NCBI RefSeq assembly: GCF_004010195.1
Contig: NC_057753.1
Location: 8,492,985-8,556,984, forward strand
Length of the DNA: 64,000 nt
Source of the DNA: Chiloscyllium plagiosum
Taxonomy: Eukaryota
Direction of reading: 5' to 3'
The translations under genes were made by a program, and so were the position numbers. The notes beneath the pieces were generated by a model. That model was not told the DNA's origin and did no database searches. It was given only the letters and a program-made list of their open reading frames with translations. Below are positions 1 to 64,000 of the stretch, piece by piece. How positions within the stretch are numbered: the first letter of the stretch is position 1; each line of letters begins with the position of its first letter.

Positions 1-412
1 TTTGTGGATGAGTGTCATGCTTCTAGGAATTCCCTGGCTGTTCTTTGTTTGGCTTGCCCTATAATGGTAGTGTTGTCCCTAGTATCCACACACGCAGGCG
101 ACAAGCAACATGAATTCGACTGGGACAACACTACCATTATAGGGCAAGCCAAACAAAGAACAGCCAGGGAATTCCTAGAAGCATGACACTCATCCACAAA
201 TTCCATCAACAAACACATCAACCTGGACCCAATATACCGGCCACTACAGCGGACAGCTGAAACTGACAACCGGAAGCGGCAGGGACAGGCCACTATAAAT
301 GCCGGAGGAGAAGCGCATCACAGGAGGCTCCCAAGCACTGAGGATGTCACCTAGACAGGGGACGAAACGTTTGCAACAAAAAGTTCCAGCTCGGCGAACA
401 GAACCACAACAA
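1..412 (+). mobile_element. Penelope-like element (PLE) 3' fragment: endonuclease C-terminus plus terminal repeat with hammerhead; inverted duplication at left
   Basis: Translates HEFDWDNTTIIGQAKQRTAREFLEA*HSSTNSIN (PLE GIY-YIG C-terminus pattern). Bases 1-79 are the reverse complement of 122-200. Same family as 5460-5869 and 41331-41421. Confidence 0.75.
332..376 (+). ncRNA. Minimal type-I hammerhead ribozyme motif (PLE-associated)
   Basis: gca-CTGAGGA-t-gtc(acctagacaggg)gac-GAA-AC-GT-T-tgc: conserved core, stem II, loopless palindromic stem III (ACGT) and a 3-bp stem I. Confidence 0.7.
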
Positions 413-749
413 ATACCATTCGTCTTGCACTGTTGTACACGACAATACTTTACATTGCGTTGATTATAACCAAGCACACATGTGCTACTATATACTATTT
501 CAGTTTGCTTATTCCTAACAGCGAACACCTCCTTTTCTCAGCAAGTCTCGACAATGCGTTGGCAATTACGATTTTTCACCCTGCCACGTGAACACATTTC
601 AAATTTAATGGCTAAAATGATAAGCTCCATCGAAACAGTGCGGAATATGTTTTCCCTTGAATTTCTCCAAATATTTTATTGTGTAAAGACCAGCATATCT
701 GATTGTCTCAGACACATTACTAGCATCATAAATATATGTTATAAATTCA

Positions 750-1414
750 TTTGTGGTACATGAGCATCGCTGGCTGGCCAGTATTGAGAATCCAACCCTG
801 TTTGCCCTTGAGAAGCTGCTGGTGACCTGCCTTCTTGAATCGTTAGAGTCCATCGCTGTGGGTTGACCCACAATGCTGGTAGGGAGGGAATGCCACGATT
901 TTGACTCAATGACTTTGAAGGAACAGTGGTATATTTCCAAATCAGGATGGCGTGTGGCTTGGAGGGACCTTGATAGTGGTGGTGTCCCCAAATACCTGTT
1001 TCTTTATCCTTCTAGGTGGAAGTGGTCATGAGTTTGAAAGTTGCTGTCAAAGGATCTCTGGTGAATTTCTGCAGTGTATCTTGTAGATAGTGCACACTGC
1101 TTTTACACAGTACTCCAATCAAGTGGTTTGTTTTGTGCTGGATGGTGTCAAGTTTCTTTCGGGTTGTTGGAGCTGAACCAATCCAGGCAAGCGAAGAGTA
1201 TTCCATCACACTCTTGACTTGCGTCTTGTAGATGGTGAATACGCTTTGTGATGTCAGGAGGTGAGTTACCTCGCCGCAGTATTCCTACTCTCTAACCTGC
1301 TATTGTAGTCCCCATGTTTATGTGGTGAGTCTAGTTGAGTCTCTGGTCAATGGTAAATCAAAGAATGTTGACAGTGGAGAATTCAGTGATGGTAATATTG
1401 TTGAATGTCAAGCT
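750..1414 (-). mobile_element. CR1/L2-group non-LTR retrotransposon 3' fragment
   Basis: Minus-strand MEYSSLAWIGSAPTTRKKLDTIQ resembles a CR1/L2-group RT C-terminus; decayed. Confidence 0.55.
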
Positions 1415-4400
1415 CAAAGTCTCCTTCTCAATTATAAGCATTTCTGGTTATGAATGCTCAGCTTCCTGGAAAAGAATAACTGATAGGGCTTTCTATCTTC
1501 TCGTCATCTTCGAAGAGGACAGCATCGACACCCACATTGCACACATCGATAACCATCTTGAATAGCTTTGCATCATTAGTTGTGGCTAATACTGTTGCTG
1601 TGGTTAACATAGCTATCCCCTGTCCAATTCGTTTTGACAGTCTGCCTATATTGAGAAGTCTTGCATTTCTTTCGTAATTCAGTGAGTGGGGCAGCAACAC
1701 TGCTAAATTGCTATACGAATTTGCAATGAAACGCACTCAGTCGCAGGAATCATAGTACTGCTGATTTAGTTGATTGTATCAGAAACGCACCATAACCTTT
1801 ATTTTTGCATTGCGTGGCACCACCTGTCCATGTCCAATAACATAGCCCAGGAAGGTGACTTCCGTTTTGGCAAATTCGCATTTAGCCATGTTCATCACCA
1901 AGCCTGCCTCCCGAAATCGATCTGATGATTCTGATAAATGTTTCACATATTCATCCATGTGTGACTAAGAATAACCAGGTCATTGGTGTGAACCACACAG
2001 TTCAGGAATCCAGAAAAGACTGCATTGGTTAGTCTTTAAAATGTCTCTGGAGCATTTTTGCATACCAAATGGCATGGCTTTACACTGGTACATTATATTC
2101 AGTGTTACAAAAGCCGAAATTGTCTTCTCTTTTTGAATAAATGTACCTGCCAGTATCCTCTGAGTAAATCCAACTTAGAAATGTAAGTTGCTTGTCCCAC
2201 TTTTTCAATACAATCTTCCAAATGTGGACTCTGAAATAAAACAGAATTTGTGTTTGCGTTTATTTTGCGATAGTCCACACATGACTGTTGGATACTACCT
2301 GGTTTGGCTCCATTAGTATGGGTGAGCTCCAGTGCTCGAAACCCATTTCCATAATGTCATCTTGAGAACGCATTCAACCTCCTTTTGAAGCTGTGCCAAA
2401 TTTACAGGGCTAAATGTATAAGGAAGTTTCTTAAGTGGAGCAGAATCTCCTCTATCAACATCATGCATTATTTGATGAATACATTGTAGCTTATTTCCAC
2501 GTATCTCCCCAGACAATGACAATACCTTTCTCAGGTCTTTTCGATATTCCACTGGAAGGTAACTCAATAATTTATCCAATTTTTCAGAACTTCCTCATTG
2601 CCCAATAAAATTTGAAGAATACCCAATTCACAATCCTCTGAACTTGATTATTTACTTTGTGTTCTAATCAATGACACATGCTCCTCTTGCTTTCCGTTCA
2701 TCTCCAAATATATTTTCAGCACATTTACATGGCACACTCTGTGAGATTTCTTTCTGTCTGGAGTACTTAGCAAATAGTGCACCTCACTCAATCTCCATTT
2801 AACTTCAAATGGTTCATTCAACCTTGCTTTTAGGGGTTGACCTGCCACTGGAAGGAAAATATTATCTCCTTTAGCAAAATTGCAATTTTTTATTTCATGT
2901 TTTATCAGATGTTGTGATATTTTGAAATGGGATCTAGCCAACTCCCCCGCTCTACTTAACCATTCTCATAATTTGATACATAGTCGAAATACATGGTCTC
3001 TGAATTCCGACTCACCAGTTTCTCATTGAGCCATTTTAGCGGTCCTCTCACTTCCTGCCCAAACAACACTAATCAAAATCGACTGAATTACTTCGATTCA
3101 TTTCATTCATCTCTAATGGCAAAAAGTGCAAACGGAATTCGTATATCCCATTAAAATGCAAAGTCTTAATTATAAGCCATTAACATGTTCTTTAACGGCT
3201 GCTGCCAACTTTCTAGCGCTTTCTGCGAGTTTGGATTGTACGTAGTGGATTTCAATTGTTTTATTCCTCAGCTGTCCATGATTTCCTTGAATGACTTTTA
3301 TAGAATGTTTGACCATTGATCTGATTGTATCTCTGTGAGTATCAGTATCTAGTGAACATTTTGAGGAACATGTCCACAATCGTTATAGCTGTGATAGTGT
3401 GTAATCGAATGGCTTCGGGACATCTAGTGGACACATGCATTATTTTTATCAAATACTGATTACACGCTTTGATTTAGACAGGGGATCTATGTAAACTCAG
3501 TTAATACTCTTGCAAAAGGTTCTTGGAAAGCAGGATTAGTAGTTAATTATGCAGATGCATTAATGCCAATGGTTTTCCGATTTCCTACACTTTATGATAT
3601 TTCTGGCAAAATTCAAGGACATTCTTATGCAGTCCAGGCCATTAAAATAATTTTGTATTTTAGATTGAAATTTTCTCAGCTCTAAATAATCTCCTACTCG
3701 GAGTTAATGTGCTACCCGCAACACCTGCTTTCCATAACTCAATGGTAACACAACTTAATGAACGTCTGCCCATTTCTGACTGAATATGTGATGGTTTCCG
3801 TTTCCTCATTAAAGCATCATTTGTAAGACAGCAGCGGTAGGTACACAGTCATATTATTCTTCCATGTATGATTTTAGATAGAATTGCTTCAGTTGTAACT
3901 CAATTAATTTCTCTGATTTAAAAGATCTATGTTGTTATTCAACTGTACCTGTTTTGTCTCAATTATTTGATTAAATGAGTTTTCTGATAAATCCACTTCA
4001 ACTCTTATGTCTGTATTCTGTAATTTATCCTCCAGTTTCAACTGGTGACTGCGTGACCTCGTTAGCACACAGTCGGGAGAAATCCCAGTTTATACTTCCT
4101 GCAAGACTTCAGTTGCCTGAATTTCCACTGGGCTTTCAACCACAGTAGGCAGCTGTCCTGCCTGTGACCCAGCTGTATAGTTAACAATGACAAAGTGTAA
4201 TCTTGGAGCTGAAACTTCTTGCAGTATTTCAAATGCCATTTCCCCACTTTTCTCTGGACACTCTAACCAACCACTACATAATTGAACTCTTCTTGTCTCA
4301 CTATGAATTCGACATACTAGCATTTTTTCTTGACAATAGTCTTTCTGAGTTATATAACTCCTCATTTCTAAACATCAAAGATCGACATCATCCCGTATAT

Positions 4401-5160
4401 CTGAATGCTGTAACCTCTTTACCTGTTGCTTCTGGCCTATACCAGTAAACCTTAACCTTAATATGGTTTAAGAAGATCCAGAAATTACTCCTGGATTAAC
4501 GTTCGAACACTTTGCATATTCTGGTGCAGTTTTTTTAGCCTGCACTGTGCTTTCCTTTACCACTCCAACTAAATTCTCTCGCTTATCATAATTTCCTATA
4601 TCCGTATTCCCAGTGCATTTCCTTACCAACCAACAAGTGGCCTAATTTATTGAAGTGTTCACAGCGCAGCTTTTAACTTCTCTTTCCCCTGAACTCTGTG
4701 GTACGTTATCTTCTTTCCTTCACCGAGATCCACTTTTCGCTTATCACTTGATGATTTTTCTTTACGCCAATTTCTCTCTCTCATGGATTGAAACTGATAC
4801 TGGAAACCAAACTTTGATTTATGGACCATCTCATAATCATCAGCCATTTCAGCTGCTAATCTCGTTTTGACTCTACGTTCTTTCACATGCGTTTTCAGTG
4901 CTTCTGAAACTGAATATTTGCAATCCTCCAAATTAATTGTCCCTCTTAGATCGTCATATGCTTGCCCTTTTTTAAATCCCGAATGTACGTATCTCTTTCG
5001 TCTTTTCTTCACTTTCCTTTTCTTTTTGTTCCGCTAAAACTTTTGTGTCTTTCCATTTTTGCTCTGCTTTCAACCGTAATTCAAACTGTTCGTTCATTAC
5101 TCGCTTTCTCGCTCTTTTGCCACTAACCCAGCTGAAATCTTGAGTGTAAAGTTCTAATCT
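1415..5160 (-). mobile_element. Decayed Gmr1-like Ty3/Gypsy LTR retrotransposon internal region (gag-PR-INT-RT-RNaseH)
   Basis: Minus-strand order: gag (KTHVKERRVKTRLAAEMADDY, degraded CCHC near 4640), integrase C-terminus (LKARLNEPFEV...RVCHVNVLK, 2648-2941), RT (LPY..SPVNLAQLQKEVE, MPFG near 2065), RNase H (LTTATVLAT...VGVDAVL..DDEKIESPISY, 1458-1736). Many stops and frameshifts. Confidence 0.8.
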
Positions 5161-5459
5161 GCAGAATACTGAAGAGCTTTACGACTGTGGTTGGCGAGGT
5201 ATGTATAACAAATTTTGAATGTTCCCTGGATGAGAATTTGGAATTGTTGAATTTGAAAAGGACAAGGATAGAGACAATTTCATGGACGTTCGGTTCTTAA
5301 AATAATAACGAGTCTGGACGGAGTTGGTAAAGATACATTGTTCTTTCTAATTAAATAAGAATCGAAAATCAAAGGACACTGTTGTAAAGTGCGTTGCAAA
5401 TGAATCACTACTAGGTGGGAAAAAATACCTTCTTTCATACCACAACTATTTAGTGTGTT

Positions 5460-5869
5460 CAAAGTTTGTGAGAAGATTTGTAGCTCGGGTGCTCGTTGTT
5501 GTGGTTCTGTTCGCCGAGCGGGAAGTTTTTGTTGCAAACGTTTCGTCCCCTGTCTAGGTGACATCCTCAGTGCTTGGGAGCCTCCTGTGAAGCGCTTCTG
5601 TGGTGTTTCCTCCAGCATTTATAGTGGCCTGTCCCTGCCGCTTCCGGTTGTCAGTTTCAGCTGTCCGCTGTAGTGGCCGGTATATTGGGTCCAGGTCGAT
5701 GTGCAGCTGAAACTGACAACCGGAAGCGGCAGGGACAGACCACTATAAATGCTGGAGGAAACACCACAGAAGCGCTTCACAGGAGGCTCTCAAGCACTGA
5801 GGATGTCACCTAGACAGGGGACGAAACGTTTGCAACAAAAACTTCCAGCTCGGCAAACAACCACAGCAG
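5460..5869. mobile_element. PLE-derived inverted-repeat insert with two opposing hammerheads and a 13-bp TSD
   Basis: Arms ~5500-5663 and ~5704-5865 are reverse complements. TSD TATTTAGTGTGTT at 5447-5459 and 5870-5882. HHR motifs at ~5533-5575 (-) and ~5791-5835 (+). Confidence 0.8.
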
Positions 5870-6149
5870 TATTTAGTGTGTTGCTAGCCTGTCTGGATAT
5901 GCAGTGCAGCAAGGTTCAGATTGGATATTGAAGATGGTATTGCATGGTTGTTTAGATGAATATAATGGACAATGCCACGAGCAATTGGCGTCCAAAGGCA
6001 AGAAATCTGAAATGAATTACAATATTCAGCAAGCAGACGCAGATGCAATGGGCCTGAGGACCTGCTTCTGTACTGCAACCGTTCTACCATTCTCGTTATA
6101 GATCGTATTCATGTTGGTTCTTTTAATCCCTGCAGGATTTGAATGTACC

Positions 6150-6930
6150 CTATGAATAATGTCGTTGTATTATTTCACTGTGGAAGGAACAAATGGAATA
6201 AAGAGTACTGGACTAATGCTAAGGTTATTGGTAGTGTTGATGAGCAGGGAGATATCAGTGTCCATGTACAGCGATCCCTGAAAGTCGCCACCCAAGTTGA
6301 TAGGGTTGTTAAGAAGGTGTACGGTGTGTTAGCTTCTTGTGGTAGAGAGATTAAGTTTCAGATCCACGAGGTAATGTTGCAGCTGTAAAAAAAACTCTGA
6401 TGTGGTTCAACTTGGCGCATTGCATGCAATTCTGGTCACCACATTTCAGAAGGATGTGGCAGCTTCGGAAAGTGTTCAGAATAGGTTGACTAGGATGTTG
6501 CCTGATCCGGAGGGAACGTCTTATGAGGAAAGACTGAGGGACTGATGCTGTTTTTGTCAGAAAGAAGAAGGTTGATAGGTGATTTAATTGAAGCATATAA
6601 GGTAATCAGAGGGTTAGATCGGCCGGAAATTCATAGTTTTTTGTCTCAGCTGGTGATGGCTAGCACGTCGGGACATGGCATTATATTAAGGGGTGACAGA
6701 TATAGGGCAGATATCAGAGGTAGTTTATTTACTCAGAGAATTGTGGGAATGTTGAACGCCCAGCCAGCAACAGTAGTAGACTCTCCAACTTTAAAGGTAC
6801 TGAAATGGTCATTGGATAAACATATATATAATAATGGAATAGTGTAGGATAGATGAGTTTAGGATTGGTTTCACGGGTTGGCTCAACATCGATGGCCAAG
6901 AGGCCGTTCCGACACTGTAATGTTCTCTGT
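6150..6930 (+). mobile_element. CR1 LINE 3' fragment
   Basis: SLKVATQVDRVVKK..., RRLIGDLIEAYKVIRG, and a typical CR1 3' tail (tgtaatgttctctgttct). Confidence 0.8.
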
Positions 6931-9900
6931 TCTGCCAGATATTTATCAGGTGCTATCTTCTTCTGCTGGATAGTTGTTTATATTATTGACATGCCCTGTG
7001 TTCTCAACCCAACTTCCTATTACGCATCAGGATTAGATAGATAACAGGAAATAAAACATTGCAATAGAAGGGCACAAGAGGATGGGTAAGAATTAATGTC
7101 GAGTGCATCTTAGTAATGAGTGCCGTTGTCTCAACCCTTCACCATCTATAATCATGAATTCGACAAAAGAAATAAATGTATGCTCCAATTTCTTTTGTAT
7201 TTGATGTATAGACTTTTTGAAACGTCAGCGGTGAAGACAGCAGAGGAACTTTGCTTTGAGTCATACGAAGGTGAAATCAGTGGACAAAAATCTGGAATGT
7301 CAACTATAATGTGTGGAAAATATCAACTTCCACATTTTGTTAGTAAGAATATTAATGGTGTTTTTCTTTAATTAAATGGAGGGATGTTGCAGAACTTTAA
7401 GTTGCAGATGGTTCTGGGAGCCCGTTTTGTGAATCATCTGTTGTTGATTTGCAGGCTGAACACATGTTCAGGAAGAGAAATTAAAACGTTTTCTCCAGTG
7501 CACAAGATGTTGATGGGACGACGTCAATCGCATTGTTTACAGCTTTATACTCTCCATTTATGAAAGAATGTGAATCGGATAAAATAGGTACAGAAAATAG
7601 CCAATAAACTGAGAGCTGGAATTTGTGGGTGGGGGCTGGTGTAAGGGGTGGTGTGATTTGTCGTTATTTCACTCAGAATGTCCAATTGTCATATGGGCGT
7701 GCTATTGTATTGCAAACTGTTTAGTGACTTTTGTCCTTGGGGCAAGGATAGCTTGCATATGAAATGCACACATCTTATGTAGAAATTTCTGAAATTAGTT
7801 ACCTTGCTGTCAGCTAAATCAGGAATTCTTCAGATCTCAATTTTAATTTAATTAACTTTCTCAATGTTCTACTTGCGTTTATTGATTTTGACTTACTCTT
7901 TAAATCTGAAGTTTGCAGATAAAATTACATGCATTAGCTGAACCCACATTTCCAACTGCTGGATTAATCCTTTCAGTTCAAATTCTAAAAACTTTCTTTC
8001 AGAACTCAGCGGTAGCAGTCACACAGAAAGAATCTTTACAACTGGTCATCATTATCAAATCAGTTTATTGCAATGTCGTATATTCTGCTAAAGGGTCCAG
8101 AAAGTTCAATGATACAATGTTGGCTATCTGCCCCTCAAAATACATTCCATCAATAAGTGTCAGTCTCAGAGTACTTAGGATAGGAGGAGTTGGGGCTCGA
8201 TGAGGTCTGCGCTGAAGGATCTGCGCAGGGAATAACAACAGATTAGGTCATCTCTGGCCTGGAGTAACTGTACCTGGACAGAGTAGATTCTCTCAGAGGA
8301 CAGTTCTCAACAAGTAGCCCTGAGAGACAGCAGGGCTAATCGGGTGGTCCTTCGACGGCACTTTTTTTTTAATTAGCAGAACACAACAGTAAAGTCGGAG
8401 GCAGATCAGAAAGAGAGAAGGACGATCATGTCGTGTCTTCCTTAACAGCTCGGTTAGAGAGCAGAGTGGTCCCCAAACTACCTTAACGAGAGCCCAACAT
8501 GCTATATTGACAGGCTATTTGTCGTCTGATATCAGTGAATCTCCCGAATTCTCATCTTTGTAAACCTTCTTTAATGAATTCAGTCATATGGCATATACAT
8601 GGGTCTTAACAACCTAAAGGAACACTATCAGAAGCTTACGAACAAATCATCGACTGCTGCTCCTAGGCAACTGTAACCATAGACGCACAAAAATCAATAA
8701 AACAGTAAAAACTTATGAAAGATCAAGGATGTGCTTTTAAAATGCATTCACTGTTGTAATACAATGATCGGATCTGAGAAAATTGCATAATCAACAGATG
8801 GCTAGGTCGTATCTTAATAATTACATGCGATATTTTACTCCAAGCTTGGTGCTTTTTTGATTTTCAATTTTTAAATGCAGACAAATGAAAGACGTTCCAT
8901 TCACAACGCCAATGTGTGGGGTATGAATATCGAACTTCCATAAGTGTTCTATGTTCTATATCAATACCTTTTAACTGTGTGGCCAAATTTCAAATCATGA
9001 CTGTGTTTGCAGGGAGCTGGATATCGTTCCACTCTCACTGATTTAACAAGTCGAGAGCAGTTAGCAGATATGAGCATACAATTAGTCATGATCTTGTTAA
9101 TTACTTTATGTAATTTGTAATTTCATCGAAATCTCAAGAAACTGTTCAGTGTACGTATTTTCTTCTCAAAGCTATCGATTTAATGATACCTGCAAACTCA
9201 TGATTCGCCAGTCAGATAGTCATAATGCATCGATCCAGAGGTAACAACTATCTAAGATCCTGAAGAATTTATCGGTCTGAAGCTATATAAACATTGGAAT
9301 TGTATTTTACTGATTTCTTCTGAGCAATGTTATACTGCTAATTTCTGGTTCCACTCCTACTCATTGTGAAAAAAAGTGTCCATTTGGAATGAACGAATTG
9401 CAGAGTATTTCCGGCATAATGAAGATTTGCAGCTCTTTTATGGTCTGTTTCTAGTGTTATTTCACCAAGTGAAATTAACGCATATATCCAACATTCCTCC
9501 GGATAGCTGCTTCTGCGGTTTGTGCCAGCCAGTTGAAGACACAAACTTAGGACAAGCAGAAATAGAGTTTCTCATTTGTTGTGGAAATATATAATGTTCT
9601 GACAGGAAGGAACAGGAAACAAAACTCTGGTGTCAGGTGTATTGTTGTGCCGGTGTGTAAGCACAGTAAATTACAATCAGAGGCATTGCTGCACTTGCAT
9701 GCGTTGCTTATCTGAGCACCGATGTGGATCAGTTTGTCAGTCTTTAGAAGGAAGAAATGAACGAACATTCCCAAACTGTGGGAATCCAATGATGATAAAC
9801 TTCTGTTCCACATGAAAAAGTGGGTGTCATTACACCCGGAAGAATTGCGTGAATTTATTATTGTAAATTGGGCAGCTGAATAAACATGCCCTAAGGCACT

Positions 9901-10024
9901 AATTAAATCAACTCGCAATTTATCAATACCTTCAAGATCCTGACACTGATATCTAAACTGTACGGCATGTTGGTGATGCACGAATGAAAATTTCATCATT
10001 AAAGTATGTTGAATTTAAAAGAAA

Positions 10025-12605
10025 ATATTGAATTGAATTGAATTTATTGTCATGTGTACTGAGGCACAGTAAAAAGCTTTGTCTTGCGAGCAATGCAGCC
10101 ATATCATAGAGTTCAGTAGCATAGTTAAGTAAATAATAGGTAAACAGAGGCTAAAAAAAAAACACAGGTACAAGCGAATGTTAAGAGTTTGTGAGTCCGT
10201 TCAGTACTCTAACAACAGTAGGTTAGAAACTGTTTCGAAACCAGCTGGTGCGTGTGTTCAGGCTTCTGCATCTTCTGCCCGATAGTAGAGGTTTTAGAAA
10301 AGCGTTGACAGGGTGGGATGGATCTTTGAGCATTCTGGCGGCCTTTCCTCGACAGTGGGCCTTGTCGATGCATTCTATAGATTGGAGGTTGGCCTTTGTG
10401 GATATCCAGGCCCAGTTCACCACTCTCGGTAACCGTTTCCGATCTTGAATGGTACAGCTACCATACCAGGTAGTGATACATCCAGACAGAATGCTCTCGA
10501 TGGCGCACCTATAAACGTTGGCAAGGGTATTCGCCGTCATGCCCAAATTTCCTCAGCTGCCTGAGGAAGAAGAGACGTTGTTGGGCCTTTCTAATTAGTG
10601 CGTCCACGTGAAGAGTCCAAGAAAGCCTGTTGTGGATGACCCAGGAGCTTGACAATCTCCATTCGTTTCACCTCTGTGCTGTTAATGTGTAGGGGGCATG
10701 ACTAATGTCCTGCCCAAAGTCAATAATGAGTTCCTTTGTTTTGCCAGGTTGTTCTCAGTGCATCATTTTCCAGGTCTTGAACCTCCCGTCTGTAGTCTGT
10801 TTCGTCGTCATCTGAAATTCGACCGACTACGGTGATGTCATCAGCGAACTTGCAAATGGCATTAGTCCGGTATTTAGTGACGCAGTCATGGTATACACTG
10901 ATTACAGCAGGGGGATGAGTACGCACCCCTGGGAGGCTCCAGTTTTGAGTGTTAGTGAGGATGAAATATTGCCCCCAATTTTCACTGATTGTGGCCTGTC
11001 TGTCAGGAAACTGAGGCTACAGTTGCAGCAAGTCAGGCTTAGTCCGACATCATTAAGTTTAGTAACCACTCTCAAGGGGATGATAGTGTTGAAGGATGAA
11101 CTGTAGTGAATGAGTAGCATTCTTACGTAACTGTTTTTGGTTTCAAGATGTTCTCGGGAGCAGTGAAGGGCAAGTGATATGGAATCTGACGTATATCTTT
11201 TGGTCAAATAAGCAAATTGGAGTGGGTCAAGAGTAGTGGGGAGACTGGAATTGATTAATGCCATGACCAGCCTTTCAAAGCACTTCATGACCACCGAAGT
11301 TAGGAAGAGTGTGCTGTAGTCATTGATACATGCTGCATAAGCGTTCCTAGGCACTCTTGATGATGTTGGCACTCTTGAACCAGGCAGGAACAGTGGCCGA
11401 TATCTGAGAAGACCTTTGCCAGTTGATCTGCGCATGCTCTGAGTGCACGGCCTGAGTGCTCCATCTCGTCCCACCACGTTCCTTGGATTCACACAAAGGA
11501 AAACTGATCTGACCTCTGATTCAGTGACTGTTGGCATTGGTTCGCCAGGAGTTGTCGGAATAGGTGTTATCTCTCCGCCGAAATTCTGCTCAAAGCGAGC
11601 ATTGAAGGCGTTCAGACAATCTGGGAGGGACGTAAAATCGTCTGCTATCTTGCACTGTCTCTTTTTAGGACCTGTGATATCATTCAGCCATTGCCATAAT
11701 CGCCAGGCATCTGTCTGCTTCTCTAGTTTTGATCTGCATTGGTCCTTGGCTGTCTTATTGGCTCTACGAAGGTCATGCTGGAAACGTGCAGCAGGTCAGG
11801 CAGCATCCAAGGAGCAGGAGAATCGATGTTTCGGGCATGAGCCCTTCTTCAGGAAGAAGAAGGTACAGAAGCCTGAAGAAGGGCTCATGCCTGAAACGTA
11901 GATTCTCCTGCTCCTTGGATGCTGCCTGTTTCCAGCAACACATTTTCAGCTCTGATCTCCAGCATCTGCAGACCTCACTTTCTCCTCTGCGAAGGTCATA
12001 CTTGGATTCCTTATATTTTCGTGGGTCTCCTGCTCTGAAGACCTGAGGCCTGGTTTTTTGCAGGTTCTCTACGTCCTGACTCATCCAGGGTATTCTGAGG
12101 GGAACACCCGGATTGAATTCCTCGATATGCAGTCCTCCACACACTTGCTGGTACAGTATGTGACGGTGGTGGTGTACTCGTCCAAGATACGTGCGAACTG
12201 TTTGAACATGACCCAATCAGCCGAATAAAGACAACACTAGAGATGATCCTCTATCTCCTCCGACCAGCATTGGACCTATATCCGCGAGAGCGTCTCCTGC
12301 TTGATCTTTTACCTGTACACCAGGAGAAGAAACCCAGCATTGTGGGCAGAGTTCCCAAAATTAGGGCAGTGGATGGAGCGGTAGGCATCTTTCACAGTGG
12401 TGTTGCAGTGGTCGAATGTGTTCGTGCACCTCGTGGGGCAAGTAATGTTCTGCTGGTACTTGGACAACACCATAGTTAGATTGGCTTGATTGACGTCGCC
12501 AGTTACAGTAAACAGGACCTCGGGGTTTTCCAGCTCCAGGGTGTTAGTGATCGAGCACAGCACATCCAGAGTTTCCTCAACCTTTGTTTGCGGCAGGATG
12601 CACAC
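10025..12605 (-). mobile_element. Rex1/Babar-type non-LTR retrotransposon (decayed EN-RT, 5' truncated)
   Basis: LDPLQFAY...YVRMLLIHYSSSFNTIIP, TGASQGCVL, CKFADD, YRCAIESILSGCITTWYG. 3' end is AATAAA plus a (TTCAA)n tail at ~10027-10048. Confidence 0.8.
11777..11984. mobile_element. Short PLE-derived inverted-repeat insert with two opposing hammerheads and a 15-bp TSD, nested in the Rex1 element
   Basis: TSD ctctacgaaggtcat (11762-11776) / ctctgcgaaggtcat (11985-11999). Arms carry CTGAAGA-A-GGGC-TCAT-GCC(C/T)-GAAAC on both strands around an ~18-nt spacer. Confidence 0.8.
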
Positions 12606-14049
12606 AACAGTTACAATTTGAATATGAAACCGAAACAGAAATTGCTGGAGAAATGTTTCTTGTGTATTGACACTTCTTCATAAGCATTAATTCTGTTTTC
12701 GCTTCATGGCTGCTGCCAGTTCTGCCGTGCATCTCCAGTTTTTCCTGTTTTCAATTAATTAAAGACTGATGAATTGAGGAAAATTATGCAGTTGTAGATG
12801 TAAAGGAGCACAAATATTTGCATGGGTGTCACATTCAAAATGCAGCCAACATTATTTTCAAAGATTACAACATTGGTGAATAAGCAATCAGGAATACCTA
12901 CGTGATAAGAGGAATAGGATTCTTCTACACAATGGTGCCTCCATCAATATGCTTGTCGAGGATGTGAAGCATGAGACGAGTATTCTGATTAAAACAGATT
13001 CTTTCGGAAAACTGAGCAGAGCTTTAAGTGACAGTCGGAGACGTGAAGGGTTAAAATGCATGATTTCCGTGGGAATTTATGTTAGCATTATAAGGCATGC
13101 ATTAGAGCTGGAATCCTTACAAGAATAAGCATGAATGGGATTCTAATTCTCAAGTCAGTAGTTGGAGCATTAATACTACTTATCACACGTGTAGTTTTCA
13201 TACAGAGAAGACAGTGCTGATGGGTTGGTGCCTCCTAAATACTCAGTATTGAGCGACTCCATGCAGGAGCATTGGTTGCCGCATCCTACTGGACAGTTAG
13301 GCTGCCATCCTCATAGAGGTCGCTGTGTGTCACAACAGAAAATGATGAGTGCACAGGAAACAATAAATAAAGCGAATTTCAAACTAAAATCAGAAAGGAA
13401 AAAGCAGAGGGTGTACTATACAAAGCTATCCAGAAACGAGAATAGAAAGAGGATCTTAACACGGAAGTTATGGAGTCAGAGTTATAAATATCTAATTGTC
13501 CCAGTGAGTGCATCGTCTAATGATTGAGTGAAAGTGACTATCTGTCATGCACAAATCATACTATTCTGACGCAGGCAAGTGGGACAAGTGTATTCTGAAA
13601 ACATGGTTGATGCGGACGTGTTTTGACCAGACAGTGTGTTCTTCTGCTGCATGACTCCATGACTTTCTGACTTATTGCACGTTCGATTGTCTGTATCAAA
13701 GATGCACTGTATCTCTTACTTGAGGAGAACGAATGGTTGTCCTGGAAAACATGTCATTTAATTGATCCAATGTTTTTCACCAGTTCGACTCACTCAAGTC
13801 CATGTATACTGCTACTGCTGAACATTTAAGACACCACCGTTGTAATGAAGCAGCTGTAATGGGCAGTGACATTTGCTGCCAATTGCAGCCAAAACATGAA
13901 GGGAATGCTGAGAATGGTCAACATCATCTCATGGCATTGTCAGAAAGGCCTGTACCCAATTAAAGCGACTAATGATACATTGCATAACGTGTATAATATT
14001 GGAATCTGTTTAGCCCATTACAGGTTATCTTATATCCATTTTTTTTTAT

Positions 14050-14945
14050 TTAAAGAAATAATCTTAGTGGATATTTCAGTCCATTTTTTAACTCCATTCT
14101 GAATTTGCTCTGGGTGCCAGCATAAATAAATGGGTTGATGCAGGAACTCAACAATTGAAGCATTAAACCAGTTTGCTGGAGAATAAACGTGGAATTGCTG
14201 ACATTGAAACCTGAAGAGTAAGTGACATTCCCAATTCGGACATAGAGCATGGTTACGAAAAATACCAAATATAGCAGGATGAAATTGACTGAGATGGCGA
14301 ATAGTAAAACAATTGACTTTTTTCGTTTTCTCATCTCTGGATCACTCTTATTCTCATCTCTGTTCTGGACCCGGACTCTCTTGCGCACTGTATTGGCAGC
14401 TACAATACCTCTAACCGTCAGAGCATTGAAAAGTAAAATCAGAACGAATGGAAGGGCGGGGTTTAACATGTACCGAATCCAGTCATACACAGTCCATGCA
14501 GATGACTGATAATATATTTCTTTAATGACGCAAAACCATGGTATGTTGTTAATTATATACCTGGGTTCAAATATAAAACATAAAAAGGCATTTTTTATGC
14601 AGACCAGTATGGTTATGATTCCTATAATCCATGCTGCCGTGCTCCGTTTACAATACCATATTTTTACTTTCTGTAAAGAAATAGCCACAAATCGATCAAA
14701 AGTAAAAGCGACCGTTAACCAGACAGAACTGTCAATTGCTGCATTGTTTAAAGCTGCTCGAACATTACAGACCGGTGTGATAGATAGGAAACTAGATGGG
14801 AAATAAATCCCAACAATCCGGTTTAATATTACAGCCGTGACAATAATCAGGAGATCTGTCACCGCCATGGATACGAGGTAATAACCGATACATCCAGACA
14901 GACCACATCTTCTTTGACTTAGGATGACAATTACTGCCAAATTCG
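14050..14945 (-). CDS. GPR139/GPR142-like class A GPCR, gene 1, exon 2 (TM1 C-terminal half to C-terminus)
   Basis: Open frame with 7TM motifs: ANLAVIVIL (TM1 Asn), LVSMAVTDL (TM2), C3.25, AFTFDRFVAI (DRY-like), ECL2 WFC, TM5 Pro, INPFIY (NPxxY) and helix-8 KFR. Preceded by a polypyrimidine tract and acceptor ctctctctttctctcgcag|CG (phase 1). Stop TAA at 14052-14050. Confidence 0.93.
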
Positions 14946-15299
14946 CTGCGAGAGAAAGAGAGAGACTCAGTTGGTGGCAGAGGACATAGGAAAAGAGAGA
15001 AAACAACAACAATGTTCATTACTGATTTGTTTTGCTTTAGAATCCGCAAGTTTATGCCTGAAGTTTACAGTCTTGCAATGTGATCTTCAGGTGAAAATTG
15101 TTACTTCTATGCAGAAAATTATTCAATGGTTTTAACATTATCCATTGAAATGCAGTGTCATAACATAATGGAATGATGCAAAGAGATGTCAAGGAGGGCA
15201 TAATAGAAAGAAAGAAGAAGCAAAGCCCTTAGAATTCCAGGGCAGAACATCCAACAACAGAAAACAAAAACACAAACAAATAATAACTTCAAGAATTTC

Positions 15300-16640
15300 A
15301 GTCATGGAGCCAATAGAGCTGTACAGCACGCCAATTGTCCATGCCGACCAGATGTCTTAAATTAATATCATTATATTTGTCAGCATTTGGTCCGTGCCCC
15401 TCTGAACCCTTCCTATTTATATACCCATCCTGATGCTTTTCCAGTGCTGCTCTTGCACCAGCTTAAGAGGTTGCCCCTTAAGACCCTTTCAAAGCTTTCT
15501 CACCTTAAACGTTCATACTCTAGATTTGGACTCCCTATCCAAGAAAAAGAAATACGTTGGCTGTTCAACCTATCCTTGCTCTTTATGCTTTTATAAACCT
15601 CAAGAAATGACATCATGCAGCTTTTAATACTGCAGGGAAAAATAAACACAACCTATTAAGCCTCTTCGTATAATTCAAACCGTCCAATTCTGAGAACAGT
15701 CTTGCCGATATTTTCTGCATCCTTTCAAGTTTAACAATATAATTCCTGTTGCAGGGTATACAAAATTGAATGCAGTATACCAAAAGTGGGCGAAACAATG
15801 TACTGTACAACTGCAACTGGACGTCTGGACACCTAAATACAATGCTCTGACCAATAAAACATACGAAGTGACTTCTTCACCACTTGTCAAGCTGTAGATC
15901 CACCTTCAGGGAACCATGAATCTGCATCACAAGATATCTTTGCTTGGCAAGACTACATACAGTTATATAATTCACTGAAAAAGTCCTGCCATGATTTGCC
16001 TGAACAAAATGATACACTGCACACTAATCGAAACCTGCCCCATCTTCCACTCTTCTGCCCATTGGTCCTTCAGACCAGGACCCTGTTGTAAACTGAGATA
16101 ACTTCCTTCACTGTCCATGACACCATCAATTTTGATGTCATCTGCAAACTGTGTAACCTTTTCTCCAATATTCACATCCAGGTCACTTTTATAAACGATA
16201 CAAATCACTGGACCAAACACCAATCCTTGCAGCACACCGTTGGCCATAGGCCGCAAGTCTGAAGAGCAACCCTCCCCCACTATTCTATGTCTCCTACCTT
16301 CAAGCCAATTTTCTATCCAAATGGCCAGCTCTCCCTGCATTCCAAATTATATAACTTTCTAACCAGTATAGCATCCAGAATTTTGTCATACGTCATAATG
16401 AGGTTTATACAGACAGCTTGCACCGCCATGCCCCAATCAGTGTTGTTAGTCATTTTCTCCAAAACTTGCTTGTGAGACACGATTTCTAAGGCACCAATGT
16501 TGAATATCCCTAATTGGGACTGGCTTTGCTGAATACATCCAAATCCTGTTCCCTCAGCATTCCCTCCAGAAACGTACCCACCACTGGCGTCAAGCTCACT
16601 AGCCTATAGTTCCCTGGCGCATGTGTTGCACCTATCTTAA
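15300..16640 (-). mobile_element. CR1 LINE fragment in GPCR gene 1 intron
   Basis: GELAIWIENWLEGRR, GVLQGLV, QFADD, QLYSTLFRPLLVYCIQF. Confidence 0.8.
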
Positions 16641-17509
16641 ATGCAAGCAAACATAAAACGAATCAAATAAAGTAACATACTAAATTGAACGGAGATGAAG
16701 TCTCACAGAAATCCAAAGTGGTTCATTTCACTTAAATTGCAAAATTCTTCAGTCTTGGAAAAATCTGAAAATAGTCTTCAAAACTGTCCTCAAGCAGAAT
16801 TATTTGGCTTGATAATTAACCACCATGACATTTGCAGAGGACTTTTTTTAGGTGGAATTCAGTGATAAGTTTGTTTTTATAACGAACAATAATTTGGAAT
16901 CTTCATGCAATCATCCCCGGAAAGTTGCAGATTAGGACGTTTTAATAGACAAAAAGAGCTTCCTAAAACATAATACTTCTTTTGTGCTGCAGAGCGGATT
17001 CTGGATAAATGACCAAATGTAATATAATCTGCACAATTTATAAAATGAACTGGTGAATTAAATGAGAACTGTAATTAAGAATTTGGGATTCAATCAATGT
17101 GAAGGTGTGAATAATGAAGGAAACAGCTCCAGCATTGCAGATGCCACTTGTAGAAATCCCACAACACCAGTAAACAACTTAGATTGTCTACTATTATAAT
17201 GGGTGTGTGGGCAAGCTCACATTCTTGTCTTCCATGGAGGACCTGGTATAAATATCAGCAAATTAAGTGTTACCACAATATGAATAATAAGTTCATCACA
17301 AAAACTATAATTTGAGTACCTGACACAATGATGATAAGAGTGCGGCAGAATACTGACCGATTGTGTCACTACAAAGCTGACCATTGGCATAAATGTTCCA
17401 TGAAAAAAAATCCTTGAAGTGGCCTTGCAGCCTGATATCACTAATCCCCATAAATCACTGACCGATTTTCAATTTTCCGTTTGATGTCTACCTCTCTTTG
17501 CTTTCTAAG

Positions 17510-19570
17510 TATTCAACTGAGAAATAAGAAAGGGATGATAACCTTATTGGGATTGTATTATACACCCCCTAATAGTCAGAGGGAAATTGCGAAACAAACT
17601 TGTAAGGAGATCTCAGCTATCTGTAAAAATAATAAGGTCGTTATGGTAGGGGATTTTAACTTTCCAAACATAGACTGGGACTGCCATAGTGTTACAGGTT
17701 TAGATGGAGAGGAATTTGTTAAGTGTGGACAAGACAATTTTCTGATTCAGTATGTGGATGTACCGACTAGAGAAGGTACAAAACTTGACCTACTCTTGGG
17801 AAATAAAACAGGGAAGGTGACTGAGTTGTCAGTGAGGGAGCACTTTGGGGCCAGCAAACATAATTCTATTAGACTTGAAATAGTGATGGAAATGGATGGA
17901 CCGGATCTAAAATTTGAAGTTCTAAATTGGAGAAATTAGACGGCATAAGGCAAGAACTTTCGACAATTGATTGGGGGAAGTAACAAAGAGGATTGATGAG
18001 GGCAGAGCAGTAGATGTGATGTATATGGACTTCAATAAGGCATTCGAAAAGGTTACCCATCGGAGGCTGAATAGCAAGGTTAGATCTCATGGAATTTCGG
18101 GAGAACTAGCCATTTGGATACAGAACAGGCTCAAAGGTAGAAGACAGAGAGTGGTGGGGGAGGGTTATTTTTCAGACTGGAGGACTGTGACCAGTGGAGT
18201 GCCATTTGTGTCATTTACATAAATGATTTGGATACGACCATAAAAGGTACAGTTAGTAATTTTGCAGATGACACCAACATTGGAGGTGTAGTGGACAGCG
18301 AAGCGGATTATCTCAGATTACAACAGGATCTTGAACAGATGGGCCAATGGGCTGAGAAGTGGCAGATGGAGTTTAAATCAGATAAATGTGAGGTGCTTCA
18401 TTTGGGAAAGCAAATCTTAGCAGTACTTATACACTTAATGGTAAGGTCCTAGGGAGTGTTGCTGAACAAAGAGACCTTGGAGTGCAGGTTAACAGCTCCT
18501 TGAAAGTGGAGTCGCAGGTCGATAGGATAGTGAAGAAGGTGTTTCGTATGCTTTCTTTTATTGGTCAGAGTATTGAGTACACGAGTTGGGAGGTCATGTT
18601 GCAGCTGTACAGGACATTGGTTAGGCCACTGTTGGGATTTTGCGTGCAATTCTGGTCTCCTTCCTATCAGAAAGGTGATGTGAAACTTGAAAGGGTTCAG
18701 AAAAGATTTACAAGGATGTTGCCATGGTTGGAGGATTTGAGCTATAGGAAGAGGTTGAATAGGCTGGGGCTGCTTTCCTTGATCGTCGGAGGCTGAGGGG
18801 TGACCTTATAGAGTTTTACAAAATTATGAGGGGCATAGGCAGAGTAAATAGGCAAAGTCTTTTCCCCGGAGTCGGGGAGTCCAGAGCTAGATGGCATAGG
18901 TTTAGGGTGACAGAGGTAAGATATAAAAGAGACCTAAGGGGCAACGTTTTATCACAGAGGGTGGTACGTGTATGGAATGAGCTGCCAGATGGTAAGTTCC
19001 TAGGGAGTGTTGCTGAACAAAGAGACCTTGGAGTGCAGGTTAACAGCTCCTTGAAAGTGGAGTCGCAGGTCGATAGAATAGTGAAGAAGGTGTTTCGTCT
19101 GCTTTCTTTTATTGGTCAGAGTATTGAGTACACGAGTTGTGAGGTCATGTTGCAGCTGTACAGGACATTGGTTAGGCCACTGTTGGGATATTGCGTGCAA
19201 TTCTGGTCTCCTTCCTATCAGAAAGGTGATGTGAAACTTGAAAGGGTTCAGAAAAGATTTACAAGGATGTTGCCATGGTTGCAGGATTTGAGCTATAGGA
19301 AGAGGTTGAACAGGCTGGGGCTGCTTTCCTTGAGCGTCGGAGGCTGAGGGGTGACCTTATAGAGTTTTACAAAATTATGAGGGGCATGGGCAGAGTAAAT
19401 AGGCAAAGTCTTTTCCCCGGAGTCGGGGAGTCCAGAGCTAGATGGCATAGGTTTAGGGTGACAGAGGTAAGATATAAAAGAGACCTAAGGGGCAACGTTT
19501 TATCACAGAGGGTGGTACGTGTATGGAATGAGCTGCCAGAGGACGTGGTGGAGCCTGGTACAATTGCAAC
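17510..19570 (+). mobile_element. CR1 LINE (EN fragment fused to RT 3' part; internal deletion and internal tandem duplication)
   Basis: EN: GLYYTPPNS, VMVGDFNFPNIDW, LDLLLGN. RT: VDVMYMDFNKAFEKV, NFADDT, RPLLGYCVQFWSP. The EN-RT linker is missing at ~17965. Confidence 0.88.
18438..19539 (+). repeat. 551-bp direct tandem duplication (2 copies, about 98% identical) inside CR1
   Basis: Units 18438-18988 and 18989-19539. ORF pairs 18449/19000 and 18826/19377 are offset by exactly 551. About 9 substitutions seen. Confidence 0.9.
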
Positions 19571-20029
19571 AAGATTCTTGTAGGTGCTGATATCCATTCA
19601 TATCTTGAATTCCAAGATATGACCAAATTATTCATTAATACATTATACTAAATCATTCTCTTACTTCTGAAAAATATTAACTTGCTTTCTCATTGAAAAC
19701 CAAAATAGAAAACGCTTTCAGCGCGATGGTGCACTCCAGGTGATAGTGTTTACAAATAAAGAACCTGTAAAAGGCATGAGATAACTTCTGTCACGACAAA
19801 CATTCTAAACGTGACGGGAATAATTTGCTATTATGATGTGAAAGTACTGTATTAGAAGCTGTTAACTAACCAAAACAGCTAATAGTGAGTCGTTAAACAA
19901 GACCAAAAAATTGTGAATGCGTAAAGTAAGTTAAGTATTCATATATCAAATGAATACTAGTAATGAAGAAAATATGTGAAGGTAGAGACAGGTATAATTT
20001 GACAGGTGGTGGCAAAGAAATTGAGCAAT

Positions 20030-22940
20030 AATTCGAACATAGATCATTACAGCGCAGTACAGGCCCCTTGGTCCTCGCTGTTGTGTTGACCTTTGAAATC
20101 AATCTGAAGCCTATCGATCATACACTATTCCATTTTCGTCTACATGTTTATCCAATGACCATTTAAATGCCCTTAAAGTTCGCGAGTCTATTGCAGTTGC
20201 AGGCAGGGCGTTCTACTCCCCTACTTCTCTCATTGTAAAGAAAGAACGTTTGACATTTGTCGTAAATCTTTCTCCCCTCAATTTAAAGTCGTGTGCCCTC
20301 GTGTGAGCCATCAACATCCGAGAGAAAAAGGCTCTCACTGTCCACCCAACCTTATCCTCTGATTGTCCTTTATGTCGCAATTAAGTCAACTTTCAACTTT
20401 CTTTATAACGAAAACAGTCTCAAGTTCCTCATAAGATTTTAATTCCATATCAAGCAACATCCTAGTAAATCTCCTCTGAACTCTTCCAAAGCTTCCAAAT
20501 CCTTCCTTTAACGTGGTGACCAGAACTGTACGCAACATTCCATGTGTGGCCGCACCTGAGTTTTGTACAGCTGCAACGTGTCCTCATTGCTCCGAAACTC
20601 AATCCTTTAGCAATAAAAGCGAATGCATCCTGTGCCGTCTTAAAAAACCCTAACAATCTGGGTGGCAACTTTCAAGGATATATGTACATGGACATGGAGA
20701 TCTCTCTACACTGCCAAGAATCTTACCATTAGCCCAGTACACCTTACTCCTCTTGCTCCTTCCAAAGTGAATCAAATCGCATTTTTCAGCATTGATCTAC
20801 ATTAGCCACCTCTTCGCCCAGCTCTGCAGCTTCTCTAGTTCCCTCAGTAACAAAACATTCTTCAGAACTGCCACAACTCCACTGGCCTTAGTGCCATTCG
20901 CACATTTACTAACCCGTCTGACACGCCCTTATCCAAGTCAATTATAAAAATGATAAACAGCAGCAACCCCAAAACAAATTCTTGTGGTATACGACCAGTA
21001 ACTGAACTCCAGGATGAATATGTCCCATCAACCATCACCCTCTGTCTTCTCACAGCGATCCAATTTCGGAACCAAACTACTAAATCCCCCTAGTACTTTC
21101 TGCATTAGCCGACCTTGAGGAACCTTATCAATCGTTTTATTGCAATCCATATACACCACATCAACTGCTATACCCTAATCCACCTGTCCGGTCACCTTCT
21201 CAAAGAACTAAATAAGGTATGTGAGGCACTAACTGCCCTTTATGAAGCCGAGTCGACTATTCATAATCAACTTATTCCTCTCGAGATGATTATAATTACT
21301 ATTCTTCTCATTTTTTCCAACACTTTACCCACAACCGAAGTAAGGCTCACTGATTTATAATTACCAGGGTTTTCTCGACTCCCCTTCTTGAACAAGGGGA
21401 CAAGATTTGCTACCTTTCAGTTTTCTGGCACTGTTCTTGTAGACAATAATGATGTAATGATCAAAGACAAAGTGTCTGCAGTCACCCCTTGGCTTCCCAG
21501 AGAACCCTAGGATAAATCCTGTCCGGCTCAGAGTCTTACCTATTGTCAGACTTTCCAAACTTGCTAACACCTCCTCCTTGTGAACCTTAATCCTGTCTAA
21601 TCTATTAACCGTAATCTCAATATTCTCGTCGACAACATCATGCTTTTCCAATGTTAAAGCTAGTGGAAAATATTCCTTTAGTGCGTCTCCTCTCTCCTCG
21701 GACTCTACGCACAACTTCTCACTACTGTTCTTCAATGGACCAAATCTTATTCATGTCATTTTTTTTCCTGATATACCTATAGAAAGCTTTAGGGTTTTCC
21801 TTGACTCTATCTGCCAACAGCTGCTCATGTTCCCTCTCGGCTCTTCTTAAATCTCACTTTAAGTCTTTCCTGGCTAACTTGTAGCTCTGAAGTGCCTAAC
21901 TGGGCCTTCACATCTCATCCTTACATACCCTTTTTTTTCCGGCTCGACAAGAAATTTAATTTCTTTATTAAACCACGGCTTCCTCACTCGACCACTTCAT
22001 CCCTGCCTGACAGGTCCATCCTTCCCAAGGACACACGGTCGGTGTTCCCTGAATGTGCTACACATTTCAATTGTACCCATCCCATGCAGTTTCTTCCCCA
22101 TCCTATGGATCCTAAATCTTGCCTAATCGCATCATACTTGCCTTTTCCCCAGCGATAACTCTTTCCATGCGGCATCTAACTACCCCTTTCCATCGCTAAA
22201 GTAAACAGAATCGAAACATATTCTCTATCACCAAGGTGCTCACCTACATTCAAATCTAACACCTGGTCGAGTTCATTACCCCGTCCAAATCGACTGTAGC
22301 CTCGCCTTTGTTGACTAGTCTGCATATTGTGTCAGGAAACCATCCTGCGCACATTTGACAAATGCTGACCCATCTAACGTGCCCGAACAATAGCATTTTC
22401 AGTCAATATTTGTAAAGTTAAAGACCCCTTCAGAAGTATCCTGTACCTCTCGCTCTGTTCCAGAATCATCTTTGCAATCCTTTCCTCTACATTGTTGGAA
22501 CTTTTCGGATGCCTATAGAAACCTCCAACAGGGTGACCTTTCCATTCCTTTTTCTAATCTCAGCCCATATTATCTCAGTAGACGAGTTCTCAATTGCCCT
22601 TTCTGACACCGTGAAACAGTCCTTGGCGAACAATGCCAACCCTCCTCATCTTTTACCATTTTCATTCTTACATGTAAATCCCAAATCCTGCAACAACCAG
22701 TCCTGTCTCTGCTCTATCAATGTTTCCTAAATAGGCACAACATCCAAGTCCCAGGTACCAAACCATGCTGAAAGTTCATCCGATTATTCCAGATGCTCCT
22801 GGCGTTGAAGTAGACACACCTTCCGGCTTGCCAGTGCACGCTTGCGACCTTGAAACCTTCTGTTTGACCTCAGTACGCTCAACCTTTTGGACACTGGAAC
22901 TACAATTTAGGTTCCCATTCCCCTGCTGAATTCGTTTTAG
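20030..22940 (-). mobile_element. CR1 LINE, long decayed copy (EN to 3' tail) in GPCR gene 1 intron
   Basis: RRQRVMVDG..SSW.SVT, EN-region remnants near 22300-22750, and a CR1 tail (gaacatagatcattacagcgc) at ~20035. Confidence 0.8.
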
Positions 22941-22971
22941 AAATGGAAGTGGACAAAATATAATACGGTGC

Positions 22972-22997
<26 letters not shown>
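22972..22997. repeat. (TA)n microsatellite just inside intron 1 of GPCR gene 1
   Basis: Direct reading. Confidence 0.9.
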
Positions 22998-23005
<8 letters not shown>

Positions 23006-23075
23006 TAAACTACAGATAAAATATCAGCACTGGTAGAATTGACCATTGACTCGCAGCTGTTAACTAACTGCTTAC

Positions 23076-23145
23076 CTGGAAGCCCGATAGCTGCAAGGAC
23101 AGGATAATAAATGGCAAACAGCAGACCGTTTGGTACCCCATGCAT
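23076..23145 (-). CDS. GPR139-like GPCR gene 1, exon 1 (MHGVPNGLLFAIYYPVLAAIGLP+G)
   Basis: ATG at 23145, 70 nt, ends CCAG|GTAAGC (strong donor). Phase 1 matches the acceptor at 14946/14945, giving ...GLP-A-NLAV..., like GPR139 VYY..LCLGLPAN. Spliced CDS is 966 nt = 321 aa + stop. Confidence 0.88.
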
Positions 23146-24047
23146 TTTTAACAAACATTCGAAATAAATTTCACAATTTCCTAAAAAAACATCCACATAT
23201 TAATCTGATGGCAGCCTCCAGGGAGACAATTCTCTGCTTGATCATTCCTTTTTATTTAATTTACTGTAATTAGCGGATTGCTTATGCTCCACTGAATTTG
23301 ATGCTTCCATGGAATAGTATACTTTTCAAAGAATCGAATAAGGCTTTAAAATGTTATACCCTGATTCTTTAGATGTTGGTGTCTGGACAAAACTGAGGTG
23401 CTCGCAAGTGAATGCACTATAAAAAAAATCTGACTTTTGCAAAGAGCAGGACGTCAATCTGTCTGTCGTGTTCATTCTTTCCTTTCTGAACAAACGTGTT
23501 ACTTAGCTCTCTGAGACAGTACATGCGGTATAACGCAACCATGTATAGTTTCATTCAGGACATATCCCAGAAAGGTCAGACACAGCTGCACACACTTACT
23601 CATATCATTCCCTTTATTTTCATTGTGGTCAGATCAAGTAACTCATCAACACCACGAAATAAAATACAAAAATAAACACAAGATCTATCTGGCCAGGTTT
23701 CTGCCTTGGATATGACTTCTTCGCTGTTATCATCAGCTGGGATCAGAGCATTGGTTTACAATTCTCGCAAAGTCTGCATGGTGGCAAATGTCAAATAAAG
23801 TTAATATTAGATGTAGAGTTCTCGATTTACACGAATAACCGTGTTGCCTTTAAACTTATCATCACTAATCATCTGAAGTTCAATCTCACTTCCCAGCGAG
23901 ATCAGTTCGGCATTTGAGAATTTGCAATCACCGTGAGATTGTCAGAGGTTTCACAGTAAAGGCAATTTTAAACACGAGGTTTCTGATCATTACATCTTCT
24001 AGTTTTCCCACTCTGGAAATGGTTCACATCAGATTAAATCCTGTAGG

Positions 24048-24365
24048 TGGGCGGCACGGTGGCACAGTGGTCAGCACTGCTGCCTCACAGCGCCAGAGAC
24101 CCGGGTTCAATTCCCGCCTCAGGCGACTGACTGTGTGGAGTTTGCACGTTCTCCCCGTGTCTGCGTGGGTTTCCTTCGGGTGCTCCGGTTTCCTCCCACG
24201 GTCCAAAGATGTGCAGGTCGGGTGAATTGGCCATGCTAAATTGCCCATCGTGTTAGATAAGGGGTAAATGTAGGGGTATGGGTGGGTTACGCTTCGGCGG
24301 GTCGGTGTGGACTTGTTGGACCGAAGGGCCTGTTTCCACGCTGTAATGTAATGCAATGTAAATGT
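24048..24365 (+). mobile_element. HE1-type tRNA-derived SINE
   Basis: A box TGGCACAGTGG, B box GGTTCAATTCC, central GTGTGGAGTTTGCACGTTCTCCCCGTG, CR1-like 3' end and a (TGTAA)n tail. Confidence 0.88.
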
Positions 24366-24439
24366 AAGACACAGCTCTGATGTAGCTGGAATTTCTTTTT
24401 TCTGCAGGTAGCACGTTTCCAATCTTACAATTGGAATGT

Positions 24440-25255
24440 TAGGGGACTTGGATAAGCTACAGAATTGGGCTGAGAGGTGGCAAATGGAGTTCATGCAGAT
24501 AAATGTGAGGTGATTCACTTTGCGAAGAATAACAGGAAGGCAGAATACTAGGTCAATGAAAAGATCCTTAGTAGTGTGGATGTGCAGAGGGATCTTGGTT
24601 TCTATGTACATATATCCCTGAAAGTTGCCACCCAGATTGATAGGATTGTTAAGACAGCATGTAGTGTCTTTGCTTTTATTGTTAGAGGGATTGAGCTTCT
24701 GAGCAATGAGGTTATGTCACAGATGTACAAAACTCAGGTGCGGTCACACATGGAATATTGTGTACAGTTCTGGTCACCGCGTTATAGGAAGGATGTGGAA
24801 GCTTTGGAAGAGTTCAGAGGATGTTGCTTGATATGGAGGAAAGGTCTTATCAGGAAAGGCTGGGGGACATGGGTCTGTTCTCATTCGAGAGAGGAAGGCT
24901 AAGAGAGGATTTAATAGAGATATACAAGATGATCAGGGGATTAAATAGGGTGGAACTGAGAGGTTTTTTTCTTAGGAAGATGATGTTGGCTTGTACGAGG
25001 GGGCATACGTGCAAATTGAGGGGTGATAGATTTACGATGTCAGAGGAAAATTCTTTACTCAGAGCGTGGAATGCCCAGCCTGCCAATATAATTAACTCAG
25101 CCACATTAGGGGCATTTTGACAGTCGTTAGATAAGTATATGTATGATGATGGGATAGCGAAGGGGGATGGGCTTAAATTAATTCGCAGATCGGTGTAACA
25201 TCGAGGGCCGAATGGCCTGCTCTGAACTGCATTTTTCTATGTTCTGTATTCTATG
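24440..25255 (+). mobile_element. CR1 LINE 3' fragment
   Basis: SLKVATQIDRIVK, MEYCVQFWSP, RLREDLIEIYKMIRG and a ttctatgttct tail. Confidence 0.82.
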
Positions 25256-25554
25256 CTGCTTGCTAAGGCACCGATGGCAGTGGATTACACACTTGTTTTT
25301 GTCAACAAAAGGCTGATGGCTGACTACCTGGCCTTCACACGTGTGACAAAGTGACTGGAAAATTAAGACAATTGGCAGTCGACCGTTTGTTGATTCTTTC
25401 ATTAAACGTTTCAAAAGGTGGATCGGGAATCTTTGGCTCCCTTCAAGATATACGGTGACTTTTGAAAAGTGTTTTATAATGACTTGTATTTTACCTCAAA
25501 TGTTCGTGAAAATTAAATGAGATTTCGTCTGATTGAGAGAGATCGAGTATCGAA

Positions 25555-26653
25555 TATGGAATATAAAACGTTTCAGCGGAGTACAAGCCCTTCGGCCCTC
25601 GATGTTGCATCGACCTGTGAAACCAATCGGATGCCCATTTTCCCTATACGATCCCATTATCCTCCATATGTTTATCCAATAACCATTTAAAAGCCCTTAG
25701 TTTTGACGAGTCTACGACTGTTGTGCCAAGGTCATTCTACGCCCCTACTACTCCTTGAGTAAAGGACCTACCTCTGACATCTGTCCTATATCTATGATCC
25801 CTCCATTTAAAGGTATGTCTCCGGTGCTAAACAACACAGTCCAAGAAAAAACGCTCTCACTGTTCACCATAACTAATCCACTGATCATGTTTTATGCGTC
25901 TATTAAATCTCCCCTCAACTTCGGTGCCTTTAATGAAAACAGCATCAAGTCACACAGCCCTTCCTCATAAGTCTTTTCCTCCCTATTCTACAGCATACTG
26001 GTAAATCTCTGCTGCACCCTTTCCAACGTCCTTCCGATAACGTGGTGACCAGAACAGTAAGCAATACTCTAAGTGCGGCTACACCAGAGCTTTTTTTTAC
26101 ATCTGCAACATGACCTCATCGCTCTGAAACTCAATCCGTCTACAAGGAAAAGCTAACACAATGTAAGCCTTTTTAACAACCCTGTCAACCTAGGTGGCAA
26201 CTTTCAGGTATCTATGTCCATAGACACAGAGATTTCTCTGTTCATCCACACTAACAAGAACCTTTCTGCTAGGCCAAAAATTCTGTATTCCTGTTACTCC
26301 TACTAAATAAGTCACCTCACACTTTTCCGCATTAAACTCGATTTGCCGATTCTCAGCCCAGCTCTGCAACTTAACTGTATTCCTTTGTAGCCTACAACAT
26401 TCTTCTGCACCATCCACAACTCCGCCGATTTTTACTTCCCATCCTTCTACACACTCATCCAGGTCATTTATAAAATGTGGCCCCAAAACAGATCCTTCCG
26501 TTACACCACTAGTAGCTGCACTCCAGGATGATCATTTCCTATCAATCACCAGCCTCTGTCGTTTTACAGCTATCCAATTTCTGATCCAAACCACTAAATC
26601 ACCTTCAAATTTAACCTCCATAATTTTTGCAAGAGCGTACCATGGTTAACCTT
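25555..26653 (-). mobile_element. CR1 LINE 3' part (split by the L1 insertion)
   Basis: FINDLDECVEG...KIGGVVD...FNAEKCEV. Continues at 32392 on the other side of the L1. Confidence 0.8.
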
Positions 26654-29600
26654 TTTTTAAAATTGGTATTTTTATTGAAAGATAAAAGAGATTTTAAAAC
26701 TTTTTTTACAAAATTACAAAGTAATACAAACAAATATAAGCACTAATATACAATTAAATATATACATGAAAAAAATAAAAACTAAAACACAACAAAACAA
26801 AAAAGAGAAAAAAACTCAGCTAACTACTAATCTATCCTACAAACAACCAAAAAATAAAATATCTTGCATTACTAGTAAGAAATAACGTAATAACTAAATA
26901 ATTAAGTATGTACTCAAAATGGATTAACATCATGTAATGATAAAACCGTATTTATACGAGATTCCTCCCCCAGAGGTCCCCTGGTCCAGCCAGAACCACT
27001 GCTGCAGCCAGACAAAAGCCCTTGACAATATTTGTAATATTTGTGTCTATATAGTTCAGAAAGGGCTGCCATATTTTATGCAATAATTCAGTTTTTCGTT
27101 GCACCATATTTATGAGGAAGTCAAGGGGGATATATTCCATGATTAACCTATGCCAACTCTAATGTCCTGGAGGACCCTCAGCTACCCAATTAACTAAGAT
27201 AGTTTTCCTTGCACAGAAAGAGAGAATGGAGAATAATTTCCTCCCGTGCAAATCCAGGGAGGGCTGATGTGAAAAGCCCAGGAGAAGAGACATTGGATCC
27301 AATCCAATCTCCGTTCCCAAGATTTCTGTCAGAGCATTTGTTATTTTGTCCCAGTATTTGCGGACCTTGTGACATATCCATAAACAGTGTGTGAGAGTGC
27401 CCACTTCTATTTTACATTTAGGACACACTGGGGATGTTTCTACCATAGATTTTGCCAGTCGTTCCGTTGCTATATAAGCCCTGTAATTGAATAGCTTGAG
27501 TTCTATTACAAATAGAGATCTTTGTGGCTACCACATTTCTGAAGGGATTTCTAACCCCAATTCCTGGTTCCATATTTTAAACAGTCAGTCCTTGTCTTTC
27601 GATACCTCGGTCTGTAATGAATGATAAAGAATACTGACTGAGCGTGGACCCATTGACCATTGCACACTTGTCTCTCTATCTGAATTGTAGGGACTGTCTA
27701 ATAATGTGGTCTCTTCTGTATATAATGTTGTATTTGGAAATACCGAAAAAGGTCTCCGTTGGACAGTCCAAATTTCTGGTGCAGCTGGTCAAAAGACATC
27801 ATAACCTCCCCATCGAAGAGGTCCCCTAAGCAAGATATATATCTGGACCTCCAGGTTTTAAATGTAGCATCTGTCTGCCCTGGCTGAAAACCCCATGTTC
27901 CAACTATCTGAGTATAAGGAGCCGTTTTCGTAAGTTACCCTCATGTTGCCACATTTTCCTCCAGCCTTTAATTGTATTTAATACAATAGGGTTTTTACAA
28001 TAGTCCATAATAACTCTCATCTTATCTAAAAATAAAAGATTGTTGAGGGGACACTTTGCTTGGAGGTCTCGATGTCAAATCAAATTGATTATGGGTCACA
28101 AGAGACACAATCAGCTACATGTCCGAATAGAGAACTCAACTGATACCTTCTAAAGTCTGGAACTTTCCTTTCTTGTGGAAGCTACAGCCTCTCTAATTTG
28201 ATAAGGAGCCATCTATGATTCCAAATAAAGGAACCAAGTCAGCCGTGTCGTTTATATAACGTCAGTCTCGGCAACATCAAAGGGAACATTCTCATAGGAT
28301 ATCAGAGACGAGGCAGAATATTCATTTTAACTAGATCTACTCTGCCTAACCAGGATATTGGGAGATCTCCACAGCGTTGAAGATGCTCCCTTATTTTCTC
28401 CAGTAGGTATATAAAATTGGCTTTATACAGCTGACCAAATACTGGGGTGGTAAAAATACCTAAGTATTGAAAGCCCTCCAGTGACCACCGAAAGGGAAAA
28501 CAAGATCTGTCCGATAAATTGGATATACTAGCGAGATCACCCAACAGCATGGTCTCCAATTTCATAAATTTGATTTTGTAGACTGAGAACATACTAAATA
28601 GATTAATTACTTGAATTAAGCGGGGTACGAATATCAAAGGATTACGTAAGAACAGGAGGACATCATCAGCACAGAGAGTGATTTTATGTTTACCTGAACC
28701 AACCCTTGGAACCACTATGTTAGAGTCGGTTCGCATAGCTTCTGCTAGTGGTTCAATTATTAGCGTGAATAATAACGGTGAGGGAGGACATCCTTGACGA
28801 CAGCCCCTAACCAAGCTGAAGCTATCCAAACCTAAATCTTTGGGGTCATTATACAATATTGAGACCCATTTAGAAAATACCTCTCCATCACCTAACCTTT
28901 CCACTGTGTAAAAAAAGATATGACCATTCAACCCGGTCAAATGTCTTCTCTGCATCCAGGAGACAACTATCCCCGATATTCCTTCCTATTGACCGGCTTT
29001 TATCGTATTTAAGACCCTTCTAATGGTGTTAGATGATCTACATCCCTTGATAAACCCCGTCTGGTCCACTTTTATCATATATGATAAGACCATCTCCAAT
29101 CTTAATGCTAACGTTTTAAAAACGATTTAAAAATCTACATTTAGCTAGGATATTGGTCTGTATAATGAGCAATCTTCTGGGGCTTTTCCTTTTTTAAGAA
29201 TGAGAGAAATATTTGTTTCTCTCAATGAAGGCGTGAGGCAGCCCTGACTATGTGAGTAATTATACATGTCTATAAGTGGACCAGCCAGTTCCCCTATGAA
29301 TTCTTTGTAAAAGTCAACCTGGAATCCGTTTGGTCCATGTGCTTTGCCACTCTGAAGCTGTCTAATTGCGTCGAGTACTTCCTGGGTTACCAGAGGCGCA
29401 TTCAGAGTCGACACCTGCTCCGAGGTTAAATCTGGAAAGACCAAGTTTTTGAAGAATGGCTCCATCTTCCTAATTCTATCCTCACAGTCCGGCGATTTAA
29501 ACAGTTCAAAATAGAACTTTGTAAAGGCTGTCAGAGTACCAGCACTTTCCCTAATGGCCATAATAGTTTGAGGATCATTTTCTTTACCTAACAAGATACG

Positions 29601-32391
29601 CCAGGTTCTGCCAGGCTTGTCGCCATATTCATAAAGTCTTTGCTTTGCAAATAATAGTTCCCTCTTTGCTGTTTGGGAAAGTGCGGTATTCAAGGCTGGC
29701 CTAAGGGCTGTGATCCTTTTGTAGAATGGTAATAGAGGGCCTATCAACATATGGTGTATCAGCTGCCTTCAAGCGCGCCTCGAGTAAGCGCTGTTGTTCT
29801 CCCTTTTGTCTTTTCTGGGTCGCAGAACATGAGATGATCAAACCTCATGCATAAACCTTAAAAGTCTCCTACATCGTCGACAGGTTACTGGCCGTACCTG
29901 AATTAATTTCCAAAAAAGTTTTGTGGTCTTGAGAAAAAATATTTCATAAATTTGCTATCTTTTGTTAAAAAGAAATCCATACGCCAATGTCGGGGGCCTG
30001 TCCCGTCGCCCCTAGTCTTAACTTCCATACATACCGCAACATGATCAGAAATTACTATGTTACCTATTTTGCAGGATAATATAGAATTCAAATGGTCGAG
30101 GGAGCAAAAAAATCATATCAATTTTAGTATGACATTCGTATGGGTTAGAGTAGAAAGTAACGTCTCTGCCCTGGGGGTGAAGACACCTCCACATATCTAC
30201 TACTGTACTACTAGCCCTGGCTCCTTACTCAGATCCGCCAATTGTCTGGATCTGAGAAATATACCCATAGTACTCTTGGGTATCCTATCTGTCTCTGAGT
30301 CCATAATACAATTAAAATCTCCTCTTATAATTGATGGCCCCAAAAGCCATCAACATGGAGGACGCTTCTGAAACAAATTTGAAGGGGTGTGCCAGGGGGC
30401 AATAAAGATTCAAAATGCCATACTCCTAACCATTTATCAGGGCCTTGATCAGTATATACTATCCATAATCATCTTTTATCTAGATTAAGATTTTAAAAGG
30501 AAGATTCTTCCAAATGAGAATGACTACTCCCCTACTTTTTGATCTAAAGGATGAGAAAGAAGCCTGGTCATATCCAGCCTCTTGTAATTTTAAGAGCTGT
30601 TTGTCAAGTAGATCTGTCTCCTGTTATAGAGCTATATCAACCCTTTCTTTTTTAAGGTTGATAGTACCTCCTTCCTTTTGATTGGTGAATTACTACCCTT
30701 GACATTCCAGGTGCACCACCTAAGCGAATAGCTCGCCATGATCGTCCAGGCAAGCCCGAGACCCCCCAAGAGGAAGAACCCCACCCAAAATGCCCTGAGT
30801 AAAGACCATGAATAATTCACAAAAGCAAATATTCTTTAAGATATTTAAACCAATACAATTAAAACTATTCCTAAGTAAAAAAAAATACAAAACATATTTG
30901 AAAGTAGATTTTCCCCCTTGCTCTCAGAGGGCGTAACTACCTATCAATAACCCCACCATAACCTCTCCTAACTAGTGCCCCACCATCGACCCAGGCATTA
31001 TGAAATGGATTAGACAAATTCAAGTGTTCTTTAAATCCATAGTTAAAAGTGAGTGTCCAACGCCACCCCCCACACACACCAACCCCTCGGTGAATATATA
31101 AAACTACAAAGTTACAATCGTATCGTTTATTAGAAAACTAAGTAAGCTGAAAGAAGAAGAGAATCCCGTTCTAAAAAAAAAGTAGGACAAAACAAACCCC
31201 CTCCGACATAAACCAAATAAGCCATACGGCCTGTAAAAAAAAGAAATCACATAATGAATAACAAATAGGCCCCCTCCCTGTCCCTCGGAGAAGTAATGAA
31301 CAAAAAAGGTATGGAGAAGGAAAGAAGGGGTAAACTGCGAGGGGAAGGGGGCGTAAAGCAAAATCGTTATCCATACGATTTAAATCTTACAGTCTATTTA
31401 AGAGAATACAAAAAATTCTTTAGCAATCTCCACTGATCCAAAGTTTTAATAGGATCCTTCGTGGCTGAAGTGCAGGGTTGCTGCGTAATGCAAGGGATAT
31501 TGGATATTTAGGTCTCTTAGGCGCTTCTTCGCCTCATCGAATGCCCTCCACTTGTGGGCCATGGTTGGAGATAAATCCTGGAAGAACATAATCCTGGAAC
31601 CCTTGTGAATCATGGACTGGGGATCCTTCCACAGGACTCTGGAGGCTTCCAGGTGCATCTGTTTCTCTTTACAGCTTTGGAGCCAGTACAGAACCGGGCG
31701 GGGGCGCTGGTCCGGCCTGGGCGTATGTATAACAACCCGGTGGGCCCACCCCACCTGTACCTGCCCTCTTCTGGACTCCAACTTTAATATTTGAGGGAGC
31801 CATTGCTCCAAAAAAACTGCAAGCTGGCCTTTCTCTTCCTGCTCAGGAAGGCCCAGCAACGAAATAATTTTTCCATGACCCGATTATCGAGGTCATCGAT
31901 GTGCTCTTCCAAGGTCCGGACTCGCTGCTCGAGAGGCCGCACCCGGCCAAGACCGACGCGGCAGTAGTTTCCGAGGTCGTGGCCTTTTGCTCCACCCCTC
32001 CAACGCTTCTGCAGCACGACCGAGAATGACTCCCACCTGGTCCTGGATTCTTCGATGAAGGCGTCGATCCTGTCCTGCAGCTTGTTGATCACAGAGATCA
32101 GGCTCGCCTCTGCGGGTAAGTCCCCTGAGGCGGCCGAGGACGTCTCTGCTGCTGCTGGAAGGGGTGGTGGAGGGGTCCCTGCCTATTGCGAACTTCGGGA
32201 ACTTTTGCCCTTAGTCATTTTAAGAACAACACCAAACTAGTCAAGTTTGATGGAAAATGACTAAGCATGCTGGGAAAAGCTATTTTGAATGAATTAAAAG
32301 GTGTGGCTAAGGCGGGTGCGCCACTTTGCCATAGTTTTAGGCAGAGCACGACAGACTCAGACTTGCTGGGTCGCCACCATCTTGAATCTCC
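26654..32391 (-). mobile_element. Full-length (~5.7 kb) decayed L1-clade LINE (ORF1 + EN-RT-CCHC ORF2) with 15-bp TSD
   Basis: 5' end GAGATTCAAGATGGTGGCG. ORF1 from ATG 32218 (IDDLDNR, GLPEQEE, WAHRV, RPRPV, FFQDLS). ORF2 from ATG 30739 (CTWNVKG, ISDH, KAHGPNGF, RGCRQGCPPSPLLF, LCADDVLL, CPKC..THCLWIC). AATAAA and A-tail at ~26654-26676. TSD accatggttaacctt (26639-26653) / accatggttaaactt (32392-32406). Confidence 0.9.
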
Positions 32392-34030
32392 ACCATGGTT
32401 AAACTTATCAAACGCTTTACCGCAATCGGGATGCACCAGGTCAACCATTTTATCTTCATTCCCTGTTTGGTCATCTTCTAAAAGAACTCAATAAGATGTG
32501 TGACGCACGAACTATTCTTCACAAAATCATGCTAACAATCCGTAGTCAAATCATTTCTTTCCAGATCATTATAAATACTAGTTCTCATGATCATTTAAAA
32601 AGCTTTGTCCACAAGAAAGGTCAGGCTCACTGGGTGATAATAACTAGGTTTGTTTCCATTCCCCTTCTTGAACAAGGGGACAACATTTACTGTCCTCCAG
32701 CCCTCTGGCATTATTCTTGTAGACAATGACGATATAAAGATGAAAGTCAAAGGCTCTGCAATCTACTGCTTAGCTTCCCAGAGCATTCTAGGATAAATGT
32801 TGTCTGGCCCAGGGAACTTATCTATTTTAACATTTTACAGAATTGCTGACATCTCCAGCTCATGAACCTCAATCCCGTCGAATCTAATAGCCTGTATCTC
32901 AGTATTCTTCTCAACGACGTTGTCTTTTTTTCCTGAGTGAATACTGATGATAAAGATTCATTTAGCTCTTCTCCCATTTCTTCGAACTCCCAACTCACCT
33001 TCGCCCTATTTTTCTTGACTGGCCCTATTAATCGAGCCATTTCTTTTTTCCTGACATACCTACAGAAAGCTTTAAGGCTTTACTTGATCCTATTAGCCAA
33101 AGACTTCTCAAGTCCCATCCTGGCTCTTCTTAACTCTCGCTTTACGTTCTTCCCGACTAACTTGTAACTTTCATGCGCCCTAACTGAACCTTCACGCCTC
33201 ATCTTTACATAAGCCTGCTTCTGCCTCTTGACAAGAGATTCAACGTTTTTCGTCAACCACAGTTCCCACGCTCGACCACGTCCTCCCCATCTTACAGGTA
33301 CGTATTTATGAAGTACAGCTTTGAACAAGCTGCACGTTCCAATTGTGCCTTTCCCCTGCAGTTTCATTCCCCACCGTCTGCATCTTAGTCTTGCTTAATC
33401 GATTCATAATTGCCTGCTCTCCAGCTATAACGCCATCCTGTGGTATATGCCTGTCCCTTTCCGTCATTAAAGTAAACGTCACCAAACTGTGATCACCACT
33501 ACCAAAGTGCTCACCTACCTCCAAATCTAACACACTCAGCCGGGACAAAATCCAAAGTGGCCTCGCCTCTTATTGGCCTTTCTCATCCTGTGTCAAGTAA
33601 CCCTCCTGCGCACATTGGACAGAAACTGACCCATCTAAAGTGATCGGACTATCGTGTTTCCAGTCAATATTTGGAAAGTTGAAGTCCCCAATGACAACTG
33701 CCGAGTTACTTTCGCTTCTATCCAGAATCATCTTTGCAATCCTTTCCTCAGCTTCTGTGAAACTTTCCGGAGGTCGATAGAAAGCTCTCAATGAGGTGAC
33801 CTTCCCTTTCATGTTTCTAACCTTAGCCCAAACTACCTGGATAGACAAATCATCATCAAACGTCCTATCTGCCACCGTAATACTGTCCTTTTGTTGAACA
33901 ATATCTCACCTACCCCTTTTTTACAACCTTCCCTGATCTTACTGAAACGTCCAAACTCTCAAACCGACCACAACCGTTTCTCTCCCTACTCTGTCCATGT
34001 CTCTGAAATGTCCGCAAAATCGAAGTCCCA
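32392..34030 (-). mobile_element. CR1 LINE 5' part (EN and early RT), continuation of 25555-26653
   Basis: FYRPPES, VIGDFNFPNIDW, GEHFGSGDH, VDLVHPDCGKAFDK running up to the L1 TSD. Confidence 0.82.
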
Positions 34031-34404
34031 GATGAAAAATAAAATGGAAGAATCTCATTCAGAGCTGACAACATGAACAGCAGTGACAATTGAAATCTTA
34101 CCCATGGATGAATAGAAAACATCCCAAGTAACACTTGTATTATTTGCCAAGACATCGGTGCAATGCAGCAGTATGTAAGCAGCTGGGGAGGAAGCATTCA
34201 ACGTGCCATGTTGCTTTGTGAATTTGGATGGTTTGTCTTATCCACTTGAGATATTACAAATGCTTAAATCCTTCTGTGAGCAAAATAGTGCAAAATGATT
34301 TAGTTCCGAGGGAAGGAGGCAAGAAAAGGATAAAAATAAATTCAATGCATTGAGCTTAATTTGAGGAGATAGTACGCCAGGAAAAGACCTATGGAAGCTG
34401 AATA

Positions 34405-34732
34405 TAGATTAAATTAGAATGCCTACTGTGTGGAAACAGGCGCTTCGGAAATAAGTCCACACCGATCCTCCGAACAGCAACCCATCCAGAACCATTCCCC
34501 TACATTTACCCCTGACTAAGGCACCTAACACTACGGGCAATTTAGAATGGACAATTAACCGAACCTGCACATCCTTGGACTGTGGGAGGAAACCACAGAA
34601 CCCGGAGGAAACCCACGCAGACACGGGGAAAATGTGCAAACTCCACACAGGCAGTTGCCCGAGATAGGATTTGGTCACGGATCCCTGGTGCTGTGAGGCA
34701 ACAGTGCTAGCCACTGAGCCACAGTGCCGCCC
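34405..34732 (-). mobile_element. HE1-type SINE
   Basis: Reverse complement of the same consensus as 24048. Confidence 0.85.
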
Positions 34733-34899
34733 GAAATATATTTTCTGAAATTCCTCTGAAAATTAATTATCAAGTAAAAATTGTAAAACAGAAGCAAACA
34801 GAAATCTGAGGTTAAGGTTTGAATGTTTTCAGTACCAACTCAGTTAAATAAAGTGAAGATTCAGATCAGGTATGATGTCACGAAATCACAGAGAACATG

Positions 34900-35058
34900 T
34901 CGGCACGGTGGCTCAATGGTTAGCACTGCTACCTCACAGCGAATTTGTGCATTAGTCAGAGGGAAATCGGTCTGGATGGGTTACTCTTCGGAGGGTCGGT
35001 GTGGACTTATTGGGCCGAAGGGCCTGTTCCCACGCTGTAGGGAATCTAATCTAATCTA
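34900..35058 (+). mobile_element. HE1-type SINE, internally deleted
   Basis: 5' tRNA part joined directly to the 3' part, with a (TCTAA)n tail. Confidence 0.75.
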
Positions 35059-36174
35059 TAACTTCTGCATTTTTCCTTCATTTAAATAATGTTAAGGGAG
35101 CACAACAGTTACTTATGAACGTGCTTAAGTAGGCGTTATGTTCTGGACCTCCTTCGTGTCTTCACTTCGTTTCAGACCATTCCAAAAACCAAAGGTTTTG
35201 TGCAGTTCTTTGGAAACCGTTGTCAGCTATACTTTTAAGCAAAGTTATCACGATTCTTTCCCTTAATCTTGCGGAGAAATACGCATTAGTGGCTAGGCTT
35301 TGGTGCAATACCAGCGCGGCTCACTTCGAATTCTTCTTTTTCCTACCAAGGCATAACTTGTTGTGAAGAGATGTTTATCAGTATAACGGTGTTTCTCGAT
35401 TATACATCTTCCCTGTTACAGACAGTCTTGATGACAGTTTCAAATCAAAACAGCATTTTATGGAGATGTTGTGATTACTATTTGTATAAATGTGCTGCTT
35501 TCCAGAATGAGCAGTAAAACACAACAAGTTTATCATTAAACCAACAATAGCCTTCCTGGATATACTTCATTGAGATCAATGTTTTTTTTATCCTTATCAT
35601 TTAAGACTCCAGTGATGATCGCCCAACTTTATATTTACTTCTCTCAGGAGGTTCTAACTATACTTATTAAATCACGATGAAGTTGAACAAGTTATCTGAG
35701 TGTTAATGACTCTTACTGCTTGCTAAATGGTAACTGATATCAATCAGGTTTAACCTTCTAAGATAAATGCTGAGCCATTCATTATGAAGGCATAGGATCA
35801 ATCTAATCCCACCCCTGCAGACGCATCACCCTCCAGTGAATCCAGTTCCCACTGCTGCAGATACAACACGTCCCGTGAGTCTATTTCCATCCTTCAAATG
35901 GAGATGTAGCCCTTCAAGCCTTCCAAGTTTACTTCTCTTCTGAACAACTCCCTGACTCTAAGTGAACCGACATGCGCATACAAATGCCAAAATAAAGGAA
36001 AGAGAAAACTTTCAAATTCTCACTTTACTTAATATAGCCGAGAATATTACAAATAATCTTCGTAGAGCCTTAAAGAAACGAAAGGTGTATTGACTGTATG
36101 TGTTCAATGCGATAGTTTTATTTCCATTCCTTTATTTTCTGCAGAGTTTGGAAGGAAACACAAAATACTTGATT

Positions 36175-36700
36175 AGATTAGATCACCACACGACCAGAAA
36201 GATGTGGATGCTTTGTCCAGGTTATACAAAATGTTGACCAGGACTTTCCTGCTTTGGAGGATGATAGCTATGAAGAAAGGTTGAATACACTGGGTTTGTT
36301 TTCGCTGGAGCGCGAGAGACTGAGAAAGTGACATGATAGCAATTTATAAATTGTGAATGTCATTGATGGAGAGTAAGCTTTTCTGAGCATTGAAATGTCA
36401 ATTGCTAGGATACACAGGTGAGTCGGTTGGGGTGGAGGGAGTTGAAGGAGATGCGTGAGGCAAGATATCCACAGAAAAGCTGGCGAGTCTTGAAACACGA
36501 TGCTGGGCGAGGTGTTGGAAGCAGACTCAATTGCTGCTTTCAACAAACACCTGGATGAATAATTGAACAGGAAACGAACAGAAGGATACCCATCTTGTAA
36601 GTGAAAGCAGTTTTAGTACAGGAGGTCAAAATGTGTCAGCGCTGGCTTGGAGGGCTCAATGGTCTGTCGGTGTGCTTTGTTGTTCTTTGTTCTTGTATTC
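36175..36700 (+). mobile_element. Old CR1 3' fragment
   Basis: Degenerate KDVDAL...SYEERL..LGLFSLE and a ttgttctttgttct tail. Confidence 0.65.
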
Positions 36701-39700
36701 AAACTGACAAGCCCTAATGAATGTTATGTATTTCCATACGGAGCGGAGTCTATGTTTAGCAGCTCAGTATTTCAGAGCGTCTAAATGCTCAGGAGCAGAC
36801 AGATGTACGATTTGTTCGTGGTCATATGTAATGCTTTCATCTCTGATGTGAAGTCAATCTGACAAGGCTGCTGTGTTCTTGCTGTTTTCACGATGAGGAA
36901 TTCTGGTCAGTGTAATACTTTGCACCAGCAGAATGAATCCTCTGTCCTTGGCCAGAAAGCAAACCCTGGCAATGACAGTGTGAGTTCCAAATCCTAATCA
37001 TTAGATTATCTTAGAGAACACGAGACCAGTTGACATTTTTCCTAATTACGTATATTTTCGCTTCTCTCATTTCAATTTATTTTCACTAGTAAACTGATCA
37101 ATCTATCGGACTTTTAAAGTATGCAAACACGCCCTTCAGACCACCTTGTCAGCGCGGATCATCAAACCCCGAATCATCTCATGTTTCCATCACTTTCAGC
37201 GATTCTACATAATATGTGAGAAACGTGAAATGACCTCGTTTGGTTTCAAACACTCCTTCGGTCCCTGAATGTCGTGCGGAATGGTGATTCTCTTGGCGAA
37301 CTATAATGAGATACTGGAAATAAGATTCTCAATGTCAAAGTATAAAAGTCAGATTTTCCAATTAAGGAGTCAAGGGAGAGACAAGAATCTTGCTGGTAAG
37401 TGGTGAGACACCTATTTGCATCCACGTATACCTCATTATTCTCTATTCTCACCTGATTAATTTGGAATTTCATTATATCCCATGCGGCACAGAGAAATGT
37501 TATGCTCGTAGCGACTTCCAACATGGACGTCTGAGTGGGTATTTGACCTCTCCAGCTTGTGGCTGCGGGTCTCCATCTCGGCAGCATTTCACAACATTTC
37601 AGGACATGCTCCATGGGCAGCAAATACCAACATTTTTCATCATCTGACGTCAACATCAAAAACGTACCACTCTCACTATCACGTCACGATACATCCCTGA
37701 TGCATTACGAGTACAGTTCAACACTTCGCTTTTAAGACTATCGAAAGAGCTGTGAAGAAATATGTGGAAGCTGAGAAGTAAAGATTGCGAGAAATAAAGA
37801 AATAATGACGGTTTGGGGAATCACCTCGCGTTAAAGGCTGAGCCTGTGATTGAACTGCGGAAACGGCTGTAGAAACAACTGTAGAACACACAGGGTGGAC
37901 AGAGTAGTTATTTTTCTTTCCTGTCCGAGGGCACCAGTTATTGGTAAGCGATGCGAAACCCTTCTTGTGCAAATTGTGCTAATTAGGCACTTACATAGAA
38001 CATACTAAAGACATATATAATCATAGAATCCTGCATGTGAAAACAATGCAGTGAATGCCGTGAATGACACAAATCTTGGCCACAAAACATCTTTACCGTA
38101 TCCTTAATCATTCCGTATTGTTCACAGTCACCTCTGTGATGCAAAATTAATTTTAAGTCATCTTAAAAATGGCATCTGCAGAGGTCAATGCTTTCTGCGA
38201 AACAATAGATTGAAAACTTATCAGGAGTGTTCGACATCATAAACCAATCAGCCATGATCTTACTGAATGACAAAGCAGACTCGAGGGGCTTAATTTGATT
38301 ACTTGTCTGAATTCCTGTGCTTGTCGGTGGGAAGTGAGTAACTCGCATTCTGGTTCTGTTTAGCAGCAATGGATATCACCTACTGGATGCAACACAGCAA
38401 TTGACAAAGGCTACATGTGCAGCACGTTCCTAACACATGTCTTTGACCACCTGGAAGACAAGTGCATCACTTCCTCCACAGGAGGGAATAATTTTGATAT
38501 CTCTATAATTAACACATCCGACAGATTTTAGCAAATTCCTTTTAATTCAGAGCAGTATTAATTTGCCTTTACATTATACGAACAATAGTGCTGCTGGTAT
38601 GGTCTACAACAAGTCTTTCAAATTTCCCTCCAGGTTTTTCACCAACAGATGGTTACCATTATAATTCAGCTGAAACAACCTGAGAGTTTAAAATGGAATT
38701 TGGCTGATTAGTTGCTGTGGACACAAGCTGGAAATGCTCGCCAGGGTACTGGGAGAACTGTAACAAAATTTCATACACAATTCCTACACGAACTGGCAGG
38801 GGAGAAATAGGAACGATTACTCGCCTGGTTGAGGGACTACAGAACCAAAGGGAAAATCCTTGAACAAGTGCTCAGCCATTTACGACGGAGACAAGGAAGA
38901 ATTACCTCATTCAAACTGTAATAAATCTGTGAAAATTTCCGCCAATATAAAAGTCATAGATTTCAGGGACAATCTATTTTTTCAGGCCTAAACGCCAGGT
39001 GTTGTGTGGCTAATACTGATGACAATAAAATCAGAGCAGGGCAGAATTTCTGTCAAGTGGTCGAGACTGTAGCTTCAAAAGTGGCTCAGTGCTCATCCCA
39101 AGGACAGAAGATCGTCAGATCCCGGCTTATCCTCGCGATGCATTGAGGACAGGCTCAGGAAAACGCAGGCAGATTATATCCTATTCACTACATCTTCGAG
39201 CATCATTGACACAATCCCCGAAGAGGAGACTCAGGAATAAACGTCTCACCAACATCCCAATTTTTTTTCCGGCAGAAGTGCTTCAATTCAAGGAAAAATG
39301 TAATTGTAGTGATTCTGAAAGTAGGTTTCATGGGATTTGTGCCAGTGAGTGACTTGTTTAGCGTTGTTTTTCTTCAGTTCTGTATATCATTTTGTGTTGG
39401 ACATTGATGAGAATCTAATTACGGAGTGTGAGCAGTAAGCAGATTAATACGCAATACTGTTTGGTTCTGTAGTCCTTGCTGAGTGGCTAAAGTGATGGAT
39501 TAAGAAATTTATTCTGATTTCGCCCTACAGCTCCAAGCCTTGCTGACAGTACTTGGAATGGAGTTGGTGGAGAGTGGATTTTCCTCATGGTAACAAGGCG
39601 ATTTTTTTTCATTCAAAAGGAGTTGGGATTCTGAATCTCACACTCTGCAAGTGTTGTAGAGTCGAAAATCTTCACATGAATAAAGAAGGATTTCGATTAA

Positions 39701-40269
39701 TGTTTGCGATGCAAAGTTAGGCAAGGCTGTGTGCCAACTGCTGGAAAGTTAGATTGGCGAAGTCAGGTAGAGACACAGAGTAAATCTTACTTTATGATGA
39801 CACTTTCTCAGAAATCACCTGGAAGGTTTTCTGGCGTTCGCTGCTTTCCAGCGCCCACAGTTCTTTGTCTGTTTTGTTTTGTTGATTATACTAATCGGGT
39901 GTTTGTTTCTGACCACAGCAGACTCAATAGGCCAAAGGGACATTTCTATGCTATAAACCTCTGATAACCAGCAGCAATGAGCTGCCAAATTATTTGGTAT
40001 TGTGACAGGAACAGCGAAGGTGCCAAATGCTTCATTTCTTTCCTTTAGCTGGACTGTGGTTAATAAGAAAGAACATCACATTCTGTATGGAGCCTGCAGA
40101 TGTAACCAAGAGGTGAAAGTAATATATCTGTCAGGCAGGTTCAAATCCTTTATCCCTGACCGTTTCTAACTCGAACTGGGCGTTTGCAGAAATAATTGTC
40201 AACATCAAAAGAAAAAAATCGTCTAAACGTCCTAAATTCTTGTATGTGCGTTGAATAATCAGTGCTTAG

Positions 40270-40560
40270 TGGGTGGCACGGTTAGCACTACTGCCTCACA
40301 ACGCCAGAGACCTGGGTTCAATTCCCGCCTCAGGTGACTGACTGTGTGGAGTTTGCATATTCTCCCTTTGTCTGCGTGGGTTTCCTCCCGGTGCTCTGGT
40401 TTCCTCCCACAGTCCAGAAAACAGTGCGAGTTAGATGAATTGGCCATGTTAAATTGCCCGTAGTGTTAGGGGAATGGGTCTGGGTGGGTTGCGCTTCGGC
40501 CGGTCGGTGTGGACATGTTGGGCTGAAGGGCCTGTTTCCACACTGTAAGTAATCTAAACT
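40270..40560 (+). mobile_element. HE1-type SINE
   Basis: B box GGTTCAATTCC, conserved core and CR1-like tail. Confidence 0.85.
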
Positions 40561-41330
40561 CAGTCTTATTAAATTTACAGTGTTGCTTTTCCTAAATCTC
40601 CTCATTATAACCCCGCCCCCCCCAACAAGGAACGAAGTAATGAACTATTTCAGTGCAGAAAGTAACAGGAAACGACACACCCTAATGAGTACCACATCTG
40701 GCGTCAGAAACGCAGGACCTCATTACAAATGGTTTACGTCCAACGTGGGAAACATGTTCAGAAAATAACTGCTTCGGGCATATTGGACATCAACACGAAG
40801 TGAACAGTGAGGGGTGATATTGCCACATGATGAGGATAGATAGTATCCAACTTCACAAAAGAACATGATGGTCATTGTAACATAACAAATATGAATAGAA
40901 TTAGGACATCCCGCCCAAAAGAGCAAGCTCCATCATTCATAAAATGGGGTGGCTGATCTGACATCCATCATGCACACTTTCATGCCTATTCGCCCGATCA
41001 TTTGATTTTTCAAACGAAGAAGAATTGAATTGAGTTGAATTAGCTTTACTATCACAAATACTCAACGAGTACAGTGAATAGCATGTACGCCGCCACTTAC
41101 AGCGTTATCTTAGGTACTAAGGGGCCGAGGAAAACTCCTTAGTTACAGAAAAGAGAAAGTAAAAACAAAGTTATGTTACAGTGATACACAGTATGAGCAG
41201 CGATCAGGAAAACAAGAAGCACAGTTAAAAAGACAAAAATCACAGTCACTCTCCAAAAACACTCTCGATGTCAGCGTTAAATGTATACTAGACTTTGCCC
41301 TACAGCTGTCCACAACAAGGAGGACCAAAG

Positions 41331-41421
41331 GAGGCTTCACAGGAGGCTCCCAACCACTGAGGATGTCACCTAGACGGGGACGAAACGTCTGCAACACAAA
41401 TTCCCAGCTCGGCGAACAGAA
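41331..41421 (+). mobile_element. Minimal PLE-derived insert, essentially one hammerhead, flanked by 21-bp direct repeats
   Basis: CTGAGGA at 41357 ... GAAACGTC at 41382-41389. Repeats ccacaacaaggaggaccaaag (41310-41330) / ccacaacaaggaggtccaaag (41422-41442). Confidence 0.75.
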
Positions 41422-41449
41422 CCACAACAAGGAGGTCCAAAGATTGACA

Positions 41450-42780
41450 AACGACTGAGAGACACAATTCCTTCACATTTCGCTGTTTAGTTGGCACCGT
41501 TTCATTGTAAGGCTGGTCTTGAACTCTCCCATGAGGGGAACTATCCTTTCCAGCATTTACTCGGGTAAACACCTTAATAATTCGATATGTTTGAATGAGA
41601 TCACATCTGATTCTTCTAACCTCCAATGAGTAGAGTTCCACTGTGTTTAACCTTCGATCGGATGACAATCTCTTTATCGCACCAAAAGAGAAAATGCTGG
41701 AAAATCTCAGCAGGTCTGGCAGCATCTGTAAGGAGAGAAAAGAGCTCAAAGGGTCAGTTAGACTCGAAACGTCAGCTCTTTTCTCTCCTTACAGATACTG
41801 CCAGACCTTCTGAGATTTTCCAGCATTTTCTCTTTTGGTTTCTGATTCCAGCATCCGCAGTAATTTGCTTTTATCTCTTTATAGCACGGGTCATCTTCAT
41901 GAACCTTCTCTGAACTGCCTGCAACGAATTGATCTCTTTCCTCAAATAATATGAACCAAGTTGCTCACCCTGCTGAAGATATCGTCTCGCCTGCAACTTG
42001 TCCAGTTAACAGTAGACTCCACTACTCTTATCCATGAATCCCCTTGAAATAAGCGCCAACATTTCGTTCACCTTCCTGATTACCTGCTGTAGCGTTGTGC
42101 TAGCTTTCCATATTCCATGCACAAGCACCTGCAAGTCTTTTTGTGTTGCAGCCTTGTCATTTTCCTCAATTTAATGAACACACTCTTATTTTGTTCTCCC
42201 TTCCTAAAGACAATTTCAAAATTTCGCATGTTATCATCCACTTTCCAAATTTTGCTCACTAACTGAACTGATCGATATCTCTCTTAAACTAATTATATGA
42301 AAATTGTGTTTATTTTTTCCACCGATTTATGTGTAACCTGCAAAATTGGATATAGTGGTTTAATTTCATTCCTCCAAGAGGTTAATACATTTTGCAAACA
42401 GTTGTTTTTGTAGCACTGATTCCTGTGGTTGCGAAACTGAAAAAGAACTGCTCACTCCCATTTATTGTTTCCTGGTTATTCTCTTTCATGAAAAAATATG
42501 ATTCTTCTTGAAGTGATTATGATTTTCCAAACATGCTGCTATCTGTTCTTTACTAATTGGTTCAACACTTTGCCAACAATAGACGTTACGCTCACCAAAC
42601 CAGTTACATGACTTTTGCTTCCTTCCCATATTCTTTGAAAGGTTCACATTTTCCGTTTTCTAATGCTTGGGCACTTTTCCAGGGCCAAAGGATTTTGGGA
42701 AAAAGAAATGCAACGAATTCTAGGATATCCTTTGAAAGATTCTGTCACAATATCCATCACCAGATTCTCAAGCACATTGA
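41450..42780 (-). mobile_element. Old CR1-group LINE fragment
   Basis: LYSLEVRRIRCDLIQTYRIIK in ORF 41366-41749; heavily decayed. Confidence 0.55.
41683..41872. mobile_element. PLE-derived hairpin insert with a partial hammerhead and a 15-bp TSD
   Basis: Arms ~41683-41746 and ~41772-41838 are near-perfect reverse complements. The loop holds gggtc-agtta-gactc-GAAACGTC without the CTGA core. TSD atctctttatcgcac (41668-41682) / atctctttatagcac (41873-41887). Confidence 0.72.
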
Positions 42781-43366
42781 GAGCACCTTTGAGCCTTTCT
42801 AATTCCATATGCTATCGACCAGGCTAGACCCCCTCAAAACATTTCAGGAAAGTGGACCTGACTCTAAATTTGATAGTTATTTCAAGCAGATGTAAGACAG
42901 ATATCCCAGGATTCTGGTCAAGCTGGTCAACCTACGTAGTTTCAAATAAAACAGAATTTATTTAGAAGATTACTGAATGAACACAAACAAAAGAGAACAG
43001 AATGCAAACAAATTTAACCTCTTCGAAAATTAAACAGATTATCCTAACTTGATAGTGCCATTCCAAATATTTGCAACATACTCCATAAATATGCCTTAGT
43101 ACAAAAGGTAAAATAAAACAAAGGTTCTTCAAGCATAGAACTCAGAAAGAGAATAACAGCCTGCACCTGCTTCTTTGGGTTTAGCAGCTTTTTTTTCAGA
43201 CAACTTAAAATCGAAACCAAATCAGAGGATAGCTAAGCTGGGTGAACGGGCAACTCCTCTTTCAATGTGCACGTGATTTTTTTTAATTGAAACCCTTCGG
43301 TCTGAGGCAGTATCTGTTCGCTGTTACAAAATAAGCATTAAGCCCTTCAACACCAGACTTTTCAGA

Positions 43367-43981
43367 TGATTTGGAGATGCCGGTGTTGGACTGGGGTGTA
43401 CAAACTTAGAAATCACACAAAACCAGGTTATAGTCCAACAGATTTATTTGGAAGCACTAGCTATCTGAGCGCTGCTCCTTCATCAGTTGATTGTGGAGAG
43501 TATGATTGTCAGACACAGAATTTATTGCTAAAGATTCCAGTGTGAAGTAACTGAATTTATATATTGAAAATGACTCGAAATGTTTATTAAGTTTCTCATC
43601 TTTCAGAATGACTATGTTGGTTTCAGTTCTTTCATATGTAAATTGCAAAACGTTTTTTTTTTCAAAAGTTACATTCTCACGTGCACATTAACAATTGGAG
43701 TCATGTTGACCCAGTTAAGGTATTGGAGGTGTTAACTCCCTGTGAGGTTGTCTGTGTCACAATGGTCAGACTGATTCTAATCTATAAAAACGGTTTTTCA
43801 GAATCTTACATGGATTCATGCAGTTTTTGAGCAAAGTAAAATGTAATTCTGCAGGTACGAATTCACCCACTGCTGGGGAAGTCATTACGGTTCCTCTCCG
43901 TGGCACATGGAACTGGCGGTCGATGAGTTGCGCTTCGCACCCCGTTCTTATGAGGGCATTCCTGAGTACTTCCAAGTTCCA
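43367..43981 (-). mobile_element. Penelope-like element fragment (RT remnant plus terminal repeat with degenerate hammerhead), 12-bp TSD
   Basis: LRNALIRTGCEAQLIDRQF. Minus-strand CTGATGA-A-GGAGC-AGC-GCTCA-GATAGC at ~43458-43487. TSD agacttttcaga (43355-43366) / agacttttcgga (43982-43993). Confidence 0.7.
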
Positions 43982-43994
43982 AGACTTTTCGGAG

Positions 43995-44265
43995 TTTAGA
44001 TTAGATTACCTAGAGTATGGAAACAGGCCCTTCGACTCAACAAGTCCACAATGACCCTCCGAAAAGGAGCCCACCCAGACACATTCTCCTGCATTCACTC
44101 CTGACTAATGCACCTAACACTACGGGCAGTTTAGCATGGCCAATTCACCGAACCTACACATCTTTGTGACTTTGGGACACAGACAGTCGCCCAAGGCTGG
44201 AATCAGACCTGGGTTCCTGGTGCTGTGAGGCAGCAGTGCTAACCACTGCACCACCGTGTCCCCCA
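43995..44265 (-). mobile_element. HE1-type SINE (internal deletion) inside the LTR
   Basis: Reverse-complement A box and (TCTAA)n tail. Confidence 0.8.
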
Positions 44266-45059
44266 TTACCTCTCTGAAAGCTATAGCCAAGAACAGCATG
44301 ACCCTGTTAAAGGAGCGGCTTCATCATACCTCTCCCCTTGAAACGAAAACATTTATACACAAAGATGGCTTCATTTCAAAACCGTTAAGCTGAAATTGTT
44401 AGTATCCTCAAATACACATACACTTCATATCGACTATAAACGTGCAAGCATGCACTTCCATATTCTGATTCAGTCTCTTGAATTCCTGCCATCGAATGCC
44501 TCCTTTCCTCATACGAGTCTCACCAATGCGTCGGCAATCAGGTTTTCTCGTCCTGCCATATGCACAATTGTCAAATTGAATGGTTGTAGCAAAACTTCCC
44601 ATCTCAACTGTCTGACATGTTTGTCCTTAAATTTCTCCACAAGCTTCAATGGGTGCAATACGTGCAAATGATTGTCTCAAATGCAATACTGGAAACATAA
44701 ACACTAAATCGTTCCAATACCAGCATCAATTCAAAGTATCCTTCTCAACTGTCGAAGATTTCTGGTGATGTATGTTCACCTTTTAGGAGATATTCCCGAT
44801 AGTTTCTTTCTATCTTCTTGAAGTCTTCGACCCTACCGACACAAATATCAATTAAATCAATAGATGCCGTGAATGGTTTTGTGTAATTAGCTGTGGCAAA
44901 TACCAGGTCAGTGGTTAACGCAGGTTTCAGGATTTCAGATGTCTTCTGACATGTCGCTGTTCACTGAAACTTGTTGTTTTCTTCAACAATTCAGTGAGTG
45001 TGGCAGCCAATGCGGCTAACATTTGGTATGAATTGTCGACAAATACACTTACTTTTCGG

Positions 45060-45240
45060 CAGAAGTGGGTACTGCAGATATTGGAGATTAGATTCAAAAT
45101 TAGAGTGATGCTGGAAAAGCACAGCAGGTCAGGCAGCATCCGAGGAGCATGAAAATCGACATTTCGGGCAAAAGCCCTTCAATAGAAATCCTGATGAAGG
45201 TCTTTTGGCCGAAACATCCATTTTCCTTTCTCCTCCAGCA
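45060..45240. mobile_element. Short PLE-derived insert with opposing hammerhead motifs
   Basis: Same family as 11777. CTGATGA-A-GGTC-TTTT-GGCC-GAAAC-ATC at 45191 (+) and a degenerate inverted copy at ~45152-45185. Confidence 0.7.
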
Positions 45241-45305
45241 AATTCACTTTTAGTCAGATTTATCATCACGCTTGCATTTGGAAATCAGTTGAACAAGTGT
45301 GATAC

Positions 45306-46258
45306 TTTTTGTCATTCATATAAATGATTTGTATGCGAGCGTAAGAGGTATGGTTAGGAAGTTTGCAAACGACACCAAAATTGGAAGGGTGGTGGACAGC
45401 GAAGAAGGTTAAATCAGATTACAACAGGATCTTGATCAGATGGGCGAATGGGTTGCGAAGTGGCAGATAGAGTTTAATTCAGATAAATGCGAGGTGCTGC
45501 ATTTTGGGAAAGCAAATCTTAACAGGACTCATACACTTAATGGTAAGGTCCTTGGAATGCAGGTTGATAGCTCCTTGAAATTGGAGTCGCAGGTAGATAG
45601 GATAGTGAAGAAGGCGTTTGGTATGCTTTCCTTTATTGGTCAGCGTATTGAGTACAGGAGTTGGGAGGTCATGTTGCAGCTGTACAAGTCATTGGTTAGG
45701 TCACTATTGGAATATTACGTGCAATTCTGGTCTCCTTACTATCGGAAGGATACTGTAAAACTTGAAAGTTATCAGAAAAGATTTACATGGATGTTGCCAG
45801 GGTTGGAGGATTTGAGCTATGGGGAGAGGCTGAACAGGCTGGGTTTGTTTTCCCTGGGGAATCGGAGGCTGAGGGGTGACCTTACAGAGGTTTACAAAAT
45901 TATGAGGGACATAGATAGGATAAATAGACAAAGTCTTTTCCCTGAGGTCGTGAATCCAGAACTAGACGGCATAGGTTTAGGTTAGAGGGGAAAGATATAA
46001 AAGAGATCTAATGGGTAACTTTTTTTACACAGAGGGTGTTACGTGTATGGAACAAGCTTCAAGAGGAAATGGTAGAGGCTAATACAATTACAACATTTAA
46101 AAGGCATCTGTATGGGTATATGAATAGGAAGGGTTTGGAGGGATATGGCCCGGGTGCTGGCAGGTGGGACTAGATTGGCTTGGGATATCTGGTCGGCATG
46201 GACGAGTTGACCCAAAGGGTCTGTTTCCATGCTGTACATCTCTGTGACTCTATGACTT
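45306..46258 (+). mobile_element. CR1 LINE 3' fragment nested in the Gypsy RT
   Basis: 181-aa ORF WQIEFNSDKCEVLHFG...LEYYVQFWSP...RGDLTEVYKIM and a (ctctatga)n-like tail. Confidence 0.88.
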
Positions 46259-46906
46259 CGCTCTTACAAATAACCCTTCCATGTGTGACTAAAAATTACC
46301 AGGTCATCGATATCTATGACACACTGTGGTAGTCGAAAAATTAGTTTATTGGTTATTCTCTGAAATGTGGCTGACGCGTTTTTCATGCCAAAAGACATGA
46401 CTTTAAGCTGATGTAATCCATTCGGCGTTACAAAAGCCGAAATTGCCTTTGCTTTTCTCTGACAAAAGTACCTGCCAATATCCTCTGAGCCAGTGCAAAT
46501 TAGATATATAAGTTGTTTTTCCCAACTTCTCAACACAGCCTTCCAAACACAGAATCTAATATGCATCAGTCTTAGCAACTGAATTGTCTTTGTGATAGTC
46601 CATACATAACAGTTTTAGTTTTAGCACAATTACCATGGGTAAGCCTCATTCTCTGTAATTTACTTCGATTATGTCCTCTCAAAGCATGCAATCAATCTCC
46701 TTTTGAAATGTGCCAACCTTAGAGGGTATGCCAATAACTATCGCCTATATCAACACCATGCATAATTAGGTTAGTAATTTCCAGCGTATTTCCACTTACC
46801 TCCTCATGTGATAGTAATAACTCTTTCGGTTATGCTTCAATATCTCTGGAAGTGAACTCAATAATTAATCCCAATTTTTGACAACTTCCTGTCAACTATT
46901 CACAGC

Positions 46907-47237
46907 TTTTTTCCTGTCTGGGAGCAGCGGGAGACAGAACGGTGGTGACGTTTGAACCAGGACGTTTCCAAGAAGATAAGTGAAAAGTATAAATACTTAC
47001 CTTTGAATTCCAGGGCCTTTTTCCTGTCCACGAGCAAAGGGAAACAGAGTGGAGGTGACATTGGGATCAGGTAGTCTCCCGAAAGTTAACCGAATAATAC
47101 AAACATTTACCTTCTATCTCGTGTCCTTTTTCCTGTCCGGGAGTAGCGTGAGACAGAGCGGAGATGACATTGGGACCAAGTGGTTGCCAGGAAGGTAAGT
47201 GAACAGTATGAATACTTATCTTTGAATCCCGTGGCCG
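46907..47237 (+). repeat. Three diverged ~110-bp tandem repeats
   Basis: The cctgtc anchor recurs at 46913, 47023 and 47132. Units share gagacaga.cgg.gg.gaca/g..., aagg/ataagtga...atacttacct. Confidence 0.75.
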
Positions 47238-48282
47238 TTCGAGCTTCGACCTATAACACTTTGTTTCATTTTTTGCGCTGTGTTGAAGAGATTTGTTTAT
47301 TCGAACTGTTGTGCATATTCCTAAATATAGTACAGCATTAGTAAGTCTAGTTTGGACAGACTGAATTCTGTGGGTATTTTTATTCATTTCTTTATGGTTC
47401 ATTCCGGAATTTTGTGACTATATTTTTGTTAGTTTTAAAACCTGGCAGTCAACCTAACTAACTTACTACGGGTGATTTTAACTGCACACTCACCAAAACA
47501 AGTTACAATGTCACGGTCGGGACTGCATGCTTAAAAATGATTTGTGTAAACTTACCTCGTCCATAGCAGATTTGGAGCTCCTTGCCGGATTTGAATTAGC
47601 AAATGTTAGGTGTTAGTGTCTTTAATTCGGTTTTTGGTTTGTTTACGTAGACAAAGCTTGAGATAGCAATGTCTCTTTCAGTCACCAAGAGTTTTGTGAA
47701 GTTGGACGAGATGAACATAGAAGTTTTGCAAAAGATGGTTAATGGCGAGCTGCAGGAATAAAAAGGCAAGCGAGGATTGGAGCTGCCTCCTTCTAGAGGA
47801 AAGGAAAGTTCATTACAGCAGTAGCTCAGCATTTGCACTTGCTGGAAACAGCATCAGAATCCCTAAAGATGGCAAGAATTAAATGCAAATGAAGTAGCTG
47901 GGTTAGAGGCGAGAGATAAGAAAAAAGCAGCAGATTTTGATACAGTTGGAGTTACGATTAAAAGCAAAAGAGTGGGACAATGAGAGAGTAGCAGAAGATA
48001 GAGAGAAAGAGAAAGTGTTTGATCTTCAGAAATTGACACTTTAAAAATGGAAATCAGCTTAAAAGGGTGGACATAAAAGCAGAAAGTAACCTTAGCGAGG
48101 AAGCAGCACGAACTCATGTGAAAGAGCAGAGAGTTGAAACGGCAGGTTAGCAGCTGAAGTGACTGATGATTATGAACCAGTCCATTCTGGTTTGGCTTCC
48201 AGAATCAATTTCAGTCTATGGGGATAGACACTGGGTCAAAGAGAATTCGTCACTTGGAAAGGGAAAGGCAGATCTCAGTGAA

Positions 48283-49070
48283 TTTGAGGCGATGGATTTT
48301 GGGAAGTCTAATTCTAGAGTGAACTATACTGTAAACGGAAGAGCTTTGGGAAAAGTTGATGAGCAGAGAAATCTGGGAGTTCAGGTCCATTGTACCTTGA
48401 AAGGGGCTGCATAGGTGAATAGAGTGGTCAAGAAGGCAAACGGTATGCTTGTCCTCATCTGACGGGGTATTAAGTATAAGAGCTGGCAGGTTTTGTTATA
48501 ATTATACAAAACATGGTTTGGCCGCATTTAGAATACTGTGTACAGTTCTGGTCGTCACATTACCAAAATGATGTGGACGTTTCGGAGAGGGTGCTGAGAA
48601 GGTTTACGAGGATGTTGCCTGGGATGGAAGATGGTAGCTATGAAGAGAGGTTGAGTAGGTTAGGATTGTTTTCATTAGATAAAAAAGAGATTTGGAGGCA
48701 CTTGATTGAGGTCTACAAAATCATGAAGGATATGGACAGCATAGATAGGGATAACCTTTTTCCCAGGGTGAGGGTTCAGTAACGAGAGGTCACACGTTCA
48801 ATGTGAGAGGTGAAAATTTTAAGGGGGATATAAATGACAAGTACTTTATACAGAGAAGGGTAGGTGCCTAGAGCGTCGCCAGCAGAGGTAGTAGAGGCAG
48901 GCACGGTAGATTCATTTAAGGTGCGTCTAGACAGATGCATGAGTTAGTGGGGAGCAGAGGGATACCGATGCTTAGGAATTGGGCGATAGGTTTAGACTGT
49001 GGATTTGGATCGGCTCAGGCTTGGAGGGCCGAATGACCTATTGCTGGGCTATATATTTTCTTTGTTCTTT
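48283..49070 (+). mobile_element. CR1 LINE 3' fragment nested in gag
   Basis: PHLEYCVQFWS, RRFTRMLPGM, ttctttgttcttt tail. Confidence 0.82.
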
Positions 49071-49602
49071 GAAGATCATAAAGAGCACTTACCACAGAAT
49101 AAGCAGGAAACCCTTGAAGGGGACAAAGCAGTTCGAAAGCTCCCGTGTTTCACTGTAATAAAGTGGACCACATGAAATCACAGTGTTGCACTAGAAGAAA
49201 GCCAGATGTAGTAAAGCAGGAAAAGCCCTGAAGTTTTAATGGCACGGTAACAAAAAGCCCAATGGGAGCTAGAAACTTGAATCAGAGGTTGATGGAGCAG
49301 AAGTGCCAGATCTGCTTAAAAAGTATTCATGCAAGCGCCATGTTTATGCACATAGACCAGGAGTAGCAGTGTAAAGAGATCACAATATTAAGGGACAAAA
49401 GATCCTCTCAGTCTGTGATGCTGAAGGATGAGGAGATACGTACTCATGAAGGACTATTGCCAAAAAGTGCTCGTGACATGAATCTATGGTGAGACAAGAA
49501 GTGCTCAATTGTGTAAATTGAGGCTAGAGTCCAGAGAAGAGTGGAGAATTTGTAGTTGTAGCATTGAACAAACTCTCAGCTCCAGAAATACAATTTGTCC
49601 TT

Positions 49603-49907
49603 GCACGGTGGCTCAGTGGTTAGCACTGCTGCCTCATAGCACTAGGGTCCCAGGTTCGATTCCAGCCTCGGGCAGACTGTCTGTGTGGAGTTTGCACATT
49701 CTCCCCGTGTCTGTGTGGGTTTCCTTTGGGTGCTCCGGTTTTCTCCCACAGGCCAAAGAGTTGCAGGTCAGGTTGATTGACCATGCTAAATTGCCCAGAG
49801 TGTTCGGTGCATTAGTCAGAGGGAAATAGGTCTGGGTGTGTTACTCTACAGTGGGTCGGTGTGGATTTGTTGGGCTGAAGGGACTGTTTCCACACTATTG
49901 GAAATCT
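49603..49907 (+). mobile_element. HE1-type SINE
   Basis: A box TGGCTCAGTGG, B box GGTTCGATTCC, core and tail. Confidence 0.85.
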
Positions 49908-50371
49908 AAAGAAAAATATCTGATTCACTGTTAGGCGTGCTGCCTACACTAGTTGAAAGGCCAGTGAAGACGCAGGCAATTGCAGCATTAGTATTTACAA
50001 ATTTCCTGTGGTTGCGTCTTACCGAGGTCACAGATGCACAAGCTGAAGGAGGAGCGATCAAAAGGCACCGATAAGGAAGCTGAAATAGCATTATCAGAGT
50101 CTTTTTTGATCAGATAAGTGGGACAGAGCAGGACCAATTAAGTAAAGATGCAAGTTTCTTTCGCTCTGCTGAGCTTATTGAGTTACAGCAGAAAGATGAT
50201 AATTAAAAAACAGTTGTATCAAAAGGCGTATCCAGAGAAGGAGAGTGAATACATCCCCGTGTGTTGTTACTTAACAAATGATGTCTAATGAGGAAGTGGA
50301 GACCATCACACATCCAAGCAGATGAGAAATGAACAGAAGTTTCACTTTGTTTTGACAGTAGGGGCAGCAGG

Positions 50372-50547
50372 AGCAAGATTAGAGTGGTTCTGGAAAAGCA
50401 CAGCCGCTCAGGCAGCATCCAAGGAGCAGGAAAATCGATGTTTCGGGCAGGATCCCTTCATTCGAAATGAGCGCAGCCTGAACTGCTGTGCTTTTCCAGC
50501 ACCACTCGACTGTAATCTCTAGCATCTGCAATCTCACTTGCGCCTCG
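50372..50547. mobile_element. Short PLE-derived insert (11777 family) with a degenerate minus-strand hammerhead
   Basis: ctggaaaagcacagc...gatgtttcgggcaggatcccttcat followed by the inverted ctgctgtgcttttccagcaccact. Confidence 0.65.
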
Positions 50548-51673
50548 TTGATAGAAAGCAGGTGCTGTGAGTGCCGCATAAGCTACTACTTGGTGTTAAT
50601 TTAGGCCTGAGGAAAATACTTGCTAAGATACAAAGACATTTTCACTGGCCTGGACTACACAAGGATGTAGTTGAATTTTGCCAGACGTGTCCGACATATC
50701 AGCTAATCGGAAAACCATACGCAGTAATAAACCTTGCACCTTTAATGCTTATTCCAGCATTTGGAAAATTTCTTACAAGATTCTTGATTGATTGCGTAGG
50801 TCACCTATCTCAAATGAAAAAACGGGGAACAGCTATTTATTAACAATAATGGATATATCGACGAGATTTCCAGAGGCAATCCCAAATGCAATATCACAGC
50901 TACAAGCGTTATAGAATATTAATCACTTCTTTTTACTAAATGCGGACTACCTACAGAGATCCAGTCAGGTTAAGAGTCAAACTACACATCCAAGCTATTC
51001 AAGAAGGTTTTGGATAACTTAGGAATAAAGCAATTCAAATCGACTGCGTACCATTCGGAATCGCAGGGAGCACTAGAAAGATGGCATCAAGCACTAAAGA
51101 CCATGTTGAGGGCTTACAGTCAGGACTATCCTGATGTTTGGGATAAGGGAGCCTCCGTTTGAACTTTTTGCGAACAAAGATGCACCAAATTCAGTCATTT
51201 TGAATTCATTTTTGGGAATGAAGCAAGAGAACCGTTGAAATCGATTAAGGAGAAAATAATAAGTCAGAATTCAGAGACCATACATTTGGATTATGTATCA
51301 AATTTTAGAGAACGATTTAGTAGAGCTGTGGAGTTGGCTAAACAGCACTTTCAGGAATCGCAGCATACAACGAAACAGGATGCAGATAAGAAATTACAAA
51401 TTCGAAAATTTGCCATTGGGGATAAGGTATGGGTGTTATTTCCAGTAATAAATGAACTTTTAAAAGTAAGGTTGAGTAAACCTTATCAAATCTGGAAGAA
51501 ATGGAATGATGTAGATTACTTGATAACGACTCCAGTCAGGAATCCATCTCACAGAATGTGTCATGTGAAAATGCTCAAAAGGTATTTTGACAGGAAAGGA
51601 AAGCAAGAGGAAAAGGTGTTAATAATTGCAGCACAGAAGGAAGAACCAAGTTCAGAGCATTCTGAATTGGACA

Positions 51674-51975
51674 GGGGCGGCACGGTGGCACAGTGGTTCG
51701 CACTGCTGCCTCATCAGCGCCAGAGATGTGGGTTCAATTCCCGTCTCAGGCAACTATCTGTGTGGAGTTTGCACATTCGCCCCGTGTCTGCGTGGGTTTC
51801 CTCCTACAGTCCAAAGATGTCCAAGTTAGGTGAATTGTCCATGCTAAATAGCTCGTAGTATTAGGTAAAGGGGTAAATGTAGGGGAATGGATCTGGGTGG
51901 GTTGCTCTTCGGAGGGTTGTTGTGGACTTGTTGGGCTGTTGGGCCTGTTTCCACACTGTAAGTAATCTATTCTAA
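51674..51975 (+). mobile_element. HE1-type SINE between INT and RT
   Basis: GGGGCGGCACGGTGGCACAGTGG start, B box and tail. Confidence 0.85.
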
Positions 51976-52655
51976 TGTCTCAAATCAAATTGGACACTAA
52001 AGAAGTTGGCAAAAAATGGGATTCGTCATCGTGTTACCTTCCACAAGAACATCGAAATTACTGTCACATGGGCAGATATTGGAAATAAGCCGAGAAGTAC
52101 TAACCGCGTTGTGGATGATGTAGATACAACAGATGGTGTCCCGATTAAGCAACATCCTTATCGGCATGATCCTCTAAAGTTGGTGCAATTTCAGAAGGAC
52201 ATAGAGCGCATGCTACATGACGGCATAATCAAAGTGAGTTACAGTGACTGGAGCTCATCCATAGTCATGACACCAAAACCAGATGGTACCCAAATGTTAT
52301 GTGTGGGCTAACTCAAAGTCAACGCCATGACAGAGATTAATGTTATACAATTCGCGGTTGGAGGACTGTGTCGAAGATGTGGATAAGCAACTTATATTTC
52401 TAATTTGGAGTTTCTCAAAGGCAACTGGCAGATACCTCTGTCAGACAGAGCAAAAACAATCTTGGCTTTCGTAATGCCAAATGGACTATATCGGTTTACA
52501 ATCATGCCATTTGGTATGAAAAACGGTCCAGCTACCTTTCAGACTGACGAATAAGTTCATTGCTGGGTTACCTAACTGTATTGTTTGCATTGATGAACTG
52601 ATGATCTTTCGTCACTCATGAAAGAAGAAATTACAGCATTTATCTGACTTACCGA

Positions 52656-52770
52656 AATTTGTAGATCAGGTTGAGGTTCTGGGATTCGCTATGCTCGCTG
52701 AGCTGGAGGCTGATTTTCAGACGTTTCGTCATCATACTAAGTAACAGCTTCAGTGAGCATCCGGACGAAG
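52656..52770 (-). mobile_element. PLE terminal fragment with degenerate hammerhead
   Basis: Minus strand ca-CTGAAGC-tgttac...gac-GAAACGTC-tg. Confidence 0.55.
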
Positions 52771-53307
52771 TTAGATGGATATGAGCCAAATGCTGGAACG
52801 TGGGTCTAGATTAATTTAGGACATCTGCTCGACAGGGGCTCTTTGGACAGCAGGGTCTGTGTCTGTGCTGTATACTTGTATGACTCAATATCTCAACAGG
52901 CTCTGGGCTTTATATACAGTGATGCCCGCAAAGCATCGCGCATGCGCTCCTTGACATTCCTCATGTGTTCTAGAACCTTAGCAATCGGACTGAAATCTCA
53001 ATTGCAAAGTCATTCTCTACTGTGAATACAAATGAAATGTGTTACTGAACGTCCGCCGGCTCTACGTGCCTCTGCCCCTTTTGATTCTAAATTGCGTCCC
53101 GGTTTTCCTGGCAATAATCTTATTGTAAATACACGAATAAAATGCTTTCAAGACTTCCATTGATAAATTGTGCTGAAGATATTTTGTGGTCACTCGTCCT
53201 CCTAATTAATATTTTAAATACCCACAGAGCACTCTCTGTGCCTTTAAAGGACCTCCCTTGTTTTTATTACAATCGACATAATCTCTGCATTTTTTTGCCT
53301 TTTCAAA

Positions 53308-53625
53308 GGGGCGGCACGGTAGCACAGGAGCGGCACGGTGGCACAGTGGTTAGCACTACTGCCTCACAGTTCAATTCCTGGCTCAGGCAGCTGACTGTGT
53401 GGAGTTTGCACGTTCTCCCCGTGTCTGCGTGGGTTTCCTCCGCATGCTCCGGTTTCTTCCCACAGTCCAAAAATGTGCAGGTTAGGCGAATTGGCCATGC
53501 TAAATTGCCCCTAGTGTTAGGTCAAGGGGTAAATGTAGGGGAGTGGGTCTGAGTGGGTGGCGGGTTGGTGTGGACTTGTTGGGCTGAAGGGCCTGTTTCC
53601 ACACTGTAAGTAATCTGAATCAAAC
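53308..53625 (+). mobile_element. HE1-type SINE with duplicated 5' end
   Basis: ggggcggcacggtagcacag-gagcggcacggtggcacagtgg, then the standard body. Confidence 0.85.
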
Positions 53626-53950
53626 TCTAGATATCCCTGAACATCCGGGTTTTGCTGCCCTTGCCCTTCACCGTTTTAGGGACAAATCAACAGTTTTCAT
53701 GGTCACCCTTAGGGCGCTTGTAAATTCGTATACAATTCTTAGATAATTTAATGAGCTCGATGCCCAAATTTTGTGTTTTTGTGGGCTTGTTTCATTCTAT
53801 TTATCTACTTGAAATTTATTGAGGGAGAGCTTCGAAGTTGGAAATTAAATCACATGTCACATCAGAATCTGATATTGACACACAATGTGTTCTAACTTAA
53901 ATATCGTCGATTTTGAACATGAACAATAAAAGCAACAATTATATTGTGAA

Positions 53951-53952
<2 letters not shown>

Positions 53953-54012
<60 letters not shown>
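53953..54012. repeat. (AT)30 microsatellite
   Basis: Direct reading. Confidence 0.95.
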
Positions 54013-54014
<2 letters not shown>

Positions 54015-54019
54015 TATGT

Positions 54020-55140
54020 TTGAGCCAGGATTTAGAAAAATCACCTGACCTCTTGGCACATAAATGCATTCACACTGGCATGAAATCATGGGAATGTGGA
54101 CACTGTGAGAATTACTTCAAATCCCCATCTGAGGTGGAAAGACATTAGCGCAGTCACATTGGGGAAAGTCCATTTTCCTGTTCCAAATGCGGGAAAGCCT
54201 TAAGTCAGATATCCCATCTTCTGTAACACCAGCGACTTCACAGTAGGTGGAACGTTTTTAAATATTCAGACATTAGGAGATACTTACACCTTCCAAGGAA
54301 CTGACGTCCAATCAATGTGTTCCCACTGACCAAAGAACATTCAAATATTCTCACGGAAGGAGTGGGTTCAGATACTCCTCTCAACTCATATTACTCCAGC
54401 GACTTTAGGCTGAGGAGAGACCATTCATCTGCACCGATTGTGTTAAGGGATTCACTTGATTATCCAATGCACTGACACACAAGCGAGTTCACATTCTGGA
54501 GGCTTTTTTTAAATGGTGCGATTGTAGTAATTGCTGTGAAGGTTTCAGTGACTTGATGTCTCATCAATTTGCTTACACTAAGGAGCAAACGGGCAGTTGC
54601 TTCAGTCACACATCCCGACTTACACCAGCGGATTCATAATGGGGAAACAAAAATATTCACCCGCTTTGAGTCTGGGAAATGATTCAGTCAGTTACGATAT
54701 TTGTTGAGAGACCAGCGAATTCACACTGCGGATAGACCATTGTCCTGCTCACAGTGTGACAGGAGATTCATTGTTTCTCCACTTTGCTGAGACTCCAGCA
54801 AGTCCACGCTGCCGGAAGTCCAATCATCTGCTATGGGTGTGTGAATTGATTCATTTTGTTATCCTACCTGCTAATGGACCAGCGAGTACTCACTGAAGAG
54901 AGATCTTTCAAACACCCAGACTATGGGAAGTGCTGTAAAAATTCCTGGGAAGTGATGAGCCATCAACGTATTCACTCTGGCTAGTGACCATTCAGGTCAT
55001 CTCACTTGTGGACTGTGTTCAAGTGAACTTCTCAACTCAGTGTCCACCAGAGATTTTATTCACCTGCTCTAACTGTGGGTAAAACATTGCTCACTCATCC
55101 AAACTGCTGCAACAACAAGTTCCAAGTTCACAACTGCTTG
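54020..55140 (+). pseudogene. Decayed Kruppel-type C2H2 zinc-finger array
   Basis: HKCIHTGMKSWECGHCENYFKSPSEVERH*RSHIGESPFSCSKCGKALSQISHLL*HQRLH..., plus further TEERPF/HTADRP/HQRIHSG linkers. Multiple stops and frameshifts. Confidence 0.8.
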
Positions 55141-55779
55141 GATTTTATTGTTAATGACTTCCAGAAGTGAACTAACTTTATTGGGTCTGTTTCTGCAGAT
55201 TTTAGCAAACAAGGCTGTTTTAATGGTTGGATGTGATTGTTTGTTCTTTGTTGCACAACAAAGTGGCTGTATGGATAATTTTAGTCGGCAGTTCGAGTGT
55301 CCCGCATTATTTTGGTTCTGGAATCGCATGTAGACCAGACCAGGAAATGATGGCCGAATACTTTCCTTCAAGAACATTGATGAACTAGATCAGTTGTTCA
55401 ACAAGAAATGGTAGTTTTATAGCATGGCCAATAGATTATAGATTTGTTGAATAGAATCTAAACTCCATCAAATGCTGTGATCTTGTATCACCTGAGCATT
55501 AACATCTGGATCACTCGCCCAGCGACATTCTCACTAGACAGCAATCTCCTGCGAAACTCCAGGTCAATTCTACATGCTAAATTGCCAAATAAAATGCGAA
55601 TCAATCAGCTTTGTGTAAAATTGTACAACGGCTTTTTCTAAAATTCTGATATTTTGGGCCTTGGAGATTCTGCCTCTTTCCCCTGCATTCTCCACCCTCA
55701 CATCAATCAGCAAGTGTGAGAAGGTCACGGAGCCTCTTTGTCACCGCGATTGAGACACCTCCCACCACTCAGTAACGCT

Positions 55780-56165
55780 GCACCAGTGTATTCACCGCCT
55801 TTCCACTCCTTCTATTCGCTCTCACTGTGGGAGAAGTTCAGGTGATTGTTAAACATTCAGCAACAACAGCAAGCTCACCCGGGGACAGGTCAGTCAACTT
55901 TGTCTTGTGTGTGAATGAATTCATTAATTCATTAGAAGTGCTCGCACATTCCTAGATTCACATTCAGTGTCTACCAGCGCACTTACACTGAGGAGAAACC
56001 TTTCAGTAGCTTCTATTATAGGAGTAAATTCAGTCAGTCAATCATTCCCACATCAACACACAACAACGTGTTCACACTAAAAATAATCTTTTTCAAAGTT
56101 CTTCATACGGGCAGAGACTTTGAAGCAAAATGTATCTGCTGAAACACAAACCCATTCACACTAGT
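55780..56165 (+). pseudogene. Further, more decayed C2H2 zinc-finger remnants
   Basis: YQRTYTEEKPFS, QQRVHT and HKPIHT linker remnants. Confidence 0.55.
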
Positions 56166-57065
56166 ACAACCACTTAATTTCTCTCTGGAACGGTCTGTTT
56201 CCACACTGTAGGGATTCTGTTCTATTCTATTAGAATTCCCTGCTTAATTGGTGCGTGTGGGCTATACACCAGAATGCGTGAATCGTCACATCCTGGAACA
56301 TCCATGAGGGTGTGAACCTGACAGTCAATCTGTGATCACTCCTGCAGTGAGCATTGACACTGACCCTTCTGAATGTTGTAGGCTCATAGAGTGTACTCTG
56401 AAGAATCTGGGTTCATTATCCTGTCTGATACATGGTGAAGAATTGGAGAAATCCGTAGAAACTGTTGGGAGTGTTATTTGTCAGTATCCTTCTAGTGGTG
56501 AAAAATAGGAAATGTTTCTTCCTCTCAGTGCCACTCACAGTTTTGCCCATTTCAATCATATATCTCTCAGTCTTCTCTGTTCCAAAGAAAGCAACCGCAG
56601 TCGGTCAAAACTGTCTTCACAACCAAATGGTTAGTCAAATTCTGGTAGATCCCTGCAGCCTCATCAGTCTCATATCTCTAATAATATCTCTGCTCTAATG
56701 TGGAATACACGATACTATTCTCATTTTAGCTGAAGGAATTGTTCATACATTTAAAGCATAATCTCCCTGCATTTAATCATTCAAGAGAGTGATATGGCAG
56801 AGCTGAGTATGGTGACCATCACCAAGGAGAAGATGCTAAAAATGAATTGCCTGAACACAGATAAATGACCTGGAAACGATGGACTACACCCTAGAGGTAT
56901 AAGGGAGATCACAGAAGAGGTAGAGGAGGCGGAAGTGATGATGTGCCAGTATTCGCTGGAATATGGGAGGTTCCAGAGTACTGGAAATCGCTAAATTGAC
57001 ACCCTATTTTTAAAGGGAGTAATGGAAAAAACGGAGAATTACAGACCGATTAGCAAAATCTCAGC

Positions 57066-57361
57066 ACCGCCTTCTTGACCTGCAATCTTCTTCCCGACCT
57101 CTCCGCCCCCACCCCCTCTCCGGCCTATCACCCTCATCTTGACCTCCTTCCACCTATCGCATTCCCAACGCCACTTCCCCAAGTCCCTCCTCCCTACCTT
57201 TTATCTTAGCCTGCTTGGCACACCCTCCTCATTCCTGAAGAAGGGCTTATGCCCGAAACGTCGATTCCCCTTCTCCTTTGATGCTGCCTGACCAGCTGCG
57301 CTTTTCCAGCAACACATTTTTAAGCTCTGATCCCCAGCATCTGCAGTCCTCACTTTCTCCT
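57066..57361 (+). mobile_element. PLE terminal-repeat insert (C-rich segment plus hammerhead)
   Basis: Same family as the 11777 right arm, ending cagtcctcactttctcc. Confidence 0.72.
57231..57267 (+). ncRNA. Intact minimal type-I hammerhead ribozyme motif
   Basis: attc-CTGAAGA-A-GGGC-TTAT-GCCC-GAA-AC-GT-C-gatt: full core, perfect 4-bp stem II, GUC cleavage triplet (predicted cut after 57262). Confidence 0.75.
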
Positions 57362-58357
57362 GCTAGCATGAATGACTTGGCTGACTGGCAGAAAGGAGAG
57401 AGTGGGGATAAAATGGTCTTTCTCAGGATGGCAGCCGCTGACAAGTCCACAAGGTTCAGTGTTGCGACGACAACTTTTCACTTTACACATTAATGACCAA
57501 CATGATTGGTCATTCCAGCTACGTTTGCAGGTGATACAACGATAGGTCAAAAGTCACGTAGCATTTAGAAAGTGGAGAGGTTTCAGATTTGTACCGGTTA
57601 GGAGAATGGGCAAAGAAGTGGCAGATGAAGCACCACGTGGGAAATGTGAGATCATGCATTTTGATAGGAAGAATTGAGGCATGGTTTATTTTCTAAATCA
57701 GAAAAAACCAGAAGTCTGAAATGCAAAGCTACTGAGAGGTATATTCCCGATTTCTCTCAAGCTAAACTTGCAGGCTGATTCAGTGATTCGGAAAGCAAAT
57801 GCAATACTGGCATTTATTTTGAGAGGACTTGAATATAAAAGCAGAGATGTACTTCTGAGGCTCTACAAGGCTCTAGTCATACCTCACTTCCAGTATTGCG
57901 CGCAGCTTTGCATCCGATATCTCAGGAAAGATGTATTGACCCTGGGGTGTGTTCAGAGGTGGTTCATGAGAATGGTCCCAAGCTGAAAAGCTGAACATAT
58001 GAGAATTGTTTGAGGACTGAGTTTATACTCGTGGAGTTCAGAAGGTTGCAGGGGCATGTAACTGAAGAATAGAGAATACTGAATGTCCTGAAAAGCGGAG
58101 ATATGGTGAAGATGTTTCCATTGTTGGGAGAGATTAAGATCCGATGGCATAGCCTTAAAATAAAGGGTCGGTCTTTTAGAATGAAGATGAGGAGATAGGT
58201 CTTCAGCCAGACAGTGGTGAATCTATGGAATTCACTATCACAGAAGATTGTGGAGGCCAGCTCATTGAATACATGTAAGACAGAGACGGATAAGTTTTTG
58301 TGTATGAAGAGGATGAGTGGTTACCGGGAGGAAGCGTGAAAATGGGCTGAGAAACTT

Positions 58358-59560
58358 ATAGAACATAAAGTCTAGAATATAACAGCGCAGTACAAGCCCT
58401 TCTGTCCTCGATGTTGCGCCAACCTGTGAAACCAATCTGAAGACCATGTAACCTCCACTATTCCATTGTCTTTCATTTGTTTATCCAATGGAAATGGAAA
58501 TGTGTTCAAAGTTTGCGAGTCTACTACTACTGCAGGTAGGGTATACCACGCCCTGACTACTCACTGAGTAACGAACCAACATTTAACGTATGTCCTGTAT
58601 CTACCACCCGTCAAATCAAAGCTATGTCTCCTCCTGCTAGCCATCATCTTTCGAGGAAAAAGGCTCTCGCCGTCCACCCTATCTAATCCTCTGATCATCT
58701 TGCATGTTTCGATTAACTCCCCTTTTAACTTTCTCTCGAACGAAATCAGCCACGGATCCCTCAGACTTTCCTCATAAGACCTTGCCACCAAACCAAGCAA
58801 CATCCTGTAAAATCTCCCACTCACCCTTTCTAATGCTTCCACATCTTCTCTATGATGTGGTGACCAGAACTGTACACAATACTCCAAGAGCGGATGCAAC
58901 AGTGTTTTGTATAGCTGCAACATGACCTCGTGATTTCAACACTCAATTCCTCTACCAATAGAACCGAAAACACCGTACACCTTCTTAACCACCCTATCAA
59001 TCTGAATGGGGAATTTCGGGGATTGATTCACATGGACACTAAGATCCTCTGCTCATCCATGCTACTACGAATCTTACCATTAGTCCAGTACTGTGCATTC
59101 CTGTTACTCCTTCCAAAGTGAATAATCTCCCATCATTTCACATTAAACTCAATTTGTCACCTCTCAGCACAGTTCTGCAGCTATGCTATGTCTCTCTGTG
59201 ACCTGCAAAAGCCTTCCACACTTTACACAGTTCTTGTGACTTTCTGGCATCCGCAACTTTACTAACCCATCCTTTTACGCCCTCATCCAGGTCATTTACA
59301 AAAAAAAGACAAACATCAGTGCACCAAAATGAAGCCTTCCGATATGCCAATAGTAACTAAACTCCAGGATGAATGTTTCCCATCAACCACCTGTCTTCTT
59401 TCAGCTCGACAATATCTGGTCCAATCTGTGAAATAACCCTAAATCCCACTCCTCCGTATTTTATGCAATGGCCTACCATACGCCTGATTGAAATCCGTAT
59501 GCACCATATATACTGCTTAACGCTCATCCACCTGGTTAGTGACCTCCTCAAAGAATAATT
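58358..59560 (-). mobile_element. CR1 LINE 3' fragment
   Basis: LYKTLLHPLLEYCVQFWSPH, KGELIETCKMIRG, tail atagaacata at ~58358. Confidence 0.82.
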
Positions 59561-61381
59561 GAAGGTTGAATGTTCTGACGCCTTAGTTACATTTTGGTAA
59601 CTAGAAAAGAAAATCAGCTTCAGCACTACCTTGCTGTTCTGCGTCTTCGCTTAATTTTCATTCTCTAATGTTCAAAGCAACTGATCTCCCACCTCCCTAT
59701 ACTATCTCAGGAACCTAAGTTATAATTCAAAGATGTATCCATAATCATAGCTACGTTTTTACCCAAGGCTCTGCAAGACATGGATAAAACCAATCCCATT
59801 GGAACTGCTTATATCTTTCGCTGTTGTAGTGCCAATGCCCGCTAAATTCAAACCCATTTCTCTCACAAATATTTGAACTACATATTCACCTAAAAAATCT
59901 TGTTGACCCTGGTACGACGACGTAACTTCCAGTTCCGGACAATGGCTGAGTGGTAAAACACATTCGAGTTTCTCTTGACTCAAACTGATTGGGGTATTTG
60001 GTCTTTGATTCGTTTTCTCTTGAACATTAGCAATCATACGTTCTTAAACTTTGTCACGTGCAGCTGTAATATGTGAGAAAACAATGAGTATCTCAATACT
60101 TGCGAAGAAGAAAGAAATGTTCCAGAGTCTAGCGGGAATACATTAGCGTCTGTAAATATGCAAATGTAAGATTGACGCAGAAATCTGCTGATTTTACAGC
60201 AATAAGACAGAAAATAACGAATTAATTTAGCACCACCATAATTCATCAGTTTACAACGATACAGTAACCCGTTTTCAAGGAAGCTGCCACTTTCTGCGAG
60301 ACGGAAAATCACAAAGTGGGTAAATAAAGATATGTCTTGGCCCTAAAACTAGAATTTAGAATTCACTGTTCTGGGCAAGAATATATAGAAGTTGGTGGCA
60401 ATGGCGACTTCAGAGTGGTGACCTGGAGAAAGGACCTCTGAAGTAATGGACGCTCTCATTTTTGAAAGGTTTTATTTCCGATGGAACAGTGAAAAATCGT
60501 GAAGATAGCAATATAGCAGAAGGCAGGAAAAGAGCTATGCACAAAACTTTTGTCATCTCCTGACAGGTATTTCACTACACATGATTTTGTTCAAGACACA
60601 TATTGTACTTTCGCGCTGCCTGTAGGCGATTACCTCGATATATAAAACTGATGCATACAGATGATGCAGATATGATTCGTCATGTGCTTTTCTCACATAC
60701 CTGGTTACCGTATTGAAAGAGAATAAGTCTTCGAAGAGAAATGCCATATGAAGTTCAGCCCTATTGTTAGATTCAGTTTATGAAGTGTGTTTTTTTTTAC
60801 GCCCAGTCGGACGAAATCATGTTGGTGGCTACAGAACTGACATTTGTTATCTCTTTGTTCAGGTTGTGTTCTATCCCCATCACAACTAACTTCAGGCTGA
60901 TGACCTAACTCTGAACAAACAAGTTGAATAAAAGATGTTCAAGTTAGAACTCCTGACGTGAGAATGCCTCGATCAGTTTCAAAAGGCTTTGTACTGCCAT
61001 GTATGCTTTGTGGATAAATCCCCAATCTAAGCATACAGTCATCATTCTCAATTGATGAAAAATGAGAAAGCCAGTGTTGAACGCATGCAGGAAGCTTGTG
61101 TTCTGCTTACTAATAAACCAAATGCGGACTCAGTGGCTGCTCAGCATTAATTCTGATATTCTGACACCCTCATGACAGATAGAAATTCACTGGATCTGAC
61201 AGCATATTACAATATCAGAACGATTTGCAACATCAATTTTTATATTAATGCTATTTTTTCAGTCGCACTCTTAGTAAGTTTCCAAAATATATGCAGCTTT
61301 CAATGAAAGTCAGACTTAATACGGGCAATTTGAAGAACCTTTTCTAAAATCATGCAGAATACAGATAATATTTGTATCTTT

Positions 61382-62292
61382 TCAACATTTACATAATTTA
61401 CCAAACAAATTAAGTGGATATCTCAATCCATTCTTAAATTCATCTCGGATTTTACCCTGTGTCACGGCATAAATAAATGGATTGATGCAGGAACTCAGTA
61501 ACTGAAGCATATATCCACTTTCCTGAAGAAATGATATTGAATCAGTTACACTGGAACCCGAAGAGTAAGTCACACTTCTGACTCGAACGTAGAAGATAGT
61601 TACAAAATATAGCAAATATGACAGAATGAAACTGCCTGAGATACCAAAGAGTAACACAATGGACTTTCGCCGCTTCTCAACCTCTGGATCATTTTGGTTC
61701 TCTTCAGCACTCTGGGATCGAAATCTCTTGCGGACTCGATTGGCTGCTAGAATGTGTCTGACAGTCAGAACATTGAGCAATAAAATTAAAATGAAGGGAA
61801 AACAAGGAGTTAAAATGGATCGCATCCAATCAAATACAATCCACGCGGGTGATGCATAGAACATTAATTTATGGACACAGAACCAAGGTGTGTCATTCAG
61901 TATGTACAAAGGTTCGAATACAAAATACCAGAAGGCATTCTTTATACAGCTCAGTGTGCAAACACTTCCAATAATCCAGCCTGCTGTCTTCTCTGTACAG
62001 TATTTTATTTTCAGCTTCTGGCAACAAATCGCCACAAATCGATCAAAGGTGAAAGCGACCGTCAACCAAGCAGAACTGTCTATGGCTTCATAAATTAATG
62101 CAACACGAAGACTGCATACTGGTGTGATGGACAGAAAACTCAATGGGAAGAAAATTCCAGCAATGCGACTTAATATCACAGCCGTGATAATGACCTGGAG
62201 ATCTGTCACTGCCATGGACACCAGATAATATGTGATACATTTAGAGAGCCCGCATGTTTTTCGAGACAATATCAGTATTACCGCCAAGTTTG
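61382..62292 (-). CDS. GPR139/GPR142-like class A GPCR, gene 2, large 3' exon (exon 1 presumably beyond the window end)
   Basis: Uninterrupted frame ANLAVILILS...DRFVAICC...INPFIY...KLCKC*. Acceptor ttttttttcgattgcag|CA lies at the same codon and phase as in gene 1. Ungapped alignment to gene 1 gives about 199/298 identical residues (manual count). Confidence 0.93.
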
Positions 62293-63244
62293 CTGCAATC
62301 GAAAAAAAAGCGAGGGTAAAATACAATTAATATCCTTCAGAGATCGAACATGAAAACATGTAGTTTAACCTCCATTAAAAATTTTCAGAGCGTTTAATCA
62401 ATTGTGTATCTCCAAAACAGTGACCTGTATTAACAAATATCTCTTGTATAGCAATGTTTCTCCATTTGGTACAATCAACCAACTTAAAAGTAAATTAGCA
62501 TAATGATGCAGCGAAGTCAGTAGTGAAATATAATAGAAACACGTAGTTAATACAAAAAAATCTTCAAAACCAAAAGTAGAATAGGTAAAATGAATTACCA
62601 AATGGGAGAAAGAAATCGAGGAATAATGCGTCGAATGTGTGACACGCAAGGAACAAAAACAACAGTAAGTCAAGAAAAATTATATGTTTTGAGTTTCAAA
62701 AATAGCGATATTCATCAAATTATTTGTTTGAAATGCCTGTAATCAACTTTGACAAAACAAAAACCTCATGAGGAACGGCAGAACGGACAATTGACATATT
62801 TTTGAGTTTGCAATGAAAAGACTGGTTAGAATGCAACAAAGTATCTAACTCTTCCCATGACAGTCACTTGGAACTGTTCATGTCGAACTGAACCACTGTA
62901 GTGTAGAGATAATGAGATTTCATTCAGAGAAATGTCTGTTTCTAAATGTATAATCTTAAAGTTGCAAGGTGTTGTGTGAGATTTTTATTCATATAATGGG
63001 AATTTGAAATCAAAAATTCTAGTCTCAGTTATGAGACATTTCAACTGCTCTAGCTTTATTCATTCTAGAGAGAAAAAGAACGAAAATGATACTGGTTGCA
63101 ATATTACGAAGTGAACGGAGCAAGAAAACGTTTGTGGAGTTCAATGCATGGAAGTCAGAAAATCAACTAATCGGGAGAACAGAACAAAACGACAATGTGG
63201 TCTAACCAGCTACGATTCGTACAGAGATTCTTGGAATTGATTGT

Positions 63245-63340
63245 TCAGAGTCGAGAGTGTGGTGCTAGAAAAACCCGTCAGGTCATACAACATCCGAGGA
63301 GCGGGAGAATTGACGTTTTGGGCATTAGCCTTTTCAGATC
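63245..63340 (-). mobile_element. PLE-derived fragment with inactivated hammerhead, in the presumed intron of GPCR gene 2
   Basis: Matches the 11777 family. Minus strand CTGAA-AAGGC-TAAT-GCCC-AAAACGTC (core deletion, GAAA to AAAA). Confidence 0.6.
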
Positions 63341-63605
63341 GAGTCAAATGTTAATGATTCTATAAACGAGAACTCCTGCATTTATCCTGCATCCTGCCAA
63401 AACCACACCTCCTTTGATACCAATTTAATGACTTCATTCGGTAAATTTATAAGCCAGTTAAACATTTAATTCTCCTGTTCAATCAGTTAATTGTGTGAAG
63501 TGCTACGCTACAATGAATGTCAGCAACAGAATATAACTTGCGTTTAACATGTCTTGAGCAGGAGTACAAATAACATAATAAATGTACACTTACACTGAGA
63601 CGATT

Positions 63606-63842
63606 ATAGAACATAGAACATAGAACAATACAGCACAGAACAGGCCCTTCGGCCCACGAAGTTGTGCCGAACATTTGTCCTAGCTTAAGCACCCATCCAT
63701 GTACCTATCCAATTGCCGCTTAAAGGTCACCACTCCCACAGGCAGCGCATTCCATGCCCCCACCACTCTCTGGGTAAAGAACCCACCCCTGACATCTCCC
63801 CTATACCTTCCACCCTTCACCTTAAATTTATGTCCCCTTGTA
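63606..63842 (-). mobile_element. CR1 3' end
   Basis: (atagaac)n tail = (GTTCTAT)n on the minus strand, followed by CR1 3' UTR/RT end. Confidence 0.8.
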
Positions 63843-64000
63843 ATAAGGTATCACATGTAACATTAAAAATGCAACAATAGATATATGTTTATTAAGGCAT
63901 GATAGATATTATGAAACGTAAGTCCCAAAAAACAAGCCAGTAGCACACGTTAATTACATATGATAACTGAAAGAATATTCACACAGAGCAACTGTGACAT

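What the first reader, a model, noticed from the sequence alone, without database searches (positions are those of the whole stretch)
332..63340. About 14 hammerhead-ribozyme motifs from at least four short Penelope-derived families in 64 kb
Seen: CTGANGA-[extra nt]-stem II-GAA-AC-GT-H motifs, intact or decayed, at ~338+, 5540-, 5797+, 11830-, 11873+, 41357+, 41750 (partial), 43470-, 45165-, 45191+, 50445-, 52725-, 57235+ and 63320-. They fall into distinct stem-II families (gtc..gac, gggc..gccc, ggagc..gctc, gggtc..gactc). Established: PLEs carry minimal type-I HHRs with palindromic stem III that cleave as dimers, and retrozymes are non-autonomous HHR retroelements. Inference: most copies here are non-coding, 90-410 bp and have their own TSDs, so they may be a very abundant ribozyme-based non-autonomous retroelement system rather than just truncated PLEs.
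Basis: partly seen in the sequence, partly recalled or inferred. Interest (0 to 1): 0.7.

Follow-up and report, generated by a model that had tools for sequence, protein, structure and literature searches.

The report
Penelope retroelement tail stubs with hammerheads
The 14 hammerhead-ribozyme motifs are real and sit in 11 short insertions that are likely the cut-down, mostly dead tail ends of Penelope-like jumping genes in a shark-type genome, a known kind of debris, although copies of one family tend to start at one fixed base that may mark where its RNA begins.

Summary
All 14 motifs are present. Eight have both catalytic boxes intact (0.27 expected by shuffling) and five keep the whole minimal type-I hammerhead pattern. 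They lie in 11 insertions of 96-616 bp (4.4% of the window). Family 1 is not non-coding: it is the end of a Penelope/Poseidon RT-GIY-YIG ORF (86% to a Chiloscyllium protein), truncated at five different 5' points. Six of 11 units are head-to-head inverted pairs. All five complete pairs have one short arm and one arm with a ~36-45 nt tail. None is a head-to-tail tandem. This is the published insertion pattern of Penelope-like elements, not a retrozyme. One side result: in public reads, family 2 shows a roughly six-fold depth step and a loose-end peak at 57231. That base lies 4 nt upstream of the core, not at the cut site, and is the A of an initiator-like motif. It may be the RNA start, which leaves a SINE-like reading open (about 15%). 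No autonomous partner was found for families 2-4, and cleavage was not tested. The scan has reported this pattern several times before on other pieces of this genome.

The parts
1..79 (-). Family 1 inverted arm, coding (GIY-YIG C-terminal part), runs off the window
   Evidence: 100% reverse complement of 122-200; tblastn 96% to P0002 residues 385-409
79..412 (+). Family 1 arm: last 91 codons of a Penelope/Poseidon ORF (79-354, one internal stop), hammerhead core at 338 overlapping the last codons, short 3' end
5460..5703 (-). Family 1 arm with intact motif (C3 at 5570) and ~36-nt tail; left arm of an inverted pair
   Evidence: 13-nt perfect TSD 5447-5459 / 5870-5882
5704..5869 (+). Family 1 arm with intact motif (C3 at 5797), short 3' end; right arm of the pair
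11777..11864 (-). Family 2 arm (C3 at 11852), short 3' end
   Evidence: 15-nt TSD with 1 mismatch 11762-11776 / 11985-11999
11872..11986 (+). Family 2 arm (C3 at 11873), starts 1 nt before the core, long 3' end with tail
41331..41430 (+). Family 1 solo stub (C3 at 41357), starts ~23 nt before the core
   Evidence: 21-nt direct repeat 41310-41330 / 41422-41442 that overlaps the element's last 9 nt
41683..41746 (-). Family 4 arm that begins at the first base after the NUH cut site; short 3' end
   Evidence: 15-nt TSD with 1 mismatch 41668-41682 / 41873-41887
41747..41872 (+). Family 4 arm that begins inside the CUGANGA box (core incomplete); long 3' end
43364..43979 (-). Family 3 unit, 616 bp, decayed motif (C3 at 43486, GAAA box mutated); its 5' part looks like a PLE RT fragment by eye, unconfirmed
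   Evidence: 11-nt TSD at control-maximum score; no protein hit
45051..45188 (-). Family 2 arm, decayed core (C3 at 45185), long 3' end
45189..45240 (+). Family 2 arm, intact boxes (C3 at 45191), internal deletion, short 3' end
   Evidence: 11-nt TSD at control-maximum score
50375..50471 (-). Family 2 arm, decayed core (C3 about 50464), short 3' end
50473..50545 (+). Family 2 arm without hammerhead (starts ~20 nt after the cut site), long 3' end
52655..52775 (-). Family 1-related solo stub (C3 at 52753, A9 mutated), about 67-70% like family 1
57043..57361 (+). Family 2 longest copy: ~190 nt pyrimidine-rich upstream part, intact motif (C3 at 57235, predicted cut after 57262), two 3' end sites near 57316 and 57361
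57229..57235 (+). Initiator-like motif; its A (57231) is the peak of 5' loose ends of family 2 in public runs
63245..63337 (-). Family 2 solo stub, strongly decayed motif

Best explanation
These are 3'-terminal (pseudo-LTR) stubs of at least four Penelope-like element (PLE) families, shown for family 1 and likely for families 2-4, each likely inserted by the RT/GIY-YIG protein of an autonomous element and mostly dead on arrival. Shown: minimal type-I hammerhead motifs; for family 1 a Poseidon-type ORF whose last codons overlap the core; variable 5' truncation; two alternative 3' ends about 36-45 nt apart; head-to-head inverted pairs with one arm ending at each site; 13-21 nt TSDs in four units. 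Inferred mechanism: the PLE protein cuts both target strands and primes reverse transcription at two adjacent internal sites of the PLE RNA (shown in vitro for the Anolis element, PMC11167929). Two short cDNAs, one from each cut strand, would then be joined at their truncated 5' ends, giving a fold-back with one short and one tailed arm. The hammerhead is carried along because it lies 30-130 nt from the priming sites. It is not needed for the insertion, and in the fold-backs it is predicted to be paired up and unable to cleave. For family 2, many cDNAs stop 4 nt upstream of the core. The likeliest reason (about 55% among the options for this end) is that priming in the upstream pseudo-LTR of a full-length transcript runs off its capped 5' end, like a strong-stop product.
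For: Family 1: window 79-351 is 86% identical over its whole length to P0002 (463 aa, Chiloscyllium punctatum), which ends at the same residues and has an RT hit (PF00078, E 3e-6, below the curated cut-off); P0006 has a weak GIY-YIG hit (E 0.027). Five family-1 arms start 259, 219, 124, 84 and 23 nt before the core. Six of 11 units are inverted pairs; 5 of 5 complete pairs have one short and one tailed arm. Public runs laid on the family 2 copy give 3' loose-end peaks at 57315-57320 and 57359-57361 in all three runs with signal, and RNA depth rises gradually from 52 to 254 over 57060-57224. An unrelated Poseidon family from metagenome contigs has the same anatomy: RT-GIY-YIG upstream, a continuum of 5' ends (88 copies, 1-574 nt), 34 long and 43 short 3' ends, 10 of 10 two-copy loci inverted. 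These features are described for PLEs in PMC8557442, PMC3846280, PMC11167929, PMC4209133 and PMC8969392. For the RNA-start reading: a loose-end peak at 57231 with heterogeneous flanks (208 reads in X21, 271 contigs in X5, agreement 0.31-0.39); 6 of 8 window arms start within -13..+5 of C3; 57231 is the only TCAKTY match in 319 nt; 4 of 4 listed joint rows that enter at 57231/57232 have a G just before, where the genome copy has C (table 5c).
Against: No ORF or autonomous partner was found for families 2, 3 and 4, and no whole genome was available. Their PLE origin rests on the motif, the tail and the inversion pattern. Family 2 is not a plain continuum: depth steps about 6.5-fold in RNA reads (254 to 1646) at the core's 5' edge, whereas only 7 of 88 copies of the comparator family start within 7 nt of the core. 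A few DNA contigs (7 in X1, 6 in X5, of about 58,000-60,000 laid each) go back 130 nt from 57360 to 57231, which may be direct tandems. One family 4 arm starts exactly at the cut site. TSDs are clear in only 4 of 10 testable units. Against the RNA-start detail: the X21 loose-end consensus before 57231 ends in T, not G; 57231 is not among the six rows shown for X1; 998 loose-end rows and 113 joint-letter rows were not shown; sister subfamilies with a different upstream sequence could add to the step.
Confidence: 0.85

Rival explanations
1. Family 2 (perhaps also 4) has become a SINE-like non-autonomous element: the ~131-nt module from 57231 to the tail carries its own initiator and internal promoter, is transcribed from scattered copies and is re-mobilised in trans by a PLE protein.
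For: Fixed 5' end at an initiator-like motif and two fixed 3' ends; 6 of 8 window arms start at the core's edge; no coding partner found; the Drosophila Penelope promoter lies inside the transcribed region (PMC2377424); pLTRs suffice in cis for mobilisation in a rotifer (PMC3846280); putative non-autonomous PLEs exist in Chlamydomonas (PMC8557442).
Against: A longer copy sits in the window (57043-57361), and reads and contigs show the element continuing beyond 57060 with gradually rising depth. Most short copies lose the first bases of the initiator (starts at -1, -2, 0, +5) or are locked in fold-backs. 94% of laid RNA reads run on into unrelated sequence and both orientations occur, as for passive co-transcription. 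The 131-nt module folds no better than shuffles (z 0.11).
Confidence: 0.1
2. Retrozyme-like system: hammerhead cleavage of tandem transcripts makes unit-length or circular RNAs that are reinserted.
For: Intact minimal motifs with conserved pairing across families; one arm starts exactly at the cut site (41746); rare 130-nt go-back joints in DNA contigs; a 2026 preprint derives animal retrozymes from PLE pLTRs and finds them in the one cartilaginous fish sampled (10.64898/2026.07.22.740005).
Against: No tandem array of these modules in the window; the three same-family motif pairs within 1.5 kb are all inverted; the 5' peak lies 32 nt upstream of the cut site, so cleavage cannot make it; motifs are minimal, not canonical; family 1 is coding; 0 of 3,490 RNA reads show the go-back joint (a weak test, poly(A) library).
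Confidence: 0.04
3. The family 2 5' peak is not an RNA start but a stall or template-switch point of the RT at the edge of the folded or protein-bound hammerhead, or partly an artefact of sister subfamilies that share the motif and tail but differ upstream. This changes only the detail, not the PLE-stub verdict.
For: 57231 is also the 5' edge of the short stem I; the peak holds 208 reads of a step of about 1,400; the X21 loose-end consensus is pyrimidine-rich like a sister upstream region; the comparator family also has an initiator-like hexamer with its A at -4 yet shows no peak.
Against: Loose-end agreement is low (0.31-0.39) and AT-rich in X5, as for unrelated flanks; inverted joints also enter at 57231; a G not in the genome copy precedes the start in 4 of 4 listed joint rows.
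Confidence: 0.35

Closest known systems
Minimal hammerheads (min-HHR) in the pLTRs of metazoan PLEs (Cervera and de la Pena 2014, PMC4209133)
   Same: Type-I core, extra base between 9 and 10.1, G10.1-C11.1, palindromic stem III without a loop, several variable families per genome, mostly single motifs tied to truncated PLEs, and close pairs on opposite strands (the paper notes such pairs 100-700 bp apart).
   Different: Shark families are not named in the parts read. Density here (14 in 64 kb) would be far above the roughly 4,000 and 9,000 per genome reported for coelacanth and Xenopus if it held genome-wide (extrapolation). Stem I is only 2-3 bp.
Insertion units of endonuclease-positive PLEs, Penelope/Poseidon and Neptune clades (Craig et al. 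2021 PMC8557442; Arkhipova et al. 2013 PMC3846280; Frangieh et al. 2024 PMC11167929)
   Same: 5' truncation, adjoining inverted 5'-truncated copy, 30-40 bp tail at one end, TSD, two internal RT start sites, RT followed by a C-terminal GIY-YIG domain (family 1).
   Different: In family 1 the core overlaps the last codons of the ORF, while in the Anolis element the ORF starts at stem II. Family 2 has a tail of about 41-45 nt and a preferred 5' end at an initiator-like motif, which my five paper searches did not find described.
Non-LTR retrozymes of animals (Cervera and de la Pena 2020 PMC7229834; Li et al. 2026 preprint 10.64898/2026.07.22.740005)
   Same: Short, hammerhead-bearing, PLE-related, partly non-coding repeats.
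   Different: Retrozymes are head-to-tail tandem repeats of 150-450 bp with canonical type-I hammerheads and circular RNAs. Here the motifs are minimal, units are solo or inverted, and one family is coding.

Membership tests
Minimal type-I hammerhead of PLEs | CUGANGA and GAAA boxes with NUH site | tested here: met
   Intact in 8 of 14 sites, 0.27 expected
Minimal type-I hammerhead of PLEs | Extra base between positions 9 and 10.1, and G10.1-C11.1 pair | tested here: met
   8 of 8 intact sites
Minimal type-I hammerhead of PLEs | Palindromic stem III that can form only in a dimer | tested here: met
   6 of 8 intact sites, plus 52753, 43486 and 41747; co-folding of family 1 pairs this palindrome between two molecules
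Minimal type-I hammerhead of PLEs | Stems keep pairing while sequence changes | tested here: met
   Stem II differs in all four families yet pairs; stem I pair 3 changes on both sides between family 1 and 52753. Counted by hand on few sequences, no statistical test.
Minimal type-I hammerhead of PLEs | Self-cleavage as dimer or with protein help | not testable with these tools
   Needs an in vitro assay; 3 of 4 family 1 copies have a GUU triplet, recalled to be a weak one
Endonuclease-positive PLE | RT plus GIY-YIG ORF upstream of the terminal module (family 1) | tested here: met
   86% to P0002; RT hit E 3e-6 (below the curated cut-off); weak GIY-YIG hit in P0006. Clade name Poseidon is by motif recognition, no tree was built.
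Endonuclease-positive PLE | RT plus GIY-YIG ORF upstream (families 2, 3, 4) | tested here: inconclusive
   No coding match; copies are too short and no genome is held
Endonuclease-positive PLE | Variable 5' truncation | tested here: met
   Family 1: five different starts. Family 2: a continuum plus a peak at 57231.
Endonuclease-positive PLE | Adjoining inverted 5'-truncated copy | tested here: met
   6 of 11 units
Endonuclease-positive PLE | 30-40 bp tail at one end | tested here: met
   5 of 5 complete pairs; two 3' peaks 41-45 nt apart in public runs
Endonuclease-positive PLE | Target-site duplication | tested here: met
   Clear in 4 of 10 testable units, borderline in 2
Non-LTR retrozyme | Head-to-tail tandem repeats with a hammerhead in each unit | tested here: not met
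   None in the window; 6-7 possible cases among ~58,000-60,000 contigs per run
Non-LTR retrozyme | Canonical type-I hammerhead with helix III | tested here: not met
   All motifs are minimal, with no helix III loop and a 2-3 bp stem I. Li et al. also accept minimal motifs if in tandem.
Non-LTR retrozyme | Non-coding | tested here: inconclusive
   Not met for family 1; no ORF seen for families 2 and 4
Non-LTR retrozyme | Unit-length linear or circular RNA with ends at the NUH site | tested here: inconclusive
   No pile of ends and no go-back joint in 3,490 reads of one poly(A) single-cell run; such a library cannot show non-polyadenylated circles

The most novel reading that the evidence does not exclude
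Family 2 is a polymerase II, initiator-started mini-retroelement of about 131 nt (hammerhead plus PLE priming sites) that has escaped its parent and spreads in trans to tens or hundreds of thousands of copies in sharks: a SINE-like parasite of PLEs whose 5' end is the capped RNA start and whose promoter overlaps the ribozyme core.
Probability: 0.12. Interest if true: 0.6.

Novelty: new member of a known kind. Interest (0 to 1): 0.22.

Why it matters
As a class this is known: PLE ends with minimal hammerheads, inverted arms and tails are in print, so the motifs need no new system. The usable part is mechanistic. How PLEs build inverted arms and what their hammerhead does are open questions (PMC8557442, PMC11167929). 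A very abundant family with a sharp 5' end at an initiator-like base, not at the cut site, gives a cheap genome-scale test of where the template RNA begins and of whether cleavage shapes insertions. If the short copies prove to be sources themselves, it would be a PLE-dependent SINE equivalent in a vertebrate.

Tried and rejected
No whole genome is held, so no genome-wide count or consensus could be made. Rfam found no hammerhead; its miRNA hits are the fold-backs and lie below gathering scores. Relaxing the descriptor to one mismatch added mostly chance hits (13 observed, 5.3 shuffled). A shark-specific family 2 pattern found nothing in metagenome contigs. A generic pattern returned 120 loci, 114 of 130 motifs from one unrelated Poseidon family, used only as a comparator; 21 copies cut by contig or flank ends and 5 duplicates were dropped before the count of 88. 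The RT-like piece at 43850-43978 gave no hit in three searches, so its label is my recall only. Families 2-4 had no protein-level match to P0002, P0006, P0008 or to the fetched loci. No RNA holder was listed for 56000-58000; run X22 laid 0 reads and is no test. Summed contig depth was not used as copy number. Cleavage-defined 5' ends were rejected as the general rule: 1 of 17 arms starts at the cut site. A splice acceptor at the family 2 start was considered (the Drosophila intron ends at helix I) and rejected, since no AG precedes 57231. Five paper searches ran; none showed a description of an initiator-aligned 5' peak. The library lacks most subscription papers, bioRxiv supplements are closed, I opened no supplements, and Repbase/Dfam could not be checked.
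Full report
Setting. The window is vertebrate DNA of 41% GC with LINE and SINE debris and two rhodopsin-family GPCR ORFs. The best protein relatives of its retroelement fragment are from Chiloscyllium, Hemiscyllium and Rhincodon, so a bamboo-shark-like source is inferred. No whole genome is held.

Observation. All 14 sites exist. A strict minimal-hammerhead descriptor gives 8 hits against 0.27 in 15 shuffles. Site by site: both boxes are intact at 338, 5570, 5797, 41357, 11852, 11873, 45191 and 57235; 52753 and 43486 have one core change; 45185, about 50464 and 63337 have two or more; 41747 lacks the first box. The 50464 and 63337 rows were out of register and were read from the alignment. Five sites keep the boxes, stem II, the palindromic stem III and 2-3 bp of stem I. 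The features listed for PLE minimal hammerheads in PMC4209133 (parts 1-2 of 4 read) are met: extra base after A9, G10.1-C11.1, palindromic 15.2-16.2. Rfam has no model that picks them up.

Anatomy. The motifs belong to 11 insertion units of 96-616 bp, 2,840 bp in all. Six are head-to-head inverted pairs (1-412, 5460-5869, 11777-11986, 41683-41872, 45051-45240, 50375-50545). In each of the five complete pairs one arm stops at a short 3' site and the other runs on for a tail of about 36-45 nt. Four units have TSDs of 13-21 nt above all 60 random controls, two equal the control maximum and four have none or a control-level one. There is no tandem array of these modules, and the three same-family motif pairs within 1.5 kb are on opposite strands. 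Folding three pairs with intact cores puts the core inside the fold-back helix (prediction).

Family 1 is coding. Window 79-351 reads as 91 residues with one stop and is 86% identical over its length to P0002, a 463-residue protein with an RT hit and, by eye, a GIY-YIG-type C-terminal domain. The ORF ends inside the hammerhead, with the stop codon in loop II. All five arms match this C-terminus and start 259, 219, 124, 84 and 23 nt before the core.

Comparator. A generic pattern scan of metagenome contigs gave 130 motifs in 120 loci, 114 from one unrelated family. Its long copies encode RT-GIY-YIG (E 6e-26 to P0002). After dropping 21 censored copies and 5 duplicates, 88 copies have 5' ends spread from 1 to 574 nt, 7 of them within 7 nt of the core; 34 have the long and 43 the short 3' end; 10 of 10 two-copy loci are inverted. 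So the anatomy seen in the window is what an ordinary PLE leaves behind.

Family 2 in public runs (stretch 57000-57420, 80% likeness, 4 runs, one with no reads). About 58,000 and 60,000 contigs and 3,490 RNA reads were laid. 3' loose ends peak at 57315-57320 and 57359-57361. RNA depth rises from 52 to 254 across the upstream part, then to 1,646 at 57240-57254. 5' loose ends peak at 57231 (208 reads, 271 contigs; agreement 0.31-0.39), and inverted joints enter there too. In the window, 6 of 8 arms start within -13 to +5 of C3. The predicted cut is after 57262, so this end is not a cleavage product. 57231 is the A of the only TCAKTY match, and one of three YYANWYY matches, in the 319-nt copy (the consensus motifs are recalled). 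The four listed joint rows entering at 57231/57232 all have a G before the start where the genome copy has C; an extra G from copying a cap is recalled from full-length L1 insertions. Against this: the RNA-run consensus ends in T, the position is not among the six rows shown for X1, most rows were hidden, sister subfamilies may add to the step, and the comparator family has a similar hexamer at -4 without a peak. RNA reads lie in both orientations, 94% run on into other sequence, depth is continuous over the cut site and no pile of ends was called; a poly(A) single-cell library is a weak test.

Mechanism. Shown in print for the Anolis element (PMC11167929, parts 1-2 of 4 read): the PLE protein cuts and extends both strands, starts reverse transcription at two adjacent internal sites that define the tail, does not need hammerhead cleavage for insertion, and the ribozyme cleaves only with protein. 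Inferred here: priming from both cut strands, one at each site, then joining of two truncated cDNAs gives the fold-backs. Arkhipova et al. (PMC3846280, passages) instead suggest self-priming on an antisense template; my data do not separate the two. PLE transcription starts in the upstream pLTR from an internal promoter (PMC2377424 passages; PMC6765202 passages), so a transcript holds the priming sites twice. Priming at the 5' copy would run off the RNA start after about 85 or 131 nt, which fits the family 2 peak. That step is inference.

Comparison and novelty. 5' truncation, an adjoining inverted copy and a one-sided 30-40 bp tail are stated PLE hallmarks (PMC8557442 passages; PMC8969392 passages). 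Retrozymes are tandem repeats with circular RNAs (PMC7229834 passages; preprint 10.64898/2026.07.22.740005, parts 1-3 of 5); that defining arrangement was tested and not met. Dimer cleavage by Lunse et al. was seen only as cited. Families 2-4 work like PLE ends, but their membership lacks the ORF test. Earlier notes of this scan reached the same reading on other pieces of this genome and had already noted the 5' clustering; that note prompted my test, and I do not count it as support. The initiator match and the extra G are my additions and are unconfirmed.

Verdict. Real motifs, known kind of element, new shark members. Interest 0.22; novel SINE-like reading 0.12 likely, worth 0.6 if true.

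Noticed in passing
window:14050-15015 (-) and 61382-62326 (-): Two intronless paralogous rhodopsin-family GPCR ORFs (7tm_1, E 6e-19 and 2e-20), probably part of a local gene cluster.
   Followed up: partly
window:41310-41330 and 41422-41442: The target site begins with 9 nt identical to the element's short 3' end, so priming here may have used microhomology with the template.
   Followed up: no
window:41746: The family 4 minus arm starts exactly at the first base after the NUH cut site; the only such arm of 17.
   Followed up: partly
window:43364-43979 (-): 616-bp family 3 unit seems to join a short RT-like piece directly to the 3' untranslated end, as if internally deleted; protein searches gave no hit.
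   Followed up: partly
window:57258-57261: The stem III palindrome lies at +28 to +31 from the initiator-like A, where a downstream promoter element would lie; may be coincidence.
   Followed up: no
window:12620-12751: Very decayed inverted pair resembling the family 2/4 tail, with no hammerhead left.
   Followed up: partly
proteins P0004 and P0007: Database isoforms of two host genes (a 5'-nucleotidase-domain protein and MAP3K7) carry the family 1 C-terminus, i.e. annotated exonisation of PLE ends.
   Followed up: no
run X21, place 57359: 174 reads share one downstream flank with a poly(A)-signal-like motif, probably one expressed host 3' UTR that holds a family 2 copy.
   Followed up: no
window:57043-57361: The longest family 2 copy sits inside a CR1-like LINE fragment with no TSD; the two flanks look like non-adjacent parts of the LINE, so target DNA may have been lost.
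   Followed up: no
L001-L120: An abundant Poseidon-type family from an animal host in metagenome contigs, with an initiator-like hexamer whose A also lies 4 nt before the core but with no 5' peak there.
   Followed up: partly

What the first reader, a model, noticed from the sequence alone, without database searches (positions are those of the whole stretch)
14050..62292. Tandem, intact, diverged GPR139-like receptors: candidate lineage-expanded (chemo)sensory GPCR family
Seen: two same-strand 7TM genes about 47 kb apart, with the same splice-acceptor position, an ungapped alignment and about 67% identity. Both frames are intact while every surrounding TE and the ZnF array are decayed, implying purifying selection. 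Established: mammalian GPR139 and GPR142 are single-copy receptors for aromatic amino acids (L-Trp, L-Phe). Inference: these are not 1:1 orthologs but members of a clustered expansion. That architecture (tandem, short N-terminus, nearly single-exon, variable pocket) is typical of chemoreceptor families, and the family could be an under-described amino-acid or peptide sensing repertoire in cartilaginous fish.
Basis: partly seen in the sequence, partly recalled or inferred. Interest (0 to 1): 0.75.

Follow-up and report, generated by a model that had tools for sequence, protein, structure and literature searches.

The report
Giant hidden shark receptor family
The two receptor genes are working members of a very large, barely described family of cell-surface receptors in sharks, rays and chimaeras whose binding pockets differ from copy to copy, as expected of a set of chemical sensors, although where they act and what they detect is still unknown.

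Summary
Observation confirmed and extended. Gene A is complete: a 70-nt first exon (23145-23076), an 8.1-kb intron and an 896-nt exon (14945-14050) give 321 aa. Gene B's large exon is 62292-61382; its first exon lies outside the window. They are 67% identical, old duplicates under purifying selection (dS 1.05, dN/dS 0.21). They are not GPR139/GPR142 orthologs. They belong to a chondrichthyan radiation auto-labelled 'probable GPR139': 2097 database hits, the best 120 all sharks, 73 from horn shark, 52 of them on one contig; rays, skates and a chimaera also have members. Its sister is a single-copy amphibian/sturgeon gene. Key test: at equal overall divergence, 16 pocket positions are hypervariable among horn-shark paralogs (1.39 bits against 0.79 for neighbouring positions) but frozen in amphibian orthologs (0.09), while the intracellular side stays conserved. 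That is the signature of a ligand-diversified sensor repertoire. The Trp/Phe site is not kept (0 of 4 residues). Tissue and ligand are untested, so 'chemosensory' (0.45) competes with immune/barrier sensing (0.3). I found no paper describing the expansion in 10 searches.

The parts
23076..23145 (-). Gene A coding exon 1 (70 nt; ATG, 23-residue N-terminus and first half of TM1, plus first base of the Ala codon)
   Evidence: Profile of 77 relatives' first-exon peptides scores 73.4 here against -5.0 next best; GT donor follows; in-frame stops upstream of the ATG
14946..23075 (-). Gene A intron, 8130 nt, GT-AG, phase 1, filled with LINE-like debris
   Evidence: splicing inferred from sequence, no spliced read seen
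14050..14945 (-). Gene A coding exon 2 (896 nt with TAA): second half of TM1 to helix 8; whole protein 321 aa
   Evidence: AlphaFold model mean pLDDT 86.6 with six full helices, part of TM1, an ECL2 hairpin and helix 8
14045..14050 (-). AATAAA overlapping gene A's stop codon, candidate polyadenylation signal (a second, ATTAAA, at 13762)
   Evidence: motif only
61382..62292 (-). Gene B coding exon 2 (911 nt with stop), intact
62293..64000 (-). 3' part of gene B's intron (AG acceptor at 62294-62293); exon 1 expected beyond the window end
   Evidence: no second exon-1 match in the window
54080..55100 (+). Decayed C2H2 zinc-finger array between the two receptor genes (neighbour, not part of either gene)
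   Evidence: three finger matches at 54095-54157, 54179-54241, 54430-54492, each with a stop; sequence

Best explanation
A and B are two members of a birth-and-death repertoire of class A GPCRs that arose in cartilaginous fishes from one GPR139-like gene (still single-copy in amphibians and sturgeon). Each copy keeps the same intracellular face and so most likely signals through the same G protein (inferred Gq-type calcium signalling, by descent from the GPR139 clade), while the residues lining the pocket in TM3, TM5, TM6, TM7 and ECL2 are changed from copy to copy so that each is tuned to other ligands. The most likely use of such a repertoire is detecting outside chemicals, probably small peptides or amino-acid derivatives, in chemosensory cells (nose, taste buds or solitary chemosensory cells of skin and gills). 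Shown: gene structure, selection, family size, ancestry, pocket diversification. Inferred: G protein, ligand class, tissue.
For: Family size: 2097 of 3583 candidates at E<=0.001, best 120 of them all named sharks; 73 of those 120 are Heterodontus francisci, 52 on one 59.5-Mb contig, 9 and 8 on two others, already more than the 65 chemoreceptor genes counted for catshark (PMC6368271, part 1 read). In a DNA-like run of the window's species 610 contigs lay on gene A's region, 435 under 90% alike, 82-83 distinct contigs at the TM3 motif. 119 clusters at 50% identity with E<=1e-30; look-ups place members in sharks, rays, skates and Callorhinchus. Tree: 32 chondrichthyan-clade rows sister to the amphibian+sturgeon gene, 100/98; that gene shows one cluster per named species in 20 amphibian rows. 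Pocket test: 16 GPR139 ligand-contact positions have mean entropy 1.39 bits in 73 horn-shark paralogs (76% mean identity) against 0.79 at 56 other extracellular-half positions (p 0.0008) and 0.39 at 69 intracellular-half positions; in 20 amphibian orthologs (77% identity) 0.09, 0.33, 0.42; 65 distinct nine-site pocket signatures in 73 paralogs against 1 in 20 orthologs. A and B differ at 8 of 16 pocket, 13 of 69 intracellular positions. dN/dS 0.21. Relatives of this receptor clade carry the nematode chemoreceptor family Srw in the Atlas, and Srw derives from peptide-type rhodopsin receptors (PMC3963977, abstract).
Against: No tissue evidence at all. No read of 95% likeness or more lay on gene A in the sampled single-cell run (13 reads, all partial paralog matches, from about 2% of the run; tissue unknown). 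The 50 most specific genes of the catshark brain-plus-olfactory library held no GPCR (PMC11979771, passage), though that list also missed the V2Rs. Even known catshark OR-family genes are expressed outside the nose (same paper, section 13). Pocket diversification and clustering are also marks of immune and barrier receptors (recalled: FPR, MRGPR). The pocket excess is weaker in the 47 non-horn-shark rows (1.38 against 1.02, p 0.036). Entropy among proteins is not a codon test of positive selection; the 120 rows were selected by likeness to B. Pocket positions were carried over from GPR139 by alignment at about 20% identity.
Confidence: 0.45

Rival explanations
1. The same ligand-diversified repertoire works in immune or barrier cells (granulocytes, mast-like cells, gut, gill and skin epithelia, or their sensory nerves), detecting microbial or damage peptides, in the way of mammalian formyl-peptide receptors or MRGPRs.
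For: All structural evidence above fits equally. A member of another subfamily is transcribed in a single-cell library of unknown tissue (subfamily read by eye from the loose ends against the alignment). The genes sit among zinc-finger arrays here and in whale shark, where one gene model fuses both (P0071).
Against: No 'GPR139' or 'receptor 139' entry in the 4 supplementary files of a shark immune-cell atlas (PMC11372145) or in the searched 12 of 19 files of a thymus study (PMC12286861); weak, since gene names there may differ. No acidic or glycosylated N-terminus as in chemokine receptors (0 of 82 first-exon peptides with an N-glycosylation sequon).
Confidence: 0.3
2. The family grew by copy-number drift in repeat-rich chromosome regions; copies are weakly expressed, share an endogenous peptide ligand or have none, and the pocket varies because constraint on binding is relaxed.
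For: Many database gene models have odd N-termini or lengths (82 of 120 carry the standard first exon). A and B lost W6.48 and P6.50. No expression of A seen.
Against: dN/dS 0.21 at dS about 1; invariant D2.50, DR, ECL2 Cys, NP in 73 of 73 paralogs while the pocket is more variable than its extracellular neighbours; deep subfamilies kept across sharks, rays and a chimaera.
Confidence: 0.15
3. The receptors serve reproduction (sperm, gonad or egg-gland signalling, or species recognition) rather than environmental sensing.
For: The clade's invertebrate relatives include the sex-peptide/MIP receptors (PMC8514136, passages); species-specific blooms such as the horn-shark clade.
Against: No expression data; deep subfamilies are shared across orders.
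Confidence: 0.08
4. A and B are the shark's GPR139 and GPR142.
For: Database labels; GPR139 is the best solved-structure match of the family profile (E 4.1e-28).
Against: True orthologs stay 70% identical from zebrafish to human (PMC7318219, passage); B matches human GPR139 at E 3.6e-4 over residues 2-155 only, the model at 20% identity; hundreds of closer shark paralogs exist.
Confidence: 0.02

Closest known systems
GPR139 (and GPR142), Trp/Phe- and peptide-activated class A receptors
   Same: Best solved-structure match of the family profile, 101.6 bits against 85.7 for neurotensin receptor 1; matching TM1 motif, TM3 'W-x-T-V' run, short N-terminus; two coding exons (PMC7318219).
   Different: About 20% identity; F109/H187/W241/N271 replaced by N/R/Y/L in A and Y/R/Y/Y in B, R244 by F/Y; 0 of 120 top relatives keep all four; Cys 3.25 and an ECL2 Cys present here, no Cys at 3.25 in GPR139; single-copy and brain-expressed against hundreds of copies.
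Unnamed single-copy GPR139-like gene of amphibians and sturgeon (e.g. XP_069092602.1)
   Same: Sister of the chondrichthyan radiation, 100/98; shared ICL3 motif.
   Different: One cluster per species; frozen pocket that keeps F3.33, W6.48, N7.39 and a basic 6.51.
'Orphan 139-like' and 'NMOGPR' groups listed in PMC5207463 Table 1
   Same: Non-mammalian GPR139-like orphans are named there, members 'Unclear'; the coelacanth, teleost and lamprey relatives found here may be these.
   Different: The table names no members, species or expansion; the source study (Yun et al. 2015) was not held, so which group matches is not settled.
Vertebrate chemoreceptor repertoires (OR, TAAR, V1R/ORA, T2R, V2R)
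   Same: Clusters, many paralogs, variable pocket with conserved intracellular face, short N-terminus.
   Different: Separate origin: none of 98 aligned members matches an OR, V1R or TAS2R Pfam family at E<=0.001; sensory expression not shown.
Srw-type chemoreceptors of nematodes and other protostomes
   Same: Expansion out of the same broad peptide-receptor stock (PMC3963977 abstract; Atlas neighbours carry Srw in 17-74% of members).
   Different: 0 of 98 members match Srw at E<=0.001, 6 match Srx weakly; an independent, vertebrate expansion.

Membership tests
Class A (rhodopsin-like) GPCR | 7tm_1 domain and seven-helix fold | tested here: met
   Pfam above cut-off; model and Foldseek TM about 0.7 to peptide receptors
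Class A (rhodopsin-like) GPCR | N1.50, D2.50, DR, C3.25-ECL2 disulfide, P5.50, NPxxY | tested here: met
   all present in A and B; W6.48 and P6.50 are not (Y; V or L)
GPR139/GPR142 orthologs | High conservation across vertebrates (70% human-zebrafish) | tested here: not met
GPR139/GPR142 orthologs | Trp/Phe site F109, H187, W241, N271 (PMC5430874 abstract) and R244 (PMC8807744 part 1) | tested here: not met
   0 of 4 in A and in B; 0 of 120 relatives keep all four
GPR139/GPR142 orthologs | Groups with canonical GPR139 or GPR142 in a tree | not tested
   no search returned a canonical GPR139/GPR142 as a usable record, so the trees lack them
Wider GPR139-like clade | GPR139 is the nearest characterised receptor at profile level | tested here: met
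   also for the amphibian sister gene, E 2.6e-13
Wider GPR139-like clade | Intron in TM1 at the same place as in GPR139 | tested here: inconclusive
   two exons in both; the exact GPR139 intron position is recalled, not checked
OR / TAAR / V1R / T2R / V2R | Family-specific profiles and motifs | tested here: not met
   only 7tm_1 (98 of 98) and weak Srx (6 of 98); the single-sequence OR52c hit (E 4.8e-6) drops out of the best 60 with the profile
Chemoreceptor-type repertoire (works like) | Many paralogs per genome, clustered | tested here: met
   73 horn-shark clusters in the top 120, 52 on one contig (positions within contigs not seen); 82-83 contigs at TM3 in the window's species
Chemoreceptor-type repertoire (works like) | Pocket-focused variability with conserved intracellular face | tested here: met
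Chemoreceptor-type repertoire (works like) | Expression in sensory cells, sparse or one receptor per cell | not testable with these tools
   runs are coded, tissue unknown; catshark expression supplement could not be read
Chemoreceptor-type repertoire (works like) | Activation by outside chemicals | not testable with these tools
   needs assays

The most novel reading that the evidence does not exclude
Cartilaginous fishes have a seventh, independently evolved vertebrate chemoreceptor family of hundreds of genes, recruited from a GPR139-like peptide receptor, larger than all their known OR, TAAR, ORA, V2R and taste receptors together, and expressed sparsely in olfactory or skin sensory neurons; it would explain keen shark chemical senses despite their tiny known repertoire.
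Probability: 0.35. Interest if true: 0.92.

Novelty: new variant of a known kind. Interest (0 to 1): 0.72.

Why it matters
Published work describes cartilaginous fishes as poor in GPCRs and chemoreceptors (PMC8455134 passage; 65 chemoreceptor genes in catshark, PMC6368271), from searches that start from known families. A large family with diversified pockets hides under a misleading automatic label. If sensory, it is a new vertebrate chemoreceptor class and makes the question of what sharks smell with directly testable; if immune or barrier, it is a shark counterpart of peptide-sensing innate receptors. The frozen single-copy amphibian ortholog gives a clean handle on the ancestral ligand.

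Tried and rejected
No whole genome is held for this window, so paralogs were not counted directly. The look-up of sequencing runs: no RNA holder listed. Read laying: X6 gave 0 reads (no test); X5 gave 13 partial paralog reads and none from gene A; X7 (RNA only a guess) gave 17 contigs under 90% alike, 7 of the 8 listed ones on the TM3 motif; summed depth at TM3 in X2 exceeds the flanks over a thousandfold but is not a copy number. A search from the amphioxus relative returned 10 proteins, 9 amphioxus-like, no canonical GPR139. Foldseek does not separate peptide receptors: GPR139 ranks 10th, all near E 1e-8. The 26-bp satellite array reported by another scan note is absent here: no array of period 26 among 35 rows. 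OR membership rejected. Supplements: catshark sensory paper unreadable; no GPR139 entry in 12 of 24 files of PMC8455134, 8 files of PMC13188829, 4 of PMC11372145, 12 of 19 of PMC12286861; unread files may bear on expression and on prior description. Ten paper searches showed no paper on this expansion; subscription papers are mostly not held. The FastTree run warns of long branches meeting at the amphibian/sturgeon join; the mixture-model tree keeps it.
Full report
Observation. The two minus-strand frames are real, free of stops and match Pfam 7tm_1 above its cut-off. They align without gaps at 200 of 299 residues. Both large exons begin after a pyrimidine tract and AG in phase 1 at the same codon: 14945 for A, 62292 for B. 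A profile built from 77 first-exon peptides of relatives finds one clear site in the window, 23145-23076, score 73.4 against -5.0 next, followed by GT. Gene A is therefore complete: 70-nt exon, 8130-nt intron, 896-nt exon, 321 aa; the splice is inferred, not seen in reads. B's first exon is not in the window. tblastn shows no third copy. The flanks are unrelated and dS is 1.05, dN/dS 0.21 with bootstrap range 0.15-0.30; 0 of 2000 neutral simulations kept the frame. These are old duplicates under purifying selection. The zinc-finger stretch near 54080-55100 is decayed as described.

What family. B retrieves 2097 proteins of 3583 candidates at E<=0.001; only the best 120 are listed and all 120 are from sharks, at 54-73% identity, mostly auto-named 'probable G-protein coupled receptor 139'. 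73 of the 120 are Heterodontus francisci: 52, 9, 8, 2 and 2 on five contigs (labels copied). The species of the other 1977 hits were not seen. An exhaustive search of 50%-identity representatives gives 119 clusters at E<=1e-30. Of 20 representatives looked up are named sharks, rays or skates (one through a cluster member), 1 is Callorhinchus milii, 1 is a lamprey and 3 show no species; the chimaera protein nests inside the radiation, so the expansion began before the elasmobranch-holocephalan split. In a DNA-like run of the window's own species, 610 contigs lay on gene A's region, 435 of them under 90% alike, with 82-83 distinct contigs at the TM3 motif, while the flanks show one or two. That shows many paralogs in this genome but gives no count.

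Ancestry. The family profile's best solved relative is human GPR139 (E 4.1e-28, 16 bits above neurotensin receptor 1), but single-sequence likeness is faint (E 3.6e-4; 20% identity in the structural alignment), whereas true orthologs keep 70% between human and zebrafish (PMC7318219, passages). The nearest relative outside cartilaginous fish is a gene found once per named species in 20 amphibian rows and once in sturgeon (that search only sees proteins that share short words). A mixture-model tree of 47 rows joins it to the 32-row chondrichthyan clade at 100/98, apart from other GPR139-like lines of coelacanth, teleosts, lamprey and amphioxus; FastTree on 224 rows gives the same shape but warns of long branches at that join. 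Canonical GPR139 and GPR142 are not in either tree, so their exact position is open. A and B lie in one shark subfamily and are not resolved as sisters.

The pocket test. I mapped 16 positions by counting from helix anchors in the alignment: 14 ligand-contact residues named in PMC8807744 (part 1 read) and PMC5430874 (abstract), plus E105 and D268, which I added as inward-facing neighbours from recall. Among 73 horn-shark paralogs (76% mean identity) these have mean entropy 1.39 bits, against 0.60 for 169 other helix positions, 0.79 for 56 other extracellular-half positions (permutation p 0.0008) and 0.39 for 69 intracellular-half positions. Among 20 amphibian orthologs of the same overall divergence (77%) the pocket is nearly invariant: 0.09 against 0.33 and 0.42. 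Nine core sites give 65 signatures in 73 paralogs and 1 in 20 orthologs. In the 47 other shark rows the excess is weaker (1.38 against 1.02, p 0.036). The amphibian gene keeps three of the four Trp/Phe residues and a basic 6.51; A and B keep none, and 0 of 120 top relatives keep all four. So an ancestral fixed-ligand receptor became a repertoire with many pockets and one signalling face. Limits: protein entropy is not a test of positive selection, the rows were chosen by likeness to B, and the mapping crosses about 20% identity.

How it most likely works. Each gene encodes a 321-328-aa receptor with almost no N-terminal domain (82 of 120 models carry the 23-residue first exon, 0 of these 82 with a glycosylation sequon), an ECL2 hairpin tied to TM3 by a disulfide, intact D2.50, DRF and NPxxY, and in this subfamily a changed TM6 switch (Y6.48, no P6.50). 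Ligand binds between the helices and a shared G protein is activated; GPR139 signals mainly through Gq/11, so calcium signalling is the default inference. I put chemosensory use first (0.45), immune or barrier sensing second (0.3), drift with relaxed binding third (0.15), reproduction (0.08) and true orthology (0.02) last. Confidence that this is a large non-orthologous family with diversified pockets is about 0.95; the uncertainty lies in tissue and ligand. The only expression hint is that 13 partial reads of a paralog (by eye, of the P0138-like subfamily) occur in a single-cell library of unknown tissue; gene A itself was not seen in the 2% read. Against an olfactory role, weakly: no GPCR among the 50 most specific brain-plus-olfactory genes in catshark (PMC11979771, passages).

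Known or new. The genes are in databases under a wrong-looking label, and a review table lists 'Orphan 139-like' and 'NMOGPR' with unclear members (PMC5207463, tables section; the source study was not held). Ten searches and passage searches in a 2025 GPR139 review (no 'cartilaginous' or 'paralog'; PMC12208981) and the catshark sensory paper (no 'GPR1') showed no description of the expansion; subscription journals and several supplements were out of reach. The literature seen says the opposite, that cartilaginous fishes have few GPCRs (PMC8455134, passage) and about 65 chemoreceptors (PMC6368271, part 1). Another note of this scan reached a like view in a ray genome (e1-7813824); it is an unchecked AI note and not counted as support. 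Its 'only in sharks, rays and chimaeras' needs the amphibian/sturgeon sister added. Verdict: real, a new variant of a known kind (a chemoreceptor-style repertoire built from the GPR139-like clade), interest 0.72; 0.92 if sensory expression is shown.

Noticed in passing
P0231, P0300-P0319 (amphibians, sturgeon): An unnamed single-copy GPR139-like gene with an invariant pocket that keeps F3.33, W6.48, N7.39 and K6.51 but has N at 2.50, S at 1.50 and H at 6.47; candidate aromatic amino-acid or peptide receptor, apparently missing from amniotes in these searches.
   Followed up: partly
P0071 (Rhincodon typus): Gene model fuses a family receptor to C2H2 fingers; probably a mis-join, but it shows receptor genes interleaved with zinc-finger arrays as in this window.
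   Followed up: partly
window 18438-19540: Recent 552-bp head-to-tail duplication (98% alike) of a LINE-like piece inside gene A's intron.
   Followed up: no
window 23358-23354 and about 23182, minus strand: TATAA about 210 nt upstream of gene A's ATG, and a T-run plus AG about 36 nt upstream of the ATG that could be the acceptor of a 5' UTR intron.
   Followed up: no
window 1-200, 5497-5868, 11777-11950, 41681-41839: Self-inverted stretches (79-90% alike arms), probably short DNA-transposon-like elements.
   Followed up: no
P0229, P0241, P0259, P0261/P0299: Two further GPR139-like lines in coelacanth/teleosts and in anchovy/lamprey, also labelled 'probable GPR139'; several distinct vertebrate orphan genes share this label.
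   Followed up: partly
window upstream of 23145: No 26-bp satellite array before gene A's first exon, unlike the cassette noted in another shark-type genome.
   Followed up: yes
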